Shown piece after piece: positions 1-64,000 of a DNA stretch of 64,000 bases. Below the pieces are notes generated by a model. The model did no database searches and was not told the DNA's origin. It was given only the letters and a program-made list of their open reading frames with translations. The stretch comes from Nitrososphaerota archaeon (GTDB lineage Archaea > Thermoproteota > EX4484-205 > JAAOZP01). A program made the translations under genes and the position numbers. The stretch lies in NCBI GenBank assembly GCA_011605725.1, contig JAAOZP010000003.1, positions 9,032 to 73,031 of the forward strand, in the 5' to 3' direction. How positions within the stretch are numbered: position 1 is the first letter of the stretch; each line of letters starts with the position of its first letter.

Positions 1-2
1 TG

Positions 3-329
3 TTGATCCACTGGTCAACCTTCGCCAGAGAAATCCTTGCCAAGTATAAGAGTCTTGTAGAATGGGCTAAGAAAGAGGCTCCGAAGGAAGTCGGCAGCGT
101 CATGAAAGGGTTAAAGTACGACATGCTTAAGCCAGACGAGAAGACGGGGAAAATGGTTGTGGAGGAAACTGGGAGAACATTCTTCGGCGGCAGGACGACT
201 GTTAAAACGTTAAGAATCTGGCATGACTCAGGCTCCAACAGAATATTCTTAACAGGCTACTCAGGTCCCAGGGATAGCATGACCGACCTTGAGGAGCTTG
301 AGAAAAGCATAGTGTTTAAGCCTGACTAG
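3..329 (+). CDS. Hypothetical protein, possibly 5'-truncated by the window edge.
   Basis: ORF of 108 codons at the window start. Its coding-like composition matches the downstream genes. No recognisable motif. Confidence 0.35.
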   Translation: MIHWSTFAREILAKYKSLVEWAKKEAPKEVGSVMKGLKYDMLKPDEKTGKMVVEETGRTFFGGRTTVKTLRIWHDSGSNRIFLTGYSGPRDSMTDLEELEKSIVFKPD

Positions 330-339
330 GTGAATAAGA

Positions 340-909
340 ATGCCTCTGTTTGGAAGAAAAAAGAAGGAGCCTCCAAGGGTTTCGCCGGAGAGGCTTTACA
401 GGAGCATACCTATCGTAAGCCCGGTGGTGAAGCATGAGGAGGATGCTGACGGCATCGTCACAATCCTTATTCCCATTCGAACCGGCGACCCTAAGAATCC
501 TGAAAGAACAGCGAGAATAAGGCTTGACGAAATAGGAAGCAAGGTTTGGAAGAAAATAGATGGGAAAACACCGCTTAACGAAATAGTCCAGTGGATGAAG
601 CAGGAATTCATGTTGACGGAGAGAGAGGCAGAGGTCTCGCTGTCAATGTTCATGAAAAGCCTTGTCGACAAGAAGCTTGTGGCACTCGCCCTGCCGCCGC
701 CAAAACCAGGAACACCCGAGGTTCAGGAGGAGATTGAAAGAATAAGGTTTGAAATAGAGGAGCTTGAAAAAGCCTTTAAAAAGAAGAAGGTTGATGAGAA
801 AACATTCAGAGAGCTTAAGGAGAAATACGAGCAGGCGATTAGAGAGCTTAAGGAGAAGGAGGCTGCTGAAACCAAGCCCCCGGATAAAACACAGGTTAAG
901 CCAAGCTGA
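340..909 (+). CDS. PqqD-like (RiPP recognition element-type) domain protein with a charged coiled-coil C-terminal tail.
   Basis: The N-terminal ~95 aa match the PqqD-family pattern (…LDEIGSKVWKKIDGKTPLNEIVQWMKQEF…EAEVSLSMFMKSLVDKKLV). The C-terminus is a K/E-rich heptad-like tail (EIERIRFEIEELEKAFKKKK…). Confidence 0.5.
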   Translation: MPLFGRKKKEPPRVSPERLYRSIPIVSPVVKHEEDADGIVTILIPIRTGDPKNPERTARIRLDEIGSKVWKKIDGKTPLNEIVQWMKQEFMLTEREAEVSLSMFMKSLVDKKLVALALPPPKPGTPEVQEEIERIRFEIEELEKAFKKKKVDEKTFRELKEKYEQAIRELKEKEAAETKPPDKTQVKPS

Positions 910-957
910 CGCGCTGCTTATCGAAGCGCTTATTTAGCTTTTCAACATTCCTCTACC

Positions 958-1974
958 GTGGTAAGAAGCCTACGACTATGGAACTTCAGAGGCGTGGAGA
1001 AGGGCGAAGTTAGGCTTGCCCCTTTCACAATTATTCTAGGCGGCAACAACTCGGGTAAGACAACTATTCTCGAAGCCCTGTTCCTCGCGCCAAATCCTTT
1101 CCGCAGAGCCCCCTATTCCGGGGTTGACGTTGCCGTCAAGATTCTTCAAGAAACACACAGGGTTTTTGAAAACACGGGCTACTTCTTCCTTTTCCACAAC
1201 TATACTTCGAGCGAGGCGAGAATCAAGTGCGACAGCCACGTCATAAGCTTCCTCAGGGATGATGAAACAATTTACGTCACTACGAACAAGAGTGACGCTG
1301 GCGAATGCTTAATGCTTAAAGGGAAGCCGGCTAATGTTTTAGGAAAACTGTCTTTCACGCTTACCAACATAGTCTCCATGTATGTTAACGATAAGGTGAC
1401 TAAGGAGGATTCTCTGCTTCTCAGCCCAAGCCTTACAAGAATGAGTTACGACTATGTGAGGATAAACTGGCCTCTCCTCGCCCACAGTAATGTTTGCAGC
1501 AGGATCGCTGAAGAACTGTCTCGACTCCCCGGTGGAAAATGCGTCGACATAACCATGGAGCCCTTCTTCAAAGGAGGAGTATCGATAAACCTCCTTCTTG
1601 AAGAAGAGAAGAGGATAAGGCTTAGCGATGCTGGAACAGGGGTTCAGAACTACGTTATAGCGAGAATTCTTTACGAGTTGAAGAAGCCGGAGATACTGCT
1701 CTGGGACGATGTGGATAATGGTCTTGACCCGGCTACGCTTTTAAGCGTTGCACGCTGGTTCTCCAGTCTCGTGGAAAAAGGCACCCAGGTAATCGTAACC
1801 ACCCGGAGCCCTGAAGCCGCGAGAAGGATTGCTGAAGCCGCCGGAGGCAGGCCGACAATACTTTTAAGCATCCTTAAGGAAGGCAAGCTTGAAACCAGAA
1901 GACTGCTGGAGACTGAGCTGGATGATGGAATACTGGAGGCGGAAAAACCGTCGAAAAGCCTGCGTGCCGCTTAG
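958..1974 (+). CDS. ABC/SMC-like P-loop ATPase of the AAA_21/AAA_15 type.
   Basis: Walker A GGNNSGKTTILEALF. Signature-like LSDAGTGVQ. Walker B ILLWDDVDNGLDP. H-loop region VIVTTRSPEA. GTG start in the ORF track. Confidence 0.6.
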   Translation: MVRSLRLWNFRGVEKGEVRLAPFTIILGGNNSGKTTILEALFLAPNPFRRAPYSGVDVAVKILQETHRVFENTGYFFLFHNYTSSEARIKCDSHVISFLRDDETIYVTTNKSDAGECLMLKGKPANVLGKLSFTLTNIVSMYVNDKVTKEDSLLLSPSLTRMSYDYVRINWPLLAHSNVCSRIAEELSRLPGGKCVDITMEPFFKGGVSINLLLEEEKRIRLSDAGTGVQNYVIARILYELKKPEILLWDDVDNGLDPATLLSVARWFSSLVEKGTQVIVTTRSPEAARRIAEAAGGRPTILLSILKEGKLETRRLLETELDDGILEAEKPSKSLRAA

Positions 1975-2296
1975 GCTTGAAACCTCACGACTTAGAATAA
2001 GTTTAGACAGGACAGGTTGCTCAAAAATGGGGGATAATTTCTTCCTGCGTTTACTCGGCGGTGAGACTCTCCACATCATTGAAAAACCATCAGCATACTC
2101 TTAAACTTAGTTTGCCAACTCCTCGGATGAAACTAGCGTGCGCTACGGGTCAACCGGTTGGTTTATTTTAGCGACACGACAGTAAGTCATGATATTTTAT
2201 TTCATTTTCTACACGATACTTGATACGTTTTTCCCCAGATTAAAAAACTTTAAAAGTTGCTCAAAGAGGGCACTATAACTTTGATGACGAGCTCTT

Positions 2297-3979
2297 ATGA
2301 AGCGTCAAGCATTGTCCTTTTTATCACTGATGTTCCTGGCAATAATGATTTCCTATTTCGTTTACTCATTGTGGAGGGTTGAGCATATGAAAGAGTCACA
2401 GACTTTAATAAGAAGAATCGAATTAATGCCTTCTACTCCTGAACCGTTTGTCATGAAAAACTGGAAGGAGCTTACTAAAGCATACATCCGTTTCGTCTTC
2501 AACTTCAACCTTACCGGTGAGTACTTGCCCTTAATAAGGCTAGATAAATCTGACCCGGACGCTATTTCCTTCGACCTGCCGTCTTACATCGGCGATTCTA
2601 GGATGCGTGAAGGCTCTGGAGAAGCAATTAATTGCGTAGCAGCAGTGTTGAGTGGCACGCTTATCGGTATTAACATGAGTAACTATAATGGTTATGACTG
2701 GGTTTCAATGTGTAAAAGCTGGTTCAGTAAGGAAGACGGTATATTTCTCAATGCTAAGAGAGGGCAAAGCGGAGGGTCTTTCTGGTATGACATATATCCA
2801 AACATATTGATTTTTTCCCTAGTATACTACTATCCGGAAGCAGCGCCTTCATGGAATTCGACTCTGTATAATGCGGCTGAAAGTTTTTACAAGGCTTCCC
2901 AAATTATTCGCACACGATACAATGATTCAGATTTTGACTTCACCGCGTTCGATTTCCGCGGAATGATACCCGTTAATAACGGAAGATGGGTGGAACCGGA
3001 TGCAGCGGCAGGAATCGCATGGCTGGAGTACATGGCTTACGTGAAATGGGGCAATCCGCGTTTTCTGGATGCTGCGAAGTGGAACATGCAGTTCCTCCAA
3101 GAGAGGAAAATTAATCCTTTCTACGAAGTGTTGCTTCCCTTCGGAGCCTATACTGCTGCACGCATGAATGCAGAGCTCAGAACAAACTACGATGTGCAAA
3201 AGCTTTTGAACTGGTGTTTTGACGGCGAGACCCCGATAGGCCCAAGACCCGGATGGGGTGTTATAGTCGGCAAGTGGGGTGATTACGATGTCAATGGATT
3301 AGTAGGTAGTCTTACAGACGGCGGCGGTTATGCTTTTGCAATGAATACCTTCGACATGGCTCTGCCACTGGTACCCCTAGTACGTTACAACACTAGTTTC
3401 GCCAAGGATATAGGCAAGTGGCTGCTTAATGCTGCGAACAATGCTCGATTGTTTTATCCGGATTCACTCCCGGAAAGCCATCAATCCTCCTCATCATGGA
3501 GATATAGCAACGTTGTTGCGTATGAAGGATTGCGATACATATGGAATGGGAAGAGTCCCTACGCGATGGGTGACCCCATTCTCCATGGCTGGGGCGCTAC
3601 TGACCTGGGTCTTTACGGGTCTTCCCATGTGGGAGTGTTCGGCGGAATCATTAGTCTTACTGATGATGAGAAAATACTTCAAATAGACCTCCTTAAAACA
3701 GATATGTATCACGGTCCTGCTTACCCAACATACCTTTATTATAATCCTTATGATGTTGAGAAAAGTGTAAAGATAGAAGTTGGTTCTGAGCCGGTGGACA
3801 TTTACTGCGCTGTTACACATAGGTTTTTAGGAAGGAGTGTAACAGGCACTGGGGTGATTACGCTTCCGCCGGACTCGGCTGCAGTGATTATACTAGTGCC
3901 GTCTGGGGGTCAGGTTGAATATTCTAACGGAAGAATGCTTGTGAACGGGATCATCGTAGACTATGAATGTGAAAGTTAA
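2297..3979 (+). CDS. Membrane-anchored hypothetical protein, likely extracytoplasmic, function unknown (possibly glycan-active).
   Basis: 560-aa ORF. N-terminal hydrophobic anchor LSFLSLMFLAIMISYFVYSLW followed by a large soluble domain rich in W/Y/G. No diagnostic catalytic motif recognised. Confidence 0.45.
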   Translation: MKRQALSFLSLMFLAIMISYFVYSLWRVEHMKESQTLIRRIELMPSTPEPFVMKNWKELTKAYIRFVFNFNLTGEYLPLIRLDKSDPDAISFDLPSYIGDSRMREGSGEAINCVAAVLSGTLIGINMSNYNGYDWVSMCKSWFSKEDGIFLNAKRGQSGGSFWYDIYPNILIFSLVYYYPEAAPSWNSTLYNAAESFYKASQIIRTRYNDSDFDFTAFDFRGMIPVNNGRWVEPDAAAGIAWLEYMAYVKWGNPRFLDAAKWNMQFLQERKINPFYEVLLPFGAYTAARMNAELRTNYDVQKLLNWCFDGETPIGPRPGWGVIVGKWGDYDVNGLVGSLTDGGGYAFAMNTFDMALPLVPLVRYNTSFAKDIGKWLLNAANNARLFYPDSLPESHQSSSSWRYSNVVAYEGLRYIWNGKSPYAMGDPILHGWGATDLGLYGSSHVGVFGGIISLTDDEKILQIDLLKTDMYHGPAYPTYLYYNPYDVEKSVKIEVGSEPVDIYCAVTHRFLGRSVTGTGVITLPPDSAAVIILVPSGGQVEYSNGRMLVNGIIVDYECES

Positions 3980-4027
3980 AGTGCTGAAAGCTTTATATTG
4001 CTGATAAAAAGAATCATATAGCCAAGA

Positions 4028-5335
4028 TTGCCAAAACAGATCAGGTTCGACGAGAAAGATAAAGTTATTCTCTCGATCCTGTATGAAGACGCTCGCCTTA
4101 AAAACAGGCAGATCGCTTTAAAAACCAATCTTAGCCAAGCCACTGTCGCCAGAAGAATCAATAAAATGAAAAAAATGCAGATTATAAAAAGGGTTGTTCC
4201 CATAATTGATTATAAAAAAATAGGCAAGACTTCTGCATGCTTCATCCTGCTCGATTTAAAGAACTGCGATGCCGACAGCTTGATGAAATACTTGGAAAAT
4301 GCTGAGGAAGTAATATGTTTGTACCTTCTTGAAGGAGAAAAAATGCTTTTAAAAACTGTTTTTGAAAACAGATCGGCTTTAAATAATTTTGTCGACAAGA
4401 TTAAAAGGTTTTTCGGAAGCAACATCGACAGTCTTTACGAGGTCAGATCCATCCTGATTGAGGAGAAATGTCCCTTCCAAGGCGTTTCAGAGTTGAGGGC
4501 TGAAACTCATTATGAGGATCAGTCGAAAATAACGCTAAGCAACAGTAGGATTAGGCTCACTGTAGATTTAGGCAAGGGTGGAATAATAGACGAAATAGTT
4601 CCCACGAACATGAGTAGCATAAACCTGGCTTTTCCCGAGCTTGGCCTGCTTTTCGACACTTTTATAGAAACCCAGTTTTGGCTGGACGAGCTTCAAATAA
4701 CTAAGCCCTACTACAATATAAAAAGGGATGAGAACTGGATGGAGCTAAACTTCAGAAAATCAGTTAAAGCGATTTCTGCGTTAAGAGGTTTAGAGATAAC
4801 TAAGACAATTCGTTTAGAAAAAAACTTGAACGAGGCTAAGATCAAGTATTTACTGGTCAATAATGGTGGAGCTGAAAAAACATTGACGCTTTGGGTTTGC
4901 AACTATCTTGACGCCTCACTATTCTCAGAGCTGATAATCCCGTCGGCTGACGGCGTTAAAAAAATAAAGGTTGTGAACGATTCGAGCAGAGGCTTTTTCA
5001 CAGTTTCGGAGAAAGAGCTGAATGAGCTGGTGGGGAAATACTGGCGGGATGAATGGGGCTTATTCGTCCACCCCGAGAAGCCTGTAGATAGAGCTGGCTA
5101 TTTCAGTAAGCTTTTAAAAATCATCCTAATGTTTCACTTCGACCCGAAGCAAGTGTGGGTTGTTAAGAGGTTTTGGGGAGAGAAATACGTTAGTCTAGAA
5201 CTACTGTTCAACCCAGCCTCCATGCGGCCGGGGGAGACTGCTCAATACGAATTCAACATCCGCTTGTTATCAAGCAGAAAAGACTATTCTGATGAGTTTC
5301 ACGGTAATTTGTTTCATTTTTCCCCGGATATTTGA
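4028..5335 (+). CDS. Lrp/AsnC-family transcriptional regulator (HTH plus RAM domain) fused to a ~285-aa C-terminal domain of unknown function.
   Basis: The N-terminus (DEKDKVILSILYEDARLKNRQIALKTNLSQATVARRINKM…) is a typical Lrp/AsnC HTH. Residues ~60-150 resemble the RAM/ACT-like ligand domain. The long C-terminal extension has no recognised motif. TTG start in the track. Confidence 0.55.
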   Translation: MPKQIRFDEKDKVILSILYEDARLKNRQIALKTNLSQATVARRINKMKKMQIIKRVVPIIDYKKIGKTSACFILLDLKNCDADSLMKYLENAEEVICLYLLEGEKMLLKTVFENRSALNNFVDKIKRFFGSNIDSLYEVRSILIEEKCPFQGVSELRAETHYEDQSKITLSNSRIRLTVDLGKGGIIDEIVPTNMSSINLAFPELGLLFDTFIETQFWLDELQITKPYYNIKRDENWMELNFRKSVKAISALRGLEITKTIRLEKNLNEAKIKYLLVNNGGAEKTLTLWVCNYLDASLFSELIIPSADGVKKIKVVNDSSRGFFTVSEKELNELVGKYWRDEWGLFVHPEKPVDRAGYFSKLLKIILMFHFDPKQVWVVKRFWGEKYVSLELLFNPASMRPGETAQYEFNIRLLSSRKDYSDEFHGNLFHFSPDI

Positions 5336-5351
5336 CACATTTTTTCCTTAA

Positions 5352-7427
5352 TTGAAAAAACTTAAAAAAACATCAAAAGTATTAACAACGGTAAAAATGA
5401 GCCAGGAAGCTGGCGTACAAACGTATGAGGAAGGGGGGGCAAAAACTGTTCTAGCAAAATTCCCGTTACGTGCCTTCATAATAGGCCTTATACTGGCAGT
5501 GATTTCGACCATGCTCTGGGTTGCGCATACTCGTGCCAACTTGACCTACAATATACCTTGGGCAGGCTTAGCTGCAGGAGGAATAGACTTCACACTGTTC
5601 ATAGGATACGGTTTCGCTTCCCTAATAGTTCTACCAATCATCCTGTCTAAAATCGGCGTAAAACTTACTCCTACGGAATACGCTATCATATACATAATGG
5701 TTCTAATCGGATGGACTGGGCCTGCTCTTTTCTGGATGTGGGGCGTCCAAATATGGACTGTCTGGACATGGAGCGGAGGAGTCGTGGCAAAAGAACTTGC
5801 ATTAACCGGGAAAATACCTGCCTACTGGTATGTTTTGAACGAGAAACAGGCAGAATGGTTCTTCTCAGGCGGGCCTTTCATATTGAGCGAAATCTCTAGT
5901 CCAATACTCTTCTGGAGCGTAATGGCCATATGTGAAGGACTCATGACGTTCTTCCTAGCTCTGATCTTCAGAAGGAAATGGGTTGAAACCGAAAGCCTAC
6001 CTTTCCCATTCGCCTCCTCAGCAGTAATGCTGGTAAACATGACTGAAGAAGCTCAAGACAAGCCCGGTATTAAAATGGCGAGAGAAAGGCTACTCTGGAT
6101 CGCGTTCCTAATCGCAGTGCTGGCTTACGGGTTCAACATAATACATGCTTTCATTCCAACAATACCGCGGATTCCAATAGATGAAATCGATCTGAATCCT
6201 TGGGGTGGGGGGAACATTGGAGTCAACCTGGATTTAACACCGACGTTTAAAGGCGCGATGATCGTTCTAAACTTCAATCCTCTGCTTATAGCAGCATTAT
6301 TCCTCCTGCCGCTCGACATCCTGTTAACCACGTGGGTAGCAATGGTTGTGTTTCAATGGATATGGCCTGCCGTCGGGATCTCTACAGGCTTGTTCCCAGA
6401 TATCTCGGCGCAAGGCGCTTGGAGCGTATGGTGGGCACTTGGAAACGAATGGTCCGGAGCAATCTGGTATTTACTTGGATATGGCTTTATACAGGGAGTG
6501 GCAATATGGGTGATAATATCGAGTCGAAAATACTTTTCCAGCCTAATCTCCTCAGCCATCAAGGGAGACGCTGAATCCCGCATCGGCCTCTTCGGCTTCA
6601 TAGGCATAACCGTGATATGGCTACTCATCATGTTTGCGCAAGGCGCTAATCCATTGGTTATAACACTTTCAGTAGTCTATTTCCTCCTCGTCTACTTGGG
6701 AATGATGAGGTACCGTACGGAGTCTTCCCCCGCCGGCGGCGGCTTCTGGTGGTGGAACTGGACTAACGGAGTCTTCTCAAAAATAGGTAACTGGCCGATA
6801 GGATCGCCTGAAGCATATGTAACAATGAACCTAACGTCTCCAATGGGTGCAGGCCCAGGCAATATACAGTATGCACTATTATCAACAGATATTGTGCATA
6901 TTTCATCACAGTTCAAGATGGATGTCAAACACCTGTGTTTAATCGTTGTCTTAACCACAGTGATCACCGTGATTTTCGGAGGCATATTCTATGCCTGGTG
7001 GGGCTACGCTGGTTTAAGAGGCCTCGGATGGCTTAACGACCAGCAAACCTTCGCGATAGACCTTGGGTATGCGATTTATAAGAGTGGAACATCGTTCAAA
7101 CTAACTGTCTGGGAGCCAACATACATTCCTTACATTGCTGGAGTCGTCTTGGCGGTGATACTCATGTGGCTTAAAGCGACTTTCGCAACAATCCCGTTCA
7201 ACCCGTTAGGTTTAATAATGGGCTGCATGTACATGTGGCCATGGGTTTTCACGTCAGTGCTGATAGCTTGGCTGGCAAAGTACATAATCTTCAAAACAGG
7301 AGGAACCCCATTATACCAGAGGCTTCTCCCCGGTGCAATAGGTTTCATAGGTGGTTATTGGTTTGTGAAACTAGTCATGTGGTTCATAGTCCGCCTCTTC
7401 ATAGGATTACAGCTACCGCCCCCATAG
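5352..7427 (+). CDS. Polytopic integral membrane protein (more than 12 predicted TM segments), first gene of the membrane operon.
   Basis: 691 aa. Many hydrophobic W/F/G-rich helices (e.g. GGGFWWWNWTNG). The next gene starts 56 bp downstream on the same strand. Confidence 0.5.
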   Translation: MKKLKKTSKVLTTVKMSQEAGVQTYEEGGAKTVLAKFPLRAFIIGLILAVISTMLWVAHTRANLTYNIPWAGLAAGGIDFTLFIGYGFASLIVLPIILSKIGVKLTPTEYAIIYIMVLIGWTGPALFWMWGVQIWTVWTWSGGVVAKELALTGKIPAYWYVLNEKQAEWFFSGGPFILSEISSPILFWSVMAICEGLMTFFLALIFRRKWVETESLPFPFASSAVMLVNMTEEAQDKPGIKMARERLLWIAFLIAVLAYGFNIIHAFIPTIPRIPIDEIDLNPWGGGNIGVNLDLTPTFKGAMIVLNFNPLLIAALFLLPLDILLTTWVAMVVFQWIWPAVGISTGLFPDISAQGAWSVWWALGNEWSGAIWYLLGYGFIQGVAIWVIISSRKYFSSLISSAIKGDAESRIGLFGFIGITVIWLLIMFAQGANPLVITLSVVYFLLVYLGMMRYRTESSPAGGGFWWWNWTNGVFSKIGNWPIGSPEAYVTMNLTSPMGAGPGNIQYALLSTDIVHISSQFKMDVKHLCLIVVLTTVITVIFGGIFYAWWGYAGLRGLGWLNDQQTFAIDLGYAIYKSGTSFKLTVWEPTYIPYIAGVVLAVILMWLKATFATIPFNPLGLIMGCMYMWPWVFTSVLIAWLAKYIIFKTGGTPLYQRLLPGAIGFIGGYWFVKLVMWFIVRLFIGLQLPPP

Positions 7428-7482
7428 AAGCAAACATGTTTTTTTCAAACATCTATTCTTTTTCCGCTTTCTCCACTAAAAG

Positions 7483-10400
7483 GTGGTCGGCTTGAATAAG
7501 ATGAGAATATTACTCCTCACAATTCTTCTCATAGTGTTTTCCATGATGTTCCCCCCGGGCCCTCTAAATCCGTCGGGATTAGGAGAGGAGAGAGAGGATA
7601 GTAGCGTTATGCACACGAGCCTCCACAGCGTCATGCAAAAAGTTGATTTAAACGCTGTGGTGAACCATGTTTCTTACCTTTCCAGTCTGGATTCACGCGT
7701 CACGGGTTATCCCGGGTATGAAAAAGCCTGTGAATATGTTTACAGCAGGTTTGTCGAATACGGTTTATCAAACGTCTCATACCACTTCTATAATGTTGCA
7801 GTTCCTATTGATTACGAGACATACGTATTTCTCCCCTCTAAAGGTGTTAAACTCAAAGCTTATGCACTTTGGCCCAACGGTATACAGGCTAGTTCAATAA
7901 ATTTAACGGCGCCACTCGTCTACTGTGGGGACGGCGAGTGGAGAGATTTTGACGGAAAGAAGATAAACGGAAGCATAGTTCTTCTCGAGTTCAACAGCCG
8001 TGATAACTGGTTGAAGGCTTCTGAACTGGGAGCTAGAGCCGTTATCTTCATAGAGCCGGACGATACTTCTACCTCAGAGGCTCAGCTTAAGAAGCTTAAT
8101 TATGTTCCCCTCGATTTCCCAAGGCTCTACGTGAACAAGACAGCAGCGAAAATAATCCTTGACGAGCTTAAGCTTGAAGATAGTCTCACAGTACAGGTTT
8201 TCTCAAACATGAAGTATGAAAACATACGTGCAAAGAATGTAGTTGGCTTCATAAACGGGGTTGACCCTGATCCAGCGATACGCGAGCAAATAGTGTTGAT
8301 AGTTTCTCATTTCGACTCGGCCTCAGTGGTGCCGGCGCTCTCACCTGGAGCGAGCGAGGCAATCGGAGTGGCGGCGCTTCTTGAGCTTGCAAAGTTTTTC
8401 GCCGAAAACCCTGCTCCACGCACATTAATGTTTATCGCATTTTCAGGACACGGGGAGAACCTGATGGGTGCAAGGGCTTTCATGGGGGACATCGTATGGT
8501 TCGAAAAGAATGTTTCTCTCGCATCGAAGTTTGTCAGCGTGCTGGATATAGACATAACTGCTGAAACGGACTCCTCGGGATTCATGTTCTCCTTCATTGG
8601 AAACCAGGAGTCAAACAATTGGTATTCTGCATACTATCAAAGTTTCATCGAAAATGTTTCACAACTCTGGGTAGATCTGTATGCGAAAACATACAGGATA
8701 GAAGGATATCCTGGCATGCTTCCCGTAATGATAAGCCCGCTGAGCATCAGCTCTGAAGGAAACATCTTCGGCAGTTGCGGAATATTCTCAACCATTCAAA
8801 TAACAGGCCACTCTTGGTATCGGTATAGGGGTACACCTATCGATACGCTGGATAAATATGATTTTAACAACGTTAGGCCACAGGTGCAGGTTTTCTTTTT
8901 AAACGCTTACCTTCTTGCTAACTCTCTACCCAAAAAGCCTTTGCAACCGTTCAGCATCAGTTTCGCAAGGTTTCCACAGGGTAGCACTGTTGTGCAGGGC
9001 GGCGGATTCGGGCTTCTAGTTGGGAAAGTCGTGGAGTATGACATGGCGAAAGGGGAATACGAGCCTGTTCCAAACAGTATCGTCTTAATCAGATCTTCAA
9101 CAGGCAGCGAGTTTCAAGTGACGTTTACTAACGCTGAGGGCGTTTTCATTTATCCTGGAGCACGTCCACTAGCCCGTCAAGGCTACCCGTATTTTGTAGA
9201 AGCGTACACGATTAACAGCTCTACCAATTCAATACTGTACGCTCCAGATTACGGTAGGTATGTAGCATCCTACAGCAATTACATACAGGTTCCGATGGAG
9301 GGGTATCTGGGCACTTTAGAGCATCCGAGGCCTTTTGTTGTTTTCAAAGCGGGAAGCCTAGTACAGTATGATGTCTTGGCCACTGAGCAACTACTGTCGA
9401 CGATTAGCTTTTACTCTCGCGAATTAGGAATAACAGCTGGAACAATATCTCCAACGATATATGTAAACGATATTGGAACGCATGCTCCGCCTGATCATTA
9501 CAGCTGGATTGCGGAGAGTGCTGTCAGCATTGTTTTCGCAACCTCTTCGAAGCCTATCGAGGTAATAATTAAAGTTGGCTCGTCACCATTAGGCATGCTG
9601 ATTAACGCTACTCAAGAACATCCAGAGGGTTCAGGCATCAGGTTAAGGATTGGCGAACAGTTAAAAATCACCCACACGCCTTTAAAACTTGCAAATGATC
9701 TTCTTCTCCTCAACACTGCCCGTTTATCCAGTGCTAACTTAAAAGGATTATACACTGGGGCTGAGGACTATCATAGTCAGGCGTCAGCTTCCTTGGAAAA
9801 CGCTAAGACCGCTCTCAACAGGAATGAATACTCGCTTTTCTATGCGGAATGTATCGAATCCTGGTCTTTAAGCAAACAGGTTTATCAACTTGTTATGGAT
9901 AACATTAATTCCTCAGCAAGCACCGCTTCATTCCTATTTGCCTTCCTGATCCCATTCACACTGATCTTCGAAGGACTCTTCTTCTCCAATGTTAAAGCCT
10001 CCGCTAAGACTAGGTTTCTCAGGATAGTTGTAATCTTCGTTTCGATTCTAATGATCCTAGTGTTTTTCCATCCGGGTTTCAGAATCGCTTCAAGCATTTA
10101 CGTCTCCCTGCTCGGATTAACTATTCTAACTTTCACTCTCCCGGTAACGATAATTCTAATCTTGAACGCGGAAAGATTTCTTAGAGAAGTCAGAGTCAAG
10201 CTTATAGGAGAACACTATACTCGAGTGGGCAGGACAGCAGCCGTTTCTTTATCTTTCAACATGGGGATTTCACAGATGAGAAAGAGGACTTTAAGGACCT
10301 TCTTAGTGTTATTCTCGTTAATAGTAATAACTACGAGCACAGTCATGTTCACCTCCGTCTACCCGCTTACGATTGTAGGTAAGTATCCGAAGACAGGGCA

Positions 10401-11913
10401 AGCCAACTATGCAGGCTTGTTCCTGAGAGACATAGGTTACTCCTCGCTTAACTTCTGGTTTGTTGACAGAATCGTGTCCGAATTCGGGGCTAACGCTAAT
10501 ATCTGTGCCAGAGCCGTACTATACCCGCCGAGCAGCTACATAAAAGACGGGTTTAAACTGTTTAACTCAAGCATGCATGAAACACGTGTCCTGGCTGTTT
10601 ACGGTTTATCTTCAGAAGAAGGAGGAATAACCGGATGGGCTGAAAAACTAATAAACGGCTCATGGTTTCCCACAGGGTCTCTGCGTGTCGCAGTATTGCC
10701 AGACTCGTTGGCGAAAACGTTGCGAGTGAAAGTCGGGGACACGGTCTTCCTAGAAGGACTGCCTTTAAGGGTTGTAGGAATACTTAATTCCAGTGAAGCC
10801 AACCGGATTGTCGACCTGGATCAGAACCCGGCGACACCTAGGGATTTAAGAGTCATAACTGGAATAGGGTTCTTCTCCACCGGCGACCTGATTTTTGTAC
10901 CGTATCAACTAGCCATAGACCTCGGGGGTAGCCTATACTCCATCGTAATCGGCTTTAGAGAAAGCAGTCAAGTGGCTGATGCTGCAGAGCGGCTGGCAAA
11001 GGAGACGCGGCTCGCTATTTACGCTGCAGAAAAAACAGGTGCGGATGGAAATATTTACTACTGTTCAATCGCAAAGGGGATCCAGTCTTATGGTTACACT
11101 ATGCTTCTACTCCCGTTAATAATATCCGGACTAGTAATATTCAACATGATTTTACGTGTTGTTTTTGAAAGGACGAGGGAAATAGGAATACTCGGGGCTG
11201 TTGGCGCATCACCGCTGCAGATAGCTGGAATGTTTCTCGGAGAAATTGTTACATACGCTATAGTTAGCGTCATCATCGGCTATGTAACCGGTATTGTTCT
11301 GCTTCAGACTTTAACAAGCATGGGTCTTTTCATCTTTGAAGGGTTCTTCCCAAACTATTCCTCAATGTTTGCAGCATTCGTTATAAGCTTGATTCTGCTT
11401 TCAGTGTTAATTCCAAGCCTATACCCTCTTTACAAGGCTTCCAGAATAGTTACGCCCTCTCTGGAAAGGAAGTGGAAGCTGCCTACAAAACCTGTCGGCG
11501 ACAAATGGCTTATCCCGCTTCCCTTCGTATTCGTGAGCGAGAGTGAAGCCCACGGTATGCTAATGTTTCTGAAAGAGTATCTCAGTACGTTTACGTTGGA
11601 AGGCTTCGGCGCACCATTCGTCACTAAAAGCATAGCCTACAGGGAGGGGGAAAAGGAAAAAATCCTATCCGTCACAATGCATATCGCGCCTTTTCCAGCA
11701 GGCATTCATCAGAAAGTGGATGTCAATATAAGGTTTGACCCCAGCATTAAACGTTGGGCATCGAGTCTTCAAATCACAAGAATAGTGGGCGAGTTAAACA
11801 TGTGGCAGAAGTCAAACTACATCGTTATAGATGCTTTAAGGAAGCAATTCCTCCAGTGGCGTGGCTTGCCTGAATCCGTGAAAAACAAGTATAAGGTGAT
11901 GAAAAATGAGTAA
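7483..11913 (+). CDS. Giant surface/membrane protein. It has a signal anchor, an M28-like peptidase domain with a variant active site, a beta-sandwich, and a MacB-type periplasmic core domain with a C-terminal FtsX-family permease.
   Basis: M28-like block: SHFDS…PGASEAIGVAALLELAKFF…FIAFSGHGENLMGARAFM. This is an HxD-containing M28 pattern, but the GAxD position reads GASE and the EE pair reads GE. MacB_PCD-like block: …LAKTLRVKVGDTVFLEGLPLRVVGILN…. FtsX motif: FERTREIGILGAVGASPLQIAGMFLGE plus C-terminal TM helices. Confidence 0.6.
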   Translation: MVGLNKMRILLLTILLIVFSMMFPPGPLNPSGLGEEREDSSVMHTSLHSVMQKVDLNAVVNHVSYLSSLDSRVTGYPGYEKACEYVYSRFVEYGLSNVSYHFYNVAVPIDYETYVFLPSKGVKLKAYALWPNGIQASSINLTAPLVYCGDGEWRDFDGKKINGSIVLLEFNSRDNWLKASELGARAVIFIEPDDTSTSEAQLKKLNYVPLDFPRLYVNKTAAKIILDELKLEDSLTVQVFSNMKYENIRAKNVVGFINGVDPDPAIREQIVLIVSHFDSASVVPALSPGASEAIGVAALLELAKFFAENPAPRTLMFIAFSGHGENLMGARAFMGDIVWFEKNVSLASKFVSVLDIDITAETDSSGFMFSFIGNQESNNWYSAYYQSFIENVSQLWVDLYAKTYRIEGYPGMLPVMISPLSISSEGNIFGSCGIFSTIQITGHSWYRYRGTPIDTLDKYDFNNVRPQVQVFFLNAYLLANSLPKKPLQPFSISFARFPQGSTVVQGGGFGLLVGKVVEYDMAKGEYEPVPNSIVLIRSSTGSEFQVTFTNAEGVFIYPGARPLARQGYPYFVEAYTINSSTNSILYAPDYGRYVASYSNYIQVPMEGYLGTLEHPRPFVVFKAGSLVQYDVLATEQLLSTISFYSRELGITAGTISPTIYVNDIGTHAPPDHYSWIAESAVSIVFATSSKPIEVIIKVGSSPLGMLINATQEHPEGSGIRLRIGEQLKITHTPLKLANDLLLLNTARLSSANLKGLYTGAEDYHSQASASLENAKTALNRNEYSLFYAECIESWSLSKQVYQLVMDNINSSASTASFLFAFLIPFTLIFEGLFFSNVKASAKTRFLRIVVIFVSILMILVFFHPGFRIASSIYVSLLGLTILTFTLPVTIILILNAERFLREVRVKLIGEHYTRVGRTAAVSLSFNMGISQMRKRTLRTFLVLFSLIVITTSTVMFTSVYPLTIVGKYPKTGQANYAGLFLRDIGYSSLNFWFVDRIVSEFGANANICARAVLYPPSSYIKDGFKLFNSSMHETRVLAVYGLSSEEGGITGWAEKLINGSWFPTGSLRVAVLPDSLAKTLRVKVGDTVFLEGLPLRVVGILNSSEANRIVDLDQNPATPRDLRVITGIGFFSTGDLIFVPYQLAIDLGGSLYSIVIGFRESSQVADAAERLAKETRLAIYAAEKTGADGNIYYCSIAKGIQSYGYTMLLLPLIISGLVIFNMILRVVFERTREIGILGAVGASPLQIAGMFLGEIVTYAIVSVIIGYVTGIVLLQTLTSMGLFIFEGFFPNYSSMFAAFVISLILLSVLIPSLYPLYKASRIVTPSLERKWKLPTKPVGDKWLIPLPFVFVSESEAHGMLMFLKEYLSTFTLEGFGAPFVTKSIAYREGEKEKILSVTMHIAPFPAGIHQKVDVNIRFDPSIKRWASSLQITRIVGELNMWQKSNYIVIDALRKQFLQWRGLPESVKNKYKVMKNE

Positions 11914-13786
11914 TAAGAAAACCACGTATGGGAAAGGGTTAACATTAAGGGTGATGCTTGTAATCCTGTATTCCGGCGTATTCCTAATGCCGGCAGTCAT
12001 ATTTTCCACCCTCACGTCTGGAGTAAGTGTTGGAGGAAGTGTTAGCTTCGTAGTTGCTTTTCTCGCGATCGAGCTTGCAGCACTCATGGGCTCGTCTTTA
12101 AGCAAGCAGGAAGTATTCATACTGTGGAGCTGCAGCGGGGTTGCTGCAACCGACGTGATCTTTCTCTCCCTGCTGCAGAACCTGTATTTCAGATCAATCT
12201 CTTCAGTAACCTGGCAGTTTAAATCCCTCGATACTTCTTTACCACTGCCTTTAGCTATTCCAGACTGGTTTGCACCCCCTCCGAACTCCCCGGTGCTCCT
12301 GCTCAGGACTTTCCTTCATCAAGACTGGTTGTTGCCGATAGCCGTAACACTAACAGGATGGATACTCTCCGGGAAAGTTATAGACTTAGCACTTGGCTTC
12401 CTATTCTTCAAAATATATTCCGACGAGGAAAAACTTCCTTTTCCAATGCAGGAAGTGACTGCTCAAATGATTCTCACCCTTCCCGAGGAGAAATCGAGCA
12501 AGAAGAGCATGCTGACCATCACGGCTCTAATAGCGTTTGTTTACAATATCCTGCTTTACGCAATACCCTTCGTAACATCTTTTTCAATAGTTCCGATTCC
12601 TATCCCCTGGATGGATTTCAGTAATGCTTTTGAATCCTTCCTACCGGGTGCCACGTTCGGCATCGCAACAGATCTGCTCACGTTCGCCTCAGGCTTTATA
12701 AGCCCTTTGAACGTGGTTGTCTCCATGTTCATCGGATCATTCTCATTCTTCTTTATAGGTAATTACTTTGCCACCAGATTAGGTTTGTTCGCGTGGACTC
12801 CAGGCATGAATCTAAGCATGCTTTACCAGCGTTCAATTCTCTACGTTTGGGCATATCCGAATATTGGTCTAGCTATAGCTGCAGCTTTAATACCTATAAT
12901 AACTAGGCCGAAGTATCTAGTAGGCGCGTTTAAAAGCCTCTCAAGGTTTTCATCCTTATCTAGCGAGAAGGGAGAACTATCCCTGTTAACGGTTTTCCTT
13001 CTCTACCTCGGTTCCAGCATTATAATAATTTTAATCGTAATGATGCTAACAGGGTTCCCACTGTATATCGCCATACCTTTCATACTCGGATGGTCCTTCA
13101 TATCGTCAATGATTTCAACTAGATCGGTTGCAGTCTCCGGGTTTCAAGTCACAGTGCCGTATGTCCGCGAGGCTTTAATCTTAGCCAGCGGATATAATCA
13201 TGTCGACATCTGGTTCGCCCCCATGGGGAGCTCAGGGGGTGCAGCATGGTGGGCAAGCTGGTTTAAGCTGAGCGACCTGTTGGAAACAAACTACAAGGAT
13301 ATTATTAAAGGACAAATATTTGCTTCAATCGTCGCCATAGTGTTCTCCTTTATTTACGTATCCTTGTTCTGGAGCATTTCTCCAATACCGTCACCCCTAT
13401 ACCCTGCTGTCGACATATACTGGCCGGTTAACATTTTAATGTCAGGCCTATGGATAACAGGCGCGATAAGCACTGGGAATGCTGTTCAAACAATTATCGG
13501 CACCACACTCGTAGCCACAGCGGTTTCCTTACTCACAGAGTTTCTTAAAATACCGTTCTCACTGATAGGTTTTCTCATCGGTACTTCTTCACCTATTCCG
13601 ACAAGCGTTACAGCAATTCTTGGAGCAATCTTCGGCGTAGCGCTCAGAAGGTTTAAGGGGGAAAACTGGTATAGGGAGAATAAGTCTGTTATTGGAGCAG
13701 GGCTCTTCCTCGGGTCCAGCCTAGCCATAACCATTGGTGTTGCCTCAGCAATGATATTAAAAGGCGGATGGTCTCTTCCATATTGA
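11906..13786 (+). CDS. Polytopic integral membrane protein, third gene of the membrane operon.
   Basis: 626 aa with many TM helices. Its start overlaps the stop of the upstream 1476-aa gene by 8 nt, suggesting translational coupling. Its C-terminal pattern (RFKGENWY…VIGAGLFLG) loosely parallels the C-terminus of the 691-aa protein. Confidence 0.5.
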   Translation: MSNKKTTYGKGLTLRVMLVILYSGVFLMPAVIFSTLTSGVSVGGSVSFVVAFLAIELAALMGSSLSKQEVFILWSCSGVAATDVIFLSLLQNLYFRSISSVTWQFKSLDTSLPLPLAIPDWFAPPPNSPVLLLRTFLHQDWLLPIAVTLTGWILSGKVIDLALGFLFFKIYSDEEKLPFPMQEVTAQMILTLPEEKSSKKSMLTITALIAFVYNILLYAIPFVTSFSIVPIPIPWMDFSNAFESFLPGATFGIATDLLTFASGFISPLNVVVSMFIGSFSFFFIGNYFATRLGLFAWTPGMNLSMLYQRSILYVWAYPNIGLAIAAALIPIITRPKYLVGAFKSLSRFSSLSSEKGELSLLTVFLLYLGSSIIIILIVMMLTGFPLYIAIPFILGWSFISSMISTRSVAVSGFQVTVPYVREALILASGYNHVDIWFAPMGSSGGAAWWASWFKLSDLLETNYKDIIKGQIFASIVAIVFSFIYVSLFWSISPIPSPLYPAVDIYWPVNILMSGLWITGAISTGNAVQTIIGTTLVATAVSLLTEFLKIPFSLIGFLIGTSSPIPTSVTAILGAIFGVALRRFKGENWYRENKSVIGAGLFLGSSLAITIGVASAMILKGGWSLPY

Positions 13787-13901
13787 TTTTCAGCTTTTAC
13801 CGTAATTATTTTTCATCTTTTCAAGCTGAAATGAAAAAAAATGTATTCAGCTTCACAAAAAATAAAAACGGATTTCTGCGGAAACGGGAATCGTAAGGAT
13901 A

Positions 13902-14954
13902 ATGACTGTGGAAGAGAGGCTCCTTAGAAAAGCACTTGATCACCTTGAAAAACATAGAGGCATGAGGAGAAACGAGACTGATGATATTTTTGAAAGAAAA
14001 GCGCTAATTGTTTCGGAACAAGACATTTTAATGAGAAACTACCCAAGAAAGCACCCGAAGCTCGCATTCAATCCAGGCGCTCTCCTTCAAGGAGAAGTTC
14101 TGCATGTTTTCCCGCGGCTAATTTTCGACTATTACACTTACACGTCAAGCATAGGCAGGTTCTCCATAAATGTGGAAAGCTTGATTAACGGTGGCCTCAG
14201 CCTTCCTGTTGAAACGGACATCGTGATGTGGCCGAAGCTCCTCTGGGAATTCAGGGGCTGCGAAGACCCTCGTGTTTTTAAACAAGATGGAAAAATGCTT
14301 ATGCTGTACACCGGTTATGGTTATTTCTTAGAAAAGGATACGCTGAACACAAGCATCGTGCAGGCGTTTGCAGAGTTTGATAACGGTTTCTCAATAACAA
14401 GTAGAAAATACTTTAAAATAAAATCTATGAATGAGGACTATTTCATTCCGAAAAGCAACAAGGATTCCGCCTTCTTAAAAGTGAATAGTGAAGAAGCCGT
14501 TATTCTGACCCGCCCCCTGATAGGAAGCGTTGAAGTAGGCTGGAGGGCTGATGCGAATTTGAATGAAGCCGTAATGTATGAAAAAACAATGGAACCGTCT
14601 CTGCCTTTCGAGAATTGGGAGTTTAAAGTAGGCTGGTCGACAAACGCTATCCGGCTTTCCTCTAACGAGTTCTTGGTTGGTTGGCACGGCATTGTTAAAG
14701 AAGACTATTCATACAGGAATGGTTTAGCAATTCTCGACAACGATGGTCGATTACTAGCTGTAAGCAATTACCTGCTTGCCCCAAAGGGAGTGAGTGAGGA
14801 GTATGGTGATAGGCCTCACGTGATATTTGGCAACGGGCTGGTTTCCTACAAGGAGAGCCTTATCTGGGTTGGTGGTGTCAGCGATTATGCAATAGGATTC
14901 TTCGTCACGGAGCTTGAGAGAGCCTTGGGAAAATTGAAATGGGTTAGCGGATAG
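13902..14954 (+). CDS. GH130/DUF377-type beta-propeller glycosidase or phosphorylase-like protein.
   Basis: NPGALLQGEVLHVFPR… and GCEDPRVFKQDGKMLMLYTGY resemble GH130 (G-x-EDPR-i … y-x-x-Y-t-a). Confidence 0.5.
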   Translation: MTVEERLLRKALDHLEKHRGMRRNETDDIFERKALIVSEQDILMRNYPRKHPKLAFNPGALLQGEVLHVFPRLIFDYYTYTSSIGRFSINVESLINGGLSLPVETDIVMWPKLLWEFRGCEDPRVFKQDGKMLMLYTGYGYFLEKDTLNTSIVQAFAEFDNGFSITSRKYFKIKSMNEDYFIPKSNKDSAFLKVNSEEAVILTRPLIGSVEVGWRADANLNEAVMYEKTMEPSLPFENWEFKVGWSTNAIRLSSNEFLVGWHGIVKEDYSYRNGLAILDNDGRLLAVSNYLLAPKGVSEEYGDRPHVIFGNGLVSYKESLIWVGGVSDYAIGFFVTELERALGKLKWVSG

Positions 14955-14967
14955 TCTACAATACGCG

Positions 14968-17328
14968 TCAGTTCAGAACAATCATGTAATACGTATCTCC
15001 ATGACCCATAAATTCCTGGGTTTTTCCGTCGAATAGGCTTGTATGAACCTCTTTCACCACCTTGCCCTCCTCGTTTAATTGTAAAATTTTCAAAGGCTGT
15101 TTCCTCTCATCGAGATAAATAATTCTTGCTTTGAAGGGATAGTCCTTCGTCCCGGATACTTTGAAGACAACCTTTCCGTTTTCTTCAGAATGAAAAACGA
15201 GAGGATACTCCGTATAAAGTATAACTTTCCCATTGTTGAAAACATTGTACAGCCCGGTTGCAATCTCTATCGGATACCCTGCGCCATATATTTCTTGGCC
15301 TACTTGACCTGATTTCTTCCAACCGAACATGAGGTCTTCAAACGGAATATACCAGGATGGAACAAGCTCGCCGCAAGCCGTTTTTTCAGCAATCATTTCT
15401 CCCGGATATTCTGGAGGCATGGTGTATTGCGCTTTATATTTCAGAAGCTCGGCTACGAGTTTTTTAACATGCTTTGGAAGACTTTTTTCACCATTAGTGA
15501 GATATTCAAGCATATATCTAAAAACCTTTCCCTCTTCGCATGCAGCTACGTAGGATTCCGGCATAGCCATAGTTGAGAAAAATGTTCTAAAGTATTTCCC
15601 ATAACCATATTCACACTCGAAGAATACGCTGTGCCTAATTATGTTGGCTAAGGGTATGTAACTGATTTTCAAATATTTCTCATCGTTTGTCAATTGATAC
15701 AGCATTAAGGCGGCAACCGCACCCTCAGGCGTAGCAGTCATTTCATATGCATACTCGAAGCCTCTTTCCCCAATCCTCTCCACTGCTTTCTCAGCCTCCT
15801 CCAGGAACTTCCTATCGCCTGTTAACCTGTAGTACTGCAACATTAAGTATGCATAGACGCCTGTGACGTCGTATTCGTAAACAGGTTTTCCAGTACCCAT
15901 AATATCGTGATACTCACCGGTTAAAATATCTACAAACTGGGGAAACACGTAGGAAACTTTTCTCCCCAGCATTGTAACAATGTTTCTACTCTTAAGAACC
16001 ATTTCTCTAGCTACAGAGTTTTCCTCTGCCAAGTGACTGGTCCAGAGAATGGGGCAAACGAAATACCATGCGTCAATTACCAGCGGCCTCTTGTTTTCTC
16101 CTAATACTAAGCTTTCAAGTATACATCCCTCCCCGTTTCCATCTACGTTGGGTTTAAAAAAGTCTTGAAGACCTTTTTCAAGCCTCTCTATCAAATCGAG
16201 CCCTCTTCCGAACTTCTTATAGTATTTCTTAAGAGGAACAAGCACGTCTAACAGGGTTATTAGCTCTGCGTTTGATGACCTGGAATCCTTTACGTATGCC
16301 CTAAGATACTGCTTACCATTAATAGTCACCCAATTTTCAGGATGAAGAAGGTTTTCAATTTCTTTCGGAACTATTCCGGTTGCCCAGTCCACATATGTTG
16401 TTTCAGGCTTATCGATTTCATCGTATATTTCAGAGAACATCTCCAGGAAAAGCTCGCAGCATTCCACGTTATTCTCCGGTTCTACGGGAGCAAGATATAG
16501 AAAACTGTCCAGAATCGTTACTTCCACACCGGGAGGGATTTCTTCACTGATCGGAATTTTATATCCAAACTTTAAAATGCTGTTGAAACTTTTATGGTCA
16601 AAATCGATGCGGCGAGTAGGGTAATAACTTATCCACGGATAGGATAAGTCAACAGTGTATGCAGCATCGGTCTTCGTAAGCTCGTAATACTTGTTTAAAG
16701 AGGATAGGTTTTGAAAGTAGAGAATAGTGCTTTTAACAACTTCCTCCTCGTAAAGGAAGCAAAACTGGTTATACACGTTTCTCAATCCCCAGGCAGACCT
16801 GTGGTCAACAGTTCCCCTTAAATAGTCTACCCCGCGCCCAGGGATAAGCTTGCCGCTTGAAACATCGTAAAACTTAATCTCCTGGTCAGTGGTGAGTCCC
16901 CACCCTTCTGCAGAAACCTGAGGGAAAAAGCGGTAGTAAGGGACTTTCTGCACTTCCTCTCTCCCCTTCGTTGAAAGGTCGACTTTCCAATTTATTAACC
17001 CAGGCTTATTTTTGAAAAATCTAATTCTCACGGTGAAATCAGCCCATTCATGTCTACTTTCCAGTAGAACTATGATTTCTCTATCGTTTTCACTGACAGT
17101 TATTTCCCTTACGCGTGTAAGTATTTCTAAAGCCGCATTATCTAGCCCGAAGTTCGTAACAAGCACCTTATTCCCAGGGTTCTTCAGGCTGTAAATGAAT
17201 ATGAAGCCGTTTGTTTTTTCCTTATGATATCGAACCTCGTATTCGCCGCTTATAACGGTGAAATACTCTTTCCCCCAAGAGACAGTTGAAACCTCTTTAC
17301 CATCATCTTTTTTTTCTCTACATTGCAT
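14968..17328 (-). CDS. Large cytoplasmic hypothetical protein, possibly an (alpha/alpha)6-barrel glycoside hydrolase-like enzyme.
   Basis: 786-aa ORF. The central region (YAYLMLQYYRLTGDRKFLEEAEKAVERIGERGFEYAYE…) resembles six-hairpin glycosidase repeats. No exact family assigned. Confidence 0.4.
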   Translation of the reverse strand: MQCREKKDDGKEVSTVSWGKEYFTVISGEYEVRYHKEKTNGFIFIYSLKNPGNKVLVTNFGLDNAALEILTRVREITVSENDREIIVLLESRHEWADFTVRIRFFKNKPGLINWKVDLSTKGREEVQKVPYYRFFPQVSAEGWGLTTDQEIKFYDVSSGKLIPGRGVDYLRGTVDHRSAWGLRNVYNQFCFLYEEEVVKSTILYFQNLSSLNKYYELTKTDAAYTVDLSYPWISYYPTRRIDFDHKSFNSILKFGYKIPISEEIPPGVEVTILDSFLYLAPVEPENNVECCELFLEMFSEIYDEIDKPETTYVDWATGIVPKEIENLLHPENWVTINGKQYLRAYVKDSRSSNAELITLLDVLVPLKKYYKKFGRGLDLIERLEKGLQDFFKPNVDGNGEGCILESLVLGENKRPLVIDAWYFVCPILWTSHLAEENSVAREMVLKSRNIVTMLGRKVSYVFPQFVDILTGEYHDIMGTGKPVYEYDVTGVYAYLMLQYYRLTGDRKFLEEAEKAVERIGERGFEYAYEMTATPEGAVAALMLYQLTNDEKYLKISYIPLANIIRHSVFFECEYGYGKYFRTFFSTMAMPESYVAACEEGKVFRYMLEYLTNGEKSLPKHVKKLVAELLKYKAQYTMPPEYPGEMIAEKTACGELVPSWYIPFEDLMFGWKKSGQVGQEIYGAGYPIEIATGLYNVFNNGKVILYTEYPLVFHSEENGKVVFKVSGTKDYPFKARIIYLDERKQPLKILQLNEEGKVVKEVHTSLFDGKTQEFMGHGDTYYMIVLN

Positions 17329-17542
17329 AAAACTTCTTCTTTCCTTCTAGCTACTTAAGAGTTTACTTTCAGTGAAAAAAACTCTCCTTATTCACCTAGC
17401 GAGTGAAACATATTAACACTCTTCCTACTCTTCAGCTTTTAAAGCAGGCAGAACCAAGTTAGGTCTAGTCGACAATTTCTCCCTCGGCAAACAGGGTTTA
17501 CGCGATTTACTTGAATCCTGGAAAGAAAACGATCGAAACATT

Positions 17543-18781
17543 TTACTTGTCTTTCTCAGCTTGAAGAGTAGGGTTTACTTTCTCACGGAGTTTTCCTCTT
17601 GATCTGGCGGCGAGGAGGCTAGCTGAAATCGTCGCGATAATCCCAGTGAGCGCACTGTAAGTAAAGGCTTGAGTTCTACCAGCGTTGTCCCATATAAACC
17701 CTACTAGCGACATGCCTGCTAGATTTGCCAGGCCTACTGTGATGTAGAATACTCCATAGGCTGTTCCCCTAAGTTCTGGAGGAGCATACTTCGGGACTAA
17801 GGCTTTTGAAACCGTTTCGTATATTCCGAAATACAGGCCGTAAAAAACAATAAGCAGAACAGTTGCGGAAAGCCCGCTTAAGTAAGCAAAGAAAAGGGAG
17901 GTTGATGAGAAAAGTAGGAAGGACGTTGCAAGAAGAGGCTCCCTCCCGATTCTGTCGGAAAGAACTCCGGCAGGATAACCTACGAGGGTGTGAAACAGGT
18001 TAATCGCCATGTAGACTAGCGGCACAAGTTCAGGAGTGATTCCCAGCTCGGTTGAACGGACAAGTATGAATGAAAAATCGTAATACCCGGCTCCAAACAC
18101 GGCTAGTGCTGCTAAAAGAATGAGGAAATCTCCCTTCACGATTTGAGACGCTCCCTTAAGGAGTTGCGATTTCCTGGGAGGAGTCTCCACATCCACTACG
18201 AAAAGCCATAGAATGAGCAGAGCAATCACACCGGGTATGAATGAGACTATAAAGAGGAGTCTTGAACCAATTAAGGGTAAAAGAACTGCTGCAAGCAGGG
18301 GTCCGAGAATAGCACCAAGCTGGTCGAGCGTCCTATGGAGCCCAAAAGCCCTACCGGTTACTTTCTCATCTACAGATTGGCTGAGAAGAGCGTCACGCGG
18401 AGAAGTTCTTATCCCCTTGCCTGTTCTGTCCATAACTCTGACTGAAAAAGCCTCCGCTGGCGTTGTTGAAACCGCGAAAAGAGGTTTTGAAAGAGTTGAG
18501 AAAGCATAGCCCGTGAAAACTAAAGGCTTTCTTTTTCCAAGCCTGTCTGAAAGAAAACCGCTTACCATTCTGAAGAAATTGTTAGCAAGCTCTCCAGCAC
18601 CCTCAATAAGCCCGAGAATCATCCTCGTCCCGCCTAAATCCCTAACTATAAAGACAGGCAAGTAGCCCATGATCATTTCCGTCGAAACATCAGTAAAGAA
18701 GCTTACAAGCCCCATCGCGTAGACGTTTCTGAAACCAGGTTTCTCCGGGTCCCCGTGGAAACCTTGATTTGTTTTCTCCAC
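17543..18781 (-). CDS. Major facilitator superfamily (MFS) transporter.
   Basis: 12-TM topology. Motifs GFLSDRLGKRKPLV and LSDRIGREPLL (MFS motif A-like, G-x-LaD-r-x-G-r-[KR]). Confidence 0.7.
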   Translation of the reverse strand: MEKTNQGFHGDPEKPGFRNVYAMGLVSFFTDVSTEMIMGYLPVFIVRDLGGTRMILGLIEGAGELANNFFRMVSGFLSDRLGKRKPLVFTGYAFSTLSKPLFAVSTTPAEAFSVRVMDRTGKGIRTSPRDALLSQSVDEKVTGRAFGLHRTLDQLGAILGPLLAAVLLPLIGSRLLFIVSFIPGVIALLILWLFVVDVETPPRKSQLLKGASQIVKGDFLILLAALAVFGAGYYDFSFILVRSTELGITPELVPLVYMAINLFHTLVGYPAGVLSDRIGREPLLATSFLLFSSTSLFFAYLSGLSATVLLIVFYGLYFGIYETVSKALVPKYAPPELRGTAYGVFYITVGLANLAGMSLVGFIWDNAGRTQAFTYSALTGIIATISASLLAARSRGKLREKVNPTLQAEKDK

Positions 18782-19187
18782 GCGTATACTGCTGCTACTA
18801 ATAATATTAAACCTTTACTATGAAAGTATCTAATGCTCAGAGTATTTCTTAGCGCAGCGCGCACCATCATGCGTCAGACTGGATAGTCGATGGGAAGACT
18901 GGGCACGGGCTACATTAACTGTGCATGCTGATGTCAAATACCTGGAGGAGCCTTACAGGCCTAAGCCTGTTCGGGCTACTGACAATGGAAAACGGCTTAG
19001 TATAGTGGGTCCGCAGGCTGATAAAAGTTGGCCATACCCGTCCTGATTAGAACCGAAAACCTCTGTAACCATAAATAATCATAAAGTTGTTTAATATCAA
19101 GCTTAAAGTATTCAATATTTATAAAATAATGCTGATAGCGAATACAAAAAGCTATATAGGAAGCCTGCACAACTTAAAGCGATAGAG

Positions 19188-19586
19188 TTGGCGAAAAAAG
19201 AGGTTAAGATGATAACGGAGTCTGCGTTAAAGAGAGAGGTCGAGCGGCTGGAGAGGAGTCTGACACAGATATCGGGCTATCTTAAGGAGATCCGTAGCGA
19301 ACTCAAATCAACCACTAAGAACATGGGGCAGATGGTCGATGCGCAGAAGCAGATGATTGAGATACAGAAGCAGCTTATCGCGTCTATGAAAACTATGAAG
19401 GCGGCAGCGCCAGGACAAGCCAGGAAACCACGTAAACTAACTGAGATGAACATCTTCGTTAGAGACCAGATAAGGTCTGGGAAAAGCTTTGCAGAGGCAA
19501 TAAAGGCTTGGAAGGAGTATAAGGCATCGAAGGCTGCTCAGGAGAAGGCTGAAACCAAACCCGTAAGCGGGTCAGCAGAAACCTAG
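19188..19586 (+). CDS. Small coiled-coil hypothetical protein.
   Basis: 132 aa, K/E/Q-rich heptad-like sequence. A TATA-like element (TTTATAAAATAATG) lies ~60 bp upstream. Confidence 0.4.
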   Translation: MAKKEVKMITESALKREVERLERSLTQISGYLKEIRSELKSTTKNMGQMVDAQKQMIEIQKQLIASMKTMKAAAPGQARKPRKLTEMNIFVRDQIRSGKSFAEAIKAWKEYKASKAAQEKAETKPVSGSAET

Positions 19587-19743
19587 CCCCAGCCTAAGCT
19601 GAGACAAAACAGACCGGAACGGCGTAAACGGGAACCTGAAAAATATAGGATGAATCTTAGCGCGCGCTACCTCATTCCTTAGCTCGCTTTTTAAACGTCT
19701 AACAGGCTTAAGCGTCAACTGTGCCACGCTCTTTAAGAGTGAG

Positions 19744-20700
19744 TCAGACCTCCGCTGCCGCTAACAGGGTCCACCTTCCAATCTGCTCGTCTCCCTGGCG
19801 GTCAAGTGGTAGTTGAGGCTCGATGATCACCCATCTCCCCTTGGCCAATCCGAATCTCGTCAGGTCTGGGAAGCTCCAATACCTGTATCCGGGCAATTCC
19901 TCAAGATGGACAAGCACCATGTAGTGACGGGCTCCAGTCGCATTCTTGAACGATCCCACGGCTGAGTCGATTCCAACAGCCTCGAAAAGCGAGGCGACGA
20001 GAATCGTATAATCGTCGCAGTCGCCAGACCTCAACCCCAGGGTCTCAACAGGAGCCCGGAAAACATCGTTAACCTCATACTCGTAGTGAACATACTTGCG
20101 TGTGAAGTTCAGTATTTTTCCAATCTTGACAACCGGCGGGTCGGACTCGCTTACGCCGATTATGAGAAGCACCTCGTTGATTTTACTTCTCGCAATATCA
20201 TAGCTCCGCCTTCCAACGATTCTTTCAAACTCAGCCTCCACATCCGGCAAGTATGGGTTGCCAAGATCGTGCTGCGCAAGCCTCGCCGCGAAGACAACCT
20301 GATCCTTAGCCGGGTTTGCACTCTCCCTTGTACCGTCCAACCCTTTAATCAGCCTCACCGCATCATAATACGATTGAAGACTGTTTCCAATCCTTAAAAC
20401 AGCCTCAACACCGAGTTCCCTCCTGAGAACACTGTAATTCCCCATCAGAGACATGTAGGCTGAGCTTAGGTCGGAGAAGCTTGTGTAAAGCGACTGATAA
20501 TTCTCCTCCATCTTCCGGTAGGAGGATGAGAGCTCAAAATAATTAGTCAGAAAGAGAGCGAACAGAATATTCTCCAAAACGATGAAAACAATCAAGCCTA
20601 TTAGAACCAGTCTTCCAGCCTTATGCTCCGGAGGCGGCGGGGGGAATGTAAAAACAATGTTTCTACTCATCTTTCCAACACCCCGTTTCTCAACAGTCAT
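19744..20700 (-). CDS. Membrane-anchored transglutaminase-like (Cys-His-Asp) cysteine protease-fold protein.
   Basis: N-terminal TM LVLIGLIVFIVLENILFALFL. SGDCDDYTILVASLFEAVGIDSAVG is the transglutaminase-like Cys motif. The later His/Asp (ARHYMVLVH…YWSFPD) fit the C-H-D triad spacing. Confidence 0.5.
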   Translation of the reverse strand: MTVEKRGVGKMSRNIVFTFPPPPPEHKAGRLVLIGLIVFIVLENILFALFLTNYFELSSSYRKMEENYQSLYTSFSDLSSAYMSLMGNYSVLRRELGVEAVLRIGNSLQSYYDAVRLIKGLDGTRESANPAKDQVVFAARLAQHDLGNPYLPDVEAEFERIVGRRSYDIARSKINEVLLIIGVSESDPPVVKIGKILNFTRKYVHYEYEVNDVFRAPVETLGLRSGDCDDYTILVASLFEAVGIDSAVGSFKNATGARHYMVLVHLEELPGYRYWSFPDLTRFGLAKGRWVIIEPQLPLDRQGDEQIGRWTLLAAAEV

Positions 20701-20802
20701 GCGTTAAAAAATCTTTCACACAGAACTGTGATTCCCCTCAGGCAGGAGACGCGCGTAAGCCTTTAAAACGTGTTGGACACGTTAAAACATTACTGCCGAT
20801 CC

Positions 20803-21630
20803 TTAGAAAAACATTAGAAAAACCTGTGCAGCCCATAGTGGAACAGCCACAGCAATCCAAGCAGTAATGCTCCACGACAGGATTTTCCTACCGTCTAAAC
20901 CTCCCAACGGAATCATGTTGAATGCTGCAAGCCACAGGTTCACTTGGAAGCCCACGGTACCGATTAGGCCAGTCAGACCGTTTAATCCACTCAGGAAGAG
21001 GAAAAGAATAGCCCAGGCAACGTTAGACAAGGGGCCTGCTAAAGACACTAGCCCAATCCTTCTTCTTTCAGACTTCTGGGGCAATTCGTAGACACTTACA
21101 CGTGGAGCCACGTATGTCGCGCCCGGGGCGGCGAAGATAAAAGACCCGGCTGTAAGCAGGGATGAGAATAAGGCAATGGCGAGCCCCATGGGCCATAGTC
21201 TGAATTCAGACCAGTAGCCGTATCTCTGGGCAGTAAACTTGTGCGCCAACTCGTGCGACACGAACCCTGTTCCGACAACGATCAGGTAGATGACGAGAAT
21301 AAGCGGCAATATTGAGCTGGGTTTGAGAACATATTTAATGGAGAAACATGTTGTTAAAACAACCCACGCGGCCAGCAGATGCGTAACCTCAGTCCAACTG
21401 GTGATTCTCGATATTCTAAGCCTCCGACTAGGCGGCGGAGGAGTCTCACTGTATATGATAGGGGTCTCGCTGCATGTTTGCCTCTGCATCCTCACCAGGT
21501 TCAGCATTCGGCAATTATGCGATTCAGGAAGCCTATGGCGGGAGCAGAAAGTACCCTTACAGTAGGAACAGGTGAAAGGCAGAATTAGCTCCTCGCCGCA
21601 AACCTCGCACTTCACCATTTGAAACACCAC
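20803..21630 (-). CDS. Fusion of an AN1-type zinc finger with a site-2 protease (M50-family intramembrane metalloprotease).
   Basis: CEVCGEELILPFTCSYCKGTFCSRHRLPESHNC matches the AN1 C-x2-C…C-x-C…C-x2-H-x5-H-x-C pattern. HELAHK is an HExxH in a TM helix. AAFNMIPLGGLDGRKIL is the S2P LDG motif. Confidence 0.65.
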   Translation of the reverse strand: MVFQMVKCEVCGEELILPFTCSYCKGTFCSRHRLPESHNCRMLNLVRMQRQTCSETPIIYSETPPPPSRRLRISRITSWTEVTHLLAAWVVLTTCFSIKYVLKPSSILPLILVIYLIVVGTGFVSHELAHKFTAQRYGYWSEFRLWPMGLAIALFSSLLTAGSFIFAAPGATYVAPRVSVYELPQKSERRRIGLVSLAGPLSNVAWAILFLFLSGLNGLTGLIGTVGFQVNLWLAAFNMIPLGGLDGRKILSWSITAWIAVAVPLWAAQVFLMFF

Positions 21631-22090
21631 CCTAATATGCTAATTCTATGCTCCCTAAGCCGTAATGCTGGAGCGCAGCTGCCGAGACAATAGGCTGTTG
21701 CCTTCACACTGTTCAAGTTCCACCAACCATGGATAAAGCAGTACTAAAAGCTTGCTGTTAACAGTAGGCGGCTTAAAAAACCGTTTAAGCAGAAGCATAG
21801 GGGTGTAGGCATACGGCGGAATATTGCTCTTTAACTATCATAAGGAATTATAAACAGGGTTGTGGGGAAACAGTTTAGAAACAGGATCCTGGTTCGAATC
21901 AGGCTGGAGAAAAACAGGGTTGAGAAAAAATCAGGGAAACAAGCGTGATAATCGTGCTCCTGGGCGCCGGCGGCCGGGGGCTGAGGCAGAGGAGAATGCT
22001 GAGGGACGAGTTGGCTTCTATGGGCATGATTGCACTAATACCTGAGGACGATTTCCCGGGGAAGTAGCACCGTCCCTGGTTGAGGAAGCG

Positions 22091-22405
22091 ATGCTGTCCA
22101 AGGGGGATGTGGAGCTAGTGTTCATTAACGTTGAATCATGGGGAACTGTCACGGAGTTCACCCAGTTTCACAGAAACAGGAGGATAACTCCGAAGCTGAG
22201 GGTTCTAGTTAGGCATGAGCATCATCCATTGTACGGAGGCTCCGGAAGCTACTTGACTGATGTTTATCTAACTCACCTCGCTGTCTTCGGACATGTTTAC
22301 GCGATAGATGATTCGCGTAGAACCCTTTTTCCAACTGCGCGTGAAACCGTGGTTAAGCTGGCTGATAGATACAGGTTGTGTAAAGCATTAGGTTTTATCA
22401 GATAA
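22091..22405 (+). CDS. Hypothetical protein.
   Basis: 104-aa ORF with no recognised motif. Weak support. Confidence 0.25.
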   Translation: MLSKGDVELVFINVESWGTVTEFTQFHRNRRITPKLRVLVRHEHHPLYGGSGSYLTDVYLTHLAVFGHVYAIDDSRRTLFPTARETVVKLADRYRLCKALGFIR

Positions 22406-22442
22406 AGATTTTTATACCTGAAACAGTTAATAATGATGAGGA

Positions 22443-22763
22443 ATGAGCATTGAAGAAGTGCGACGCCGGCTCCAAGCCTATAGGGCTTTAGGTAACGGAG
22501 TAAGGCTGAACGCTTTCCTAGAGATCAGCAGGCGGCCCGGCGTTTCGTTCAACAGCCTCTCGAGAAAAATCGGGGTTGAAAGGGGGCTGCTGGCTTATCA
22601 TCTGGCTGTTTTAAAGGCCGCGGGCATAGTTAAGGTCAGCTACGAGAGGAGGAGCAGGCAGACGTCAAAATATGAGTTGACACCTGAAGGAGAGAAGCTT
22701 GCTCAAGAACTATGCTCCGGCGGGAGGAGAACCAGTCGGCTGAAAAAGCGGGTTAATAAGTAG
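22443..22763 (+). CDS. ArsR/SmtB-family winged-helix transcriptional regulator.
   Basis: …RLNAFLEISRRPGVSFNSLSRKIGVERGLLAYHLAVLKAAGIV… is a typical ArsR HTH. Confidence 0.6.
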   Translation: MSIEEVRRRLQAYRALGNGVRLNAFLEISRRPGVSFNSLSRKIGVERGLLAYHLAVLKAAGIVKVSYERRSRQTSKYELTPEGEKLAQELCSGGRRTSRLKKRVNK

Positions 22764-22935
22764 AAAAACCTTATCCAAGTCTCACGCATCGTCATCACAT
22801 CGTGTATAAGGAAATTGGTTTCCCTCTTTAAAGAACCATAGCGCCTAGTGAAACCAGTGGGTTCAACCAGAAAGCTATGTATCCAAAAAGATTAAAATAG
22901 GAATACTTTTTACATGTAAGTATGGTGAAAAAAGC

Positions 22936-23174
22936 TTGAGTTATACTATTACTGAGAAGGGTACGGTAACAATCCCGGCTGAGGTTAAAAAAAATATGGG
23001 TTGAAAAAGGGCTCCCGTGTTAAGTTCGTGGAGACCGACGGAGGAATCCTGCTTGTCCCAGTAATCCCTTTTGAAGAGCTTTTCGGCGCGGATAAGAACG
23101 TTAAGGAAACAGTGTATCAAATGATTAAAGAGCTTCAGGAGGAAAGGAGGAGGGAAGCATCTGAAGAAGGATAG
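22936..23174 (+). pseudogene. vapB: vapB-like AbrB/SpoVT-fold antitoxin, frameshifted.
   Basis: SYTITEKGTVTIPAEVKKNMG* continues in another frame as LKKGSRVKFVETDGGILLVPVIPFEEL…. This indicates a single-base loss in the A-run near 22990-23000. Confidence 0.5.
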
Positions 23175-23566
23175 GCTTGTCTTCGACGTAGGCCCACTCC
23201 TCCTCTATTTCGCTGAAGATAATCGTGTCAAGGTTTTTTCGAAGAGGTCATGGCGAGTAAGGCAGAGGGCTATACGTGTGAAATCAACATTGCAGAACTC
23301 TATTGTAAAACGTGTGAGAAACTCGGTCGAGAAGCTGCTGAAGTTAGGAACGCATCCATCAGACACTCAAAATCACAATATTGCCGTTGGATGAAAGGCT
23401 TACGCACGTTGCAGGAGGCTTGAAGTGTATTCACAGGGGGAAGCTTTCTCTGGCAGACGCCTATATCTTGGCGGCTGCAAAAATGCTTGGAGGAACTCTG
23501 ATAACAACAGATTCCCGGCTTGCAGAGCTTAAAACAGTACCAGCCAGATTGATTGAAATCCCTTAG
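23165..23566 (+). pseudogene. vapC: vapC-like PIN-domain toxin, broken by at least two frameshifts.
   Basis: PIN-like segments sit in three frames. Frame a: KDRLVFDVGPLLLYFAEDNRVKVF. Frame b: MASKAEGYTCEINIAELYCKTCEKLGREAAEVRNASIRHSKSQ. Frame c: LDERLTHVAGGLKCIHRGKLSLADAYILAAAKMLGGTLITTDSRLAE (the 61-aa ORF at 23381..23566). Confidence 0.5.
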
Positions 23567-23760
23567 CATATCGTACGCCACCTTGAGCGTTTTCAGAATC
23601 GCGTCTAAATATTCTAGCATGCCCACCAGTTTCATCTGAAGCATTGTTTAAAGGCAGCTGGAGCGCCTGCTTTTAGGAAGACAAGGCGCGTTCTGGGCAA
23701 TTCTGAGAAGAGTAGGATTAAAAAGGTTGATGTGCGGGTGCTCCCAGCATTACACGCCAT

Positions 23761-24450
23761 CTAGATCTTTGAAAGAATGTTTGAATATTTCTCCATCCTC
23801 ATAACTTTCCCCTCGGGCTGTATAAGCCAGGTCATCCAGCAGAGCTCTATCGGCCTGTATCCGCATGCTAATGCAACCTTCTCGGCTTCCCTGATGAACT
23901 CCATGTCTTTCTCCACGGGTTTTAAGCCGGCTTTAACCAGAATCCTGTTAACCACTCTTTTAACAATCTTATCCGGCATGACTGTGTCAATGCCTCCCAT
24001 CATTCTCAAGTATTGGAAGGTTATTAAGCCAACACCTTTAATTCTCCCGACCGGGTCCCTCCTCCAGTTTTCAAGACTAGCTTTCCCAGCCCAGGTTCTA
24101 AGAGCCTCCCTATCATTATTGCTCAATGTTGAAAGATAGGAGGCAATCTTCCTAGCAACACTCCAAGACCTTTTATTCCTCCATACTGTCCTCAGCCTCC
24201 TCACATCAGCCCCGGCAAGGTCTTTCAAACTCCTTATCTCACCGTTTTCAACAAACCTCTTGTTGAACTCCTCAACCTTAGGGACGACTGCAGTGAAATA
24301 GTTTAAGCCTATTGAGGTGAAGGCAGCGTCAACAATCATCAGGACAACACTCCCACCCCACCTCTCAGTCTTAAGACACCTGTCGCAATGCTCCTTAAGA
24401 CCCGGAACACTCCGCATATAACTGTCAACCACTTCCTTCAACGAAAGCAT
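23761..24450 (-). CDS. Helix-hairpin-helix DNA glycosylase-like protein, possibly an archaeal AGOG/Ogg-type N-glycosylase/DNA lyase.
   Basis: HhH-like element IKGVGLITFQYLRMMGGIDTVMPDKIVKRV in a 229-aa protein. The subfamily cannot be fixed by eye. Confidence 0.4.
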   Translation of the reverse strand: MLSLKEVVDSYMRSVPGLKEHCDRCLKTERWGGSVVLMIVDAAFTSIGLNYFTAVVPKVEEFNKRFVENGEIRSLKDLAGADVRRLRTVWRNKRSWSVARKIASYLSTLSNNDREALRTWAGKASLENWRRDPVGRIKGVGLITFQYLRMMGGIDTVMPDKIVKRVVNRILVKAGLKPVEKDMEFIREAEKVALACGYRPIELCWMTWLIQPEGKVMRMEKYSNILSKI

Positions 24451-24510
24451 ATTACCTCTGAGAAGGACGATAGTTTACTTATTTTTATTTATAATCCTGA
24501 ACCTTAGCGT

Positions 24511-25056
24511 ATGGCAAAATTTTTAAACGAGGGTTTAAGCTTCGACTCGATGGAAATACTTTTCGTCTGTGAAGGAAACATATTTAGGAGCACTATGGCA
24601 GAGGCTTTGTTCAACAGGATTATCGATGATGCAGGATATAGCAAGGAGATACGTGTCTCGTCCGCCGGAACCATAGCTGTTGACGGAAGCCCTGCCTCAC
24701 CCTATGCGGTTTTCGTAATGGGGAAAAGAGGGATTAGCTTGGAGAGTTTCAGGGCTAGGCGGTTAACACCAGAGCTTGTTCAGAGGGCAGACCTAATATT
24801 GACGATGGAGGAGAAGCATAGGCGCTACGTGCTTGAGCTCGTCCCAGAGGCTGTGGGAAAGACACATACGTTGAAAACTTTCTGCGGGCAGGAGGGCGAG
24901 ATATACGACCTCAGGGGAGGAGGGTTTGAAGGGGCGGAGAAGATTGCTCAGAAGATTGAGGATTGCATCAAGGCGAGTCTTCCACGAATAATTGATAGGG
25001 TGGAAAAAGCAAAGGATGTTAACCGAATATTGAGAAAGGTCTCGTGTGTTCAGTAG
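24511..25056 (+). CDS. Low-molecular-weight protein-tyrosine phosphatase or ArsC-family enzyme.
   Basis: P-loop C-x5-R motif ILFVCEGNIFRSTMAEALF near the N-terminus. Confidence 0.7.
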   Translation: MAKFLNEGLSFDSMEILFVCEGNIFRSTMAEALFNRIIDDAGYSKEIRVSSAGTIAVDGSPASPYAVFVMGKRGISLESFRARRLTPELVQRADLILTMEEKHRRYVLELVPEAVGKTHTLKTFCGQEGEIYDLRGGGFEGAEKIAQKIEDCIKASLPRIIDRVEKAKDVNRILRKVSCVQ

Positions 25057-25082
25057 AGCATTATCCGGAAGGATTTGATTGT

Positions 25083-25625
25083 TTAAACGGTATTTCCCTT
25101 TTCAACTTCTTCGAATTTTTTCATAGCGTATTCGACGATTTTCATCGCTTCTTTCGCGTCCTTCCACTCTTTAAACCTAACCCACTTATGCGGTTCGAGA
25201 CGCTTATAGGTTTCGAAAAACTCTTGAATCTCCCTAAGCTTGTGAGGGTGAACGTCGTTAATATCCCTGTAACCGTTGAACCTTGCATCGTCGACAAGCA
25301 CTGACAGGATTTTCGGGTCTTCCCCCTTCTCGTCTTCGATTATAAGTGCACCTATGACTCTAACCCTGACTAAACATCCCACTTCAAGGGGCTCGTAGCT
25401 TAACGCCATTATGTCCAAAGGGTCTTCATCATCGAACCATGTTTGAGGAACAAAACCGTATTCAACTGGGAAAACCACGGACGAGGGTATTATGCGGTCT
25501 AGGACAAAAGTTTCCAGTTTAACGTTATACTCATACTTGTCTCTCGAGCCACTAATAACCTCGATAACCATGTTTAAAATTTCCGGAGGCTTATCTCCAC
25601 ACGGAATATCCCGCCAGAGATTCAT
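25083..25625 (-). CDS. ppa: Inorganic pyrophosphatase (family I).
   Basis: DKYEYNVKLETFVLDRIIPSSVVFPVEYGFVPQTWFDDEDPLDIMAL… matches the soluble PPase core. Length 180 aa. Confidence 0.85.
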   Translation of the reverse strand: MNLWRDIPCGDKPPEILNMVIEVISGSRDKYEYNVKLETFVLDRIIPSSVVFPVEYGFVPQTWFDDEDPLDIMALSYEPLEVGCLVRVRVIGALIIEDEKGEDPKILSVLVDDARFNGYRDINDVHPHKLREIQEFFETYKRLEPHKWVRFKEWKDAKEAMKIVEYAMKKFEEVEKGNTV

Positions 25626-25763
25626 GAGTAAAGCCGTTGGTGAACTGCTGCTTAGTTATTTAAGCCTTTCAAAATTAACCACTACAGCGCGCGCTATCCT
25701 ATGCTCTAATAAGCATGCTCGCTAAGCTTTTTAAACAACCAGTGCACGCTAAGCAGTAGCCAT

Positions 25764-26849
25764 TTGAAAACTCTACTCTATAAGGAGGATTGGGAAAGGG
25801 TTTCAGAGACATACGAGGCTTGGTGGGAGGGTGAGCTAAGCAGGCCGTTAATACATTTAACGTACATACCGCCCAATGTAGACGTTAACGATTACTATCT
25901 AACGTTAAGCTGGGCTTTCATGAGGTTTCCTCCTGAAAAGGCTTTAACAGCTATGTTCGAATGCTTCTCTAAAACATTATTCATGTGCGAAGCCTATCCG
26001 AACGTGTGGGTGAACATTGGGCCCGGCGCCCTGTCGGCTTTCCTAGGCTCTGAAGTAGATTTCAAACCTGAGTCAGGAACCTCATGGTTTAAAGGCTCAT
26101 TCTCCCTAGACGAGCTTTTAAACGTCGAGCTGAACCCGGAGAATAAATGGTGGCGTTACGTAAACGAATGCACCGAGAAGGCTTCAAAAATATGCAGGGA
26201 CAAGGCGATAGTTGCCTTCACAGACCTTTTAGATGTAGCCACGAGCCTAGCCCACCTTAGGGGCGGTGCTTTAAAACTGGTTAAAGACGTTTTCCACGAG
26301 CCTTCTAAAGTCAAGATGGTTTTAAACCATCTGCATAAAATCTGGTTCAACTGCTTTGAAAAGTTCTCAAACATCATAGATACGGATTTTTACGGTTTTT
26401 CGAACTGGGCTACACTATGGAGCAGACGCAAATCATTCATACTTCAATGCGACTTCAGCGTATATCTTTCACCAAAACTATTCAGCGTATTCATACTCCC
26501 ACTGGTGGAGGAGGAATGTAGATTCTTCGAAAGAAGCTTCTGGCATTTAGACGGGCCTCTTGAACTCCCGCATCTTGACAAGCTTCTAAGCTTAAGCGGG
26601 CTCAACGGTATTCAATGGATCCCTGGAGCCGGGAACCCGGATCCGGGTGAAAGCTGCTGGGTTCCGCTGTACAGGAGAATACAGGAGGCTGGGAAGCTTC
26701 TTCAAATAACCGGAATCCCAATATCTAAAATAATACCTGTTTTAAGCCAAATATCGTCTAAAGGCGTTTTCATCCAAGCTTCAACCTCAAGCCTTGAAAC
26801 AGCTGAAACCCTCCTTGGAAAAATGTCTGAGAAGTACGGTTTAGCTTGA
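25764..26849 (+). CDS. Hypothetical protein, possibly a URO-D/methyltransferase-like TIM-barrel fold.
   Basis: 361-aa ORF with coding-like composition. Only weak resemblance to the uroporphyrinogen-decarboxylase-like family. Confidence 0.35.
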   Translation: MKTLLYKEDWERVSETYEAWWEGELSRPLIHLTYIPPNVDVNDYYLTLSWAFMRFPPEKALTAMFECFSKTLFMCEAYPNVWVNIGPGALSAFLGSEVDFKPESGTSWFKGSFSLDELLNVELNPENKWWRYVNECTEKASKICRDKAIVAFTDLLDVATSLAHLRGGALKLVKDVFHEPSKVKMVLNHLHKIWFNCFEKFSNIIDTDFYGFSNWATLWSRRKSFILQCDFSVYLSPKLFSVFILPLVEEECRFFERSFWHLDGPLELPHLDKLLSLSGLNGIQWIPGAGNPDPGESCWVPLYRRIQEAGKLLQITGIPISKIIPVLSQISSKGVFIQASTSSLETAETLLGKMSEKYGLA

Positions 26850-26988
26850 AATGTAGCGCGCTATTCTTCAAGGTGAAGGTTTTTCGAAAAGGCTAACATT
26901 AGACTGTGGGGGAGAATGAAACATTAGCGGATAAGGGTGGGCAAGTATAGAATACTATTTGAACCGCTTCCGATGAAGCGCGTGCTTT

Positions 26989-28269
26989 TTATTCTCTGCG
27001 CGTAATCAACCACTTCCATAGTGGAGTGAATTTAATTTTTTCATTTTCAATTTCTAATTCATCATCATAACCCCAAGTTATTACGAGTAAATCTTTGCAT
27101 CTGAGTTCTACACAAGCCTTAAGCAACGCCCTTATCTTGCGTCTCTCGATTTCATCTCTACCATTAGCATAAGTAACCTGGATGAGTTGTTTAATTTTTG
27201 GGCCCTCCTTCAAGACGAAATCCACCTCATTTTGTTGACGATCCTTCCAGTAAAAGATTTCAAGCAAAGGATTATCATTTATCTTCCTCATCTCTTCTAT
27301 GAATACGGTGTTCTCCATCAGCCTTCCAAAATCCTCTGAAAACCGGACTACCTTTGAAATCCCCGTATCGCATATGTAAACCTTCCTTGGCCAAGATTCC
27401 CTCAGGGAGATTTTTTCCGAGTATTTTTTAACAAAGAAAACGGCCAGCGTATCCTGCAATTTTTCAACGTAATCGTAGACGGTGTTTTTACCCATTCTTA
27501 TACCGTTCGACTTAAGCAGGTTTACAAGCCTATTTACGCTAAACTCGTGCGAGAAACTTTGAAGTACTTGAGAAAAAACGAACTTTGCCACTTCAACGCT
27601 TTTAAGTTCATGTCTTTCTACAAAGTCTTTAAAGAAAATCATGTCCTGATACTCCTTCAAAATCTTCTCCTTATCCTCCTTCAACACGATTTCCGGAAAG
27701 CTGCCGAATTCAAGGAATTCTCTCAACAAGTTCCTTATTTTTGCTTTCTCCAGCCCGCTTAGGACTTCCTCCAACTCAACTCCTTTGGCTTTTAGAAATT
27801 CTCTGAACGAAAAGCCGAACAAAAGATAGGTTAAAGACCTCCCCCTCAGTTGAGTAGCCACTTCCCTGCTTAAGAGCTTGGAGGAGGAACCAGTAGCAAA
27901 AATTCTATAACCCCCTCTATTCAAGAGGGTTCTTACCATGGTTTCCCATTTCTCTACCCTTTGAACCTCGTCTAGAAAGATATCCGTTGGAACCCTGCCA
28001 GTTGTTTCGGTGAAGAGGTTTATCACATCCAGCACCTCATCAAACTTAACGTCTATCAAAGCGGAGTCTTCAAAATCTAGGTAGAGACAGCTTTCCTTAT
28101 TCCCCCTCATCAGCTGGTAGAAATAGAAGGTTTTACCAGCCCTCCGAGGCCCTACTATTGAAATAACTTTGTCTTTTACCGGCTTTACGGAGAGCTCTCT
28201 TTCCACTAGGGGTGGGAGATTTTTCGTGTACCAGTCTTCGATGTAGCTTCTCACCCTTGCTTCTTTCAT
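26989..28269 (-). CDS. AAA+ ATPase of the COG1373 / AAA_14 plus DUF4143 family.
   Basis: Walker A IVGPRRAGKTFYFYQL. Walker B IFLDEVQ. The C-terminal DUF4143-like region is present. Paralog of 35897..37192. Confidence 0.75.
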   Translation of the reverse strand: MKEARVRSYIEDWYTKNLPPLVERELSVKPVKDKVISIVGPRRAGKTFYFYQLMRGNKESCLYLDFEDSALIDVKFDEVLDVINLFTETTGRVPTDIFLDEVQRVEKWETMVRTLLNRGGYRIFATGSSSKLLSREVATQLRGRSLTYLLFGFSFREFLKAKGVELEEVLSGLEKAKIRNLLREFLEFGSFPEIVLKEDKEKILKEYQDMIFFKDFVERHELKSVEVAKFVFSQVLQSFSHEFSVNRLVNLLKSNGIRMGKNTVYDYVEKLQDTLAVFFVKKYSEKISLRESWPRKVYICDTGISKVVRFSEDFGRLMENTVFIEEMRKINDNPLLEIFYWKDRQQNEVDFVLKEGPKIKQLIQVTYANGRDEIERRKIRALLKACVELRCKDLLVITWGYDDELEIENEKIKFTPLWKWLITRRE

Positions 28270-28571
28270 AATGTAATAGTTGTTGAGACAATTGCTTATA
28301 AAATTTTCTCAGTCATAGAGAAATACGATATTAGCATCTGAAAGCCCGCAATATGGTTAAAAGGCCACTCTTAAACCAGAAATCGAATTTTGAGGAAAAG
28401 ATAGGCAGAATCAGGGTAGCGCGCGATTTTCTCTTAAATCCGAGAGACATGATGTGGCAAATCGACTTAACCGAAAAGTTCTTTTTGTTCACCTGAAACT
28501 ACTTGAACAGCTTGGAGTGTCGTCGTTACTTGCTTTAGCGCGCTCTACGGATTATCCCTCGGAATATTGCT

Positions 28572-28700
28572 TCAGCAGAAGACGCATCTCAGATTACAGC
28601 CAACGCAGTCAGCCGTCGCTGTACCCCCGTACCATCTGCCTCCCTCTGAACCTGTAGTACTTCCCCACACCCTCTTTCTCCACCATTCTTCTCGTCGCCT
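28572..28700 (-). pseudogene. 5' fragment of a QueE-like radical SAM gene, ending in a stop immediately after the CxxxCxxC motif.
   Basis: The C-terminal ~35 aa of the 81-aa ORF read …TTGSEGGRWYGGTATADCVGCNLRCVFC*. This matches the QueE N-terminal pattern (QGEG … f-v-R … GCNLRCxxC). No continuation exists in any frame downstream. Confidence 0.4.
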
Positions 28701-28840
28701 CAGCGAGAGCAACCTGGTCGTAACCCCTCTCCACAGGTAAACCTTGAGAATGGGCGCCATATAAACACCATGCTTGCAAACCCCCTGCCGGCTTATGATG
28801 CTTATTGCAACATTCATTGTAGAAGAGTAGAAATGCTATT

Positions 28841-29260
28841 CTAAACCTTAACGCCCCACGTGTTTCTAACCCTGTTCAGCAGCTTCTCCACAGCATCCTG
28901 GCTCCTCAGACTGTTCAAGCCTGCTCTGACGCTAACGTTAAGATCCTTGACAGGGATTTTACCTGTCTCCCACTTATCCTCGCTTAACACGAACAGTGGC
29001 TTGAACAGTATCCTGTAGGGGTATATGGCTCTTCCAACAACAGCCTCGTCGCGCCAGAGAATACTCTCCTCCATAGCTTTACCCTCGACGGATGCGAGGC
29101 CAACAATGCCGCGGACAGGGCTCGTAACGTAGAGGAAAAGCAGGTCTCCGCTAGCAACTTTTTCCCAAGTTTTCTTAAGCCTCTTGTTAACGCCCCACTT
29201 CCCTTTCTCCAGAGAAGTCTTCAGGTTGAGCGAAGACCCGGTTGCAACCCAAACATTCAT
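28841..29260 (-). CDS. EVE (PUA-like) domain protein, a predicted modified-base reader.
   Basis: …KGKWGVNKRLKKTWEKVASGDLLFLYVTSPVRGIVGLASVEGKA…YPYRILFKP… fits the EVE consensus (w-G … GDlvffY … givGiaev … R-i-f). Confidence 0.55.
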   Translation of the reverse strand: MNVWVATGSSLNLKTSLEKGKWGVNKRLKKTWEKVASGDLLFLYVTSPVRGIVGLASVEGKAMEESILWRDEAVVGRAIYPYRILFKPLFVLSEDKWETGKIPVKDLNVSVRAGLNSLRSQDAVEKLLNRVRNTWGVKV

Positions 29261-29453
29261 AAGCCTATTTACAATGCTTCCAAGATATAAAAAGCTTGAG
29301 TCTTAAGAAGCTTGTGTACACTATAAGTGCTGGCGCTATTCGAAACGGGTCCAGAATAATGGAGAAATGATTCTTGGCATCTCGCTGGCTGAAGGGTCGT
29401 TCGGAATACTGCTAGAAATGATCATCTTCACTACAAAACCAGAAAAACATGCT

Positions 29454-30305
29454 TCAAACATTGTTTGCTATTTCCCTTAGCTTTTCTCCAACAACTTTGA
29501 GGAAATCTTCAAAATCCCTTTGAGGAAGCTCTATTAATAGCCTTCTTTCGAAAGGGTCTTCAAGAAATCCCTCTACTATTTCCAATCCTTTTCTATTCCT
29601 CTCAAGGTTGCTTCTATACTTCCTGTAATAGAGCGATGCTCTTACTTTCTCAAGAATTTCTTTAGCTAAGTCCTCTATTTTGTAACCGTGTTTTGAGAGC
29701 ATGAATAAATCATAGAAGTCTCTGAGTTTTTGAGCTCTCCTCGTCAGTATAGCTCTTACTTTTTCACACAGGATTTCTCTTTCGTCGTAAGCCATTATTT
29801 GAAGAGGCTTATAGAAGTCTATGAATTCTTCGAAATATGCTTTTTCATCTGTTGATAATTTAGCCCCGTCCAACAAGGTTTTCACAGTGATTTTCTTTAT
29901 CGGGAAAAGCAATTTCTCTATGAAGTTTACTTGAATCTTTATCAGCTCCGAGTTCTTCCAGAGCTTGAACGTCACCATTCTACCTCCACCACCAAACTCG
30001 ATGAAATTCCTGTTTTTAAGCTCGGCTTCAAACCTAAGGCCTAATTTCTCTGAAACTGTTTTCAAAAAAGAGGCGAAATCCTTTATCTCAGCTAAGAGCT
30101 TTCTCCTCAACTTTTTCTCCCCTAAACCGGCCCACATTTCCTGCTCTCTCCATGTAAAGTCTAGGTCAACGCTAAACCTGTAGTAGCCGAAGTAACATTT
30201 AGTTAAACAGCTACCTCCCTTGAAAAGGTATTTATTGAAGAGGGGTGAGGAGCAGAAATCTTTAAGCACTCTATGCAGTATTATGTCTGATTCTATTAAG
30301 CTCAC
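29454..30305 (-). CDS. AbiEii/DUF1814-family nucleotidyltransferase (type IV TA / abortive-infection toxin).
   Basis: FKGGSCLTKCYFGYYRFSVDLDFTW matches the AbiEii motif (GGTAL…RFSEDiDf). Confidence 0.65.
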   Translation of the reverse strand: MSLIESDIILHRVLKDFCSSPLFNKYLFKGGSCLTKCYFGYYRFSVDLDFTWREQEMWAGLGEKKLRRKLLAEIKDFASFLKTVSEKLGLRFEAELKNRNFIEFGGGGRMVTFKLWKNSELIKIQVNFIEKLLFPIKKITVKTLLDGAKLSTDEKAYFEEFIDFYKPLQIMAYDEREILCEKVRAILTRRAQKLRDFYDLFMLSKHGYKIEDLAKEILEKVRASLYYRKYRSNLERNRKGLEIVEGFLEDPFERRLLIELPQRDFEDFLKVVGEKLREIANNV

Positions 30306-30344
30306 ATCCTTGATACCCGATTTTCAATTATGAATGAAACAAAC

Positions 30345-30974
30345 TCAGATAAGCCGGGCATTCCTAATAACCCTTTCAACACTCTTTGGATACAGTTTAA
30401 GATACGCTTCGATTTTCCTTCTATCCAGGTTCCTTGCATATTCGCGTATTGTTGAAATTATTTTCTCCTCCGGTAAACCACGGTATCTGAAGACATAAGT
30501 AAAGTCTAGAAGAGTCTTCTCCGCGTCGGAGAACCTAATGCCGTCTCTATCTACCACCCCTAGGCTGAGAAGCCTGCTCTTAAGCTTAAGAAACTTCACC
30601 TTTTCACCGGCTATCTCTATTTCCTTAGGCCGATAGATCTCATTATTCACCACGAAGATCGTCCTGAAAAACTCATGAGTAAGACCATTAAGCCTGAGCG
30701 CAGTGTAGAGCCCGAAGTACCAGTTAAGCCCAAGCCTGTTCAACCCTAGAGAGATAACCCTATAAGGGTCTACGGATTTCTTGAGTTTAAACTCCTCGAT
30801 AGTCTTCACATAATATAGGCCTCTCAGGATCCTGATGAAATACCCATAGGATATCATGAAATTAATCGTATTAACATGGTTCACCCGGAACCTTTTACAG
30901 TTTTTCTCCACCTCCTCTCTAGTAATAACGCTGCCTCCGAACCTCGATAAAAGGAACTTCGTTACAATTCTCAT
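30345..30974 (-). CDS. AbiEi-like antitoxin / transcriptional regulator partner of AbiEii.
   Basis: Sits immediately upstream of AbiEii on the same strand with a 40-bp gap. Length 209 aa with a predicted N-terminal wHTH-like region. Assignment is by gene context. Confidence 0.4.
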   Translation of the reverse strand: MRIVTKFLLSRFGGSVITREEVEKNCKRFRVNHVNTINFMISYGYFIRILRGLYYVKTIEEFKLKKSVDPYRVISLGLNRLGLNWYFGLYTALRLNGLTHEFFRTIFVVNNEIYRPKEIEIAGEKVKFLKLKSRLLSLGVVDRDGIRFSDAEKTLLDFTYVFRYRGLPEEKIISTIREYARNLDRRKIEAYLKLYPKSVERVIRNARLI

Positions 30975-31266
30975 GATAGTTATTCATGTAACAACCTTTA
31001 AAAATCTTTCTGATTGTTACACAAGTCGTTAGGTCCGATGACAAAGGAAGTCTTCATCAAGCATCACAAGCTTCCCGATGCGCGCGTACGTCAGTTATAT
31101 GGATTCCCCGATGAAAATTAAATATACGTATGTTATGCACCGCCCATGAAGCATAAGGCAATCGCGCGCTGTTCTCAAACCTCTTAGCTCGCGCTAAGGC
31201 ACCAGGGAGAGCTGCCTTTAACCTGTCCAATAAGTTTATGAATACTTTTACTACTTCCTTAAACAG

Positions 31267-32244
31267 ATGAATAAGACGCCAGAGTATTTTCTAGTCTCCG
31301 TGTCCACTCGAGAAAACCTTGAACTGTGCGAAAAGCATGCTTTAGCCGGTTTCACAAACAGCGTCAACGGGCTCTGGACGTTCTTAGACATTGACGAGGG
31401 GGATTTCATATCTTTCCTTTACGGCGCAAGAGTGTATAACCTTTACAGGGTCTTAAGGAAAGAGGCTTTCAAGAATGCGGACAGGCTTCCCCCGTGGCCT
31501 CCTGTCACGTTCAAGATGTCGGGCAAAACCTATTACTTTCCCTTCAGGCTGCATCTTGAGCAGGAGAGGGTTTTAAACGAGCCTATGGTGAGGCCTGAAT
31601 TCGCATATGTTGCTGAAAACCTGCTTTTAAGAGGAGGATATAGGAAGACGCATTTCCAGGCGGATACAGTAACCCTGTATAATGTTTCCAACATGGGTTC
31701 TCGTTTCGAAGGTGAAAACGAGCAGCTTCATCTAGGAAAGGAGGTTTTTCAGCCCAAGATCGTTTTTAGAAAAGGGAAGGAGGATTCAGAAAGGTTTCGC
31801 TTCCATGAACTTGTTTTACAGAGCTTGGTTAGAAAGAAGATTAGAGACGGGGCGCTGAGCATGATTCTGGAACACTTTGAAGTAAGCCACCCGCCCGGTG
31901 AGTTCGAGGTTCTGGGGGAAAAGGCGCTGCCAGAGGGGTTCGTAGATATTTTCATTAAAATGAAGCATCCGGAGGGAGGCAATTTATACCTTGTGATTGA
32001 AGTTAAAACAGGTGGAGCAAGCCCTCAGGAAGTGGCTCAACTCGAGTCATACATAAATGAGCTTGGAAGCGAATGTAAAGGGGGAGTCCTAGTGGCGAAA
32101 AGCTTTTCCAAGAGGACAATGGCTGATTGTAAATCTAAGAGGATTCTGCCGGTTAAATACTATTTTAAAAACTTGGATGAGGAAAAAGAGTATGCTTATG
32201 AGGAATTATTGGGTGCCTTACGGTTGGAACCGATGAACCTCTAA
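31267..32244 (+). CDS. PUA-like (EVE/ASCH-type) domain fused to a Mrr-like PD-(D/E)xK nuclease. A putative modification-dependent endonuclease.
   Basis: The N-terminus ([23 protein letters not shown]…[18 protein letters not shown]) is PUA/EVE-like. The C-terminus ([38 protein letters not shown]) carries a D…E-V-K nuclease core. Confidence 0.45.
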
Positions 32245-32300
32245 GTTCCAAAAACGTTTTAAACATCAATCGTATAGGGGATCTTTAGGGGTGAAGGAAG

Positions 32301-32543
32301 ATGCCTGAAGTAGAATCCAGCATCATTTCCAAAATCATAAAATGCAAAGGGTATCATAAGCATGTACCGGAATACGGAGAAAGAGCTTGGATTGCTGAAG
32401 GGGAAACGGTGAATGTCATTTACTGGGATGCGGGAAACACTTGGTGCGACATAATGGACGTGGTTCCTAAAAAAGGAAGGGGACAGAAAGAGGTCGTAGA
32501 ATTTTATAGAAAGCTCAGGAAGGCAGTAAGGAAATATTACTGA
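32301..32543 (+). CDS. Small hypothetical protein.
   Basis: 80-aa ORF between the nuclease and vapBC. No motif recognised. Confidence 0.3.
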   Translation: MPEVESSIISKIIKCKGYHKHVPEYGERAWIAEGETVNVIYWDAGNTWCDIMDVVPKKGRGQKEVVEFYRKLRKAVRKYY

Positions 32544-32704
32544 ACGTTGATTTCGAACTCCTGTCTTTATTAGCACGCGCTGTAGGCGCGCGCGGCTCTT
32601 CAGGGTCTTTCTATCGGTGAGGATGCTGATTTAACCTAGCGTGCGCTCGAGAAAAGAAGTTGGATTGGTAAAACTTTAAATACTAGTAAAACTTTTCCAA
32701 AAAC

Positions 32705-32968
32705 GTGGAAGAAATAGAAGACGTTACAAAGGTTTCTTCAAAGGGTCAGGTCGTGATTCCGAAAGAGATAAGGGAGAGGCTTGGAATTCTTCCTGGAGAA
32801 AAAATCATAGTAATGACTAGGGATGATGAAATAGTTTTGAAGAAGGCGAGAAAGCTACGCTTAGAAGAGTTATCTGAAAAAATAGTCGGCGTCGCTGAAA
32901 GAAACAAGATAGATGCGGAAAAGCTTATAGACGAGGCCATAAAATGGGCAAGATCAAAGCGGTCTTAG
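32705..32968 (+). CDS. vapB: VapB-type antitoxin (AbrB/SpoVT fold).
   Basis: SSKGQVVIPKEIRERLGILPGEKIIVMTRDDEIVLKK. Its end overlaps the start of the downstream PIN gene. Confidence 0.7.
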   Translation: MEEIEDVTKVSSKGQVVIPKEIRERLGILPGEKIIVMTRDDEIVLKKARKLRLEELSEKIVGVAERNKIDAEKLIDEAIKWARSKRS

Positions 32969-33375
32969 ACACGAACATTCTCGTATCGCTTCTGTTTAAA
33001 AAAGGTTTGGCAAAGGAATTCTCCAAGCTAATGGAGAAGGGGAGCGTTGAATTCTACTCTTCAGAAGAAATACTGGGAGAGTTGGCCAGAGTACTGACTT
33101 ACCTGAAAATCGAACAGGTGTTTAAAAAGGCGGGGATAAATAAAACAACAGCATTAGAATCCATAGTAGAAATATTAAAGATAGTGAATCCCAAAGTTAA
33201 GGTTGACGCCGTAAAAAGTGACCCGTTAGATAATAAGGTTTTAGAGTGTGCGCTCGAAGCAGGAGCAAACTACGTAGTTAGTGGGGACAGGCATTTGCTC
33301 GAGTTGAGAAGATTCAGAAAAATAGAAATATTGACAGCAAGAGAATTTTTGGAAGAAACAAGTTCATCCTCATAG
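32944..33375 (+). CDS. vapC: VapC-type PIN-domain toxin.
   Basis: AVLDTNILVSLL… gives the N-terminal acidic PIN residue. DPLDNKVLECALEAGANYVVSGDRHLL is typical of PIN family PF13470. Confidence 0.7.
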   Translation: MGKIKAVLDTNILVSLLFKKGLAKEFSKLMEKGSVEFYSSEEILGELARVLTYLKIEQVFKKAGINKTTALESIVEILKIVNPKVKVDAVKSDPLDNKVLECALEAGANYVVSGDRHLLELRRFRKIEILTAREFLEETSSSS

Positions 33376-33388
33376 AGTCGTTTCAAGA

Positions 33389-33982
33389 TCACGTGTTTAA
33401 AGCTCGCGCGCTTGAAACCAGTTTCTCAAGTTTCTTGAAATCTTCCTCCATCTTCCTCCTGATGCTTGGGAACCTCATTCCCGCAGCCGGGTGGAAAGTT
33501 GGAAAACAGGTTACTTGCCCCTTCCTCATAAGCTTCCCATGGCTTTTCGATATGGAGACTTTTTCGTTGGGAAACAATGCTTTAAGGGCAACATTTCCAA
33601 GAACCACGATTAACCTTGGCTTGATGATTTCGATTTGCTCGAGGAAAAACGGTTTGCAGGCTTCAACCTCGTCTTTCACAGGCGGCCTGTTTTTAGGCGT
33701 GTGACACTTAACTACTCCAGTTATAAAGACTTCACTCCTTTCTAGGCCTATTTGGCTCAGAAGCTTTTCAAAAAATTTCCCAGACATTCCTACGAATGGT
33801 TTTCCTTGAGCATCCTCGTTTCTCCCAGGATTCTGCCCAAGAAACATTATCTTCGCGTTAGAAGGGCCTTCTCCAGGAACAGCGTTAACCCTTATCCTCC
33901 AAAGCCTGCATCTTCTACACTCCTTTATTCTTTTTTCAAGCTTAAGCAGTTTCCTATGCTTCTCCATTCTTAATCTTCCCAA
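33389..33982 (-). CDS. udg: Family-4 (thermostable) uracil-DNA glycosylase.
   Basis: PGEGPSNAKIMFLGQNPGRNEDAQGKPFVGMSGKFF is the family-4 UDG signature. CRRCRLW is the Fe-S cysteine cluster region. Confidence 0.8.
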   Translation of the reverse strand: MGRLRMEKHRKLLKLEKRIKECRRCRLWRIRVNAVPGEGPSNAKIMFLGQNPGRNEDAQGKPFVGMSGKFFEKLLSQIGLERSEVFITGVVKCHTPKNRPPVKDEVEACKPFFLEQIEIIKPRLIVVLGNVALKALFPNEKVSISKSHGKLMRKGQVTCFPTFHPAAGMRFPSIRRKMEEDFKKLEKLVSSARALNT

Positions 33983-34177
33983 TGTTTTTCAAGCCTCCTC
34001 CGCCTCTTATTACTTTCGCATTTTTCAAGCTGAGAAGGGCTTTCACCAGCGCTGCTTCATACAAATCCTTTTTCAAATCGAAAGCGATTCATCCTCGCGC
34101 TTGCCCGTAAGCCCTGTTGGCAGGTAATCTTTTTAAATCATGCGCGTAACCAAGGGGTTTCAGCCTGATGAGTAAGC

Positions 34178-35437
34178 ATGGATGCGAGCAGCGTGCAGCA
34201 GACCGAGCTTAAGCCTTCCCTAGGTCTGTTTGACGCCACTGCCATCAGCATTGGCGCGATTATTGGAGCAGGCATTTTCATCGTTACAGGTATTGCTGCG
34301 GGCTTAGCCGGTTCAGCCCTAGTGGTTTCAATGCTCATAGCAGCAGTAATCGCGTTGTTAACTGCTTTAAGCATAGCGGAGCTCACGGCCTGGCAACCCT
34401 TAGAGGGAAGCATCTATGAATATGCTTACCGATTAATCTCGCCGTTCGCGGGTTTTCTAGCAGGATGGATATGGGTTTTGTCAAACACTTTTGCGGGAGC
34501 AGCTGTCTCACTGGGCTTCGCGTATTACCTTGCGGCGCTAGCTCCAGTTCTGCCTACTAATCTTATTGCAGCAATAGTCTGCCTGGGTTTCACGACGCTG
34601 AACTTCATCGGGATCCGTCAGTCAGCTTTCACCAACAATATTCTCGTCGCTGCAAAACTGCTCATACTGGTGTTCTTCATCGTAACCGGTTTCTGCTTCA
34701 TAAGGGTGGAGAACTTCTCGCGGTTTGAGCCTTTTAAAGCCGGGGTACTCTATGGAGCATTCTACATTTTCTTCGCCTACGGCGGCTTCGCCAGAGTAGC
34801 CGTTGTAGCGGAGGAGGTTAGAAACGCTAGGAAAAATGTTCCAAGAGCAATACTTCTATCCCTAGTAATATCCACGCTGGTTTACATTCTCGTTGGAACC
34901 GTAGCCGTCGGGCTTGCAGGAGCCTCAGGTCTTTCAAGCTCGAAATCGCCGTTGACGGATGCAATAAGCGTGACAGGCAGCACGGCCGCGGTCTACATAG
35001 TTTCCGCCGGAGGGCTTGTCGCAACCGCGAGTGTCCTGCTCACATCAATCCTAGGCGTGTCTCGCATGGTTTATGCGATGGCGAGGAGAAGAGACCTGCC
35101 TCAAGCCATGAGCAAGCTGCACGCTAGATTCGGCACACCATATTACTCCATCTGGATAATTGGTGTTTTAATGACGGTTCTCGCTCTATTCATAGACCTC
35201 AGCAGGATTATCGCCATAAGCACTTTCGCACTGCTTTTCTACTATGCTCTGGCAAACATGTCTGCGTTAAGATTGAGAATTGAGAAACGGCTTTACCCCA
35301 GTGTTATCCCAGTCCTAGGCTTAGCCACCTGCCTAATCCTAATGGTTTTTATCCCGCTTGAAGCATGGATAATGGGTTCTGCAGGGTTAGCAGCAGGCGT
35401 AGCCTTCCACTGGATGAAAAGACGCTTCTCGACATAG
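34178..35437 (+). CDS. APC-superfamily amino acid/polyamine permease.
   Basis: 12-TM protein with an N-terminal pattern typical of amino acid permeases (…FDATAISIGAIIGAGIFIVTG…). Confidence 0.7.
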   Translation: MDASSVQQTELKPSLGLFDATAISIGAIIGAGIFIVTGIAAGLAGSALVVSMLIAAVIALLTALSIAELTAWQPLEGSIYEYAYRLISPFAGFLAGWIWVLSNTFAGAAVSLGFAYYLAALAPVLPTNLIAAIVCLGFTTLNFIGIRQSAFTNNILVAAKLLILVFFIVTGFCFIRVENFSRFEPFKAGVLYGAFYIFFAYGGFARVAVVAEEVRNARKNVPRAILLSLVISTLVYILVGTVAVGLAGASGLSSSKSPLTDAISVTGSTAAVYIVSAGGLVATASVLLTSILGVSRMVYAMARRRDLPQAMSKLHARFGTPYYSIWIIGVLMTVLALFIDLSRIIAISTFALLFYYALANMSALRLRIEKRLYPSVIPVLGLATCLILMVFIPLEAWIMGSAGLAAGVAFHWMKRRFST

Positions 35438-35612
35438 TTGGGGAATGCAGTCTTTCGCCGACACTAGCCCGTATTCATCACTGCCACTATGCTTTCCCTC
35501 TCAGGTTTAAAGACCGATGAAGCTAACCCTACAATCATAGTGGGTAGGCGCGCTAAAGGTTGTTGTCAAGTGAAGAAGTGTTATCGAGGAAAAGCAGCGC
35601 GTTAGCGCGCGC

Positions 35613-35680
35613 GTTGAGACTGTAAAGCCTAGGGAGAAACTGTTAATAGTAATGAGTGAAATCATCGAGGTCATAACCTA
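35613..35680. repeat. Direct repeat copy 1: a 68-bp perfect repeat, with ~25 bp of additional flanking similarity.
   Basis: gttgagactgtaaagcctagggagaaactgttaatagtaatgagtgaaatcatcgaggtcataaccta is identical to the stretch at 37486..37553. Confidence 0.85.
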
Positions 35681-35896
35681 GAAGATTCTTCAAGCGTGCG
35701 AGGTTAGGGAGAACAGGGTTATCTGACCCTATGGGTTCGAGTTCGATGTTACCTGCTGCCTGCCGAAGGAAGCATGGGAGAGTGGAGGCTATGCGTGCTA
35801 GAGTTGAATAATCTGCTTCAAAGAGCGCGCTCTTTATGATTGAGAGCAAATCTCAGCATAGTCAATGAATATTTCCATCTTTAAAACATAGTTGGA

Positions 35897-37192
35897 TCAT
35901 GATTCGAGTAGCCATTTCCACAAGGGTAGGAACCTAATCCTCCTGCCATCATGCTTCTCCACTCCTTCATAGTCCCAAGTGATCACGGTTAGGTCGCTAC
36001 AGTCCAGCTCCTTAGAAGCCTTCACTAGCGCGCTTATTTCCCTCTCCTTCGTATCGAAATCCTCTATATTGTAGCATACTTGTATTAATTGCTTAATCTT
36101 TCCACCGCTCTTTATAATGAAGTCCACCTCCTTATTATTGGAGCTGAAATAGAACAAGTTTTCGTTTGGAGTGAAACCTTTCTTCAAGAGTTCTGAGAAA
36201 ACCAGGTTCTCCATAAGCCTGCTCGTGCTTTCAACTCCATTGACGATGAGCAGGCCATTATCCACCAAGTATATCTTTGGAATAGTCTGCTCCACTTCCT
36301 TATAGGACCTAGAATACTTCCTTAAAGTGCATAAAACTAACGAGTCTGAAAAATACTCAACATAGTTGTAAAGAGTGTTCTTACTAACCTTCATCCCCAA
36401 GGATTTAATATAGTTATAAAACTTATGGATTGAAAAATACGTGGACGACACTAAACTCTTAACCATTAATCTAAGGACTCTTATGTTCTTAACCTTGAAC
36501 CTCTCTATTATGTCCCTATAGATAGTAACCTCAAATATTTCCTTCAAGATCTTTTCCCTTTCATTTTCGAATAGTACTACTTCAGGATAGCTTCCCCTCA
36601 TGTATTTCTGAAGGAGATTCAGAAGCATAGCTTTCTTTAAAGAGGAAAGATATTTTTCCGCTTCGAAGCCCTTTGCTCTCAAGAACTCTTTGAAGTTAAA
36701 AGGATAAATGTAGTAGGGAAGAGTCCTTCCCCTTAGACTTGTCGCGACCTCCATGGATAGAAGCTTGGAGGAAGACCCGCTGACATACACTTGAATTCTC
36801 TCGCTATCTACAACGCTGCGCACAAACCTTTCCCAATAAGGGACGTTCTGAACCTCGTCTAGGAAAAGGTAAACCTTTTGCCTCTTATTTTCGGGGTAAA
36901 TCTCGTAAAAAATATTGAGCATGCTCCTTAAATCCTCTATGGTGCAGCCGATTAGCAAGTCGCTTTCAAGGTTAACGTAAAGTATTCTGCTTTTATCAAT
37001 ATTGTTACGCAGTAATTCCCCTATAACCTGAAACATGAAGAACGTTTTACCTGCTCTCCTCGGCCCAATTATAGATATGGCTCTTCTTATCGGAAGATCA
37101 GCTTCAATCCTAAGGTCTCTTTTCACAAGTTTAGGTAACTCGGATTCTTGGAAATCTTTTATCATTCTTATCCAGGTCTCTCGCGTTACCAT
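35897..37192 (-). CDS. AAA+ ATPase of the COG1373 / AAA_14 plus DUF4143 family, paralog of 26989..28269.
   Basis: Walker A IIGPRRAGKTFFMFQV. Walker B LFLDEVQ. Shares its C-terminal region with the paralog (…KQLIQV…ITW.Y…PLWKWL). Confidence 0.75.
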   Translation of the reverse strand: MVTRETWIRMIKDFQESELPKLVKRDLRIEADLPIRRAISIIGPRRAGKTFFMFQVIGELLRNNIDKSRILYVNLESDLLIGCTIEDLRSMLNIFYEIYPENKRQKVYLFLDEVQNVPYWERFVRSVVDSERIQVYVSGSSSKLLSMEVATSLRGRTLPYYIYPFNFKEFLRAKGFEAEKYLSSLKKAMLLNLLQKYMRGSYPEVVLFENEREKILKEIFEVTIYRDIIERFKVKNIRVLRLMVKSLVSSTYFSIHKFYNYIKSLGMKVSKNTLYNYVEYFSDSLVLCTLRKYSRSYKEVEQTIPKIYLVDNGLLIVNGVESTSRLMENLVFSELLKKGFTPNENLFYFSSNNKEVDFIIKSGGKIKQLIQVCYNIEDFDTKEREISALVKASKELDCSDLTVITWDYEGVEKHDGRRIRFLPLWKWLLES

Positions 37193-37485
37193 CGTATCAT
37201 GTATAGGGAAACTAATTTAAAAAGTTTCCCTCTTTAGAGAACCATCCCATCTATCTCGACGAATCATTCACATATGCCGTCTGAGTGCTTTATTAAATTA
37301 AGTCCTCTGTTTTATGCGTCTTAAGAATCCGTAATTGTTGTACTTCTAGCGCGCTAGTATCCTTCTGGGAGAATTTCCTTCACCCTATCTATGTTCCAGC
37401 CGTCTCTTTTCATCAACACAAAATCACAACCCCTTGTAGCGCGCTAAGAATCTTTAGCTCAGAGCAAGAAACATAAAAAGAAGTC

Positions 37486-37553
37486 GTTGAGACTGTAAAG
37501 CCTAGGGAGAAACTGTTAATAGTAATGAGTGAAATCATCGAGGTCATAACCTA
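37486..37553. repeat. Direct repeat copy 2, identical over 68 bp to 35613..35680.
   Basis: Same 68-mer. The downstream ~25 bp are similar with a 2-bp indel. Confidence 0.85.
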
Positions 37554-37671
37554 ACATTCTTCAAGCGCGCGAGGTTAGAATTATACTCTGCTCCGCGCTC
37601 GCTACAGGCTTTCTAGTAAATACTGCTGCATTAGGATTTCTAGCTATCATGTTCTGTTTCATATTCACCAC

Positions 37672-37929
37672 TCAATAAATTTTCTTCCTGTGCCCCACAT
37701 CTATTAGTATAACTTGTTTATCTTTTTCATTAATCGAGTATATTATCCTATAGTCTCCTACGCGTATTCTCCAGAGACCTGAAAGCTCGCCGCTAAGCTT
37801 AGTCCCTGCATGGGGTTTTTCCATCAGTTCTGATAGAATATCAAATACTCTTTCTTGAACGCTTTTTTCAACATTTTTAAAACTTCTCCTAAACCTATTC
37901 GTAACTATCAGCGAGTATTTAGCTTTCAA
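37672..37929 (-). CDS. relE: RelE/ParE-family toxin.
   Basis: …WRIRVGDYRIIYSINEKDKQVILIDVGHRKKIY is the RelE-family C-terminal signature. Confidence 0.7.
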   Translation of the reverse strand: MKAKYSLIVTNRFRRSFKNVEKSVQERVFDILSELMEKPHAGTKLSGELSGLWRIRVGDYRIIYSINEKDKQVILIDVGHRKKIY

Positions 37930-38152
37930 ACAGGGTTCTCCTCAATTCTTCAACGTCCTTTGCAACCACATAGTTTTTCTCCTCGTAATCCTTCAACCCT
38001 TCTCTAATCCTCTTCAACCCTTCTTCATCTAGGAGTTCCTCGAGAGTAGATAAGACTGAGTTTACGCCATCCAGATGCTTTATCAAGTCTTCGAGCAGAT
38101 GCCTAGGTAGAGTAATGGTTTCAACCATAATTCTGATAAAGTCAACTCCCAA
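37919..38152 (-). CDS. Cognate antitoxin of the RelE-like toxin.
   Basis: 77-aa ORF immediately upstream of relE, overlapping it by 11 nt. Acidic, helical-looking protein. Confidence 0.45.
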   Translation of the reverse strand: MGVDFIRIMVETITLPRHLLEDLIKHLDGVNSVLSTLEELLDEEGLKRIREGLKDYEEKNYVVAKDVEELRRTLFES

Positions 38153-38210
38153 TTTAAACCTTTACTCTCTACGCGTCAAAAGTAGAGTTGTAGTACAAGA
38201 CGCTACCGCA

Positions 38211-38626
38211 TTATCGCGAAATCTTAGCGAGCGCGCGCTCTTTAAGTTTTAGCTCTCCAGACTCGTCTCTCAGATTTAGCAAATCCATGTCAAAAGTAAT
38301 GATGCAACTTGCCTTAGCCTCATAGGCGACATTGAGGAACTTGTCATCATCAGGGTCTCTGCAAAGCTTAAATTCCTCTTTTGGTGCAGTCTTCAAAGCA
38401 CTTCTATAGATCTTATCCAGAATAAGATAGACTCTGGAAAAATCGATTCTATCAGAAACCTTGTTGAATTGGATGGCTTTCAAATACTCCTTAAAAAATG
38501 CTGTCTGAAAATAGCCACTATTAGTTCGCCATTAAGCACCCTGATGAGAATATCCTTCGACGCTCTGCTATCGATGAGTCCAGCTATTAATACAGAAGTA
38601 TCTAAAACTATTTTATCCTCGCCCAC
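38211..38626 (-). pseudogene. vapC: PIN-domain (VapC-like) toxin gene with a frameshift.
   Basis: The N-terminal part (GTG start ~38626) reads VGEDKIVLDTSVLIAGLIDSRASKDILIRVLNGELIVAIF… and stops. The C-terminal part continues in another frame as the 38211..38483 ORF (…DPDDDKFLNVAYEAKASCIITFDMDLL). Confidence 0.5.
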
Positions 38627-38814
38627 TTTTTAGCCTCCAGGGCCATTCTCTGCTTTTCTTCTTCAGACAGATCCTTAAACCTTCCACCCATCCTCTCTAA
38701 GATTCGAGCATAGTCAAGCTTCTCCACTATAAAAACATCGCCAACCCTTATGAAAACCAGTTCGTCCTCAGGATCGAATAATTCCTTAACCTTAGCTACA
38801 ATCACCTCGGTCAA
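38608..38814 (-). CDS. Small antitoxin-like protein upstream of the frameshifted PIN gene.
   Basis: 68 aa, VFIRVGDVFIVEKLD resembles a swapped-hairpin-type antitoxin. It overlaps the start of the PIN gene. Confidence 0.4.
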   Translation of the reverse strand: MTEVIVAKVKELFDPEDELVFIRVGDVFIVEKLDYARILERMGGRFKDLSEEEKQRMALEAKKWARIK

Positions 38815-39158
38815 CTTCCCCTACCATTCTGAAGACCAATTCCCCTTATAAATCTATGGTTAAAAAGTAATAAAGATGTTGCTGGGGAACTTAGATAGAA
38901 TCCGGAAGAATGTTAGAGAAAACACGTTGAATAAACTCTTACCCAAGAATACCAAGAAATTTAGATTACTCGCTTTCTAGGTCGAGCAGGTCCCAGTCGG
39001 GCGCACGCTAAAATCTTCAATAAAACTAAGCGCTTTAGAGGAGCAAAAAGATTGAATAATCTACTTAAAAACTGTAAACAAACCTTATTCTATAAAACCT
39101 GCATCTCCATTAGACATATTATTAGCCATCCAAAATAGGTCCACGCGCGCTATCAAGT

Positions 39159-39166
39159 CTTATATA
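39159..39166 (+). promoter_or_regulatory. TATA-like box (TTATATAT) upstream of the methyltransferase gene, preceded by a GCGCGC element.
   Basis: ccacGCGCGCtatcaagtcTTATATATttgtgtc… lies ~23 bp upstream of the ATG at 39189. This fits the archaeal -26 TATA spacing for a leaderless mRNA. Confidence 0.4.
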
Positions 39167-39188
39167 TTTGTGTCATGAGAAAACTCGT

Positions 39189-40070
39189 ATGTTTCAAACC
39201 ATTCATAAGATGTTCCTAGGAGATTCTAGGAGCATGGATAATGTTGACGACGAGTCTGTGCATCTCATCCTAACCTCCCCGCCCTATTGGAATATTAAGA
39301 AGTATCCTGAGAACCCATGTCAGCTTGGAAACATTTCTGATTACCATCTGTTCCTGTCTGAGCTTAAGAGGGTTGTTGAAGAGTGCTTCAGGGTTCTTGT
39401 TAAAGGCGGGAGGCTGTGCATGGTTGTCGGCGACATCTGCGTGGCTAGGAAGCAGGGTCGCCACCGCGTCATACCCTTTCACTCCCACGTTACCCAGCTA
39501 TGCTTGGACGCTGGTCTAGACTACTTGTCTCCAATAATCCTCTACAAGATTGCTAACGTTACCACTGAGGCTAAGCGGGAAACATATGCTCTAGGAAGAT
39601 ACTTGGGCCCGAACTCGATAATAAAAAACGATATTGAGTACGTGCTCATCTTCAGGAAGCCCGGCGCCTATAGGAGGGTTAACAAGCGTCTCGCAGCTCT
39701 AAGCAGGCTTAGGAAAAACGAGTTTACAGAGTATTTCCGCCAAGTCTGGTGGGTTAACGGTTGCCGCGTAAGCAGCCACCCGGCTCCGTTTTCACTAGAG
39801 CTAGCCAAAAGGCTGGTCAGAATGTTCTCCTATGTTGGAGACACTGTTTTAGACCCGTTCCTAGGCTCCGGGACAACCAGTCTGGCAGCCATCTGTACGC
39901 TTAGAAACTCGATAGGGTATGAGGTTGAGCCCTCATACGTCAAGTCGGCTAGGGATAGGGTTAGAAGAATGCTGGCGAGGAACAATATTCCGCACGCCAT
40001 GGTTAATGAGGAGTATCCTGAGTCGGGGATAGTCTTCAAGGTTAATGGGGTTCCGCTCAGGCCAGGCTAA
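39189..40070 (+). CDS. Beta-class DNA amino-methyltransferase (N4-cytosine or N6-adenine).
   Basis: Motif IV LILTSPPYWN comes before motif I VLDPFLGSGTT, which is the beta-class order. The track starts at TTG 39168, but ATG 39189 fits the TATA spacing better. Confidence 0.8.
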   Translation: MFQTIHKMFLGDSRSMDNVDDESVHLILTSPPYWNIKKYPENPCQLGNISDYHLFLSELKRVVEECFRVLVKGGRLCMVVGDICVARKQGRHRVIPFHSHVTQLCLDAGLDYLSPIILYKIANVTTEAKRETYALGRYLGPNSIIKNDIEYVLIFRKPGAYRRVNKRLAALSRLRKNEFTEYFRQVWWVNGCRVSSHPAPFSLELAKRLVRMFSYVGDTVLDPFLGSGTTSLAAICTLRNSIGYEVEPSYVKSARDRVRRMLARNNIPHAMVNEEYPESGIVFKVNGVPLRPG

Positions 40071-40109
40071 TCCAGTTTTCAAATTTAATTCAACCTAATA
40101 TTTTTTAAT

Positions 40110-41657
40110 GTGAAAACGCTTAATACTGGTGTGAACGGTGAGGAGGATAAGGTTAAGTTATTGGAGAGCAGGCTGGGGGAGCTTGAGCTCGTCGGCTTAA
40201 CTGGAAGCACAACCAAGGTTACAGAGGCCCCGCTGATCCTCCTGGAGAACATGGAGACAAGGGTTAGGGAGGAGGACATAGTGCTCATAGTCAACCGAAG
40301 CTCCTCCGATTATATTCTTGCTGTTTGCAGGAGCGGCATGGGTATTAACGAGAACCTGAGGGTCGGGGGATACAGCCCGGGAATAGCCTACGTGCGCTCG
40401 AAAGGCCAGCCGCCGTCAACAGCCAAGGAGTCCTACCATTTCACACTATCCTTCATAGGATTGCTCACGAGCAGGGGTGTGAAGACTAACAACATAATTG
40501 TTGCACCAGGCTCGAAAGTATATCTTTTCAAGAAGGAGGCGTTGGAGATGAACCCGTTAACGTTCCTAGAACCTAAGGAGCATGTTGAAGGCGGGTACCT
40601 GGCGAATTCCGAGGGAAACTGGCTGATACCATTCGACAAGAAGTATATTCCTTACCATATTGGTGTCTTCGGAGCCACCGGCTCTGGGAAATCGATGCTT
40701 GCAAGGTATCTCTTAATCCCGCTTCTCACGCAGGCTGGCTACGGAGTGCTGGTTTTCGACTGGGAGGGCGTTGACTATTCACCGTTTTTCAAAAACAATA
40801 CCCTATCTATCTGCGATTTCAAAATGGATGTTAATATGGCGGTGGAGTTCCTCATGAGAAACACTGATCACTTTGGCTACGGAGACGAGAACAAACCCGT
40901 TCCCTCAGCAGTTGTAAAAGTAATGTCGAGAAAGCTGAACGACAAGACTTGGTGGGACGAGGTTCCAAAAACCCTGAACAGCGGTGAAGAGCTGCGTGAG
41001 AAACTGAGGGAGGATGCTTTAAGCGAGCTGCGTGAAAGAAGCGGCTGGGAGAGTTACGGCCCCTCTTGGGAGCTTAAACTCAACTATGGTCTCGACCGGG
41101 TTTCGAAGGAAAACTGGGAGCTGCTCTACAGGTCTAGCAAAGGAGTCTCCATCGAGGAGTTCAGGTTTCCAAGCCCAGGGGAGCTTATCGTAATAGATAT
41201 GAGCGAGGTGAGTGGAGAGAGGAAGCTGTCTTTCTTCTCAGAGCTCTGCAGCAGGCTGATATCAATGATGCAGGAGAGAGGCGTGAAGCTTAACCTGGCG
41301 GTGGTGATAGATGAGGCGCCGCAGTACTGTCCATCCGAGCCCAAGGGATTGCAGGGGAAGACGACGGAGCAGTTGAAAGACCTGTGCGCCCTAGGCAGGA
41401 AGCGAAACATGTGCGTAGTGCTCCTCTCCCAGGGAATGGCTGGTGAAATAGGGATTAACGCTGCCGTCAGGAGGAATCTTAACACGCTCTTCATAGGGCA
41501 GATTCATCCTTTGGATATTGAGGAGGCTGGGAAGAGGCTGATGCCCTACGGCGTTAGGCCTGAGGAACTGCTCTTCCTCGAGCCCGGGAAATTCTATCTC
41601 ACGGGCAAGATGAACCCTTCGCCAACACCCCTGCTGATATCGTTCAAAATAGAATAG
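40110..41657 (+). CDS. herA: HerA-like (DUF87/FtsK-HerA superfamily) hexameric ATPase/translocase.
   Basis: Walker A IGVFGATGSGKSM. Walker B LAVVIDEAPQY. Arginine-finger region RKRNMCVVLLSQGMAGEIGINAAVRRNLNTLFIGQ. N-terminal HAS-barrel-like region. The start lies 40 bp after the methyltransferase stop. Confidence 0.7.
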   Translation: MKTLNTGVNGEEDKVKLLESRLGELELVGLTGSTTKVTEAPLILLENMETRVREEDIVLIVNRSSSDYILAVCRSGMGINENLRVGGYSPGIAYVRSKGQPPSTAKESYHFTLSFIGLLTSRGVKTNNIIVAPGSKVYLFKKEALEMNPLTFLEPKEHVEGGYLANSEGNWLIPFDKKYIPYHIGVFGATGSGKSMLARYLLIPLLTQAGYGVLVFDWEGVDYSPFFKNNTLSICDFKMDVNMAVEFLMRNTDHFGYGDENKPVPSAVVKVMSRKLNDKTWWDEVPKTLNSGEELREKLREDALSELRERSGWESYGPSWELKLNYGLDRVSKENWELLYRSSKGVSIEEFRFPSPGELIVIDMSEVSGERKLSFFSELCSRLISMMQERGVKLNLAVVIDEAPQYCPSEPKGLQGKTTEQLKDLCALGRKRNMCVVLLSQGMAGEIGINAAVRRNLNTLFIGQIHPLDIEEAGKRLMPYGVRPEELLFLEPGKFYLTGKMNPSPTPLLISFKIE

Positions 41658-41667
41658 GTGTTTAGGA

Positions 41668-42858
41668 ATGTCTTCAGAGGAGAACCCGCTTCTCACTCTT
41701 CCAAGACCCATAGTGGACGCGCTTTTCTCAAGCGCTGAGAAAGAGGCTGGGAACGTGAAGGAAAGAATCCTAATGCTTGAGAAGATGGCTAGAAAGGTTT
41801 CAGAAGGCTTCAGGTTTAACAGGATTGCTGGAAGCAGAAAAGGCTGTATTGCTGTTGCAGACGGCTCCATGTCTGTCGCGCCCAGCAACCGTATAGGCTC
41901 GCTGTTCGCAATATACTCGGCTGGATACATGGTTTTCGACGACGGTAGGCTTATGGATGAGAACTATTACGCCGGATCCCTAAGCTGGCCCTACGGGGGA
42001 GCCAGAGATTTCAAGACGCTGCTCAAGCTCCTGATGGCTTACGCTGAGAGGAAAGCCGCGTTAGAAGCCTACTGGAAGCATAATCCTGACCTAATCCTGC
42101 TGGACGGCCCGTTCTTCTTCTTCAGGGGATACTGCAGGTATATTCATGCTGTCCAGGTTGAAACGCCTGAGCTTAAAACAGGCCTAGACCTCGTAAGGGA
42201 GGTTAGGGACAAGACCCTGACGCTGATGGAGACGGGTAGAGCAGTATGCGTAATAAGGCGGAGCGGCATCAGAGCTGTAGACGGCTGGCTGATCTACAAT
42301 CAGGGCGAGGAAGCCTGCCTGAGGATTAACGATAAGCATCTTCTCACAATGGTCATGCCGCCGATGACAACATGGTCGTACAGGGACCTATGCGAGGACC
42401 CGCTTCTATACGCTACCTTCTACCGGTTCTACAGGAGGTGGAGGCAAGCCGGAAGGAGGCCTGAAGAACTTGACAAGGAGAAAATCCTTTCACAGTGCCT
42501 GGAGGACTGGAGGAGAAAGTTCCTGAGCGATTTAGACATTGAGTTTGAAAAAGTGCCGAGGTTAGAGAGGCATTACGTAAGGTATACGGGTGCGGCGCCG
42601 CCTTTCGAGATAGAGACACTAGCAAACATGAAGCCGGAGGGCTTCGCCGAGTACTTCGTCGAATTCCACAATCCCGCTACCGGGCTCCCGTACCCGATAG
42701 ACATGGTTGACGAGGCTGTTACACTGCCCAGGGGCTCGACAACAGCCTTCACCGAGGAGGTTGAGGCAAGGCTCATCAAAGACCAGGACATAGAGAATAA
42801 GACGGCAATATCAGACTACTTCACGGTCCTAAACCCACAGAAGAAAGAATACATATAG
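41668..42858 (+). CDS. nurA: NurA-like nuclease (RNase H-like fold).
   Basis: NurA motif I CIAVADGSMSV (the DGS motif). A second aspartate motif, PDLILLDGPFFFF. Size 396 aa. Starts 11 bp after herA. Confidence 0.6.
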   Translation: MSSEENPLLTLPRPIVDALFSSAEKEAGNVKERILMLEKMARKVSEGFRFNRIAGSRKGCIAVADGSMSVAPSNRIGSLFAIYSAGYMVFDDGRLMDENYYAGSLSWPYGGARDFKTLLKLLMAYAERKAALEAYWKHNPDLILLDGPFFFFRGYCRYIHAVQVETPELKTGLDLVREVRDKTLTLMETGRAVCVIRRSGIRAVDGWLIYNQGEEACLRINDKHLLTMVMPPMTTWSYRDLCEDPLLYATFYRFYRRWRQAGRRPEELDKEKILSQCLEDWRRKFLSDLDIEFEKVPRLERHYVRYTGAAPPFEIETLANMKPEGFAEYFVEFHNPATGLPYPIDMVDEAVTLPRGSTTAFTEEVEARLIKDQDIENKTAISDYFTVLNPQKKEYI

Positions 42859-43012
42859 CGTGCCATTATGCGCTACCACTTCGAGAATCCAGCGCTACGT
42901 GTGAGCTGAAGATTTCTAACATGCGCTTTCAGAAAAAAAGTTAAATAGATTGCTTACTACATTTTCACCGGTTAAACTATTAAAGTGACAATTGAAAGAG
43001 GGGTGAGTTCGC

Positions 43013-43687
43013 ATGAGATATGCGGAACTAGTTAAGGGCATTATAAATTTTGAGAGTTCTTTCTGGTTCGGTGAATATGTATATTTTAAGGCTCTTGAAA
43101 ATCTAGAGAACGTTAGGGCTGACTTAAGTAAGTTAGAAACAAAGGAGCATGTAGAAAGAATAATTAAGATGTTTCTCATTCAATGGGGTAGAATGGGAAG
43201 AACTGTGGATAGGAGAGATTTAAATTGGGAACAACTTACTAAACAATTACGTAGCTCTAAAGAAGCTTTCCAAAAACTACAGGGTAAAAGTATACTAGAT
43301 ATTAATCTTGACGATGAGGAAGTAAGAGATGCTATTAAAAGAACTTATGAGGCAGCAAGCATTAAATACATTGGGGCAACTGCAATCTCAAAGATTTTAC
43401 ATCTGCTAAATCCTGAAATCTACGTAATGTGGGATGAAGATATTAGGATGAAATATAAGGTTGCAAAAAGTGTGAAAGGTTATCTAGATTTTCTAAAGCA
43501 AATGAAGGTGGAAGTAAAAGAGGCATTAGGAGAAGGGGTTAAAGAGAAAGGATGTAGCGAAAAGGAAATCGTGGAAGAAATTTGTAGAGAGCTTCCAAGT
43601 AAAAAGCTTGGCCAAGAATATAGTAGAAAAACTTTGGCTAAACTTATTGATGAATACAACTGGTGGTTGGTCCATTACGGATTTTGA
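43013..43687 (+). CDS. Hypothetical protein encoded in an AT-rich patch.
   Basis: 224-aa ORF. Markedly lower GC than its neighbours. No recognised motif. Confidence 0.4.
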   Translation: MRYAELVKGIINFESSFWFGEYVYFKALENLENVRADLSKLETKEHVERIIKMFLIQWGRMGRTVDRRDLNWEQLTKQLRSSKEAFQKLQGKSILDINLDDEEVRDAIKRTYEAASIKYIGATAISKILHLLNPEIYVMWDEDIRMKYKVAKSVKGYLDFLKQMKVEVKEALGEGVKEKGCSEKEIVEEICRELPSKKLGQEYSRKTLAKLIDEYNWWLVHYGF

Positions 43688-43794
43688 TAAATTATCGATT
43701 CATGTTAAGGAGACGGTGAAGAATGGAGTCTAAAAGCAAGTAACGATAACAGTGCTTTTAAAATAATTTTAAGATGCAGTCGTTTTCGTGTTTT

Positions 43795-44724
43795 CTAGGT
43801 TCCTACTGCTAATTTTTCTTGGCCTCCGCTAAGCCTCCGTATAATGTTCTCTAAGTCCTCGGGCTTGATGGCTTCAATCTTCTCCTTTGTTTCTTCAATG
43901 GCGGAAACCCAGCGTTGAGAACCACTAGTCTTCCTAACAGCTACTATCATATAATAGTAGAATCTATAGGGTGATTTTACCTTAATAGGTATCGTAACCT
44001 CTCTATGCTCTCTGATCTTCTCTAAGTAAAGCTCGAATAGAGCATCTTCATTCTCGCATGCTTTCCACTCATCTGTTCCAAAGAAACGTTGCAGCGTTTC
44101 TATTTCCGCAGAAGTCTTATTTTCTTTTAGAGCACTTCTAGAAACCCCGGTAGATTGATAGTTTATAATAAGATCCCCGGTAAGATTGAAGAGATGTTGC
44201 AGAGTTTCCCACTCTATTTCTAATCCCTCAGGATCTACAAAAGCAAGAAAATGAACGGAGCCAGCTTCTAAACGAGCTTTAGTCATGGCTTTAAATTCTG
44301 GGCCGTTGACATCTTCTTTCCTCACTTTTGCATTCGGAAGTAAATGTCTTAATGCTTCTGCATATTTTTCTTTCTTCTCAAACAGAATCAGCTCGTCGAA
44401 TTTCTTCCTTGGAACCCGGTCTGTGATGAGAGGCGAGCCAAACACGATGAGATTGTTCAAATCGCTTATTCTATCTAAGCCTGGCCCAGCGAAAAGGTCG
44501 ATATAATACGCCTTATCAAAATGGGCTTTAATTATGGCCGTATATATGTCGGCGTAATATGCTAGAATGGCGAGCTTTAAAATAGCCCAGCTTTTACATG
44601 AATAAGCCTCCTTAGTTTTTTGAAATAATTGACTGGCCTCCTGACTCTGACCCCTTAAGGTTTCTATTCTGCGAACCCACCATTCGGAAGGTGTAATTTT
44701 TCTTCTCCGACCAGACGGATTCAT
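43795..44724 (-). CDS. TcmP/RlmJ-like methyltransferase-fold protein (three-Cys-motif partner-like).
   Basis: YYIDLFAGPGLD resembles RlmJ motif I (YLDTHAGAGRY). HFLAFVDPEGLE resembles RlmJ motif IV (LILIDPPYE). Lies 7 bp downstream of a radical SAM gene on the same strand. Confidence 0.5.
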   Translation of the reverse strand: MNPSGRRRKITPSEWWVRRIETLRGQSQEASQLFQKTKEAYSCKSWAILKLAILAYYADIYTAIIKAHFDKAYYIDLFAGPGLDRISDLNNLIVFGSPLITDRVPRKKFDELILFEKKEKYAEALRHLLPNAKVRKEDVNGPEFKAMTKARLEAGSVHFLAFVDPEGLEIEWETLQHLFNLTGDLIINYQSTGVSRSALKENKTSAEIETLQRFFGTDEWKACENEDALFELYLEKIREHREVTIPIKVKSPYRFYYYMIVAVRKTSGSQRWVSAIEETKEKIEAIKPEDLENIIRRLSGGQEKLAVGT

Positions 44725-44730
44725 TTGGAT

Positions 44731-45840
44731 TCACTTAGAGTAGCAATTACAAGTGCCTCGCCTATATGGGATGCCTAGTTTTTCAAGCATCGATACCGTC
44801 TCCTTACAAATACTTACTTTATCATCACCGTAGCCAAAAGCAGAGAGCTTATCCAGCATATACTCATATATCCTTCTCCTTAGTTCAGACGGTAATTTCT
44901 TTCCCCAACCAGTATCTTCTTTAAAGAACTTAGCCCAGCCCATATCTACCCCTGCTTTTTTAGCGTAGTATATTGTTTTCTTTAACCCCCTTGGCGTCCC
45001 AAGTATTATCTTAGCAGGTTCCACCTCAGACATGATTCTGTATAAAATATCTTCATAATGCGTTTCCCAGTCTTCTATAGGGAATATTGGGTCGATCCTT
45101 ATCCTCACCTCATACCCTGTTTCGTAAACCATTTTCGCAGCCTGTATCCTTTGTTCCGGCGGAGCTGCTTTTTTCTCCCAGATTTTTGCAACCTCTACGG
45201 CGTTAATACTCCAAGCGCATACAACCTGTTTCTTAACATGATCAGGCTTATTTAGCAAAAATTTAATACTGTTTGCCCCCGCTTTACTTAGCAGAACGAT
45301 CCTGTGCTTATGCTGCTCTCCAAACTTGTCAACTATTTCACTCATTAAGGGAGGGTTCATCAGGGAATCAGATAATTCGCCGCTGTTGAATAAAGCAGGC
45401 TTGCCACCGTTAAAATGAGGATCGTTAAATGCCTCGTCCAACGCATTGAATACGTAATGTAGTTTCACGTAGCTGGGTTTCATGTTCCCTTTCTTTGTTC
45501 CTCTCAAATAGCAATAAGAGCAATCGAAAGGACAGCCGAAAGCCCATCTCAACTCCCAGAAGGGGCCGCATGCTATGTCTGGAGGAGTTTTCGCGAATAA
45601 TTTCACTATGCCTTGACCGTATTCGGTTCGAAACGGCTTACGAACAGGCTCTTTCACTACGGCTTCAGGATGAGTGATCGACGCAATAATCTTCGGGGGG
45701 AAGAAATCAGGAATCCTCCTGCTCGACTTAGCGATTATTTCCGCCTCTTTCTTCCTTATTGTTCGCCAAGCCTTTAAAGCTGCTTCTCTATGTTTCTCCT
45801 TCTCTGTAAGCATCTTCCCCCTTCCTTTACTGTCTGCCAC
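44731..45840 (-). CDS. Radical SAM protein of the COG1533 (SplB-like 'DNA repair photolyase') type.
   Basis: GCPFDCSYCYL is CxxxCxxC followed by Tyr, as in COG1533 (GC-x-h-x-C-x-YCY). Length 369 aa. Confidence 0.6.
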   Translation of the reverse strand: MADSKGRGKMLTEKEKHREAALKAWRTIRKKEAEIIAKSSRRIPDFFPPKIIASITHPEAVVKEPVRKPFRTEYGQGIVKLFAKTPPDIACGPFWELRWAFGCPFDCSYCYLRGTKKGNMKPSYVKLHYVFNALDEAFNDPHFNGGKPALFNSGELSDSLMNPPLMSEIVDKFGEQHKHRIVLLSKAGANSIKFLLNKPDHVKKQVVCAWSINAVEVAKIWEKKAAPPEQRIQAAKMVYETGYEVRIRIDPIFPIEDWETHYEDILYRIMSEVEPAKIILGTPRGLKKTIYYAKKAGVDMGWAKFFKEDTGWGKKLPSELRRRIYEYMLDKLSAFGYGDDKVSICKETVSMLEKLGIPYRRGTCNCYSK

Positions 45841-45925
45841 TGTCCTTATAAGAACCTACACGGGAAGTTTTTAATCTTTGATTTTTCATTGGAACTTTTA
45901 AATAGCATGAGTTGGTGACTTATGT

Positions 45926-46915
45926 GTGGCTGAACTAGTTGAAAAGAGGGAATCGCCAGAAAAATCCTTATCCATCGGGATATACGTGGGTTTCAAGGCT
46001 GTTAAGACAGGCAACTTATGTTATGATACCCGGGTTTTCGCTCCTCCTGAAGTAAGGGTGGATAGCTATAGAATATCGTATCCGCTCATTAAACCGTCGA
46101 AGCTGACATCAAAAAGCCGTGGAGGCGTCGGTAAGGAGCTGTCGAACGGCTGGGCTTTGAACTTCGCAGTAGGCTGCACCCATGGATGCATCTTCTGTTA
46201 CGTCGACTCGATTCATAAGAGATTTGGAAGACACAGGTATGGGGCGGAGGTGGATGAGAAATGGGGGAACTATTTTCTGATTCCGAATAATATTGAGGAG
46301 GCGGTTGAAAAAACTCCTTGGCACAGGTGGAGGAACCGAGAGGTTCTTTTAAGCTCCACGCATGACCCCTATCTTCCTCAATTAGCGCCTGTTACGAGAA
46401 GAATTCTGGAAAGAGCACTGCCTGCTGGAGTGAAATTCTGCATTCAAACAAGGTCTCCGCTAGTAATGAAGGACTTCGACTTGTTAGCGAAATATGCGAA
46501 AAGCATAAGACTACAGGTGTCGATAGCTACGATGAACGAGGATTTCTCCAGACTGATTGAGCCCAGAGTATCTCCTCCGATGGCTAGGCTAAGCGTGATA
46601 AGAAATGCTAAGGAAGTTGGATTAGAAACCGGAGTCATTTTAGCGCCGATATTCCCACCGACAAGAATGAGGCCAAATGTAGGAGAGGACCTGGATGAAA
46701 TCATGAGGCAACTCGCCTTGATAAAACCAGACCACATATACGGCGAATCCCTGCATATAAGAGGAGGAAACATAAGGCTCATAAAACAAATCCTTGGAGA
46801 AGATTTCAACGATTTAAAGCCATTCGAATCTGAAATAAGGCGCTTGTTCAAATCAAAACTAAAGGAGTACGGTTTGAAGGGAACATGGTGGCTAGAACAC
46901 AGATATTTCAAATAG
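45926..46915 (+). CDS. Second radical SAM protein of the COG1533 (SplB-like) type, transcribed divergently from the first.
   Basis: LNFAVGCTHGCIFCYV is CxxxCxxC-Y. GTG start in the track. Length 329 aa. Confidence 0.6.
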   Translation: MAELVEKRESPEKSLSIGIYVGFKAVKTGNLCYDTRVFAPPEVRVDSYRISYPLIKPSKLTSKSRGGVGKELSNGWALNFAVGCTHGCIFCYVDSIHKRFGRHRYGAEVDEKWGNYFLIPNNIEEAVEKTPWHRWRNREVLLSSTHDPYLPQLAPVTRRILERALPAGVKFCIQTRSPLVMKDFDLLAKYAKSIRLQVSIATMNEDFSRLIEPRVSPPMARLSVIRNAKEVGLETGVILAPIFPPTRMRPNVGEDLDEIMRQLALIKPDHIYGESLHIRGGNIRLIKQILGEDFNDLKPFESEIRRLFKSKLKEYGLKGTWWLEHRYFK

Positions 46916-47111
46916 TTAACAGCTAGATCTCCTTTGTTTCTGGATTTTTCCTCAAATTCAAAAAGTACAATAATGATAAATTAACTTAACCGGGAAATGA
47001 GTTCTTCTCTAGGTGTAGCGTGTGCTCTGAGGATGGTTATTGCATGCAACTCATTATTGTGCAGAGATATTAACGAATTCTGACACTAATTCCTCTATAA
47101 CATTCGGCGCG

Positions 47112-47564
47112 CTAGTGTAGTCCTAGCTTACTTTCAAAGCTCCTAAATTCCTTCTTTTTCTCATAAAGAGCGTTAATCTCTTCCAAAGTTATTATTTTAA
47201 GCTCATCAATTATTTCTTGAATCACTCCAGAAGCAATGTTATAAGCAACACTAGTTTGATCTCTTGTTGTTTCTAAAATTGGTTTTGCATTCCACATATC
47301 CCTGGCATGCTTAAGTTTTGTTAAAGCTTCTTCAAGGTTCCCGCGAATATGCACTTCAAAGACAATGTAAGGATCTGCTCTTTGAAGCCTTTTCCATGCA
47401 ACGTCAATCTTGTAGCCATCAAGCTCTATTTCTTTTATGCTAATCTTTTCTTGAAGTAACCCTATCTGGTGAATTAAGTCTTTAACTGTTTCATGATCCA
47501 GTTCCGTTTTATATGGTATCTTTTTATTCCTTGCTTCATAATTCTCTTCAATTCTCTTGAACAT
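47112..47564 (-). CDS. Hypothetical protein in an AT-rich patch, possibly a small PD-(D/E)xK-like fold.
   Basis: 150 aa. DGYKIDVAWKR…IVFEVHIRG loosely resembles a D…E-x-K arrangement. Weak. Confidence 0.35.
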   Translation of the reverse strand: MFKRIEENYEARNKKIPYKTELDHETVKDLIHQIGLLQEKISIKEIELDGYKIDVAWKRLQRADPYIVFEVHIRGNLEEALTKLKHARDMWNAKPILETTRDQTSVAYNIASGVIQEIIDELKIITLEEINALYEKKKEFRSFESKLGLH

Positions 47565-47636
47565 TTCAGCGCGCGCGCTACTCCGTTGCTTTAAATAAAT
47601 GGCTACTTAAAATATTTAAATGTCGGCTAAAGATAT

Positions 47637-49373
47637 ATGAGTATTATGAGCATCCAAGATCAATTGGGTGAACCCGAGAGTAAGTCTTTTAACATCAGGA
47701 AAATTCTGAACCTTATTAATGAACATGAGTGGAGCCTTTATTTACCTTCTTTTCAAAGATCTTTTCTTTGGGATGAAGAAGATATTAAAAAGTTTCTTGA
47801 ATCAATGCTAAACGGGTATCCTGCTGGATCTATTCTTTTATGGCATCCTAGCAACAAAGGTATTGATCCATTTGCCAGAAAGTTTATAGATACTCGTCCA
47901 GAGCCTGATCACTCTGAAGTTTATTATATTCTGGACGGTCAACAAAGATTAACGGCACTCATGCTTCTCGCAAATGGCTGGAAGCTGGAAAGAGGCAGAA
48001 AAACAATTTCAAGATCTCCGATATCCTACAATCCATCTAAGCAAGGAGGAGAACTTATTAAAGGAATGAAAAGAGGAATCGATCTCTCTAGAGGGATTAA
48101 AGACCGATTAGGTGATGTTAAGGAAAGTCTCAGGCTAAAAAGGGAACTAGGGAGTAATTATAATGATTTCATACGCGCGATAGATAAAATTCTTAATTAC
48201 GAAATGCCTATTTATGTTGTTAAAACTTTTAACGAAACACCAAATATTCTTGGGAAAATGGCAAATATCTTTATAATGGTTAATAGAGCTGGACAGAGAA
48301 TTACCAACGTAGAATTACTCTTATCTTATGCTGCTGGAGTTTTTGATCAAGAAATCGTTAATAATCTAAGAAATTATTATGATGAGATTCAAGAAAAATA
48401 TGGTGAAGAAATCAGTATACAACCTTTCCTAAGATTTGCATTTTCTACTCCTCTAGTTGGGCTTAAGCAACAGGACATAGAAAATGTAGAAAGATTCAAG
48501 GCTTCTGTGAATAAAATAAAAGGGCAATTAACTCTTGATCGTAAAAAGATGTTGAATGAGAAGATTCAAAATGCATCTAAGTCGTTTGGCATAGCCTTAG
48601 ACCTCGTTTTAGAGATTTTCGGGAAGGCAGCCATCGAGCTCTTACCATCGCACATATCGTTAATTCCCATAGCTTGCTATCTTCATATAAATGACATAAG
48701 TAGCGTAAAGGAGCTTAATGAAAATGAGAAAGCATTGATTAAAAAATGGCTTTTGTTGGTGAATTTTAATGGATATTATTCGACAAGACCCTCTGTTAAG
48801 CTTCAGAAAGATATTGAGACTTTAGATCAATCTGGAAGATTTCCATTTCGAGAGTTTCTTGAAAACATTAAAGGAAATAAGCCCTCGGCAATCCGGATAT
48901 CCAAGGATAGCATTGTGGAAGGCTGTAACAAAGACATTCTAAGGAAGCCGAATCTCTCGTATCTTTTCCTACTTTATGTAGCACTAGTAGATAATGAGGC
49001 AAACGATTTGACTGGAAGATTAATAAGGAATCTTAATTTTGAAGAACTTGCTAGGCATCATATATTTCCAAGAGATAAACTCAAAAAAGAATTCAATATT
49101 CCGGAGGAGATATCTGAAGAAGATTATCCTATAAAGGGCATAAATGGGCTCGGAAATATCACTTTAGTACATACAGATGCAAATAGCGAAATATCTGACG
49201 AAGAACCGAAAGAGTATTTTAATAGGTATCGGCGCGAAGACCTTACTAAGCATTTTATTCCCATTAATGACGATAAGCTATGGGATCTTAAAAAGTTTGA
49301 TGATTTTGTTGAAAAAAGAATAGAGAAGATTTATGACTTCCTTAAAGAACGATATCAGGACATAATTGAATAA
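47637..49373 (+). CDS. GmrSD-family type IV (modification-dependent) restriction endonuclease, DUF262 plus DUF1524.
   Basis: DUF262 signature LPSFQRSFLWDEEDIKKF…GSILLW…YILDGQQRLTAL. C-terminal His-Me/HNH-like DUF1524 HHIFPRDKL…GNITLV. Confidence 0.75.
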   Translation: MSIMSIQDQLGEPESKSFNIRKILNLINEHEWSLYLPSFQRSFLWDEEDIKKFLESMLNGYPAGSILLWHPSNKGIDPFARKFIDTRPEPDHSEVYYILDGQQRLTALMLLANGWKLERGRKTISRSPISYNPSKQGGELIKGMKRGIDLSRGIKDRLGDVKESLRLKRELGSNYNDFIRAIDKILNYEMPIYVVKTFNETPNILGKMANIFIMVNRAGQRITNVELLLSYAAGVFDQEIVNNLRNYYDEIQEKYGEEISIQPFLRFAFSTPLVGLKQQDIENVERFKASVNKIKGQLTLDRKKMLNEKIQNASKSFGIALDLVLEIFGKAAIELLPSHISLIPIACYLHINDISSVKELNENEKALIKKWLLLVNFNGYYSTRPSVKLQKDIETLDQSGRFPFREFLENIKGNKPSAIRISKDSIVEGCNKDILRKPNLSYLFLLYVALVDNEANDLTGRLIRNLNFEELARHHIFPRDKLKKEFNIPEEISEEDYPIKGINGLGNITLVHTDANSEISDEEPKEYFNRYRREDLTKHFIPINDDKLWDLKKFDDFVEKRIEKIYDFLKERYQDIIE

Positions 49374-49425
49374 TAGATTATTACATACTGGCTAAGGCTA
49401 TATGGCTCTTTCGCGCGCCAACGTA

Positions 49426-49905
49426 CTATTCGCGATGTTCAGTAGGGGGTGTGGCTCCACCAATAACGCATAGGGCGTTGATCACCCTTAACCCACTGGT
49501 TTCCTTGCTGACTAACCCTAGAAACTTGCTCGTCCAGAACCATACTTCCTCAGGCGTGCACGACATTAGGTATCTCATGGTTTTCTCCGCCGTTTCATCC
49601 GTCTCGGCGTAAGCTAATGTTGCTGTCGCTAAACCTATTCTATACGCGTCCACCATGGCCTCCATGCTCTTCGGTGGAAAGTCTATGCGGAAACCTGTAC
49701 GTGTCCTTCTGCTCCCATATTTAGCCACCAGCTCTTTTATATGAGGGCGAATCATTATTACGCGGCTGCCCTTCAATGAACCGATGATGAAGCTTGGACG
49801 CCTGAGCTCGTGTGGTAGGGCCAGCTCCCTTGATTTCGGCCAAGCCTCTACAGACACCTTTTCATTTTTTCCCTTCGAATATTTCAACACGTATTTGTAG
49901 GTCAA
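49426..49905 (-). CDS. Small accessory protein co-transcribed with the DUF499 ATPase. Function unknown.
   Basis: 159-aa ORF starting 3 bp after the DUF499 stop on the same strand. No motif recognised. Confidence 0.4.
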   Translation of the reverse strand: MTYKYVLKYSKGKNEKVSVEAWPKSRELALPHELRRPSFIIGSLKGSRVIMIRPHIKELVAKYGSRRTRTGFRIDFPPKSMEAMVDAYRIGLATATLAYAETDETAEKTMRYLMSCTPEEVWFWTSKFLGLVSKETSGLRVINALCVIGGATPPTEHRE

Positions 49906-49907
49906 GC

Positions 49908-52856
49908 CTATGCACCTACATTTGCCTCGAGGCCTGCCACTATATCCTTACCAAGGCTTCTAAGCACCCCTGCAGCATCCTCTGGCTTAACCGGCTCACC
50001 CCATTTAAGCTCAAGCCGCACCTGTAGCGAATCTATTCCCTTAAGCCTCCAGAGGAGATCCAGCATGCTCTTACCCTCCTCTTTCTGCAAATCCTCCTTA
50101 TTAATTTCGAAAGAGATCGTGTAACTAGGAGACCTAGGCCTAGTAATCGACCCCGATAACCTTATGTTGCAATTTCTCTCCGGGCCTAGGCGGGTGAGAA
50201 GGTTTTTAATCTCAAGAAGCTGTCCAGCATCATTAGAGGAAATCTTTAAAATCACACTATTAACTTTAGTAAAACGGTCCCGAATAGCTCTCTTCTCTAT
50301 GTCGTTCGCCAAAGTTTCAACAGAGGATTCTGCAAGCACTATTAAGGTTGGACGCACCTTTTCCTCGGTGGGTTCAATTCCCCTCTTTTCCCCAGTATCT
50401 TTAGACACCTTTTCTTTTCCTCGGAGAAGCTTGTCGGCTTCTTCTGGCGTTAGTAACTCGGTGCGCTCATCCATTAAAATAGACTTCGGAGGATTATCCT
50501 TAGTATATATCATGTCTCCACACTTCAGAACCCATACCCCGTTTTCAACACCTCTTCTAACAGTTTCCAGAAACTTATCCTTAGACGACGAAATTATCAT
50601 ACCGGGTTTCCTGTAGAATTGCTCAAACAGCATCCTTATGCTTACGCTTTCTGCCCCCGCTGGCCAAACATTGGAGAACACGTATACAGGGTCAAGAGGC
50701 TCGTCCTTTACCCTGCCAAGCACGTTAACCAGTATATGCTTAAGCATATCGTAGCCACTGGCACCGGAAGCATAGCCGCTTCCATCTCTTACAGGTATTA
50801 CTTTAACTCCCTCCGCATCATAATATACGAAGTTAGAAAAGGCTCCTCTGATGTAGTCGTGAAGATTCTTTTCCTGTCTTGCCAAATACTCTTCAACATC
50901 GTTTTTTCTATCCTCACTTATACCATACTTCTTTAGGTCTCCCTTCACCATCCTCGCCGCCACTACCTTCCTAGCCACTTGCTTCATGGGTTCAATCCTG
51001 TCTTGAGCAGCAACCAGCAGAAACGTGGAGTTGGTGAACATCCTTGCATGTTGACCATGATCATCCCTATGTTCTAGAAACCTTCTAACTCGCTCTGGAA
51101 CAGTTCTGTCTGATATTACGTATTCATTGGGGTTAAGTATTGCGACTTGAATTACGGGCTCGTCGTCAAAGACTTTGCTTGGAGATGATGGGAAGAGCTC
51201 TACATCTATCCAGTCGGGCGATGAAGGAGTTCGTTTGAAAAGCTCATTCCGCAGCTTCTCCTTGATAACCTCTAGAGTTTCGCTCTCAGTTATGTCCCTC
51301 GACAGAAGGTCGATAACCCTTATTGGCGTCGGCTCTCTAACGAAGACAAATCTCTCGCCTTGCCTGTCGACAAAATGGAAGTTTTCTGAAAGATAATCCA
51401 GCACGATGTCACGTACCCTCATAAAGTGTTCCCTCCTGGCCGGCGTGACTAGTAGCGAAACCAGAAGCTCCGACCTAATGCCTTTATCCCCCTCCTTTCC
51501 AGCAGTTAAGCTATAAAGGTAAATCGTATTACAAGCTCTCCTAACGAGCGGTACTCCCCAGTTTTCCTTAGCCTGCTCATCCAGTTTTTCAGCAACAGCA
51601 GTACCGTCACCCTTCCAAACATCGGCTTCCACAGCATTTCTGAGCTTCTGCTCTCCGATATGCGTGGATAATTCGGCAAGCACATCTCGGTCAGCTAGGT
51701 CCACATGGAAAGGATGGATTAAGGTAGCGTCTTCCTCTTTTTCCGACCACATCTTGCGAACAACCTTAACGAGGAGCCGTAAAGCCCCCCTTGTTCTCTG
51801 AAACCTGTCGAGGGTAGCAACCCTCTCGTACAGGACTCTTATTAGATGAGGGTGAAAAGGATAATAATCCCTTATCATATCTCTGTAAGACTTGCTCTTA
51901 AACTCGTCTGGAACCGTTAGACTCTGGTAGAGCTCGTGATAAGCATCAGCCACATCCTCCGCCACCTTACTGTTAATCTTCTTAAACAGGCGTCTCTTCA
52001 AAATGTGGACGGCATCCTCCTCTTCTATCGGGACTAAGACAAGTTCTTTTCTCGCTACATGGGCCCTCGTCTCAGCCATCGCATTCCTAACAGCATCTGA
52101 AACCGCTTGCCTAGCCTTCTCAGCCTCAGACCTGTAAACGTCCTCAGCAATCGCCATCACTAGGACAGCGTCATCCTTCTCGGACACGGCTAGCACAAGC
52201 CTCTGAATCCACATTATAGTCTTATCAAGCATATCCTTCTCGAGGGCTACGAGCTTCAAGTAGGACGGCAACTCGTCGAGAAGAATCAGGACAGGTCCTC
52301 CCTCAAGAACCTTCTTAATGTCGTCGATACCGGGGACCTTTGCTTCCCGGTCAATACCAGCATAGTCATCATATTTGCCCAACTGCCAGAAGAGGTCGCC
52401 CCATATCGTTCTGATTCTGGTGCCGTCCCTAGTTATGCCATCACTCTTATAGTCCTCACCACTGATAGTCACAACCTTCACGTTCCGAGGAAACCTTAGG
52501 TTCCCCAAGAATTCCGAAACCTCGCTTCTGCCACTGTATTTGGCTGCATAATAGAGAGTGGCAAGAGTATGAGTCTTACCGCCGCCGAAGCCAACGTCGA
52601 GGACGATAACCGGGTTTACACCCTTCTTAGTGCCCGACAGCCTCCCGGCTACACTCTCCAATATCAGCCTCATGTTGCTAGTTAAGTGCGTCGCGGATAG
52701 AAATGAAACAGGGTTATCGTAAGGTGGCTTAGCAGTTCCTGAGACAATCGTGGAGAGCCTGAGAGCCAGGTCGGCATCTGTTAACGAGCCTGATAAAACC
52801 TCTTCCCTGGGAATACAAGCCTCCTCATCCCAGACCCGGGGAACATGTTCCGACAT
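49908..52856 (-). CDS. DUF499-family P-loop ATPase (BrxC/PglY-like).
   Basis: P-loop VIVLDVGFGGGKTHTLATLYY near residue 90 of a 982-aa protein. Its size and the N-terminal position of the P-loop fit DUF499. Confidence 0.6.
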   Translation of the reverse strand: MSEHVPRVWDEEACIPREEVLSGSLTDADLALRLSTIVSGTAKPPYDNPVSFLSATHLTSNMRLILESVAGRLSGTKKGVNPVIVLDVGFGGGKTHTLATLYYAAKYSGRSEVSEFLGNLRFPRNVKVVTISGEDYKSDGITRDGTRIRTIWGDLFWQLGKYDDYAGIDREAKVPGIDDIKKVLEGGPVLILLDELPSYLKLVALEKDMLDKTIMWIQRLVLAVSEKDDAVLVMAIAEDVYRSEAEKARQAVSDAVRNAMAETRAHVARKELVLVPIEEEDAVHILKRRLFKKINSKVAEDVADAYHELYQSLTVPDEFKSKSYRDMIRDYYPFHPHLIRVLYERVATLDRFQRTRGALRLLVKVVRKMWSEKEEDATLIHPFHVDLADRDVLAELSTHIGEQKLRNAVEADVWKGDGTAVAEKLDEQAKENWGVPLVRRACNTIYLYSLTAGKEGDKGIRSELLVSLLVTPARREHFMRVRDIVLDYLSENFHFVDRQGERFVFVREPTPIRVIDLLSRDITESETLEVIKEKLRNELFKRTPSSPDWIDVELFPSSPSKVFDDEPVIQVAILNPNEYVISDRTVPERVRRFLEHRDDHGQHARMFTNSTFLLVAAQDRIEPMKQVARKVVAARMVKGDLKKYGISEDRKNDVEEYLARQEKNLHDYIRGAFSNFVYYDAEGVKVIPVRDGSGYASGASGYDMLKHILVNVLGRVKDEPLDPVYVFSNVWPAGAESVSIRMLFEQFYRKPGMIISSSKDKFLETVRRGVENGVWVLKCGDMIYTKDNPPKSILMDERTELLTPEEADKLLRGKEKVSKDTGEKRGIEPTEEKVRPTLIVLAESSVETLANDIEKRAIRDRFTKVNSVILKISSNDAGQLLEIKNLLTRLGPERNCNIRLSGSITRPRSPSYTISFEINKEDLQKEEGKSMLDLLWRLKGIDSLQVRLELKWGEPVKPEDAAGVLRSLGKDIVAGLEANVGA

Positions 52857-52907
52857 ACGATAATAAGAACCCAGGCAAGCTATTTAAATAGTTAGCCTCA
52901 GTACATT
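52857..52907. promoter_or_regulatory. Bidirectional promoter region with a palindromic TATA-like element (TATTTAAATA, 52881..52890).
   Basis: A 51-bp divergent intergenic region lies between the DUF499 ATPase gene (minus strand) and the DUF1156 methyltransferase gene (plus strand). The palindromic A/T box sits ~24 bp and ~17 bp from the two start codons. Confidence 0.35.
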
Positions 52908-55718
52908 ATGCTGAAAATGCCGGAGAAAATCGGCGCACCGGCTGAAAGAAGGGTTCTGATAGACGACTGGTTCCCAGCCGGAGAGGCTAGCGTCGAAAGC
53001 GTGAGAGAGAGGAGTGTAGGTCAGAATCCGCCAATAAACAGAATGCATGTCTGGTTTGCACGCCGACCGTTAGTTGCATCCAGGGCCGCGGTCCTAGCCT
53101 CCATCCTCCCGCCTGATACGACGAGAGAGTCTTTCCTGAGGCTTCTAGGAATCCCGCCGGATAAGGATGTTGTCGGGGCAAGCGAACAGCTGGAGAGGGC
53201 GAAGGCTATGGGAACAAGGCTTGAGCAAAATCCGCTCAGCTGGCCCCGGGCCTTCAAATACACTCCTACTAGGCAACAGCTGGCTGAGCTTAAACAGAGC
53301 ATCTCAAAGTTTTGGGGCAAGAGTGAAGTAACTGTCTTAGACCCAATGGCGGGCGGAGGCAGCATACCCTACGAGGCTCTTCGCCTAGGTCTGAACGTTG
53401 TGGCGATGGACCTGAATCCCGTGGCATTCCTATGCCTAAAGACGACGCTAGAATACCCTACGAGGTTCAGGGGCAAGCTCATACCTGCTGTTAGAGATTT
53501 TTGCGAGAAAATACATGAAAAAGCAAAACTAGAATTGGAAAAATACTTTCCAAAAGGAAAGTCAGAGAACGTATATGCCTACCTCTGGGCAAGAACCATA
53601 AAGTGTCCTTCATGCGGCCTGGTAATTCCGCTCTCTCCCAACTGGTGGATTGTCAGGCAGGGTGACAAGAACGATAAGGCCGTAAAGCTAACCGTCAGTA
53701 ACTCTTCAAATACCTGTTCCTTCGAAATAGTTGAAAACCCGCGCAAGCATGGAATTAATCCGGACGAGGGAACTGACATCGGTAAGGCTGCGAGGTGCCC
53801 GAGGTGCAAGACGACCATCAGCTCAACCGAGGTCAAGAGACAGGCTCAAGAGGGCTCCATGGGTCATCAGCTCTACGCAGTATCAACAAAGACTTTTTTG
53901 AATTTCAAGGAAGTCGAATGGGTCTTCAGGCCTCCTACTCCAGGGGAGATCGAGGCGGTTAGGGAAGCAGAGGAAAGGCTGAGGGAGAAACTGCCAGACT
54001 GGGAATCAAAAGGCCTTGTTCCCGTGGAAGTTATACCTGAAGGGCTAAAGACAAGAGAACCACTGAATTTCGGTCTACGCCGATGGTGCGACCTCTTTAA
54101 TCCTCGCCAACTCCTTACGCACCTGACCTATCTTGAGAAGTTCCTTGAGGCCAAGAAGGAGCTCTTGGAGAAGGCTACAAACGAGGAAGAAAGAGAATTT
54201 GCAAAGGCCGTAGTAACATACGGTGCTCTAGTCTTTGATACTAGTGTTGACTATAATTCGGTTCTTACTAGGTGGGGACCCACAAGACAGGGTATACGGG
54301 GTTCAATGGCTGTCCAGGCATTTCCGTTCAAGACGAGCTACGCTGAGTGGAATCAGCTGGTTCCTAAGGGTGGTTACGAGTGGGCCTTGGAGAAGGTGCT
54401 TGATGCCCTTGAGGAGATCGTGAAGCTTCTCCCCGAAGAGGCTGGCGATGTTAAGGTCTTCTGCGGGGACGCTGCTTCCATCCCGCTGCCTGATGGGAGT
54501 GTGGACTGCATTGTCGTTGACCCTCCCTACTACGAGAACGTTATGTATGGCGAGGTCAGCGACTTCTTCTACGTGTGGTTGAAGAGGCTCGTCGGGGATC
54601 TTTACCCTGAGGAGTTTTCAGGCGAGCTGTCGAACAAGGAGGATGAGGCTGTTGCCAACCCGGCGATGTTCAGAGGCATGGGGGGAAGAGCGAAGAGGTT
54701 AGCGAGCCAGCATTACGAGTCGAAGATGGAGGCCTGCTTCAGAGAGATGAGGAGGGTTCTCAGGGATGATGGGGTTATGGTTGTGATGTTCACGCATAGG
54801 AAGGCGGAGGCCTGGGCCAGCTTGGCAACGGCTTTGATGAACGCAGGCTTCACGTTCAGGGCCTCCTGGCCGGTTGCAACCGAGCCCGGCCAGAAGTTCG
54901 GCAAGGCGGAGAAGGGCGTTCTCAGGATCACCGTTCTCCTGAGGTGTCAGAAGCGCGCCGCCGAGAAGAGGGGACTGTGGGAGGAGGTTAGGAGGGAGCT
55001 TCTGGAGGAGGCGGAGAGGAAGGTTAGGGAGCATGACTCTAAGGGGATAAGGGGCCCGGACCTCTTGGTCAGCGTCTACGGTCCTGTCTTAGGCAGGTTC
55101 GCCGACTACTCTATGGTTAAGGATGCTGCTGGTAACATTAAGACTCCTAGCGACGCCTTGGAAGTGGTGGCTGAAGCTGTTAACAGGTTCCTGACGGAGG
55201 ATATACAGAGTGCGGATGTGGAGACGCTTGCCTACCTCAACCTTCTCAGGAACTTTCCCAATCTGACTGTTGAGTATGACTTGGCTAGGATAACGACGGT
55301 CTTCGGGGGCAACGTCAGCCTGGACCTCCTAGACGTTAAGGGGGGAAGTGGGCTGGTTTGGAAGGAGAAGGGGAAGGTCAGTATTCTGCTCTCTAAGGAT
55401 AGGCTTGCCAACGGTATAATTAATCCTGCGAAGCCTGAGAGGCTCAAGACGCTTATAGACGTGGTTCACGCTGCGCTCATACAGTATGAGAGAGTAGGAA
55501 TGCTGGCGGTGAAAAACCTGTTGAAGGAGAAGGGGAGGGACTACAGGGATTCAGGCTTCATCTCAGCCTTAAGGGCTATCGCGCAACTAGGCTATGATGA
55601 AAACGGGTCTAAGAAGCTTCGTGAAGAAGCGAGGACGGCCAGCACGCTTTTGGAGGCGCTTGGATACAGGCCTGAATCCTTCCTGAGGAAGGGGGAAAAG
55701 ATAACTCATTTCACTTGA
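52908..55718 (+). CDS. DUF1156-containing adenine-specific DNA methyltransferase with a Zn-ribbon (COG1743-type).
   Basis: The N-terminal DUF1156-like block is …NPPINRMHVWFARRPLVASRA…. Zn-ribbon cysteines are IKCPSCGLV…AARCPRCKTT. Catalytic DPPY-type motif VVDPPYYENVMY. Length 936 aa. Confidence 0.7.
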   Translation: MLKMPEKIGAPAERRVLIDDWFPAGEASVESVRERSVGQNPPINRMHVWFARRPLVASRAAVLASILPPDTTRESFLRLLGIPPDKDVVGASEQLERAKAMGTRLEQNPLSWPRAFKYTPTRQQLAELKQSISKFWGKSEVTVLDPMAGGGSIPYEALRLGLNVVAMDLNPVAFLCLKTTLEYPTRFRGKLIPAVRDFCEKIHEKAKLELEKYFPKGKSENVYAYLWARTIKCPSCGLVIPLSPNWWIVRQGDKNDKAVKLTVSNSSNTCSFEIVENPRKHGINPDEGTDIGKAARCPRCKTTISSTEVKRQAQEGSMGHQLYAVSTKTFLNFKEVEWVFRPPTPGEIEAVREAEERLREKLPDWESKGLVPVEVIPEGLKTREPLNFGLRRWCDLFNPRQLLTHLTYLEKFLEAKKELLEKATNEEEREFAKAVVTYGALVFDTSVDYNSVLTRWGPTRQGIRGSMAVQAFPFKTSYAEWNQLVPKGGYEWALEKVLDALEEIVKLLPEEAGDVKVFCGDAASIPLPDGSVDCIVVDPPYYENVMYGEVSDFFYVWLKRLVGDLYPEEFSGELSNKEDEAVANPAMFRGMGGRAKRLASQHYESKMEACFREMRRVLRDDGVMVVMFTHRKAEAWASLATALMNAGFTFRASWPVATEPGQKFGKAEKGVLRITVLLRCQKRAAEKRGLWEEVRRELLEEAERKVREHDSKGIRGPDLLVSVYGPVLGRFADYSMVKDAAGNIKTPSDALEVVAEAVNRFLTEDIQSADVETLAYLNLLRNFPNLTVEYDLARITTVFGGNVSLDLLDVKGGSGLVWKEKGKVSILLSKDRLANGIINPAKPERLKTLIDVVHAALIQYERVGMLAVKNLLKEKGRDYRDSGFISALRAIAQLGYDENGSKKLREEARTASTLLEALGYRPESFLRKGEKITHFT

Positions 55719-55752
55719 GGCATGGAACATAGATGTATAAGCTTGATTAGCA

Positions 55753-56277
55753 TTAGGAATGGATGTCGGAAATTTCCACGGCTTCTATTCTAGACTCTCC
55801 CAGGATGCCCTGTCTCCAAGAGGCTAGGTATTGCTCCAGCTTCTCAAGCCTTACAAGGATCTTCTCAGCCTGCTCCATCTCCCTGCGGCCGTTTCCCTCT
55901 AAGAGCCCTACAGCCTTGGATCCGTGTCTCAAGATGCCTCTGAGCAGCCTGTCATGGTCAACTGATTCACGTTGCCTCTCCACCAGGTGCATGTTTTCTT
56001 GAACGAATTTTCTGAGCGGGGCGTTCATGCTCGTAAGCCTTTTTTCAAGCGCCATCCTTACTTGATTTGTTGAAGGCCTTCTTTCTAAATCATGGTCTAG
56101 TGAGGCGAAATATACGCCAGCCTTATAGATGTGCCTAGCGATAAGCTCATGAGCGCCTTCAACCATGTTTCTCCTGAAGGATTCAAGTCTTCTTTCCTGC
56201 TCGGCGTCAATAATCCTTCCCCTGCTTCTGGCTGAGACCAGTGCTTGCTCAATGCTCTTCCTACAGCTGCACGTCAT
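55753..56277 (-). CDS. Small accessory protein co-transcribed with the PLD-SNF2 helicase. Function unknown.
   Basis: 174-aa ORF whose start overlaps the helicase stop by 4 nt (ATGA), suggesting translational coupling. Confidence 0.4.
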   Translation of the reverse strand: MTCSCRKSIEQALVSARSRGRIIDAEQERRLESFRRNMVEGAHELIARHIYKAGVYFASLDHDLERRPSTNQVRMALEKRLTSMNAPLRKFVQENMHLVERQRESVDHDRLLRGILRHGSKAVGLLEGNGRREMEQAEKILVRLEKLEQYLASWRQGILGESRIEAVEISDIHS

Positions 56278-59200
56278 GCTGATTCCTCCATGCTTAACAG
56301 TTCATCCACTAATTGGATTACCTTTTCTCTGTCGCTTAAAACTTCGGGAACAGCGTCTCCTTCCCTTATTACTCGGAGAGACCCTAATCCATCATGCTCC
56401 TTTATTAGATAGATGCTTTTCGAGGCTTTTAAACCCTTGTTCCCCGTCTTGGAGATTATATTGTCGCAGAGCCATTGAACTATGGGGTGTGCAGGAGTCA
56501 ACACGTTAGGCCTCCCAACTTCGAGACTGGCATTGTTCCATCTTCTCAATTCCTCGGGCAGCTGCTTTTCATCGATCTCCAAACCATTGTCTTTAACGCA
56601 CGCCTTTAATCCCAGTGCTTTCGCTGCTTTTAGTGTGAAGTCTGCTATTCTGTTTATAACGTCTTCATCCGCGGTCTTAGCGCCCTCCCATGACGCTCCG
56701 GTAATAGTTCCCGCGATCCTGGCTGCGCGTTCTTTAACCTCGTCGACTTTCTGTAATGTTTCTGAGACTATCATCCTTATTTTCTCAGTTGTCTCTCCCT
56801 CATCCAGCGCTTTACGCAAACCCTCGCTGATTATTTCTTGAGCCGGACCCACTACTAACCCGTAGATCTCTCTCCTCTGGAAGAGAACACGGTACATCTC
56901 TGCCTCTATGCTTTCAGGGTACCAGATATTCTTCACGAGCACAACGCTGGCTTTCTGCCCCAGCCTATCTGCCCTACCGATCCTCTGCTCAACCTTAGCC
57001 GGGTTCCACGGCATATCAACGTTAATTACCACGTTTGCTGCTTGAAGGTTAAGGCCTTCGCGCGCAGCGTCGCTGCAAACCAGAACCCTTACATTTCCAT
57101 CGGTGAGTTCCCGACTGACCTCGTCCTTGTCTACTGGAACATAAGTGTCTTTCTCCCTATCGTAGACCATGCCGCCTGCACCAGTATAGATGGCGATCTC
57201 CGATTTTGAAAGATACTTGCTTTCTCTTGCAAGGAATCTTGAAACGGCATCAACAGTATCAGTATACTTGCTGAAAATCAGAATCTTATGGCCTTTAGAA
57301 AGCAGGTCGTCTACTACTGAAACCACCTTGCGGAGTTTCGGGTCACCTCTGGAGAGGATGTCCGGAGAATAGTCTCCAAGCTCATTCTCCAACTCTCTTA
57401 GCTTCTGAATCTCTCGCCGTATTAGTTCACCAGCCCCGCTGGCAAGAAGCTCCTGCATGGCCTCTATAATATCCTCCTCATCCCCCTCCCACTCCGGTTC
57501 TTCTATAAACCTGGAGGCTGCAGCGAGGAGCGCGTCTCTATCACCTTTCAAGAGGGCTTCTAAAAATTCCCTCCTATTCTTTACGGTCAGGTATGCTGCC
57601 GTGAAACTGCTTACAAACCTCTGATGGTAGATGCATTTAACAAACCCTATTATCGACTTACTTTCTCCTTTCAGTATTCTCTCATATTGCCCATATTCGT
57701 TTCTAAGATAACTGTCCAGTTTCCTTAGCAACTCCATGTGTTTAGCATCTAGTTCAACCGGCTCCTCCGCAATATGTCTCTCGGGAAAAGAGTATCCTAA
57801 CTCCTTCAGTTTGCTCCTCGTGTTCCGAACCATGAACCATTGCACGGGGTTAAGGGCGAGAAGCAGCTTCCTCAACCGTTCGATCCCATGGTGTTGTACT
57901 ACGTCCACGATTTTTTCCAAACCCTCTCCGGACAGTATGCGTTCAGTTATTGTTTCAGCCGTGTGCTGATCGCCGAAAATCTTTTCAAGAATCTCTTGAA
58001 GCTCTTTCCTGTCAACATATTGACCAGCTATCCACGATGCTAATCTTAGGCAGAATTCCCATTCCGACTTGGTGATGGTAGCCGGGTCGGAGGACAGTGC
58101 TCTGAAATATCTTTGAAAATCCTCCTCGTGAACCCAGGGTCCGCTTAGCCCAAGTATCTGAAGCAGATCCATGGCTTCAGCCTCGTAGAGCTGAACCGGC
58201 GTCGCAGTGACGAGCAGTATGTGAGGAGCTGTAACACTGAGCTCCGCAAGCAGGTCGTTAAGCAGGGTTGGCTCTATCTTCCCAGGGCTCCTCTTCTTCC
58301 TCGCATGGTGGGCTTCGTCAACCACTATTAGGTCGAAGAACTTCCCGGTGTTAAGAAGCTCTGGAGGCCTGTTTCTAGATCCTCGAGCATAATGCCAGGA
58401 GGCTATCATTAAATCAATACCCTGCTTGTCAAAAGGGTTTTCACCGTGCCCTATGGGTATCAACCTGCCTTCAACATCAACGAATTCTTTCCTAAAGGTG
58501 TCGAGCAACCAGAAGCGGAGGCCGAAGTGGCTCCACATCTCCTCCATCCATTGTCTCGCAACATTCTTAGGGGACAGTATTAGGATTCTTTGTGCCCGAC
58601 CCAGCGACACTAGCCTCTTGATTATGGCTCCCGCCTCAATCGTTTTCCCCAGTCCAACCTCGTCGGCAAGCAACACTCTGTGAGGATACCTGGACAGGGC
58701 GAAGTCGACGGCGTAAGCCTGATACGGGTGGAGAGCCACGGGCCCGAGACCCAGGTGGGCGAATTGCCTTATGTTCCCGATTTCTCTAACGAGTCTAGCA
58801 GCCGGGACCAATAATTGGCAGGCAGCAAAATTAGGTATACCCACCCCTTCTATAACCGTTTCGTCTTCCAAAGGGTCTGTTTCAGGAGGCTTTGCACCAT
58901 AATATTTTTCCCTAAGCTTTTTCTCAACCACCTCAGGCAGGGGAAACACGAAATAATCGGGATGCTTATCCTCCCAGAGAACATCAAACCTCTCTGTATA
59001 CCTCTTAATATACTCCTCGTGCCCAGGTTTCCAAGACATGTGAACAGTCAGGTTTTCACCGTTTATCTCGTATGCAGCCCGGGTTTCATTCGCGCTTCCA
59101 GCGGCGGCGATAGTGCAGCCATCAAAATCCCTGAATATCATCAGTTTTTCATGAAAAATGCCATTGCCCAGCCCAAGGAAAGTCTTCTTCGGCAGCGCTA

Positions 59201-59600
59201 CCCTGACTTCAAGCGTGCCGTTCACCAGCATCCAGGCTAAGGCTTCAATCCTTCTCCGAGCTATTATATCCTCAGCCTTTTCAAGTCCAGCAGCTATTCT
59301 CTCCCCGATCTCGCGGATCAGTTCCTCAGCCCTTTCCCTACTCATCCTGTATGCCTCTACGAGATCCGGCTCCACATCGTGAAGCCCAACTATCAGCTTC
59401 ATCCGCCCATTGTTCCTCAGGAGACCAGCTATGCCGGCGGCCACAACAATAAGGGAGTCTGCGCTGAAAAAGCCCGACAGCCTCTCGTAATAGCAACATC
59501 TTTTAAGAACAGGAATGTAAAAGCGCTGGGCTATAATATTTCCATCACCCTCATACATTATCTCGAGACTGGAGCCGAGTTCCTCATAGAGGCATCCCAT
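56274..59600 (-). CDS. SNF2-family helicase with an N-terminal PLD-type (HKD) nuclease domain.
   Basis: HKD-like GNGIFHEKLMIFRD. Helicase motif I LLADEVGLGKTIEAG. Motif II DLIVVDEAHHARK. C-terminal helicase domain (…VLVCSDAAREGLNLQ…, arginine motif QRIGRADRLGQ). Confidence 0.75.
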   Translation of the reverse strand: MGCLYEELGSSLEIMYEGDGNIIAQRFYIPVLKRCCYYERLSGFFSADSLIVVAAGIAGLLRNNGRMKLIVGLHDVEPDLVEAYRMSRERAEELIREIGERIAAGLEKAEDIIARRRIEALAWMLVNGTLEVRVALPKKTFLGLGNGIFHEKLMIFRDFDGCTIAAAGSANETRAAYEINGENLTVHMSWKPGHEEYIKRYTERFDVLWEDKHPDYFVFPLPEVVEKKLREKYYGAKPPETDPLEDETVIEGVGIPNFAACQLLVPAARLVREIGNIRQFAHLGLGPVALHPYQAYAVDFALSRYPHRVLLADEVGLGKTIEAGAIIKRLVSLGRAQRILILSPKNVARQWMEEMWSHFGLRFWLLDTFRKEFVDVEGRLIPIGHGENPFDKQGIDLMIASWHYARGSRNRPPELLNTGKFFDLIVVDEAHHARKKRSPGKIEPTLLNDLLAELSVTAPHILLVTATPVQLYEAEAMDLLQILGLSGPWVHEEDFQRYFRALSSDPATITKSEWEFCLRLASWIAGQYVDRKELQEILEKIFGDQHTAETITERILSGEGLEKIVDVVQHHGIERLRKLLLALNPVQWFMVRNTRSKLKELGYSFPERHIAEEPVELDAKHMELLRKLDSYLRNEYGQYERILKGESKSIIGFVKCIYHQRFVSSFTAAYLTVKNRREFLEALLKGDRDALLAAASRFIEEPEWEGDEEDIIEAMQELLASGAGELIRREIQKLRELENELGDYSPDILSRGDPKLRKVVSVVDDLLSKGHKILIFSKYTDTVDAVSRFLARESKYLSKSEIAIYTGAGGMVYDREKDTYVPVDKDEVSRELTDGNVRVLVCSDAAREGLNLQAANVVINVDMPWNPAKVEQRIGRADRLGQKASVVLVKNIWYPESIEAEMYRVLFQRREIYGLVVGPAQEIISEGLRKALDEGETTEKIRMIVSETLQKVDEVKERAARIAGTITGASWEGAKTADEDVINRIADFTLKAAKALGLKACVKDNGLEIDEKQLPEELRRWNNASLEVGRPNVLTPAHPIVQWLCDNIISKTGNKGLKASKSIYLIKEHDGLGSLRVIREGDAVPEVLSDREKVIQLVDELLSMEESA

Positions 59601-59965
59601 TAGTTATCTTAGAAACCATGCAGCGGTATTTAAAAATTGATTCGTATTTTCATCCACATTAAAACTGTAGGCATGCTGCTTAAATAGCTCTTTATTCGCA
59701 CTTGACGAAAAATAACAATGAGTGAAAAGCTTGCCGAGCTCAGCATGGTACGTGGTTAAACAAGTTCTTACGCGCGTAGGGATGAAGGAATCAGAGGTAT
59801 TGCAAAATATGTGAAGAACTTTATGTTCTCCAAAAGGAATTTGAGTGTAAAGATTATTCTTTCAGGTAGCGTGCGCTAAAAACTGGTTTAAACTTTTTAA
59901 ATACGGCTAATTCTTATATATTGCAACTGGAAAGTGTTTTATTAATAAGCGTGGCACGCGCTAAA

Positions 59966-59973
59966 CTTATATT
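59966..59973 (+). promoter_or_regulatory. TATA-like box (CTTATATT) upstream of the 59998 ORF, preceded by a GCGCGC-type element.
   Basis: gtggcaCGCGCtaaaCTTATATTgcctg… sits ~25 bp ahead of ATG 59998. Confidence 0.35.
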
Positions 59974-59997
59974 GCCTGATTGGTTTAAAATATTGGA

Positions 59998-60921
59998 ATG
60001 AGGGAAGAACGGCTGTATGATCCGGTGGGGGAATGGCTTATCAGGGAGAAGGGTTGTCAGCGGGATAAATATTCTCAAGGTTATTTGAAGGACGCGCAGA
60101 TCGGAAATTTTAGATTCGACGTACTTGGTATAAGGTATGAGGTAGTACATGAATGCATAAATCATCTGGATTTTCACGGCTATATCGTCGAGGTGAAGGG
60201 TGATGAAACCGGTCTGGATGAACTCATCGGTAAAGTAATGATGGTTAAGGAAGGTATTAAAGGTCACTCTATAATAGAGCACTTTAGTGGATTGGATACC
60301 GTTGAATTATACATAGCCTACCCGACAGAACAGGTGAAAACCGAAATACTCAGAATATGTGAAAGAGAGGGAATCGGCATCCTAAGGCTTCAAATCGTTG
60401 ACGAGAAAACCGTGCACGTATATAACGTAGGCGTAAAACCTGAACTGATTTATATCTGTGGAATATCGCATGAAGCTCAAAAATCCCCTGGAAACTTTGA
60501 AAGTGCTATGAATGAATTCGGTTATCTGAGGCAGATGTTTCAGAGGCCCTCGGACATGTTTGAAGACCTCATTAGGCCAAGTAAAGAAGAATACAACGCT
60601 CAACTGAAACTAAAAGAACTTCAAGGCTATGTTAGGAACAAGGAGAGCGAAGAGGCGCTGGATTTCCTCATCGAAAAAATCCAAGAGAAACTTCCACAAG
60701 TCAATATCACAAGTGCTGGAGGAAAGATAGCGTTCATACTACATGGAACCGAGTTGCTTAACATCGTCCCTACTACTAAGTATTTTTACGTGCAGTTAGG
60801 CGAAGGAGAAAGATATAGAATTCTATCTAGAAATGAGATAATAGGATTCGAAGGTAGTGTTGATAATCTGATAGACTCTGTAATAATACCATACATAAAT
60901 GATAAGATTAAAAAGAGATAA
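59998..60921 (+). CDS. Hypothetical protein in an AT-rich patch, possibly a PD-(D/E)xK nuclease-like protein.
   Basis: RFDVLGIRYE…HGYIVEVKG gives a D…E-V-K arrangement near the N-terminus. 307 aa. Confidence 0.35.
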   Translation: MREERLYDPVGEWLIREKGCQRDKYSQGYLKDAQIGNFRFDVLGIRYEVVHECINHLDFHGYIVEVKGDETGLDELIGKVMMVKEGIKGHSIIEHFSGLDTVELYIAYPTEQVKTEILRICEREGIGILRLQIVDEKTVHVYNVGVKPELIYICGISHEAQKSPGNFESAMNEFGYLRQMFQRPSDMFEDLIRPSKEEYNAQLKLKELQGYVRNKESEEALDFLIEKIQEKLPQVNITSAGGKIAFILHGTELLNIVPTTKYFYVQLGEGERYRILSRNEIIGFEGSVDNLIDSVIIPYINDKIKKR

Positions 60922-61033
60922 AAATTAGGACTCATAGTAGTGTGCACTAATAGAATAAGCAAGAGGAAAATTTACCCTAAAAATGGAAGGCCTAGTAGTT
61001 TAGGAACCAACATGACTATAAAGTGTTCGAAGT

Positions 61034-61660
61034 TCAGATAGGACTAAGCTTCATGAATAACTCTCTGTGCGATTTTATGACATTTTTAATTTCGTTTGCC
61101 AGCTTCTTTTCTTTTCCCTCTTTAAAGCATAACCACTGCCCATATAGCCAAAGGTACTCATCCATCTGTTTGTAGGTTATTGACAAACCAGATTCTGATA
61201 TTAACCTATCTATGCCGGATTTGAATTCACGATATCCCACTAGTTTTTCTCCTAACAGCTTGCTTAACGCATACTTTGCAAAAGAGTCATATATAGGGAA
61301 TTTATGTGGTTGGTGAAAGTGGCAATATTTGCTCGTAAAGACTAACCCCAGTCTTTTCCCTCCTTGGACGTAAAGCTTAGAGATGTCCTCAACTATATCA
61401 ACCGGGTCCTCTTTTTCCAACCTGTCATCTATGTTAGCGTGAACAAGCACCTCAGCAACCTTCTGCACATCCATTTTAAGGTTGCAATTGTACAACTTAT
61501 CCAAAAGAACAACTTTATACGCTACATCCCGCACATTATCATTTTTATTGTACGTTTTAAATTCACGGTAAAGCAATTCATCTATCCGTCCCCAAGTTAG
61601 TACCTTATCAAGTATCTGCTTTGCCACGCTAAAAATTTCGCTCGTGAGCATCTTTATCAT
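61034..61660 (-). CDS. Hypothetical protein in an AT-rich patch.
   Basis: 208-aa ORF. No motif recognised. Confidence 0.4.
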   Translation of the reverse strand: MIKMLTSEIFSVAKQILDKVLTWGRIDELLYREFKTYNKNDNVRDVAYKVVLLDKLYNCNLKMDVQKVAEVLVHANIDDRLEKEDPVDIVEDISKLYVQGGKRLGLVFTSKYCHFHQPHKFPIYDSFAKYALSKLLGEKLVGYREFKSGIDRLISESGLSITYKQMDEYLWLYGQWLCFKEGKEKKLANEIKNVIKSHRELFMKLSPI

Positions 61661-62379
61661 TACAACTTCGCCAATCCTAATAAGTTTTTCGCTGGTAGGG
61701 CACGCTAAAGACGTTTATGTTAGAGTATTGTTTCTACTCTTCAACTATGAATCCTTCTTCAATCAGGATTCTTCTGCAATCCTTGCAGAGCGACTTCAAC
61801 CATTTGGCAAGTAGTCTTCTCTCCTGTTCCGCAGACTTTATTTTAACGCTGAAGATCCTGTCGAACCTCCTCTGCACTCTTTGCACACGAGGTCATACTC
61901 TGAGGAGCGCATTCCTTGAGATAGAAGGTAGGGATAATTTAAGCGTTTGTTGTCAAAAACAACAACATGTTGCACCCAGCGTCATAAGCCTTTTTAACAC
62001 GGTTTGAATTAGCACGCGCTTCTCCTCCTAGCTTAAGGAAGGTTAGCGTAGCTAAACTTAAGAGTGTGACAAAAGGTTCAAAATTTTGGTAGACGTGGTT
62101 AAAGATAAGAATACATTGCGTTTATGCAGATTTGCTTAATTTCAAAAATGAAAAAGAAGCTTGAAACAGTGTTTAAGGAAGCGCGCGCGCTCTGACGCTC
62201 TAAAATAGCAATGAGTGGTAAATGGATGTAATCGCAGCGTGCTTTCGCTGACTTTAAAAATCAGGCTGTTCACGACCCTTTTTCAGAGACCTCTGATAGG
62301 CTTGAATTGGATAACGGAAGTACGGTATGATTTATTCTTAAGGCAAAGCTTAAAAGTAGTATGTAAGGCTTATAGTTGG

Positions 62380-62607
62380 ATGAGAAAAATTATTCAGGTG
62401 AGGGTTTACAAGGGGGAGAAATACTACGTTGCTGAGTGTGTTGACCTGCCTGTTGTCAGCCAGGGGAAAACGCTGGACGAGGCTGTGGAGAACATAAGGG
62501 AAGCGATAAGCCTCCATCTTGAAGGAGAGGATTTAAGCGAATGGGACATACTTCCAGATTTTTCCATACTGATTAGCATGGAAGTCCCTCCTCATGTCGA
62601 GGCTTAA
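62380..62607 (+). CDS. hicB: HicB-like antitoxin (UPF0150 / RNase H-like fold).
   Basis: MRKIIQVRVYKGEKYYVAECVDLPVVSQGKTLDEAVENIREAISLHLE is the HicB N-domain pattern. The ORF-track extension upstream to 62215 is probably not translated. Confidence 0.6.
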   Translation: MRKIIQVRVYKGEKYYVAECVDLPVVSQGKTLDEAVENIREAISLHLEGEDLSEWDILPDFSILISMEVPPHVEA

Positions 62608-62836
62608 AGTATTAAGCGGGAAAGACGTAGTTAAAATACTTTCAAGGTTTGGATTCATACCAGTGTCTCAAAAAGGAAGCCATGTGAAGCTAAGGAGAAC
62701 CCTGCCTAGCGGGACGATACAGTCTTTAACAATTCCTCTACACGAAGAGTTAGACAAGGGAACTTTAAAGGCAATCTATAGGCAAGCCTTAAGATTCATC
62801 CCTGAAGAGGAGTTGAAGCCTTATTTTTACGATTAA
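62594..62836 (+). CDS. hicA: HicA-like mRNA interferase toxin.
   Basis: LSGKDVVKILSRFGFIPVSQKGSHVKL is the HicA (YcfA-like) motif with its catalytic His. It overlaps the hicB stop. Confidence 0.65.
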   Translation: MSRLKVLSGKDVVKILSRFGFIPVSQKGSHVKLRRTLPSGTIQSLTIPLHEELDKGTLKAIYRQALRFIPEEELKPYFYD

Positions 62837-63176
62837 TTATGAAGCGTTGAAATAGGTCTTCGCTTAAATCAACAAAAAAGGAGAGCTTCAAAACACGATT
62901 CTAGAATCGGGCTACGAGTTACGAGCCTCAGAAAACTATTCCTAAGGAGGAAGCTTAGCGACTAAGGTTCTCAGCTGCAGCAACCATGTAGTGCGCGCTA
63001 GTATAGTTGTTGTGTGAAGAATAACTCGTGGAATGCCTTTAGCGCACGTGAAGTTTTTAAACGGGTTTTCTAAGACTGCTGCATTCTTTTGCATGCTTAC
63101 TTTCACTCAACCCTCTCCCTCAAGCGTTTACTTTCCTAAGATTCCTGCATGGTTGGAAAACCTTTATCTTAAGCCT

Positions 63177-64000
63177 ATGCACACTATATATGGAATGGTT
63201 GGGCGCGCCTTTCTGAGAGGCCTGTTCTACACCATATTCTCCTCCTCAATCCTCATGCCCCTCCTCTTCTCCAGCCTAATTCCTCAATCAAGTAGGCCAA
63301 CGGCCTCGGCAACCCCATCATCCTACTCCTGGAGCAGCCTTAGGGTAGACTCAGTAAGCATAGCTTACTCTGTGGATGAAAGAGCCTGGTACGGCGGTAC
63401 AGGATACCTCCACATCAAAACCAATGGCCAAGGAGTCTACAGCGACACGAAGACTGCCACGGCAGTAGTGACTATACCTGAAGGCCTCTCCGCAAGCGTT
63501 TACGTCTGCGGTGACGATAGGTTTCCGCCTCCGGACGGATGGACTGTTTTAGAGAAATATCTGAGGCTCTACGTTGACGGGGCTAAGGTTTACGAGCTTG
63601 GCAAGGAGTACTGGTGGGCCAAATGCTACAGGAGGGCTGCCACCATCGGTCAAGGAACGCATGAGGTCAGGCTGACTGTGGGCATCACGATTAACGTTTC
63701 TTCAAACGCCTACTTGGAGTGCGACCTAGCTTACGCAAGCATGGACATTAGGCTTGAGGGAAGCGGAACAATAATGGCTGAATCTCATGCTGCTGAAGCA
63801 GCCCTAGACGGGGAAACAAACCATGTCTTCACTTTCAGGCTTCCCCAAGTTAGCGGCGTTAGAAACATGAGCTGGAGGGCAGTATGGAGAGGCGTTGAGA
63901 AAACCGGTTATGGAACACCGGGAAGTGTTCAGAAAGCGGTTTTTCAAGATGTAAACAGAGACTGCTGGTCGTTCACCAGTCCGGTTGTGATCAGAGTTGG
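63177..64000 (+). CDS. Secreted/surface hypothetical protein, 3'-truncated by the window edge.
   Basis: The ORF is open from ATG 63177 to the end of the window. N-terminal hydrophobic signal-like segment GLFYTIFSSSILMPLLFSSLIP, then an S/T-rich linker. Coding-like composition. Confidence 0.4.
   Translation, partial: MHTIYGMVGRAFLRGLFYTIFSSSILMPLLFSSLIPQSSRPTASATPSSYSWSSLRVDSVSIAYSVDERAWYGGTGYLHIKTNGQGVYSDTKTATAVVTIPEGLSASVYVCGDDRFPPPDGWTVLEKYLRLYVDGAKVYELGKEYWWAKCYRRAATIGQGTHEVRLTVGITINVSSNAYLECDLAYASMDIRLEGSGTIMAESHAAEAALDGETNHVFTFRLPQVSGVRNMSWRAVWRGVEKTGYGTPGSVQKAVFQDVNRDCWSFTSPVVIRV

Follow-up and report, generated by a model that had tools for sequence, protein, structure and literature searches.

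Three adjacent genes, here called D, M and O, in the 64-kb stretch of archaeal DNA analysed (the window) constitute a widespread and previously uncharacterised module. M is a type VII (MacB/FtsX-class) ABC permease with an extracytoplasmic head of ~800 residues; D and O are full-length paralogues of the OPT superfamily, D being a divergent paralogue of O. We give a probability of roughly 0.5 to the reading that D, M and O form a new type VII ABC plus OPT module for nutrient uptake, and we infer the direction of transport, the energy coupling and the substrate, which is probably a glycan.

Architecture of D, M and O

The three open reading frames lie on the forward strand, D at 5352-7427 (691 aa), M at 7483-11913 (1476 aa) and O at 11906-13786 (626 aa); on rechecking, positions and sizes were those of the original prediction. 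A gap of 55 nt separates D from M, the start of O overlaps the stop of M by 8 nt, and a T-rich inverted repeat lies 3' of the O stop. In M, Pfam models matched residues 142-222 (PA, E 6e-4), 252-377 (Peptidase_M28, E 1.8e-12), 1037-1172 (MacB_PCD, E 1.3e-8) and 1207-1322 (FtsX, E 5.7e-15). AF2 models had pLDDT values of 89.7 (residues 30-850) and 89.2 (830-1476). Their Foldseek matches to PA-bearing M28 aminopeptidases, TfR and GCPII ranged from E 3e-26 to 1e-19, the head scoring 3e-26 against 2ek8 and ~1e-21 against TfR1 and GCPII. These results bear out the make-up first read from the translation (M28, beta-sandwich, MacB core, FtsX), with an M28-like N-terminus and an FtsX-like C-terminus. 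Residues 45-485 (7615..8937) form an extracytoplasmic M28 fold into which a PA domain (136-240) is inserted. Residues 486-812 (8938..9918) comprise beta-sandwich domains and then a long helical hairpin toward the membrane, as delimited by AF2 secondary structure (pLDDT mostly >85). Three extra TM helices, assigned from hydropathy and AF2 helices, follow at 813-897 (9919..10173), before the FtsX unit. The type VII permease unit itself (936-1318; 10288..11436) runs TM1, MacB-type periplasmic core domain (961-1200), TM2, coupling loop (ERTREIG, 1229-1244) and TM3-TM4, and is followed by a cytoplasmic alpha+beta C-terminal domain (1319-1476; 11437..11910) specific to M's FtsX subfamily. Both the beta-sandwich region (~486-730) and the coupling motif ERTREIGILGAVGASPLQ were found.

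The suspicion that the M28 site is non-canonical proved correct, and it applies to the whole family. In M, E292 replaces the bridging Asp, H323 the catalytic Glu, G324 the ligand Glu and G450 the last His ligand, while the canonical H276 and D357 are kept. Among 120 homologues, position 323 is His in 108, position 357 Asp in 98 and position 292 Glu in 82; position 276 is divided between His (55) and Tyr (59), position 324 varies, and His does not occur at position 450. Both Zn1-specific ligands and the general-base Glu are replaced family-wide. Since the two-zinc aminopeptidase site is lost, the head is more likely to bind or present a ligand than to trim peptides. H276, E292, D357 and H323 could nevertheless make up a residual mononuclear metal site, so catalysis by the head is still conceivable. 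An alternative is peptide scavenging, in which M, fixed to the membrane, would be an active mono-metal exopeptidase acting on extracellular or periplasmic peptides, D and O would import its products, and the FtsX base and its ATPase would regulate the peptidase as in FtsEX. We regard this as unlikely, though it is the likeliest of the alternatives. In its favour, the M28 fold and its PA lid come closest to real aminopeptidases (2ek8, BSAP, PaAP), and the possible leftover site is well kept at D357 and H323; against this stand the family-wide loss of the general base and Zn1 ligands, the Tyr at position 276 in half of the homologues, and the presence, in one sub-family (P0095), of a galactose-binding domain of CBM32-like (F5/8 type C) kind within the M28 domain, as an insertion.

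D matched Pfam DUF6785 (1.5e-26) and DUF6784 (3.2e-12), and O matched Pfam OPT over residues 146-610 with 30.0 bits (gathering score 25.8; E 2.9e-7), a point that also speaks for peptide scavenging, OPT being named for oligopeptide transporters. Neither protein had a PDB relative by sequence. Aligned with hhalign, the D and O families gave a probability of 99.9 (E 4e-34, 600 columns); the two flanking proteins, previously taken to be unrelated, are paralogous.

Conservation and linkage of the module

Far from being unusual, as was first thought, the M fusion defines a large family, with more than 300 full-length homologues and 177 loci in species-representative genomes; the M-specific C-terminal domain occurs in at least 564 clusters at 50% identity. 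We examined the 38 well-flanked loci (≥4.5 kb on each side of M), 22 of them archaeal. O adjoins M in 33 of the 38, across Thermoproteota, Armatimonadota and Latescibacterota, and in most archaea a DUF6785/6784 gene is added: D adjoins M in 17 of the 22 archaeal loci, all of which have O too. The conservation of D, M and O as one unit, as originally proposed, is thus upheld. The remaining five loci (three Caldarchaeales-like, one Gemmatimonadota, one Firmicutes) have no separate D or O, and M can therefore exist on its own. The Gemmatimonadota locus (L068, from one MAG) actually has D, since its single ORF of 2135 aa continues in frame from the C-terminus of M into D. M and D are likewise joined in related, independent metagenome proteins (P0269, P0271 and P0336), where FtsX occurs together with DUF6785.

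The order of the genes shifts among loci (D-M-O, D-O-M, M-O-D), so that the linkage is selected and not passively inherited, and the pairwise identities of M and O co-vary (r = 0.93). From these sequence comparisons we infer that D, M and O are a conserved core working as one physical unit, presumably as a complex in this organism. That they are merely neighbours with independent functions would agree with the five loci in which M has no separate D or O (one of them the D-fused L068); it is highly improbable given adjacency in two domains of life despite gene-order shuffling, the co-varying divergence of M and O, the recurring in-frame M-D fusions and the M/O overlap in the window. Modules within a genome are deeply diverged, paralogues being only 27-35% identical, and Bathyarchaeia JZ-1 bin 83 has at least five.

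Neighbouring genes, energy coupling and substrate

All genes of the window named upstream of D are on the forward strand. At its left edge lie the C-terminal 108 aa (3..329) of 'unk300', a 304-aa soluble protein that starts left of the window and whose full gene, in the contig extension (L091/L092), ends 10 nt upstream of a gene for a PqqD-like protein (340..909; 189 aa; Pfam PqqD E 2.6e-10) with an RRE-type peptide-binding domain and a charged coiled C-terminal tail. Searches of Pfam, NCBIfam and the PDB returned no relatives of unk300. It is, however, homologous over its full length to a ~300-aa gene of 13 Armatimonadota operons (hmmsearch E 3e-27), ordered M-O-unk300-PqqD-FtsX(209 aa)-ABC; the PqqD-like gene here groups by BLASTP with theirs, and the unk300-PqqD pair is thus common to the window and these M operons. 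This block suggests another alternative, the export of a RiPP-like or signal peptide, in which the PqqD-like RRE and unk300 would handle a cytoplasmic peptide, the short FtsX, the LolD-type ATPase and M would export or process it, and the M28-like head would act on the leader. PqqD domains are peptide chaperones according to NCBIfam matches, and the unk300-PqqD-FtsX-ABC block is kept downstream of M-O in Armatimonadota, with the pair upstream here too. We nonetheless consider this reading quite improbable: the loci share no conserved gene for a precursor peptide or a modifying enzyme, the archaeal loci examined have no PqqD except in this window's lineage, the three Caldarchaeales-like loci have only a weak unk300-like gene, the catalytic residues are missing from the head, and multi-copy modules beside CAZymes do not suit a signalling peptide.

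No transporter-type ABC NBD is encoded within the 64-kb window. Its sole ABC-fold ATPase (958..1974; 338 aa) is of the RecF/AriA/mad3-like AAA_15/AAA_21 kind (Pfam AAA_15 5e-16, AAA_21 2e-15; PADLOC mad3/AriA 1e-16) and reached only E 4.7e-8 against the profile of the LolD-type NBD of the bacterial operons. It occupies the position held in the Armatimonadota operons by FtsX plus the ABC ATPase, and its membership of the module is uncertain. The ATPase of those operons has its best NCBIfam matches to LolD, MacB, YbbA and FtsE (2e-69). The claim that M has no adjacent ATPase consequently holds in this window and fails in Armatimonadota, whose operons encode both an NBD of the LolD/MacB type and a short FtsX. 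No segment of M is better conserved than the coupling loop (ER.rEI..GLsP), and its conservation is equal in archaeal M proteins with no ATPase nearby; in archaeal genomes a LolD-type ATPase encoded elsewhere presumably acts in trans.

Between the ATPase gene and D lie U (2297..3979), a membrane-anchored protein of 560 aa from a family without assignment (no Pfam or PDB match was found), with a TATA-like box (ctttaaaa) ~45 nt upstream, and a regulator gene (4028..5335) preceded by a TATA-like ctttatatt. The regulator joins a complete Lrp/AsnC unit, made up of HTH and RAM, to a C-terminal domain of ~300 extra residues; Pfam HTH_24 and HTH_AsnC matches and PDB Lrp/FL11 homologues over residues 5-128 (E 6e-13) confirm that an Lrp fusion stands directly upstream of D, 16 nt separating its stop from the D start. 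U keeps its place, in the order U, Lrp-fusion, D, M, O, in L005 (90% identity) and in the Brockarchaeota locus L065 (56%).

Downstream of O is a gene for a cytoplasmic enzyme of the GH130 beta-mannoside phosphorylase family (13902..14954, forward strand; Pfam Glyco_hydro_130 E 2.2e-68), likely the catabolic partner of the module. GH130 also adjoins the module, in another gene order, in the 58%-identical L085, where an 823-aa gene beside it bears only weak GH94/MGH1-like Pfam marks, and in other loci. The next gene (14968..17328, reverse strand) encodes a protein of 786 aa. Its (alpha/alpha)6 glycosidase-like signals, among them matches to GH88 and oligosaccharide-amylase, are weak; its homologues are neighbours in L005 and L065. 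GH5 and GH51 genes lie upstream of the window on the source contig. Counting top families only, genes within 3.5 kb of modules include GFO_IDH_MocA (13), GH130, GH31, GH127, GH5, GH106/78 and GH29, as well as sulfatases, xylose-isomerase-like TIM and AKR genes; annotated contigs with the module carry GH130, GH88, ROK, GalT, MR_MLE and esterases. These neighbourhoods are heterogeneous, with many housekeeping genes. The GH130, GH5 and GH51 neighbours suggest that beta-manno-oligosaccharides, or a glycan related to them, are the substrate. A peptide would instead be favoured by the PqqD-like genes in the 13 bacterial operons and upstream in this window, and by the M16 or M28 peptidase genes beside two bacterial loci; in addition, a Fervidibacter metaproteome (PMC11535203) counts M28 and OPT proteins among those for peptide catabolism. 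No genes for peptidases or for amino-acid catabolism were seen to recur beside the modules, however, whereas glycoside hydrolases and sugar oxidoreductases do.

In the uptake reading, the M head would capture an oligomeric nutrient outside the membrane, and the FtsX/MacB base, moved by ATP, would pass it on to D and O, or gate its entry into them, these permeases supplying the translocation pathway. Power would come from a LolD-type ATPase, whose gene belongs to the operon in Armatimonadota and presumably lies at another genomic site in archaea; the imported substrate would be degraded by cytoplasmic enzymes encoded nearby, and the Lrp-fusion regulator would control the module. A surface-remodelling or export machine, the function first suggested, would have the FtsX/MacB unit mechanically activate its own hydrolase-like head so that it processes S-layer or envelope components, or extract or expel a membrane-associated substrate as in LolCDE, HrtBA or YbbAP-TesA, with D and O recycling or exporting products. 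All characterised type VII ABC systems (MacAB, LolCDE, FtsEX-EnvC, YbbAP-TesA) act outward or on the envelope (PMC12646458, PMC5985334), these proteins are the nearest structural matches, and the hydrolase-like domain is covalently joined. Such a function is nevertheless improbable: a genome can have up to five or more copies that are deeply diverged, which is not typical of housekeeping machinery of the envelope, the module is common to archaea with an S-layer and to diderm bacteria, whose envelopes are unrelated, the M28 catalytic site is degenerate, and the neighbours are cytoplasmic catabolic genes in sugar-responsive-looking loci, not envelope biogenesis genes. Uptake fits better because of the many diverged copies per genome, the carbohydrate-catabolic neighbours and the OPT-type importer partners.

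Comparison with known systems

M shares with type VII ABC systems (MacB, LolCDE, FtsEX, HrtBA, YtrEF, YbbAP-TesA) the four-TM FtsX-type membrane domain, the MacB-type periplasmic core domain from TM1 to TM2 and the ER.REIG coupling loop, and the module shares with them the LolD/MacB-type ATPase present in orthologous Armatimonadota operons. The attachment of a hydrolase-fold protein on the extracytoplasmic side is a further point in common with FtsEX-hydrolase systems and YbbAP-TesA. M differs in that its ~800-aa PA/M28-like/beta-sandwich/hairpin module is fused N-terminally via three extra TMs and has no canonical catalytic site, in its unique cytoplasmic C-terminal domain, in the lack of a nearby ATPase at archaeal loci, and in being consistently partnered, and sometimes fused, with OPT-superfamily permeases. 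We know of no OPT-superfamily partner among characterised type VII systems. The ADOP 'orphan' FtsX permeases (TIGR03434) are likewise multi-copy with no adjacent ATPase, but the match of M lies far under the cut-off (29 bits against 622), and the ADOP proteins, with their two FtsX repeats, have neither an M28 head nor the C-terminal domain.

The best sequence and structure matches of the head are the PA-domain M28 aminopeptidases (Aneurinibacillus AM-1 2ek8, B. subtilis YwaD/BSAP, P. aeruginosa PaAP), which have PA inserted at the same place and an alignable HxD...D...(E)E...D...H scaffold. Relative to these, M has His for the general-base Glu and Glu for the bridging Asp, and its family has Gly, Trp or other residues for the ligand Glu, Gly, Asp or Asn for the last His, Tyr for the first His in half of its members, and a 4-residue insertion after the DS motif. 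Transferrin receptor 1, nicalin and nicastrin are also membrane-anchored PA/M28 folds that have lost zinc ligands and act within membrane complexes as modules for binding or scaffolding. An M profile search retrieved nicalin (3.8e-12) and TfR1 (2e-11), with Pfam Nicastrin weak, and the fold comparison detected this group too; those proteins are eukaryotic, single-pass and without an ABC-type permease, and the likeness does not imply orthology.

As for the OPT family (PF03169; TC 2.A.67), O clears the Pfam gathering threshold and D is homologous to O over ~600 columns, with the E.LPFP motif region in common, yet both are very divergent, O with 30 bits and D matched by DUF models only. To our knowledge, OPT members of known substrate carry peptides or metal chelates and not sugars, which counts against a glycan as the substrate. 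Here, in contrast, the D+O pair is tied to an FtsX protein, in a context that suggests glycans.

Organisation of the cluster and relationship of its proteins

The cluster consists of three open reading frames on the + strand: D (5352-7427; 691 aa, Pfam DUF6785 and DUF6784), M (7483-11913; 1476 aa, Pfam PA, Peptidase_M28, MacB_PCD and FtsX) and O (11906-13786; 626 aa, Pfam OPT). The original prediction had these coordinates exactly right. D begins 16 nt after the gene of an Lrp-fusion regulator (4028-5335), 55 nt separate D from M, and the last 8 nt of M are shared with the start of O; direct reading of the junction 3' of O revealed a T-rich inverted repeat. The regulator gene and the gene of U, a membrane-anchored protein of no assigned family (2297-3979), accompany D-M-O in both of the nearest lineages (loci L005 and L065), the regulator gene lying upstream of D there too. 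The regulator carries the N-terminal winged helix-turn-helix and RAM/ACT-like domain of Lrp/AsnC (FFRP) proteins: it matches Pfam HTH_24 and HTH_AsnC, AsnC_trans_reg only weakly, and its FL11/LrpA homologues in the PDB span residues 5-128. Its extra C-terminal domain of ~300 residues, for which no Pfam or PDB match was found, may be a sensor domain. Scans of the 64-kb window with tRNA and Rfam models found no RNA genes.

Members of the OPT family import oligopeptides or metal chelates in a proton-coupled manner. O matches the OPT profile (PF03169) with 30.0 bits (GA 25.8) over profile positions 105-618 of 623. D has no direct OPT match and is instead linked to OPT through O, whose family profile it matches in hhalign. 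Cross-matches between HMMs of the D and O families have E values of 1e-10 to 1e-22, BLASTP aligns the E.LPFP region of the window's own D and O (E 3e-5), and comparison of the two family profiles gives a probability of 99.9% (E 4e-34) over 600 columns. Because of these matches, we consider D to be a divergent OPT-superfamily permease; the idea that the proteins flanking M are unrelated must be abandoned. PDB sequence searches with D, O, U, a 786-aa protein encoded nearby and the profile of unk300 (a ~300-aa protein without family, see below) found no relatives.

M was modelled with AlphaFold2 on 68-sequence alignments, with a pLDDT of 89.7 and a pTM of 0.87 for residues 30-850 and a pLDDT of 89.2 for residues 830-1476. 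Hydropathy and the models both give eight transmembrane segments (TMs). The first is an N-terminal signal anchor; the M28-like N-half is followed by beta-sandwich domains (residues ~486-730), a long helical hairpin (~731-812) and three extra TMs (813-897). The remainder has the layout of a type VII ABC permease, that is, a four-TM FtsX-type domain (PF02687) in the order TM1, large extracytoplasmic loop, TM2-4. TM1 (936-960) and TM2 enclose a MacB-like (Porter/Sabre) periplasmic core domain (961-1200), and between TM2 and the last two TMs, TM3 and TM4, lies a cytoplasmic coupling loop (1229-1244) whose helix is the predicted dock for a nucleotide-binding domain (NBD), its ERTREIG motif aligning with TERTKEIG of MacB. 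C-terminal to TM4 is a cytoplasmic domain (CTD) of 158 residues. NCBIfam returned only sub-threshold LolCE, MacB, FtsX and ADOP matches, all to the FtsX part.

A degenerate M28-like head

The N-half of M has the M28 alpha/beta fold (clan MH) with the optional PA insert, Peptidase_M28 scoring 47.8 bits against a GA of 21.3. In Foldseek its best matches are PA-bearing M28 aminopeptidases (2ek8, E 3e-26; 3iib, BSAP and PaAP), and the transferrin receptor and GCPII match nearly as well. In profile searches nicalin, nicastrin and the transferrin receptor come next after the true aminopeptidases and the MacB-type permeases. The active site was assessed by profile alignment to solved aminopeptidases (2ek8, AAP numbering) and by column counts over 120 full-length homologues. 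The co-catalytic zinc site of MEROPS family M28, which combines a general-base Glu with five ligands (His, Asp, Glu, Asp, His), is not preserved in M, where only the first His ligand (H276; H in 55 homologues, Y in 59) and the second Asp ligand (D357; D in 98) are retained. The bridging Asp is replaced by E292 (E in 82, D in 15, Q in 12), the general base by H323 (H in 108), the ligand Glu by G324 (W, G, F and others) and the last His ligand by G450 (G, D or N). Throughout the family the Zn1 half-site has been lost together with the catalytic base, leaving a Zn2-like cluster (H/Y, E, D) and a conserved His. With a mean pairwise identity of 36-41% the head is nonetheless among the better-kept parts of the protein, which argues that it has a selected function. 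Judging from these substitutions, we read it as a probable pseudo-peptidase or ligand-binding head; that the residual cluster serves a non-canonical mono-metal enzyme is conceivable, with the Zn1 side and the base missing. One sub-family (family member P0095) has an F5/8-type-C domain (CBM32-like, resembling the galactose-binding domain of NedA) inserted within its M28-like domain at residues 343-460, which hints that the head may handle glycans.

Linkage, fusion and the question of the ATPase

More than 300 full-length M homologues have the same architecture. Species-representative genomes contain 177 M loci, of which 80 were retrieved; the hosts are Bathyarchaeia, Brockarchaeota, Thermoprotei, Thermofilaceae, Calditenuaceae, Armatimonadota, Latescibacterota, Gemmatimonadota and a Firmicutes MAG. 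Nearest to the window are uncultured Thermoproteota: a MAG locus labelled 'uncultured archaeon' is 90% identical, a MAG protein labelled 'Nitrososphaerota' 88%, and Brockarchaeota reach 56%. Where M has flanks of at least 4.5 kb in both directions, O and D were both present in 17 of 22 loci in Archaea (O only, two; neither, three) and in 4 of 16 in Bacteria (O only, ten; neither, two). One of the two bacterial loci counted as having neither, L068 from Gemmatimonadota, does carry D, but fused into the M reading frame. Gene order differs among loci (D-M-O, D-O-M and M-O-D), and in 53 loci the pairwise identities of M are correlated with those of its neighbour O (r = 0.93). Single genomes can hold several modules that are mutually only 27-35% identical, at least five in the case of one Bathyarchaeia MAG.

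The fused protein (L068:9884-16288, MAG contig JAYPJE010000013; 2135 aa) joins the whole of M in frame to a DUF6785/DUF6784 permease, with a linker of ~30 residues between the CTD and D. A query spanning this junction retrieved the FtsX-DUF6785 fusion again in independent metagenome proteins: P0269 and P0271 (64% identity), and P0336 (49%). Fusion of this kind is classical Rosetta-stone evidence and points to a physical association of M with D.

Two other arrangements were seen around M. In three Caldarchaeales/Calditenuaceae-like MAGs (L043, L053 and L055) M occurs without D or O, preceded by a GFO_IDH_MocA gene and an AKR-4Fe4S gene and followed by two unknown genes of 345 aa and 298 aa, the latter weakly unk300-like. 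Several archaeal loci encode, beside D/M/O, FtsX paralogues of ~1000 aa with a different head lacking M28 (L003:16493-19453, L038:680-3793, L040:9191-12256, L059:4785-7820, L080:5427-8402 and L090:18405-21374), one of which bears a CarboxypepD_reg domain. Between their FtsX domain and the C-terminus there are ~130-180 residues, enough to accommodate an M-type CTD, and these paralogues may form heterodimers with M.

No transporter-type (LolD/MacB/FtsE) NBD is encoded within the 64-kb window. In Armatimonadota, by comparison, 13 orthologous operons (L001:14607-19482, L087:13658-20060 and 11 other loci) have the order M-O-unk300-PqqD-FtsX(~209 aa)-ABC and contain a LolD-type NBD, whose nearest relatives are LolD, MacB, YbbA and FtsE (E 2e-69), the type VII NBD clade. 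The ~300-aa protein of these operons has conserved CxxC, C and CH motifs; the last gene of the L087 operon encodes an M28 peptidase in its own right (486 aa), and two M16 peptidases precede the operon of L001. No part of M is better conserved than the coupling loop (ER.rEI..GLsP), at 55% identity; archaeal M proteins compared with one another are 56% identical in the loop and 31% over their whole length, and archaeal compared with bacterial M proteins 57% and 28%. Since the loop is equally conserved in archaea, we infer that archaeal M still docks an NBD, which would be encoded elsewhere in the genome; possibly one NBD is shared by several paralogous modules.

On the source contig (L091/L092), window positions 3-329 proved to hold the last part of a 304-aa gene, a full-length homologue of the Armatimonadota unk300 (E 3e-27), and the next gene (340-909) is PqqD-like and clusters with the PqqD-like gene of those operons. 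Because of these matches this archaeon, too, can be said to have the unk300-PqqD pair, located 4.4 kb upstream of D; on gene homology the module extends beyond the limits first drawn for it. The place taken by FtsX and ABC after unk300-PqqD in Armatimonadota is here occupied by a 338-aa AAA_15/21 ATPase (958-1974); on the source contig the pair and this ATPase lie at L091:9076-11635. We do not regard this protein as the missing transporter NBD: it resembles the defence-type ATPases AriA, mad3 and RecF and reaches only E 4.7e-8 against LolD-type NBD profiles. Adjoining the unk300-PqqD pair, it could be either a member of the module or a stray defence gene.

A defence island occupies the right half of the window (26989-59600), with two DUF4143/AAA_14 ATPases (26989-28269 and 35897-37192; PADLOC PDC-S01), an AbiEii toxin (29454-30305; E 2e-94), N6/N4 DNA methylase, HerA-like and NurA-like genes (39168-42858; weak mad8 match), a GmrSD/HEC-05 nuclease (47637-49373) and a complete Hma-type set: HmaC (49908-52856), the methylase HmaB (52908-55718) and the SNF2-PLD helicase HmaA (56274-59600). 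A spore-photoproduct-lyase-like gene adjoins a radical SAM gene at 44731-46915, and further left are genes for a transglutaminase-like protein (19744-20700) and a zf-AN1 and M50 site-2-protease-like protein (20803-21630).

Carbohydrate context and proposed function

We tallied the most frequent families among genes within 3.5 kb of the modules. The commonest were GFO_IDH_MocA oxidoreductases (13), and xylose-isomerase-like TIM barrels, aldo-keto reductases and URO-D-like proteins also recurred. Glycoside hydrolases in this range comprised GH130, GH31, GH127, GH5, GH106/78 and GH29, and sulfatases were present too. Six contigs annotated with Pfam contained GH130 and a weakly GH94/MGH1-like gene, GH88, a ROK kinase, GalT, MR_MLE and a carbohydrate esterase. 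In the window itself the neighbours are a GH130 gene (13902-14954), an MFS carrier and the 786-aa protein, whose resemblance to (alpha/alpha)6 glycosidases is weak. The carbohydrate-utilisation character of the locus continues to the left: L091:731-7552, less than 10 kb before the window begins, encodes a GH51-type alpha-L-arabinofuranosidase and a 620-aa enzyme of the GH5 'cellulase' family. In the established route of beta-mannan use in Ruminococcus and Bacteroides, a GH5 or GH26 mannanase is followed by oligosaccharide uptake and GH130 phosphorolysis. Because the neighbouring genes are carbohydrate-catabolic and this route offers a precedent, we propose that D/O/M would import an oligosaccharide or glycoconjugate; the head of M would be the receptor on the extracytoplasmic side, and the OPT-type carriers would be loaded or gated by the type VII base. 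We infer the ATPase in trans, the complex in this organism, the direction of transport and the substrate.

For the substrate of O and D the gene context leans towards glycans, and a peptide is a credible alternative in view of the OPT family precedent, the PqqD domain and the occasional peptidase neighbours. The Fervidibacter sacchari paper goes no further than listing M28 and OPT proteins (PMC11535203). The surface-remodelling or export machine envisaged in the original prediction fits the data least, because the module is present in multiple copies per genome, is distributed across domains and lies among catabolic genes.

The component parts of the module belong to known superfamilies, and literature searches on DUF6785/6784, M28-FtsX proteins, archaeal type VII ABC systems and OPT structures, within the library that could be searched, found nothing on the M family. 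Several features appear undescribed: a type VII ABC base that bears a pseudo-M28 head, a CTD specific to the subfamily, the association and fusion of M with permeases of the OPT type, and the unk300-PqqD accessory pair. We give a probability of roughly one in five to the reading that M-D-O is an undescribed hybrid transporter, in which a MacB/FtsX mechanotransmission unit would be mechanically coupled to OPT-superfamily secondary carriers, with unk300 and PqqD as cytoplasmic adaptors. Either the carriers would be loaded or gated by ATP-driven motions of the receptor-like head or, where archaea have no nearby ATPase, the proton-driven OPT-like proteins would power the FtsX unit. We give about the same odds to the coupling of an ABC mechanotransmitter to secondary carriers being itself a new principle.

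Bathyarchaeia, Brockarchaeota, Armatimonadota and Latescibacterota break down complex organic matter; they are abundant and for the most part uncultured, and to our knowledge their substrate uptake is poorly known. If the hybrid reading were true, these groups would possess a major overlooked route of glycan uptake; the module would be a new nutrient-acquisition class there, since several diverged copies per genome lie beside catabolic enzymes. DUF6785, DUF6784, the CTD of M and the unk300-PqqD pair gain a testable functional context. The module would also be the first type VII ABC mechanotransmitter partnered with secondary (OPT-type) permeases. In FtsEX and YbbAP-TesA-type complexes an ABC base of type VII governs an extracytoplasmic hydrolase that is active; M bears a hydrolase fold, but without the canonical catalytic residues. 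It would represent a prokaryotic M28 pseudo-peptidase serving as the receptor of a membrane complex, comparable to the eukaryotic nicastrin, nicalin and transferrin receptor.

Follow-up and report, generated by a model that had tools for sequence, protein, structure and literature searches.

Short palindromes built on GCGCGC recur in the spacers of a contig from a hot-spring Bathyarchaeia MAG, and the question is what kind of element they represent. The stretch analysed here, hereafter the window, is 64,000 nt long. In an earlier note, four roles were proposed for these palindromes: a regulator-binding site, a BRE-proximal promoter element, a termination or processing signal, and a short dispersed repeat. 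Of these, the short dispersed repeat is the only one that fits the tests described below.

Occurrence and form of the tracts

The window contains 36 GCGCGC matches at 27 distinct sites, compared with 7.24±2.81 matches (maximum 15) in dinucleotide-preserving shuffles; for AGCGCGCT, 6 copies were observed against 0.74 in the shuffles. A crude gene set, consisting of the longest non-overlapping ORFs and agreeing with the JGI gene calls, marks 89% of the window as coding. With this set, 27 of the 36 matches fall within 6.9 kb of intergenic DNA, or 10.8% of the window. The resulting density is 3.9/kb in spacers, about 25-fold above the 0.16/kb in ORFs, and the latter fits our own estimate from base composition (~0.14/kb), so that genes carry the word only at chance level. 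The earlier claim of about 25 GCGCGC-centred palindromes concentrated in non-coding DNA is thus borne out. All 25 coordinates listed there lie within ~12 nt of a real alternating-GC tract, those near 59766 and 62005 being CGCGCG and CGCGC instead of the exact hexamer.

Shuffling the intergenic DNA alone, with dinucleotides kept, gave 3.6±2.3 (GC)3+ words against 52 observed, and (AT)n, (AC)n and (AG)n were not enriched in the same control. GGCGCC, GGGCCC, CCGCGG, GCCGGC and CGGCCG each have no intergenic copy in the window. The most enriched words are half-sites, namely CGCGCTA (18 intergenic copies, 1 coding) and GCGCGCTA (16 and 1), and they surpass TATA-like words in enrichment. Positions 1-18856 lack GCGCGC, but this part holds just ~0.8 kb of spacer and does not differ significantly from the rest (P=0.09). 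Outside the window, the source contig carries further copies at window coordinate -7605 and near +71860.

The element can be written as [T]A-(GC)3-5-T[A], with a self-complementary core of 6 to 10 nt; cores of 6, 7, 8, 9 and 10 nt were seen, odd lengths included. In intergenic tracts, A precedes the core and T follows it. The only conserved flank positions are -1 (A at 50 of 72 edges) and -2 (T at 30 of 72 edges). The tracts at 54953, 57059 and 63203, deep in genes, lack the A/T flanks and look like chance occurrences. Decayed copies depart from the consensus by CpG-to-TpG or CpA changes, as in TAGCGTGCGCTA and GCACGCTA. No longer repeat was found around the copies, and the window encodes no transposase or integrase gene. 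The sites are collected in Table 1.

Table 1. Alternating-GC tracts, decayed copies and related segments in the window.
Sequence or feature	Position	Strand	Context
TTAGCGCAGCGCGCA	18848..18863	.	divergent spacer upstream of MFS gene
TTAGCGCGCGCTA	19656..19669	.	convergent spacer; 1-nt flank indel varies among strains
ACGCGCGT	20749..20756	.	tandem spacer
CAGCGCGCGCTA	25685..25696	.	divergent spacer of pyrophosphatase gene; identical in six strains
GTAGCGCGCTA	26853..26863	.	convergent spacer, 6 nt past stop codon
GGTAGCGCGCGA	28415..28426	.	
TTTAGCGCGCTCTA	28534..28547	.	TAGCGCGCTA-N16-GAGCGCGCGCTA instead in strains L001, L002, L099
AbiEii toxin ORF (almost whole), 888-bp segment	29405..30292	.	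replaced in L002
TGCGCGCGT, TCGCGCGCT, TTAGCTCGCGCTAAG	31079..31198	.	three copies in one divergent spacer
TAGCACGCGCTGTAGGCGCGCGCG and variant TAGCGTGCGCTC	32571..32648	.	
CGCGCGC	33405..33411	.	overlaps last codons of UDG gene
CGCGC	34096..34100	.	L099 homology ends within tract
GTAGGCGCGCTAA, GCAGCGCGTTAGCGCGCGCGTT	35545..35614	.	
AAGAGCGCGCTCTT	35822..35833	.	within doubtful 68-aa ORF
CTAGCGCGCTAG, GTAGCGCGCTAA, AAGCGCGCGA	37346..37572	.	three copies upstream of AAA_14/DUF4143 ATPase gene
GAGCGCGCGCTC	38228..38241	.	3' end of PIN gene fragment
GCGCACGCTA, decayed copy (reverse strand TAGCGTGCGC)	39001..39012	.	left end of 6.8-kb deletion
ACGCGCGCTA	39143..39152	.	7 nt upstream of TATA-like box of methyltransferase gene
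spacer without copy in window	45841..45925	.	L092 ortholog carries AGCGCGCGCT
TAGCGTGTGC, decayed copy	47016..47025	.	
GGCGCGCTA	47106..47114	.	its CTA is the stop codon of minus-strand 150-aa ORF (47112-47564)
AGCGCGCGCGCTA	47568..47580	.	between 150-aa ORF and GmrSD
TCGCGCGCC	49411..49419	.	convergent spacer
TACGCGCGTA, TAGCGTGCGCTA, GGCACGCGCTA	59770..59963	.	three copies upstream of ORF at 59998
GCACGCTA, decayed copy	61700..61707	.	18 nt from L190 and L191 homology breakpoint
TAGCACGCGC	62010..62019	.	immediately past stop codon
AGCGCGCGCGCT	62180..62191	.	
TAGTGCGCGCTA	62989..63000	.	

Position in spacers and distribution among relatives

The type of spacer makes no difference to the repeat, and its placement does not follow promoters or T-runs. 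Convergent, divergent and tandem spacers of at least 100 nt carry it at the same density (5.5, 6.5 and 5.2/kb, respectively). The earlier note had placed many sites 10-20 bp upstream of a TATA-like box, which is no general rule: compared with random placement within the same spacers, a gap of 10-20 nt to a TATA-like hexamer occurs at 1 site against 4.5 expected, and a gap of 0-10 nt at 10 sites against 10.6. T5 runs are likewise not associated with the copies (3 against 2.3 expected). A role as a promoter element is thus not supported, given the indifference to spacer type and the lack of a preferred TATA spacing or of a link to T-runs. The note's observation of copies shortly after gene 3' ends is correct: 10 copies adjoin ORF ends where 5.0 are expected, a weak enrichment (P=0.02).

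Among relatives, the intergenic density is 3.6/kb in the window from 18.8 to 64 kb, and 2.3-3.6/kb in the same-species strains L099 and L001. L109, with 52% GC and a pyrophosphatase of 88% identity, has 4.1/kb, and the sister lineage L100 has 1.2/kb. In about 156 other Bathyarchaeia loci, the density is 0.12-0.20/kb and the enrichment is absent. The carriers are therefore few (strains of the window species, one sister lineage and one other lineage), which makes the distribution patchy, and by pyrophosphatase identity they are not mutual nearest relatives. Neither the absence from nearly all related species nor the variable core length would be expected of a conserved operator or a core promoter element.

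Copies shift position between relatives. In the MFS spacer, the L100 copy lies ~24 nt nearer the conserved promoter block than the window copy, and the homologous pyrophosphatase promoters of other species have no copy. Strain L099 shows one C-to-T change at a CpG within the copies at 31079..31198. Judged by these comparisons, the patchy distribution looks recent, and turnover appears to be quick, through gain, shift, decay by CpG transition, and loss.

Structural-variant junctions between strains

The repeat lies exactly at many of the deletion, replacement and rearrangement junctions that distinguish strains, and the break separates the TAG/CTA flank from the GC core. At window coordinate -7605, GAGCGCGCG joins a truncated GH5 cellulase and a truncated AAA_14/DUF4143 ATPase pseudogene, whose coding homology stops no more than 3 nt short of the tract. 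This joint is present in three independent assemblies. The cellulase is intact, and without a GC tract at the break point, in four other strains; no intact ortholog of the truncated ATPase was found, the best match having 80% amino-acid identity. In L002, a 6-nt CGCGCG replaces the 888-bp segment, giving TAGCGCGCGC at the junction. The copy that L092 carries in its ortholog of spacer 45841..45925 stands in place of ~24 nt of AT-rich sequence. Strains L090 and L092-L096 have a 6.8-kb deletion (window 39011-45787) with a decayed copy as its left endpoint, which joins TAG^CGTGC of this copy onto a TAG in an SPL-like gene, with a 3-nt TAG overlap. The difference between strains at 28534..28547 is a 26-nt indel with both ends at core/flank boundaries.

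Overall, alternating GC tracts of 5 nt or longer coincide with ~5 of ~10 structural-variant junctions, and decayed copies coincide with another 2. With such tracts covering ~3% of spacer DNA, the post-hoc estimate is P about 0.002, for ~10 events that were defined after looking and come from strains of one species. Two junctions are off any copy, namely the 15.5-kb indel against L003 and that of L190/L191 at 61727, and the filler of a 961-bp insertion in L099 is GTTG, not GC. The ancestral state is clear only for the cellulase side of the -7605 junction, so that a de novo filler and an older copy carried along both fit the events. Most long spacers hold copies, and some coincidence with junctions is therefore to be expected.

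Origin of the repeat and comparison with known systems

The reading favoured here, tentatively and with a probability of about 0.45, is a lineage-specific dispersed mini-palindrome that may arise at, and promote, break-and-join events in non-coding DNA. Broken DNA ends would be joined through A(GC)nT tracts in these genomes, in one of two possible ways. An existing copy may act as a break-prone or annealing-prone partner that is joined to the other end via TAG/CTA microhomology. Alternatively, the joint may receive a short (GC)n filler, which could be copied from an existing tract after TAG priming or could be added and annealed, since (GC)n self-pairs. By either route, every event would leave or move one copy. 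Copies would survive only where an insertion of 8-12 nt does no harm and would hence build up in spacers and along the borders of accessory gene cassettes. If this is true, the element is a self-propagating scar or mini-repeat that makes spacers prone to recombination, and not a signal for gene expression. No enzyme making or cutting the tracts was identified.

The closest competitor, although itself unlikely, is that the sites are bound by a DNA-binding protein that is abundant in and particular to this lineage and marks nearly every spacer. It could be a global repressor or a nucleoid-associated or boundary protein, or the sites could be the target of an orphan methyltransferase. The junction association would then be a by-product of sites lying in every spacer. 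The perfect dyad is typical of dimeric binders, and many perfect copies, such as those with GCGCGCTA, are retained in spacers. Like operators of archaeal transcription factors, the copies combine dyad symmetry with a spacer location and sometimes overlap BRE, TATA or start regions (e.g. 39143-39152 and 47568-47580). Among 99%-identical strains, copies have 1 substitution in ~150 columns against 2.8% at other spacer positions, a difference that is not significant but could equally reflect a functional site under purifying selection; horizontal acquisition of the protein could produce the patchy distribution. However, cores varying from 6 to 10 nt in single-nucleotide steps would rotate the half-sites, which is unusual for an operator. 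Unlike such operators, the copies have no fixed length or position relative to TATA boxes, starts or stops, occupy convergent spacers equally densely and are not conserved in orthologous promoters, as the shifted MFS copy illustrates. Furthermore, one copy joins two truncated coding sequences, others replace deleted segments, and no candidate protein was identified.

Somewhat less probable still is a sequence-specific nuclease or recombinase that cuts TAG^(CG)n^CTA, with cassettes excised and inserted there. Candidates are a restriction-like enzyme, a homing-type nuclease such as the PD-(D/E)xK domain of AAA_14/DUF4143 ATPases, or a cassette-shuffling recombinase. The recurrent breakpoints between flank and core agree with this, as does the presence of copies on either side of individual accessory genes, namely the 150-aa ORF, GmrSD and each of the two ATPase genes. 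The AAA_14/DUF4143 genes are multi-copy, one being truncated exactly at a copy and another having a flanking 95-nt direct repeat. In several events, however, only one partner has the site, which speaks against reciprocal site-specific recombination; no tract is present in the intact cellulase break, the window allele 29405/30292 or spacer 45841-45925. Sites targeted by the organism's own nuclease should be depleted, yet they are enriched, and the window holds no recombinase gene.

A structural adaptation is improbable. As thermal clamps or Z-DNA-prone stretches, the tracts would limit melting, or the spread of supercoiling, in the AT-rich spacers of a thermophile; GC-rich tracts within 40% GC spacers of a hot-spring organism would suit this, as would independence of spacer type, which is compatible with a general physical function. 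Close relatives that share these springs and are just as thermophilic nevertheless lack the tracts, 6-10 bp is short for a B-to-Z transition, and prokaryotes generally suppress alternating-GC patterns (PMC4060949). Nor would this reading explain why A/T flanks are conserved or why the tracts are associated with junctions. An RNA-level termination, processing or stability signal is very improbable: several copies do lie just past stop codons (26853, 47106, 49411, 62010) and adjacent copies could pair with each other, but divergent spacers, where 3' ends are unexpected, are equally dense, T5 runs show no association, Rfam gave no match, and a self-complementary tract of 6-10 nt cannot fold alone.

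In appearance, the tracts are a short repeat or repair scar of a new kind, one that resembles REP sequences, HIP1 and yeast mitochondrial GC clusters but belongs to none of them. REP/REPIN elements are short GC-rich intergenic palindromes, lineage-specific, present in many copies and often clustered, and they are known to be targeted by IS insertion and rearrangement, for which they form hot spots (PMC2817692, PMC3116915, PMC3733652). The repeat described here is likewise short, GC-rich, palindromic, intergenic, multi-copy and lineage-specific. Bacterial REPs, however, are imperfect stem-loops of 20-40 nt with a conserved GTAG or CGTC head and an accompanying RAYT gene, whereas the copies here are 8-14 nt, loopless and without extended similarity around them. 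A GTAG head is present at no more than 6 of the 72 edges, and the window has no Y1 transposase.

Cyanobacterial HIP1 (GCGATCGC) is likewise a perfect GC-rich palindrome of very small size, and its enormous over-representation is restricted to certain lineages. In the 1990s, Robinson et al. reportedly found HIP1 at deletion borders. It is abundant within genes too. The length of HIP1 is fixed, whereas here the core length varies and genes hold only a chance number of copies. HIP1 has been tied to DNA methyltransferases in the literature, where its function is left open (PMC6604393, PMC6105098).

GC clusters of yeast and organelles are palindromes in AT-rich spacers that occur sporadically between strains and species, turn over rapidly by merging and shuffling, take part in recombination and spread by a mechanism not known; their short conserved flanking nucleotides were interpreted as target-site duplications (PMC4478555). 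The repeat shares their base composition, spacer location, sporadic presence and fast turnover. The clusters differ as stem-loops of ~30-50 nt with direct AG/TAG flanks in an organelle, compared with 8-14 nt and inverted TAG...CTA flanks on an archaeal chromosome. Excision footprints of Tc1/mariner and IS630 consist of a short palindromic insert with TA on both sides and a variable centre, and in this respect are like the tracts. Neither the window nor the related loci yielded a TA-targeting transposon, a MITE or a transposase of this type. Unlike such footprints, the copies are not confined to simple empty sites but also occur at the junctions of large deletions and replacements.

An alternating GC palindrome of the spacers

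The hexamer GCGCGC occurs 36 times in the window, at 27 sites, against 7.2±2.8 times in shuffled sequence, and 27 of the 36 occurrences lie inside the 6.9 kb (10.8%) of intergenic DNA. Its density is 3.9 per kb in intergenic DNA and 0.16 per kb in open reading frames (ORFs), the latter being the figure expected from base composition. The intergenic enrichment proposed in the earlier note is thus borne out. The remaining GC-rich hexamer palindromes have zero intergenic copies in the window. When the spacers alone were shuffled with their dinucleotide content preserved, (GC)3+ words numbered 52 against 3.6±2.3, and (AT)n, (AC)n and (AG)n repeats showed no enrichment. Among words commoner in spacers than in genes, CGCGCTA (18 versus 1) and GCGCGCTA (16 versus 1), both half-sites, stand first, with TATA-like words ranking below them. 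The core-like part of the region (-9 to 18.8 kb, negative positions lying on the source contig left of the window) is less dense in sites than the accessory-rich part, a difference that is not significant (P=0.09).

Alignment of all tract edges gives a core of strictly alternating G and C that is 6, 7, 8, 9 or 10 nt long, these lengths being seen 18, 8, 6, 2 and 2 times, respectively, on the 81.9-kb contig. An A adjoins the core at 50 of the 72 edges and a T follows one position further out at 30; beyond this -1 A and -2 T, the 72 aligned edges have no conserved flank position. The edges thus give [T]A(GC)3-5T[A] as consensus, for example TAGCGCGCTA, with the flanks of the core inverted (TAG...CTA). 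Variants one or two CpG transitions off the consensus, such as TAGCGTGCGCTA, GCACGCTA and TAGCGTGTGC, occur in many spacers. A repeat search and a sensitive all-against-all BLAST of the spacers returned just the motif itself and one unrelated 95-nt duplication, with no longer repeat unit or MITE around the copies. The conserved unit is 8–14 nt long and loopless, and it is non-coding only: tracts deep within genes have no A/T flanks and resemble chance occurrences, one of them coding for Ser-Ala-Leu in an ATPase.

Several general causes can be set aside. General microsatellite instability is rejected on the absence of enrichment among other dinucleotide repeats, and a genome-wide drive (VSP-type biased repair, restriction avoidance or the like) on a coding density at chance level. 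An assembly artefact is rejected since assemblies made independently from several samples agree on the copies and junctions, and since the tracts are far shorter than assembler k-mers.

Position relative to genes and distribution among relatives

In spacers of at least 100 nt, sites have a density of 5.5 per kb between convergent, 6.5 between divergent and 5.2 between tandem genes. Their gaps to TATA-like hexamers match random placement in the same spacers, which contradicts the claim that many sites stand 10–20 bp upstream of a TATA-like box. T5 runs show no association with the sites. The suggestion that others sit just past gene 3' ends is right: 10 copies lie within 10 nt of an ORF end against 5.0 expected, a weak excess (P=0.02). 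Some copies provide or overlap stop codons.

An operator or core promoter element would have a set architecture and a set place with respect to the TATA box or transcription start; neither is seen, nor is conservation at the orthologous promoters of relatives. The pyrophosphatase promoters of other species lack the element. A BRE-proximal promoter element, as the earlier note considered, is not supported. A termination or RNA-processing signal fares no better, given the equal density in divergent spacers, the unenriched T5 runs and the lack of any Rfam match. The element is indifferent to promoter or terminator context. Of the proposals made in the earlier note, the one that agrees with these tests is a short dispersed repeat, which is lineage-specific and turning over.

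Two spacers of the window share a promoter-like box, (T)TAGCTCGC/GCTCGCTAAGC followed by TTTTTAAAC, which stands 11–22 nt after two motif copies. As one such box lies in a convergent spacer without a called gene, there may be an unannotated transcript. Separately, a spacer segment of about 120 nt between two copies recurs beside a radical-SAM gene in the strain locus L092 and, weakly, in another spacer of the window; a small RNA gene, or a 3' region in common, would be possible explanations.

The enrichment is common to strains of the same species, about 99% identical, from at least six samples. The wider comparison set comprised 80 GTDB species representatives and 78 further metagenome loci, all with the pyrophosphatase gene. 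Nearly all of these loci lack the motif, with a baseline of 0.12–0.20 tracts per kb of spacer (156 loci), and alternating-GC tracts are 20–30 times commoner in the spacers studied here than in related archaea. One exception is the sister lineage L100, with a pyrophosphatase 98% and DNA 80–95% identical to the window species. The other is the lineage of L108 and L109, with 52% GC, a pyrophosphatase 88% identical, and tracts that have A...T flanks too and number 4.1 per kb of spacer. By pyrophosphatase identity, a 180-aa marker that resolves poorly, L109 is no nearer to the window species than motif-free lineages. This distribution of carriers and non-carriers implies that the trait is patchy and evolutionarily young. 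In the one comparable spacer, upstream of an MFS gene, both the window species and L100 have a copy; in L100 it adjoins a conserved promoter block, from which the copy of the window is about 24 nt more distant. These copies show turnover, not positional conservation.

Junctions between strains and a possible origin of the tracts

One joint lies outside the window: there GAGCGCGCG connects a truncated AAA_14/DUF4143 ATPase pseudogene, its coding homology extending to within 3 nt of the tract, with the 3' portion of a GH5 cellulase gene. The joint is present in three assemblies. Four other strains have an intact cellulase gene with the sequence ...gactcgcct|CTATAC... at the break point, and no GC tract there. 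An intact ortholog of the truncated ATPase was not recovered, the best match having 80% amino-acid identity; contigs of more distant matches (L193, L194) belong to unrelated organisms without the motif. Many database relatives of this ATPase (P0001-P0045) are DUF4143-only proteins of 130–280 aa, so N-terminally truncated copies seem common, and some of the short ones may just be cut by contig ends.

Other events also touch the tracts (see the table). In L002, CGCGCG replaces nearly the whole AbiEii ORF, giving TAGCGCGCGC. Where L092 has AGCGCGCGCT, the orthologous spacer of the window and of L091 carries about 24 nt of AT-rich sequence. A 6.8-kb part, from the methyltransferase-HerA-NurA cluster to an SPL-like gene, is absent from six strain loci; at the joint of this deletion, the TAG of a copy meets another TAG that lies within the SPL-like gene, the two overlapping by 3 nt. 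Three other strains have 26 nt between two adjacent copies that are missing from the window, both ends of the indel falling at the core/flank boundary. Homology to L099 stops inside CGCGC, and a 961-bp insertion with a minus-strand ORF in the same locus replaces GTTG and ends in a decayed copy, TTAGCGTGCACTA. The joint of a 15.5-kb indel against L003 and the L190/L191 junction lie off any GC tract or copy. The block absent from L003 encodes a 560-aa ORF, an HTH protein, DUF6785, an M28/FtsX giant protein, an OPT transporter, GH130 and a 786-aa ORF.

Positions of junctions, genes and other features in the window
Feature	Position	Remarks
ATPase/cellulase joint	-7605	source contig, left of the window start
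Block absent from L003	2005-17471	
Promoter-like box	19679-19696 / 25717-25736	
Strain indels (zf-AN1/M50 peptidase gene; small ORF)	21430 / 21924	
Recurring segment of about 120 nt	28427-28547	87% identical to L092 1661-1788
Spacer weakly similar to it	46945-46992	follows a radical-SAM gene
GTTG replaced in L099	28808-28811	insertion at L099 5831-6790
AbiEii segment replaced in L002	29405-30292	888 bp
End of L099 homology	34096-34100	
Direct repeat	35612-35707 / 37485-37578	69 nt 100% identical, next 26 nt about 92%
AAA_14/DUF4143 ATPase gene	35897-37192	minus strand
PIN_3 toxin gene	38211-38483	plus upstream 48-aa ORF; L090 9306-9719
Copy at the 6.8-kb deletion joint	39001-39012	
Part absent from L090 and L092-L096	39011-45787	
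N4/N6-type methyltransferases	39168-40070, 52908-55718	Pfam scan
Defence island	39168-42858, 47637-49373, 49908-59600	
Spacer orthologous to that with the L092 tract	45841-45925	
L190/L191 junction	61727	

Of roughly ten events, about half coincide with an alternating GC tract 5 nt or more in length, although such tracts make up about 3% of spacer DNA; the rough probability of this coincidence, computed post hoc, is about 0.002. One side of one event has so far been polarised. The element thus sits where rearranged sequences meet, and the break falls repeatedly between its TAG/CTA flank and its GC core. Substitutions inside copies are not raised among strains (1 in about 150 columns versus 2.8% elsewhere).

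From the junction data we infer that breaks may have been joined through A(GC)nT tracts. An existing copy could act as a fragile or annealing-prone partner, joined by TAG microhomology; with equal standing, (GC)n filler could be made at the joint. Copies would then multiply where harmless. A further-reaching account, to which a probability of about 15% is given, would trace the tracts to a form of archaeal end-joining or micro-transposition that has yet to be described. Where DNA breaks beside TA(G), a short (GC)n tail that pairs with itself would be synthesised, or else copied from an existing tract, and would work as a sticky end that is universal and stable to heat. Each repair would so plant a copy, making the process autocatalytic. 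It would have arisen separately in a few Bathyarchaeia lineages of hot springs, or reached them by transfer, and would drive defence and toxin-antitoxin cassettes to be gained and lost.

Chief among the rival readings is a putative binding site for an abundant lineage-specific protein, a reading weakened by the variable core length, the absence of positional rules and the copy that joins two broken genes. It is also possible that the tract is the site of a dedicated nuclease or recombinase. This would not be classical site-specific recombination, because partner sequences often lack the site: three junction partners have no tract, which does not fit an att, attC or dif-like site, and the Pfam scan finds no transposase, integrase or recombinase among the window ORFs. 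A structural role, thermal or as Z-DNA, and a role at the RNA level have little support.

Known repeat families and gene content of the region

Alternating-GC patterns are as a rule suppressed in the genomes of prokaryotes, according to a survey (PMC4060949), and literature searches found no account of such a motif in archaea or Bathyarchaeia. The nearest analogues are bacterial REP/REPIN, cyanobacterial HIP1 and the mobile palindromic GC clusters of yeast mitochondria, which are closest in behaviour (PMC4478555). The latter consist of GC palindromes that lie in AT-rich spacers and occur sporadically from strain to strain; their flanks are short and conserved, they are involved in recombination, and their mechanism of spread is unexplained (PMC4478555). 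The element shares with organelle GC clusters its GC-rich palindrome in AT-rich spacers and its sporadic occurrence among strains and species, and with REP/REPIN-type repeats a high copy number confined to intergenic DNA. It fits the general description of such repeats and fails the defining features of each family, namely size, stem-loop, GTAG head, fixed octamer in genes, and direct target duplication. GC clusters have a 30–50-nt stem-loop and a direct target-site duplication, whereas the element has 8–14 nt and inverted flanks. REP/REPIN are imperfect 20–40-nt palindromes forming a stem-loop, with a GTAG or CGTC tetranucleotide at one end; here there is no loop or extended similarity, a GTA flank is found at 6 of 72 edges, and the Pfam scan finds no cognate RAYT (Y1 HUH transposase) among the window ORFs. 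HIP1 is a fixed octamer spread genome-wide, including genes, unlike a core of variable length at chance density in coding DNA. HIP1 is also associated with orphan methyltransferases acting inside its palindrome; the window has genes for N4/N6-type methyltransferases at 39168-40070 and 52908-55718.

If the tracts are repair scars or self-spreading mini-repeats, they would be a readable record of breaking and joining in an uncultured archaeal lineage and offer a mechanism for the swapping of defence and toxin-antitoxin cassettes between strains. Selfish palindromic elements, so far known mainly from bacteria, cyanobacteria and organelles, would then reach archaeal chromosomes. In practice, the tracts can serve as a lineage marker and are a source of assembly breaks, and they caution that an enriched intergenic palindrome need not be a regulatory site.

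The window is identical to bases 9067-73066 of the JGI metagenome contig Ga0311297_1014352 (90.9 kb), and its closest genomes are hot-spring Candidatus Bathyarchaeia MAGs (pyrophosphatase identity at most 94%). A Pfam scan of its ORFs identifies core genes (inorganic pyrophosphatase, UDG, permeases and a GH130 enzyme) and accessory ones: PIN/MazE, ParE and HicAB toxin-antitoxin pairs, AbiEii and two AAA_14/DUF4143 ATPases. The accessory genes also include a defence island of three parts: an N4/N6 methyltransferase with HerA-like and NurA-like genes, the type IV restriction enzyme GmrSD, and a block resembling DISARM (DUF499, a DUF1156 methyltransferase and an SNF2 helicase that carries a PLD domain). 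Scanning the window for tRNA genes and Rfam families detects neither.

One AAA_14/DUF4143 ATPase gene is bracketed by the 95-nt direct repeat, a pair that looks like a gene insertion with a long target duplication; an empty site was not found in any strain. In the window and most strains, two ORFs of 48 and 90 aa make up the split PIN_3 toxin gene, which in L090 is a single 137-aa ORF. Strains also differ inside a zf-AN1/M50 peptidase gene, where there are GGC-repeat indels of 3–6 nt, and in a small ORF, where an A-run has a 2-nt indel. Outside the window, bases 1-54 of the source contig (L185) read ...GTCTCGTGGGCTCGGAGATGTGTATAAGAGACAG, which matches the Illumina Nextera adapter, and homology to other strains begins at base 55.

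Follow-up and report, generated by a model that had tools for sequence, protein, structure and literature searches.

The window that we analyzed, a 64,000-nucleotide stretch of archaeal DNA, contains a dense run of genes related to defense and toxin-antitoxin systems. A preliminary description had proposed an island there, and nearly all of its domain calls, from about 27.0 to 62.9 kb, are backed by profile searches (Pfam, PADLOC, and NCBIfam). At the left end, just 130 bp outside the start originally proposed, is a DUF4143 ATPase on the minus strand (26989..28269; AAA_14 8.7e-33 and DUF4143 6.2e-16 in Pfam; PADLOC PDC-S01 1.2e-88). A second such ATPase, 41.5% identical to the first and also with AAA_14 and DUF4143 domains (PDC-S01 3e-99), is encoded on the minus strand (35897-37192) within a cassette at 35603..37578. 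PDC-S01 is a candidate single-gene system in PADLOC, and we regard both ATPases as candidate defense systems only. On either side of the cassette at 35603..37578 stands one copy of a direct repeat of 96 bp (35612-35707 and 37485-37578, with 69 nucleotides identical). In contig L203 this cassette has been replaced, with divergence exactly at 35602/35603, by a small gene that we read as a DUF433-like antitoxin. Housekeeping-type genes stand among these modules, as had been noted: a uracil-DNA glycosylase on the minus strand (33389-33982; UDG 3e-35) and an amino-acid permease on the plus strand (34178-35437; AA_permease_2 5e-52).

The AbiE pair is among the clearest assignments. Both the AbiEii nucleotidyltransferase toxin (29454..30305, minus strand; Pfam 5.4e-31; PADLOC 2.2e-94) and the AbiEi antitoxin or regulator (30345..30974, minus strand; PADLOC 2.5e-83) have strong full-length profile matches, the latter from PADLOC and not from Pfam, where the search returned no match. 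Judged by its family, the pair would form a type IV toxin-antitoxin, or abortive infection, module. Unlike in typical AbiE, the toxin gene alone is polymorphic between strains: two contigs (L002 and L202) lack an 888-bp segment carrying AbiEii (29405-30292) and have CGCGCG in its place.

Two EVE/PUA-type readers had also been proposed. One is a stand-alone protein of 139 amino acids (28841..29260, minus strand), whose Pfam EVE match (E 1.3e-4; 22.4 bits) falls just under the gathering score of 23, making it a weaker call. It also matches NCBIfam PRK00809 (3e-10) and shares 29% identity with the EVE portion of a 270-aa fusion protein in contig L095, itself above the Pfam EVE cut-off. The other, a 325-aa protein (31267..32244, plus strand; NucS_C 6e-4), stands as a reader by structure only. 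Its AlphaFold2 model (pLDDT 86) suggests a putative modification-dependent, type IV-like nuclease, with a predicted N-terminal PUA/YTH-like reader and a C-terminal PD-(D/E)xK domain (D227, E245, and K247). The best Foldseek match was MspJI (1e-6), with AspBHI, EndoMS/NucS, and YTH domains (target-normalized TM-score 0.5-0.6) also recovered. Like MspJI and AspBHI, the protein would join an N-terminal modified-base reader fold to a C-terminal PD-(D/E)xK nuclease, but its predicted reader resembles YTH/EVE rather than SRA, it has no sequence similarity to either enzyme, and its family is unusually conserved across phyla. Its 1218 homologue clusters span archaea and bacteria at 57-72% identity. 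The D...ExK motif is invariant.

Four toxin-antitoxin pairs were borne out within the island; from their families, vapBC, relBE, and hicBA may serve as addiction or stress modules. The first is a vapBC pair (32705..33375, plus strand) of an 87-aa AbrB/MazE-type antitoxin and a 143-aa PIN_3 toxin (3.9e-10 and 1.1e-16). The second, of relBE type (37672..38152, minus strand), has an 85-aa RelE/ParE toxin (37672-37929; ParE_toxin 2.7e-11) and an overlapping 77-aa putative antitoxin, which had no match in the family search and is assigned from position. The third (38211..38814, minus strand) combines a PIN_3 toxin gene (38211-38626; C-terminal match) with a 68-aa upstream partner; the toxin gene is frameshifted by two single-T insertions relative to an intact 137-aa allele in L095. 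The fourth is hicBA (62380..62836, plus strand), with an 80-aa HicA (HicA_toxin 2.6e-15) and a HicB of about 75 aa (HicB_lk 4.9e-4, a weaker call); contig L105 lacks the hicA region (62543-63038). Outside the island, a suspected vapBC remnant (22930..23570, plus strand) proved real, with both genes frameshifted in the window relative to intact alleles in L003 (a 79-aa MazE and a 105-aa PIN, by Pfam).

A cassette on the plus strand at 39145..42863 encodes a methyltransferase (39168-40070; N6_N4 MTase 7e-36; PADLOC MTase_II 9e-64), HerA (40110-41657; HerA/DUF87 2e-14), and NurA (41668-42858; 4.5e-5, above the gathering score). The three may constitute a second restriction-modification-like system. 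Alternatively, HerA-NurA could be the cell's double-strand-break resection machinery, with the adjoining methyltransferase an unrelated orphan. We consider this a serious contender, somewhat short of even odds. In archaea, HerA and NurA are known to form an end-resection complex (PMC12977600), and in our manual reading of gene neighborhoods the remoter relatives (33-38% identity), along with some closer ones, sit amid housekeeping genes. Furthermore, a similar methyltransferase adjoins the pair at only 7 of 80 loci. HerA itself lies directly upstream of NurA at every locus with enough upstream sequence. The linkage of the three genes is recurrent, occurring in several lineages, but not obligate. 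A repair role is harder to reconcile with the cassette being missing, or its HerA truncated, in near-identical strains (it is replaced in L095, L097, and L098), with the small size of the family (38 clusters), with the repeated placement of the methyltransferase next to HerA-NurA, and with our failure to find Mre11 or Rad50 genes nearby. In other strains the slot at 39010 holds type I restriction-modification genes and nucleases, which likewise speaks against a repair role. Also present in that slot are a gene for an EVE fusion protein and genes of the PDC-S11 and PDC-S05-like kinds.

To the right of the cassette is a 933-bp indel (42858..43790, plus strand) carrying an AT-rich 224-aa orphan ORF (43013-43687), for which searches of Pfam, PADLOC, NCBIfam, and PDB gave no match. 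The indel is absent from L112, and L096 has a 195-aa version of the ORF. Next comes the radical SAM/TcmP module, whose three members match their profiles: TcmP (43795-44724, minus strand; TIGR04474 4e-25, scoring 89 bits where the cut-off is 53; PADLOC PDC-M41A 4e-19), a co-directional SPL-like radical SAM protein (44731-45840, minus strand; SPL 3.9e-13), and a second, divergent radical SAM protein (45926-46915, plus strand; Radical_SAM 8e-19). As PDC-M41A, it is a candidate defense system only. Two copies of GCGCGCTA bracket the following 150-aa ORF (47112-47564, within 47107..47580, minus strand), which is 38% and 43% identical to the C-terminal halves of the 270-aa L095 protein and a 317-aa L114 protein, the latter with no match in Pfam. 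By sequence comparison, the ORF is a stand-alone copy of a domain fused to EVE at other loci. It is followed by a type IV restriction enzyme of the GmrSD family (47637..49373, plus strand; DUF262 and DUF1524), upholding the original call (GmrSD_N 5.8e-25; GmrSD_C 4.6e-5; PADLOC HEC-05 4e-45). The gene has a GC content of 35% and is split in L105 (108 and 490 aa). From their families, GmrSD, the YTH/PUA-PD-(D/E)xK nuclease, and the EVE proteins would recognize modified invader DNA, leading to its cleavage.

The largest module is a five-gene, Hma or type 2-like BREX-related system that occupies both strands at 49426..59600. It comprises a 159-aa DUF7680 protein assigned via homologues (49426-49905, minus), a DUF499 ATPase (49908-52856, minus; Pfam 5e-46), a DUF1156 methyltransferase (52908-55718, plus; Pfam 1.8e-14), a 174-aa protein (55753-56277, minus), and a helicase with PLD and SNF2 domains (56274-59600, minus), so that the DUF499/DUF1156/SNF2 system first described is sound. 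The system matches PADLOC profiles (HmaC 1.5e-86; HmaB 2e-79; HmaA, DrmD, and PLD_Helicase about 1e-55 to 1e-65). In NCBIfam, scores against the models for anti-phage proteins of the DUF499, DUF1156, and phospholipase D types lay far under their equivalog cut-offs. Hma is experimentally supported, and GmrSD-type genes have been found inserted in hma loci (PMC11232893), just as a GmrSD gene adjoins the system here. Hma has also been classed as BREX-related, in the DUF499-centered BR type 2 (PMC12839542). The island's version shares with these the DUF499 ATPase, DUF1156 N6-methyltransferase, and HKD/PLD-SNF2 helicase. It differs in that DUF3780, whose gene is reported from 98% of type 2 systems, was not detected here, in its division into three transcription units, and in having the DUF7680 protein after DUF499 and the 174-aa protein after the helicase. 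Both additions are kept in a second lineage, where a Thermoproteota MAG (L199-L201) carries the same five genes. Such a system would act like restriction-modification, methylating self DNA and degrading foreign DNA. Beyond it, a slot spanning both strands (59771..61731) holds a 307-aa ORF (59998-60921, plus) and a 208-aa ORF (61034-61660, minus) that was found on no other contig. Two contigs (L105 and L106) carry Bles03, RNase_H_2, a Cas4-like protein, and a helicase in this slot, and two more (L012 and L013) carry still other genes.

Of the 34 genes in the island, about 24 belong to defense or toxin-antitoxin systems. In the flanks, of which 46 kb were covered, the figure is 3 of 39, and the clustering is above chance (Fisher P = 2e-8). 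Composition is a patchwork. GC3 ranges from 0.29 to 0.65 across the island, with strong contrasts between adjoining modules, and the orphan genes are AT-rich as described (GC 34-40%; GC3 0.29-0.44 versus 0.44-0.65 elsewhere). Relatives likewise differ in gene order rather than sharing a core arrangement. JGI contig Ga0311297_1014352 matches the window at 100% identity, and a contig of 150 kb assembled from a different sample follows the window's gene order from 15 to 59.8 kb (97-99% identity). Yet among metagenome contigs at 97-99.5% nucleotide identity, single modules are present, absent, or replaced, and in L113 the modules are shared but their order is not. We therefore think it very probable that about 27-63 kb is an island of defense and toxin-antitoxin genes in the chromosome of an uncultured member of the Bathyarchaeia from a hot spring, a mosaic of separately acquired cassettes, each most likely acting on its own. 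We infer all biochemical activities of its proteins.

Some parts of the preliminary description need adjusting. The modules exist, but several have decayed to pseudogenes, and PDC-S01, PDC-M41A, and HerA-NurA are candidate systems, not established immunity modules. Among the orphans suspected of a defense role, the 150-, 159-, and 174-aa ORFs find some support, and the 224-, 307-, and 208-aa ORFs can only be placed in swap slots. Nor are the edges sharp, with variable DNA also at 2.0-17.5 kb and 23.6-24.8 kb. An argument can be made that there is no discrete island, and that the interval is a typical sample of a genome that is fluid and rich in such genes throughout. The otherwise housekeeping left flank has a 15.4-kb indel between strains (2008-17471) and an ABC-type ATPase with AriA/GajA-like matches (958-1974), and 8-10 kb beyond the left end of the window, strains differ by a cellulase/AbiEii swap. 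Across species, only the pyrophosphatase gene (ppa) and, loosely, the permease recur near one another, the permease being the only island gene found within 10 kb of ppa elsewhere (about 23 loci). Synteny around ppa was lost in 80 of 80 other species, and because this includes the flank genes, the species comparison yields no island limits and does not separate an island from a generally fluid genome. The gene counts do speak against uniform fluidity, as do the GCGCGC elements, whose density between 18.8 and 63.2 kb is 8 times that of the flanks, and we judge that reading unlikely.

Patchy composition and numerous accessory genes might also be expected if one integrated element, such as a provirus, integrative plasmid, or ICE, had brought all modules together. 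We regard this as highly improbable: strains vary by cassette rather than all or none, GC3 differs strongly between neighbors, and our analysis of the window and flanks revealed no integrase, transposase, or island-marking tRNA gene, nor replication or virion genes, with no Rfam match. Finally, all data are metagenome contigs, many of them short and ending near junctions, such that strain differences could reflect chimeric joins at short repeats. The chance of this seems slighter still. Alternative alleles carry intact, different genes and recur across independent samples and assemblers, as with the AbiEii-less allele (JGI 3300005573 and ENA ERZ27247226) and the alternative at 39010 (six contigs), and a 10-12-bp repeat is far under the k-mer size implied by "k141" contig names.

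The island itself is of an ordinary, familiar kind. Like defense islands of bacteria and archaea, it clusters unrelated immunity and toxin-antitoxin modules densely, with orphans between them, patchy composition, and strain-level turnover. It differs in that mobile-element genes are not in view, its systems are variants, and its host lineage is little studied for defense. The unusual part, unexpected and unexplained, is a GC palindrome at the module borders. The palindrome TAGCGCGC(GC)TA is present 26 times where 2.4 would be expected, and nearly all copies lie between modules. Two of them, at 39145 and 42856, bound the MTase-HerA-NurA cassette. Archaeal and other integron cassette arrays (PMC9668308) likewise have palindromic sites between single-gene cassettes that are gained and lost among relatives. 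In contrast to integrons, no integrase was detected in the 64 kb or in a further 19 kb of flanking sequence, the site measures 10-12 bp rather than the 55-140 bp of attC, and cassettes lie in both orientations without a common promoter. Seven allele junctions fall exactly on the palindrome, which is consistent with it being a preferred break or insertion point at which cassettes would be gained or lost. At one recurrent junction, located on the plus strand by blastn end points and junction sequences, six contigs diverge directly 3' of the copy GCACGCTA (39003..39010).

The stretch from 26.99 to 62.84 kb of the window is rich in defence genes. Open reading frames were called mechanically, and profile searches of the credible ones in Pfam, PADLOC and NCBIfam supported almost every domain call made in the preliminary description. 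Defence or toxin-antitoxin genes make up about 24 of the 34 genes in this stretch and 3 of 39 in its flanks (the rest of the window plus 10 kb on the left and 9 kb on the right), with gene classes assigned by us (Fisher P = 2e-8). The earlier claim of defence clustering is thus borne out, and the observation of a defence island and its interpretation both stand, with boundaries and some module definitions corrected. Within the island, GC3 of genes ranges from 0.29 to 0.65. As in known defence islands, there is a local excess of immunity and toxin-antitoxin genes, and content differs between related genomes. Unlike known islands, this one lacks an association with mobile-element genes: Pfam searches of the window and flanks returned no integrase or transposase, and no tRNA gene was found. 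Islands of this kind are well known; what makes this one interesting is its lineage, its variant systems and a palindrome at cassette boundaries.

The window is 100% identical to JGI metagenome contig Ga0311297_1014352 (90.9 kb). Its inorganic pyrophosphatase gene, ppa (25083-25625), is 75-94% identical to ppa of 80 Bathyarchaeia/Bathyarchaeota metagenome-assembled genomes (MAGs), many of which carry isolate names (DRTY, JZ, Kamchatka) that we take to indicate hot springs. Scans of the window for tRNA genes, Rfam families, and tandem repeats or CRISPR-like arrays found none. Bathyarchaeia are abundant, uncultured and almost unexplored for defence, and defence islands have been the source of most newly found immune systems. 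At this locus, the turnover of cassettes can also be followed strain by strain in a natural population from a hot spring.

The prediction that this DNA is variable rather than core proved correct, since related genomes do not share its gene order, and comparison with metagenome contigs from near-identical strains (97-99.5% identity; designated L002, L095 and so on) was decisive. At the species level, hardly any synteny survives around ppa, so that this comparison could not delimit the island: the only genes of the window that recur within 10 kb of ppa in 80 other species are ppa itself and the permease, which lies near ppa in about 23 of the 80 loci in a different orientation. The strain contigs, on the other hand, show at least seven differences at the level of cassettes. 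Divergence begins at 39010 in six contigs. In L095 and L098, the cassette of methyltransferase, HerA and NurA (39145-42863, plus strand) is replaced by a PDC-S11 nuclease, an EVE fusion, a PDC-S05-like protein, YgjP and a type I restriction-modification system, while in L097 position 39010 is joined to the second radical SAM gene. L112, in which HerA is truncated, is without a 933-bp segment carrying the 224-aa ORF (43013-43687). The 307- and 208-aa ORFs at 59771-61731 are replaced in L105 and L106 by Bles03, RNase_H_2, a Cas4-like nuclease and a helicase, and L012 and L013 have still other DNA to the left of 61727. The more distant L113 (88-94% identity) holds the same modules in a different order.

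The interval of 28400-62900 originally proposed does not hold as the limit of variable DNA. A 15.4-kb block at 2008-17471 is absent from L003; it encodes a 560-aa ORF, an AsnC-type HTH protein, DUF6785, a 1476-aa M28-peptidase/FtsX protein, an OPT transporter, GH130 and a 786-aa ORF. A second swap site lies 8-10 kb to the left of the window start (L193/L196 1-2062 versus L192), where most of a cellulase gene has given way in L193/L196 to AbiEii, a 235-aa ORF and a DUF4143 fragment. On the other side, hicBA is followed by two very large genes of 546 and 2354 aa (window 63033-64000 plus L011 10440-19141) with no family match, which keep 96% identity in a strain that differs at the neighbouring slot. 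The variable region probably ends on the right at these genes.

A short GC palindrome, TAGCGCGC(GC)TA, is scattered through the variable DNA. The window has 26 copies of its core octamer GCRCGCTA where 2.35 are expected, and no shuffle gave as many; 24 of the copies are intergenic and all but one lie beyond 19.6 kb. The copies beyond that point fall within 19658-63000, for example at 26854, 37347, 37437, 39003, 39145, 42856, 47107, 47573, 59867, 61700 and 62993. The GCGCGC core has 36 copies (30 of them intergenic) where about 7.5 would be expected, and its density per 10 kb is 8 at 18.8-63.2 kb, about 1 in the flanks, and 0.9 in 1.19 Mb of other Bathyarchaeia species. The palindrome is confined to the variable stretch and absent from the sister species. 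Around its 10-12 bp we found no extended consensus. Copies bracket each of the 150-aa ORF, the methyltransferase-HerA-NurA cassette and the PDC-S11 gene of L095. One copy also lies 126 bp from the left junction of the 2008-17471 block.

Seven allele junctions fall exactly on palindrome copies. They comprise 39010; 39145, where similarity with L113 starts; 42857, the left end of the 224-aa indel; the join to truncated HerA in L112; the join to the truncated cellulase in L193/L196, which lies inside a palindrome copy; 35603, the left end of a DUF4143 ATPase cassette; and AbiEii, where alleles without the gene read GG-CGCGCG-CTA and the window reads GG-[888 bp]-CTA, so that the AbiEii segment takes the place of the central CGCGCG. 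With about 24 junctions and an assumed chance of 5.5% for each, the binomial P of seven exact coincidences is ~2e-4. A crude proximity test (junctions within 40 bp of the motif versus random intergenic positions) was not significant (P ~0.1), so that the exact matches alone stand out. It is conceivable, though we think it rather unlikely, that defence cassettes are inserted, excised or exchanged at this dedicated palindrome by a trans-acting enzyme not encoded nearby, making it an undescribed integron-like platform. This cassette exchange is suggested by the excess of mostly intergenic copies, their confinement to the variable stretch, their absence from sister species and the seven exact junctions, among them AbiEii in place of the central CGCGCG and the two motif-terminated segments that abut truncated genes (HerA in L112, cellulase in L193/L196). 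The enzyme could be a recombinase, or a nuclease that cuts the GCGCGC core. Alternatively, the palindrome may function as an operator. Copies lie between modules and at promoter sides, with none inside operons, and several lie between convergent genes, which weakens a reading as a promoter element. An integron in the strict sense was rejected. Integrons carry the IntI tyrosine recombinase beside the array, and attC sites are imperfect palindromes of 55-140 bp that follow co-oriented cassettes; here there is no recombinase domain in the window or flanks, the site is only 10-12 bp, and cassettes lie on both strands. If the palindrome is indeed a recombination site, it would explain how an archaeal island is assembled without visible mobile-element genes.

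The island includes a five-gene variant of Hma (49426-59600). Hma has been described as experimentally supported and as a hotspot for inserted GmrSD-type genes (PMC11232893), and has been re-classified as a DUF499-centred BREX-related system, of which type 2 has a DUF3780 gene in 98% of taxa (PMC12839542). PADLOC calls HmaC, HmaB and HmaA in our locus, which encodes a DUF499 AAA+ ATPase (Pfam 5e-46, HmaC 1.5e-86), a DUF1156 N6-methyltransferase (Pfam 1.8e-14, HmaB 2e-79) and a helicase with SNF2 and Helicase_C matches (NCBIfam phospholipD_antiphage, 1e-97). The N-terminal HKD/PLD nuclease domain of the helicase (PLDc_2 at residues 126-209, 27.5 bits versus a cut-off of 27) groups this copy with type 2. 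Yet a profile search of the locus found no DUF3780, even at E <= 10. In its place are a 159-aa protein that follows DUF499 and whose homologues carry DUF7680, and a 174-aa protein that follows the helicase. A Thermoproteota MAG also carries all five genes together, but between other flanks, and we therefore regard them as one unit. The AlphaFold2 model of the DUF7680 protein (pLDDT 90) has four strands and five helices, in agreement with the published description of DUF3780. A family-4-type uracil-DNA glycosylase is encoded in the island (33389-33982) and another (L199 11648-12313) about 3 kb from the Hma variant of the Thermoproteota MAG, which may be coincidence or a link to defence.

A 325-aa ORF (31267-32244) gave only a weak NucS_C match in profile searches. 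A homologue search recovered 1218 clusters, 57-72% identical, with members in Archaeoglobus, Thermococcus, Culexarchaeia, Fervidobacterium, Desulfofervidus and others, and D227...E245-x-K247 is invariant across the family. The AlphaFold2 model (pLDDT 86, pTM 0.86) as a whole resembles MspJI and AspBHI. Its C-terminal domain matches EndoMS/NucS, and its first ~150 residues match YTH domains. On the basis of these fold matches, the protein would be a PUA-like reader fused to a PD-(D/E)xK nuclease. The modelled architecture is that of modification-dependent restriction enzymes, with the corresponding activity predicted, and the family looks like a type IV restriction enzyme. MspJI combines a modified-base reader with a PD-(D/E)xK nuclease; the predicted reader here is YTH/PUA-like, not SRA. 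That the family is so well conserved in distantly related thermophiles, both archaeal and bacterial, points to frequent horizontal transfer under strong constraint. This is a very widespread and highly conserved nuclease family of thermophiles with a YTH/PUA-like reader.

The stand-alone EVE protein was borderline in Pfam (22.4 bits versus a cut-off of 23), and the call was sustained by an NCBIfam match and by the protein's homology to an EVE fusion above the cut-off. The 150-aa ORF shares 38-43% identity with the C-terminal halves of a 270-aa protein in L095, whose N-terminal half is above the Pfam EVE cut-off, and of a 317-aa protein in L114, which has no Pfam match. This homology identifies the ORF as a stand-alone copy of an EVE-associated domain, presumably an effector. 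GmrSD combines N-terminal DUF262 (GmrSD_N 5.8e-25) and C-terminal DUF1524 (GmrSD_C 4.6e-5) in one protein, both above cut-offs. In L105 it is split into ORFs of 108 and 490 aa (16907-18635) and is probably inactivated.

AbiEi and AbiEii match PADLOC at 2.5e-83 and 2.2e-94 (AbiEii Pfam PF08843, 5e-31), and AbiEi lies upstream of the AbiEii nucleotidyltransferase on the same strand with a 39-nt gap, which is the AbiE arrangement. Strains L002 and L202 are without AbiEii (29405-30292) and retain AbiEi. An 8-bp inverted repeat, AATACTGC / GCAGTATT, lies at or close to the ends of the 888-bp segment (29405-29412, 30275-30282); we rejected it as a general cassette feature, as the pattern is not enriched elsewhere in the window. 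Two DUF4143 ATPases had been placed within the island. Both copies are real, but the first (26989-28269, minus strand) sits just outside the proposed start at 28400. The two are paralogous AAA_14 + DUF4143 proteins, 41.5% identical to each other, and match PADLOC candidate PDC-S01 at 1e-88 and 3e-99. The second (cassette 35603-37578, minus strand) is flanked by the sole internal repeat of the window, a 96-bp direct repeat (35612-35707 and 37485-37578; 69 nt identical). A 68-aa ORF extends with its 3' end into the left copy, and the right copy consists of a frameshifted piece of this ORF. In L203 the cassette is replaced, and by our own reading the replacement encodes a DUF433-like antitoxin. 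Among the toxin-antitoxin modules, profile searches supported vapBC, a RelE/ParE toxin whose gene overlaps that of a small partner, and HicA, with HicB matching weakly; hicA is missing in L105. The reported frameshifted PIN gene has two single-T insertions relative to an intact 137-aa allele in L095, and the outlying vapBC remnant is also genuine, with both plus-strand genes (~22.93-23.57 kb) frameshifted in the window and intact in L003.

Profile searches likewise confirmed the N4/N6 methyltransferase, HerA (DUF87) and NurA, the last two adjacent with a 10-nt gap. The preliminary description had treated the three as a unit, of which only the HerA-NurA pair is constant. Across 80 related loci, HerA is directly upstream of NurA wherever there is enough upstream sequence, while a homologous methyltransferase adjoins the pair in only 7, sometimes upstream and sometimes downstream. 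We therefore reject an obligate three-gene unit in favour of a constant pair beside which a methyltransferase is optional, although recurrent. The NurA-like protein has 38 homologue clusters, all from thermophilic archaea, and in our reading of neighbouring sequences other HerA-NurA neighbourhoods look like housekeeping loci. The HerA-NurA end-resection complex is encoded in an operon with Mre11 and Rad50, whereas the neighbours here are the methyltransferase and an orphan ORF. TcmP (TIGR04474, above cut-off) adjoins an SPL-like radical SAM protein, as had been proposed, and a second, divergent radical SAM protein is nearby. The 224-, 150-, 307- and 208-aa ORFs had no Pfam, NCBIfam or PADLOC match even at E <= 10 and no PDB sequence match; the 224-, 307- and 208-aa ORFs are in variable slots. 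Candidate modules worth testing are methyltransferase-HerA-NurA, TcmP-radical SAM and the EVE-associated 150-aa domain.

Several smaller features lie at or beyond the island's ends. An 81-aa ORF (28331-28817) ends in CVGCNLRCVFC, in our reading the beginning of a radical SAM cluster motif, and may be a gene fragment. Part of this region matches L097 (1661-1788), in L202 (619-904) the EVE side is fused to 61728-62010 in inverted orientation, and the window retains a 33-nt inverted repeat (28812-28844 / 61720-61752). Together, these matches and the repeat suggest a past rearrangement between the ends of the island. At 340-1974, a PqqD-like 189-aa ORF precedes an AAA_15/AAA_21 ATPase with moderate PADLOC matches to mad3, AriA, AbiLi and GajA (~1e-16), which may be a further defence gene outside the island. 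Finally, an RtcB RNA ligase gene with an intein lies about 10 kb to the left of the window (L192 1-301).
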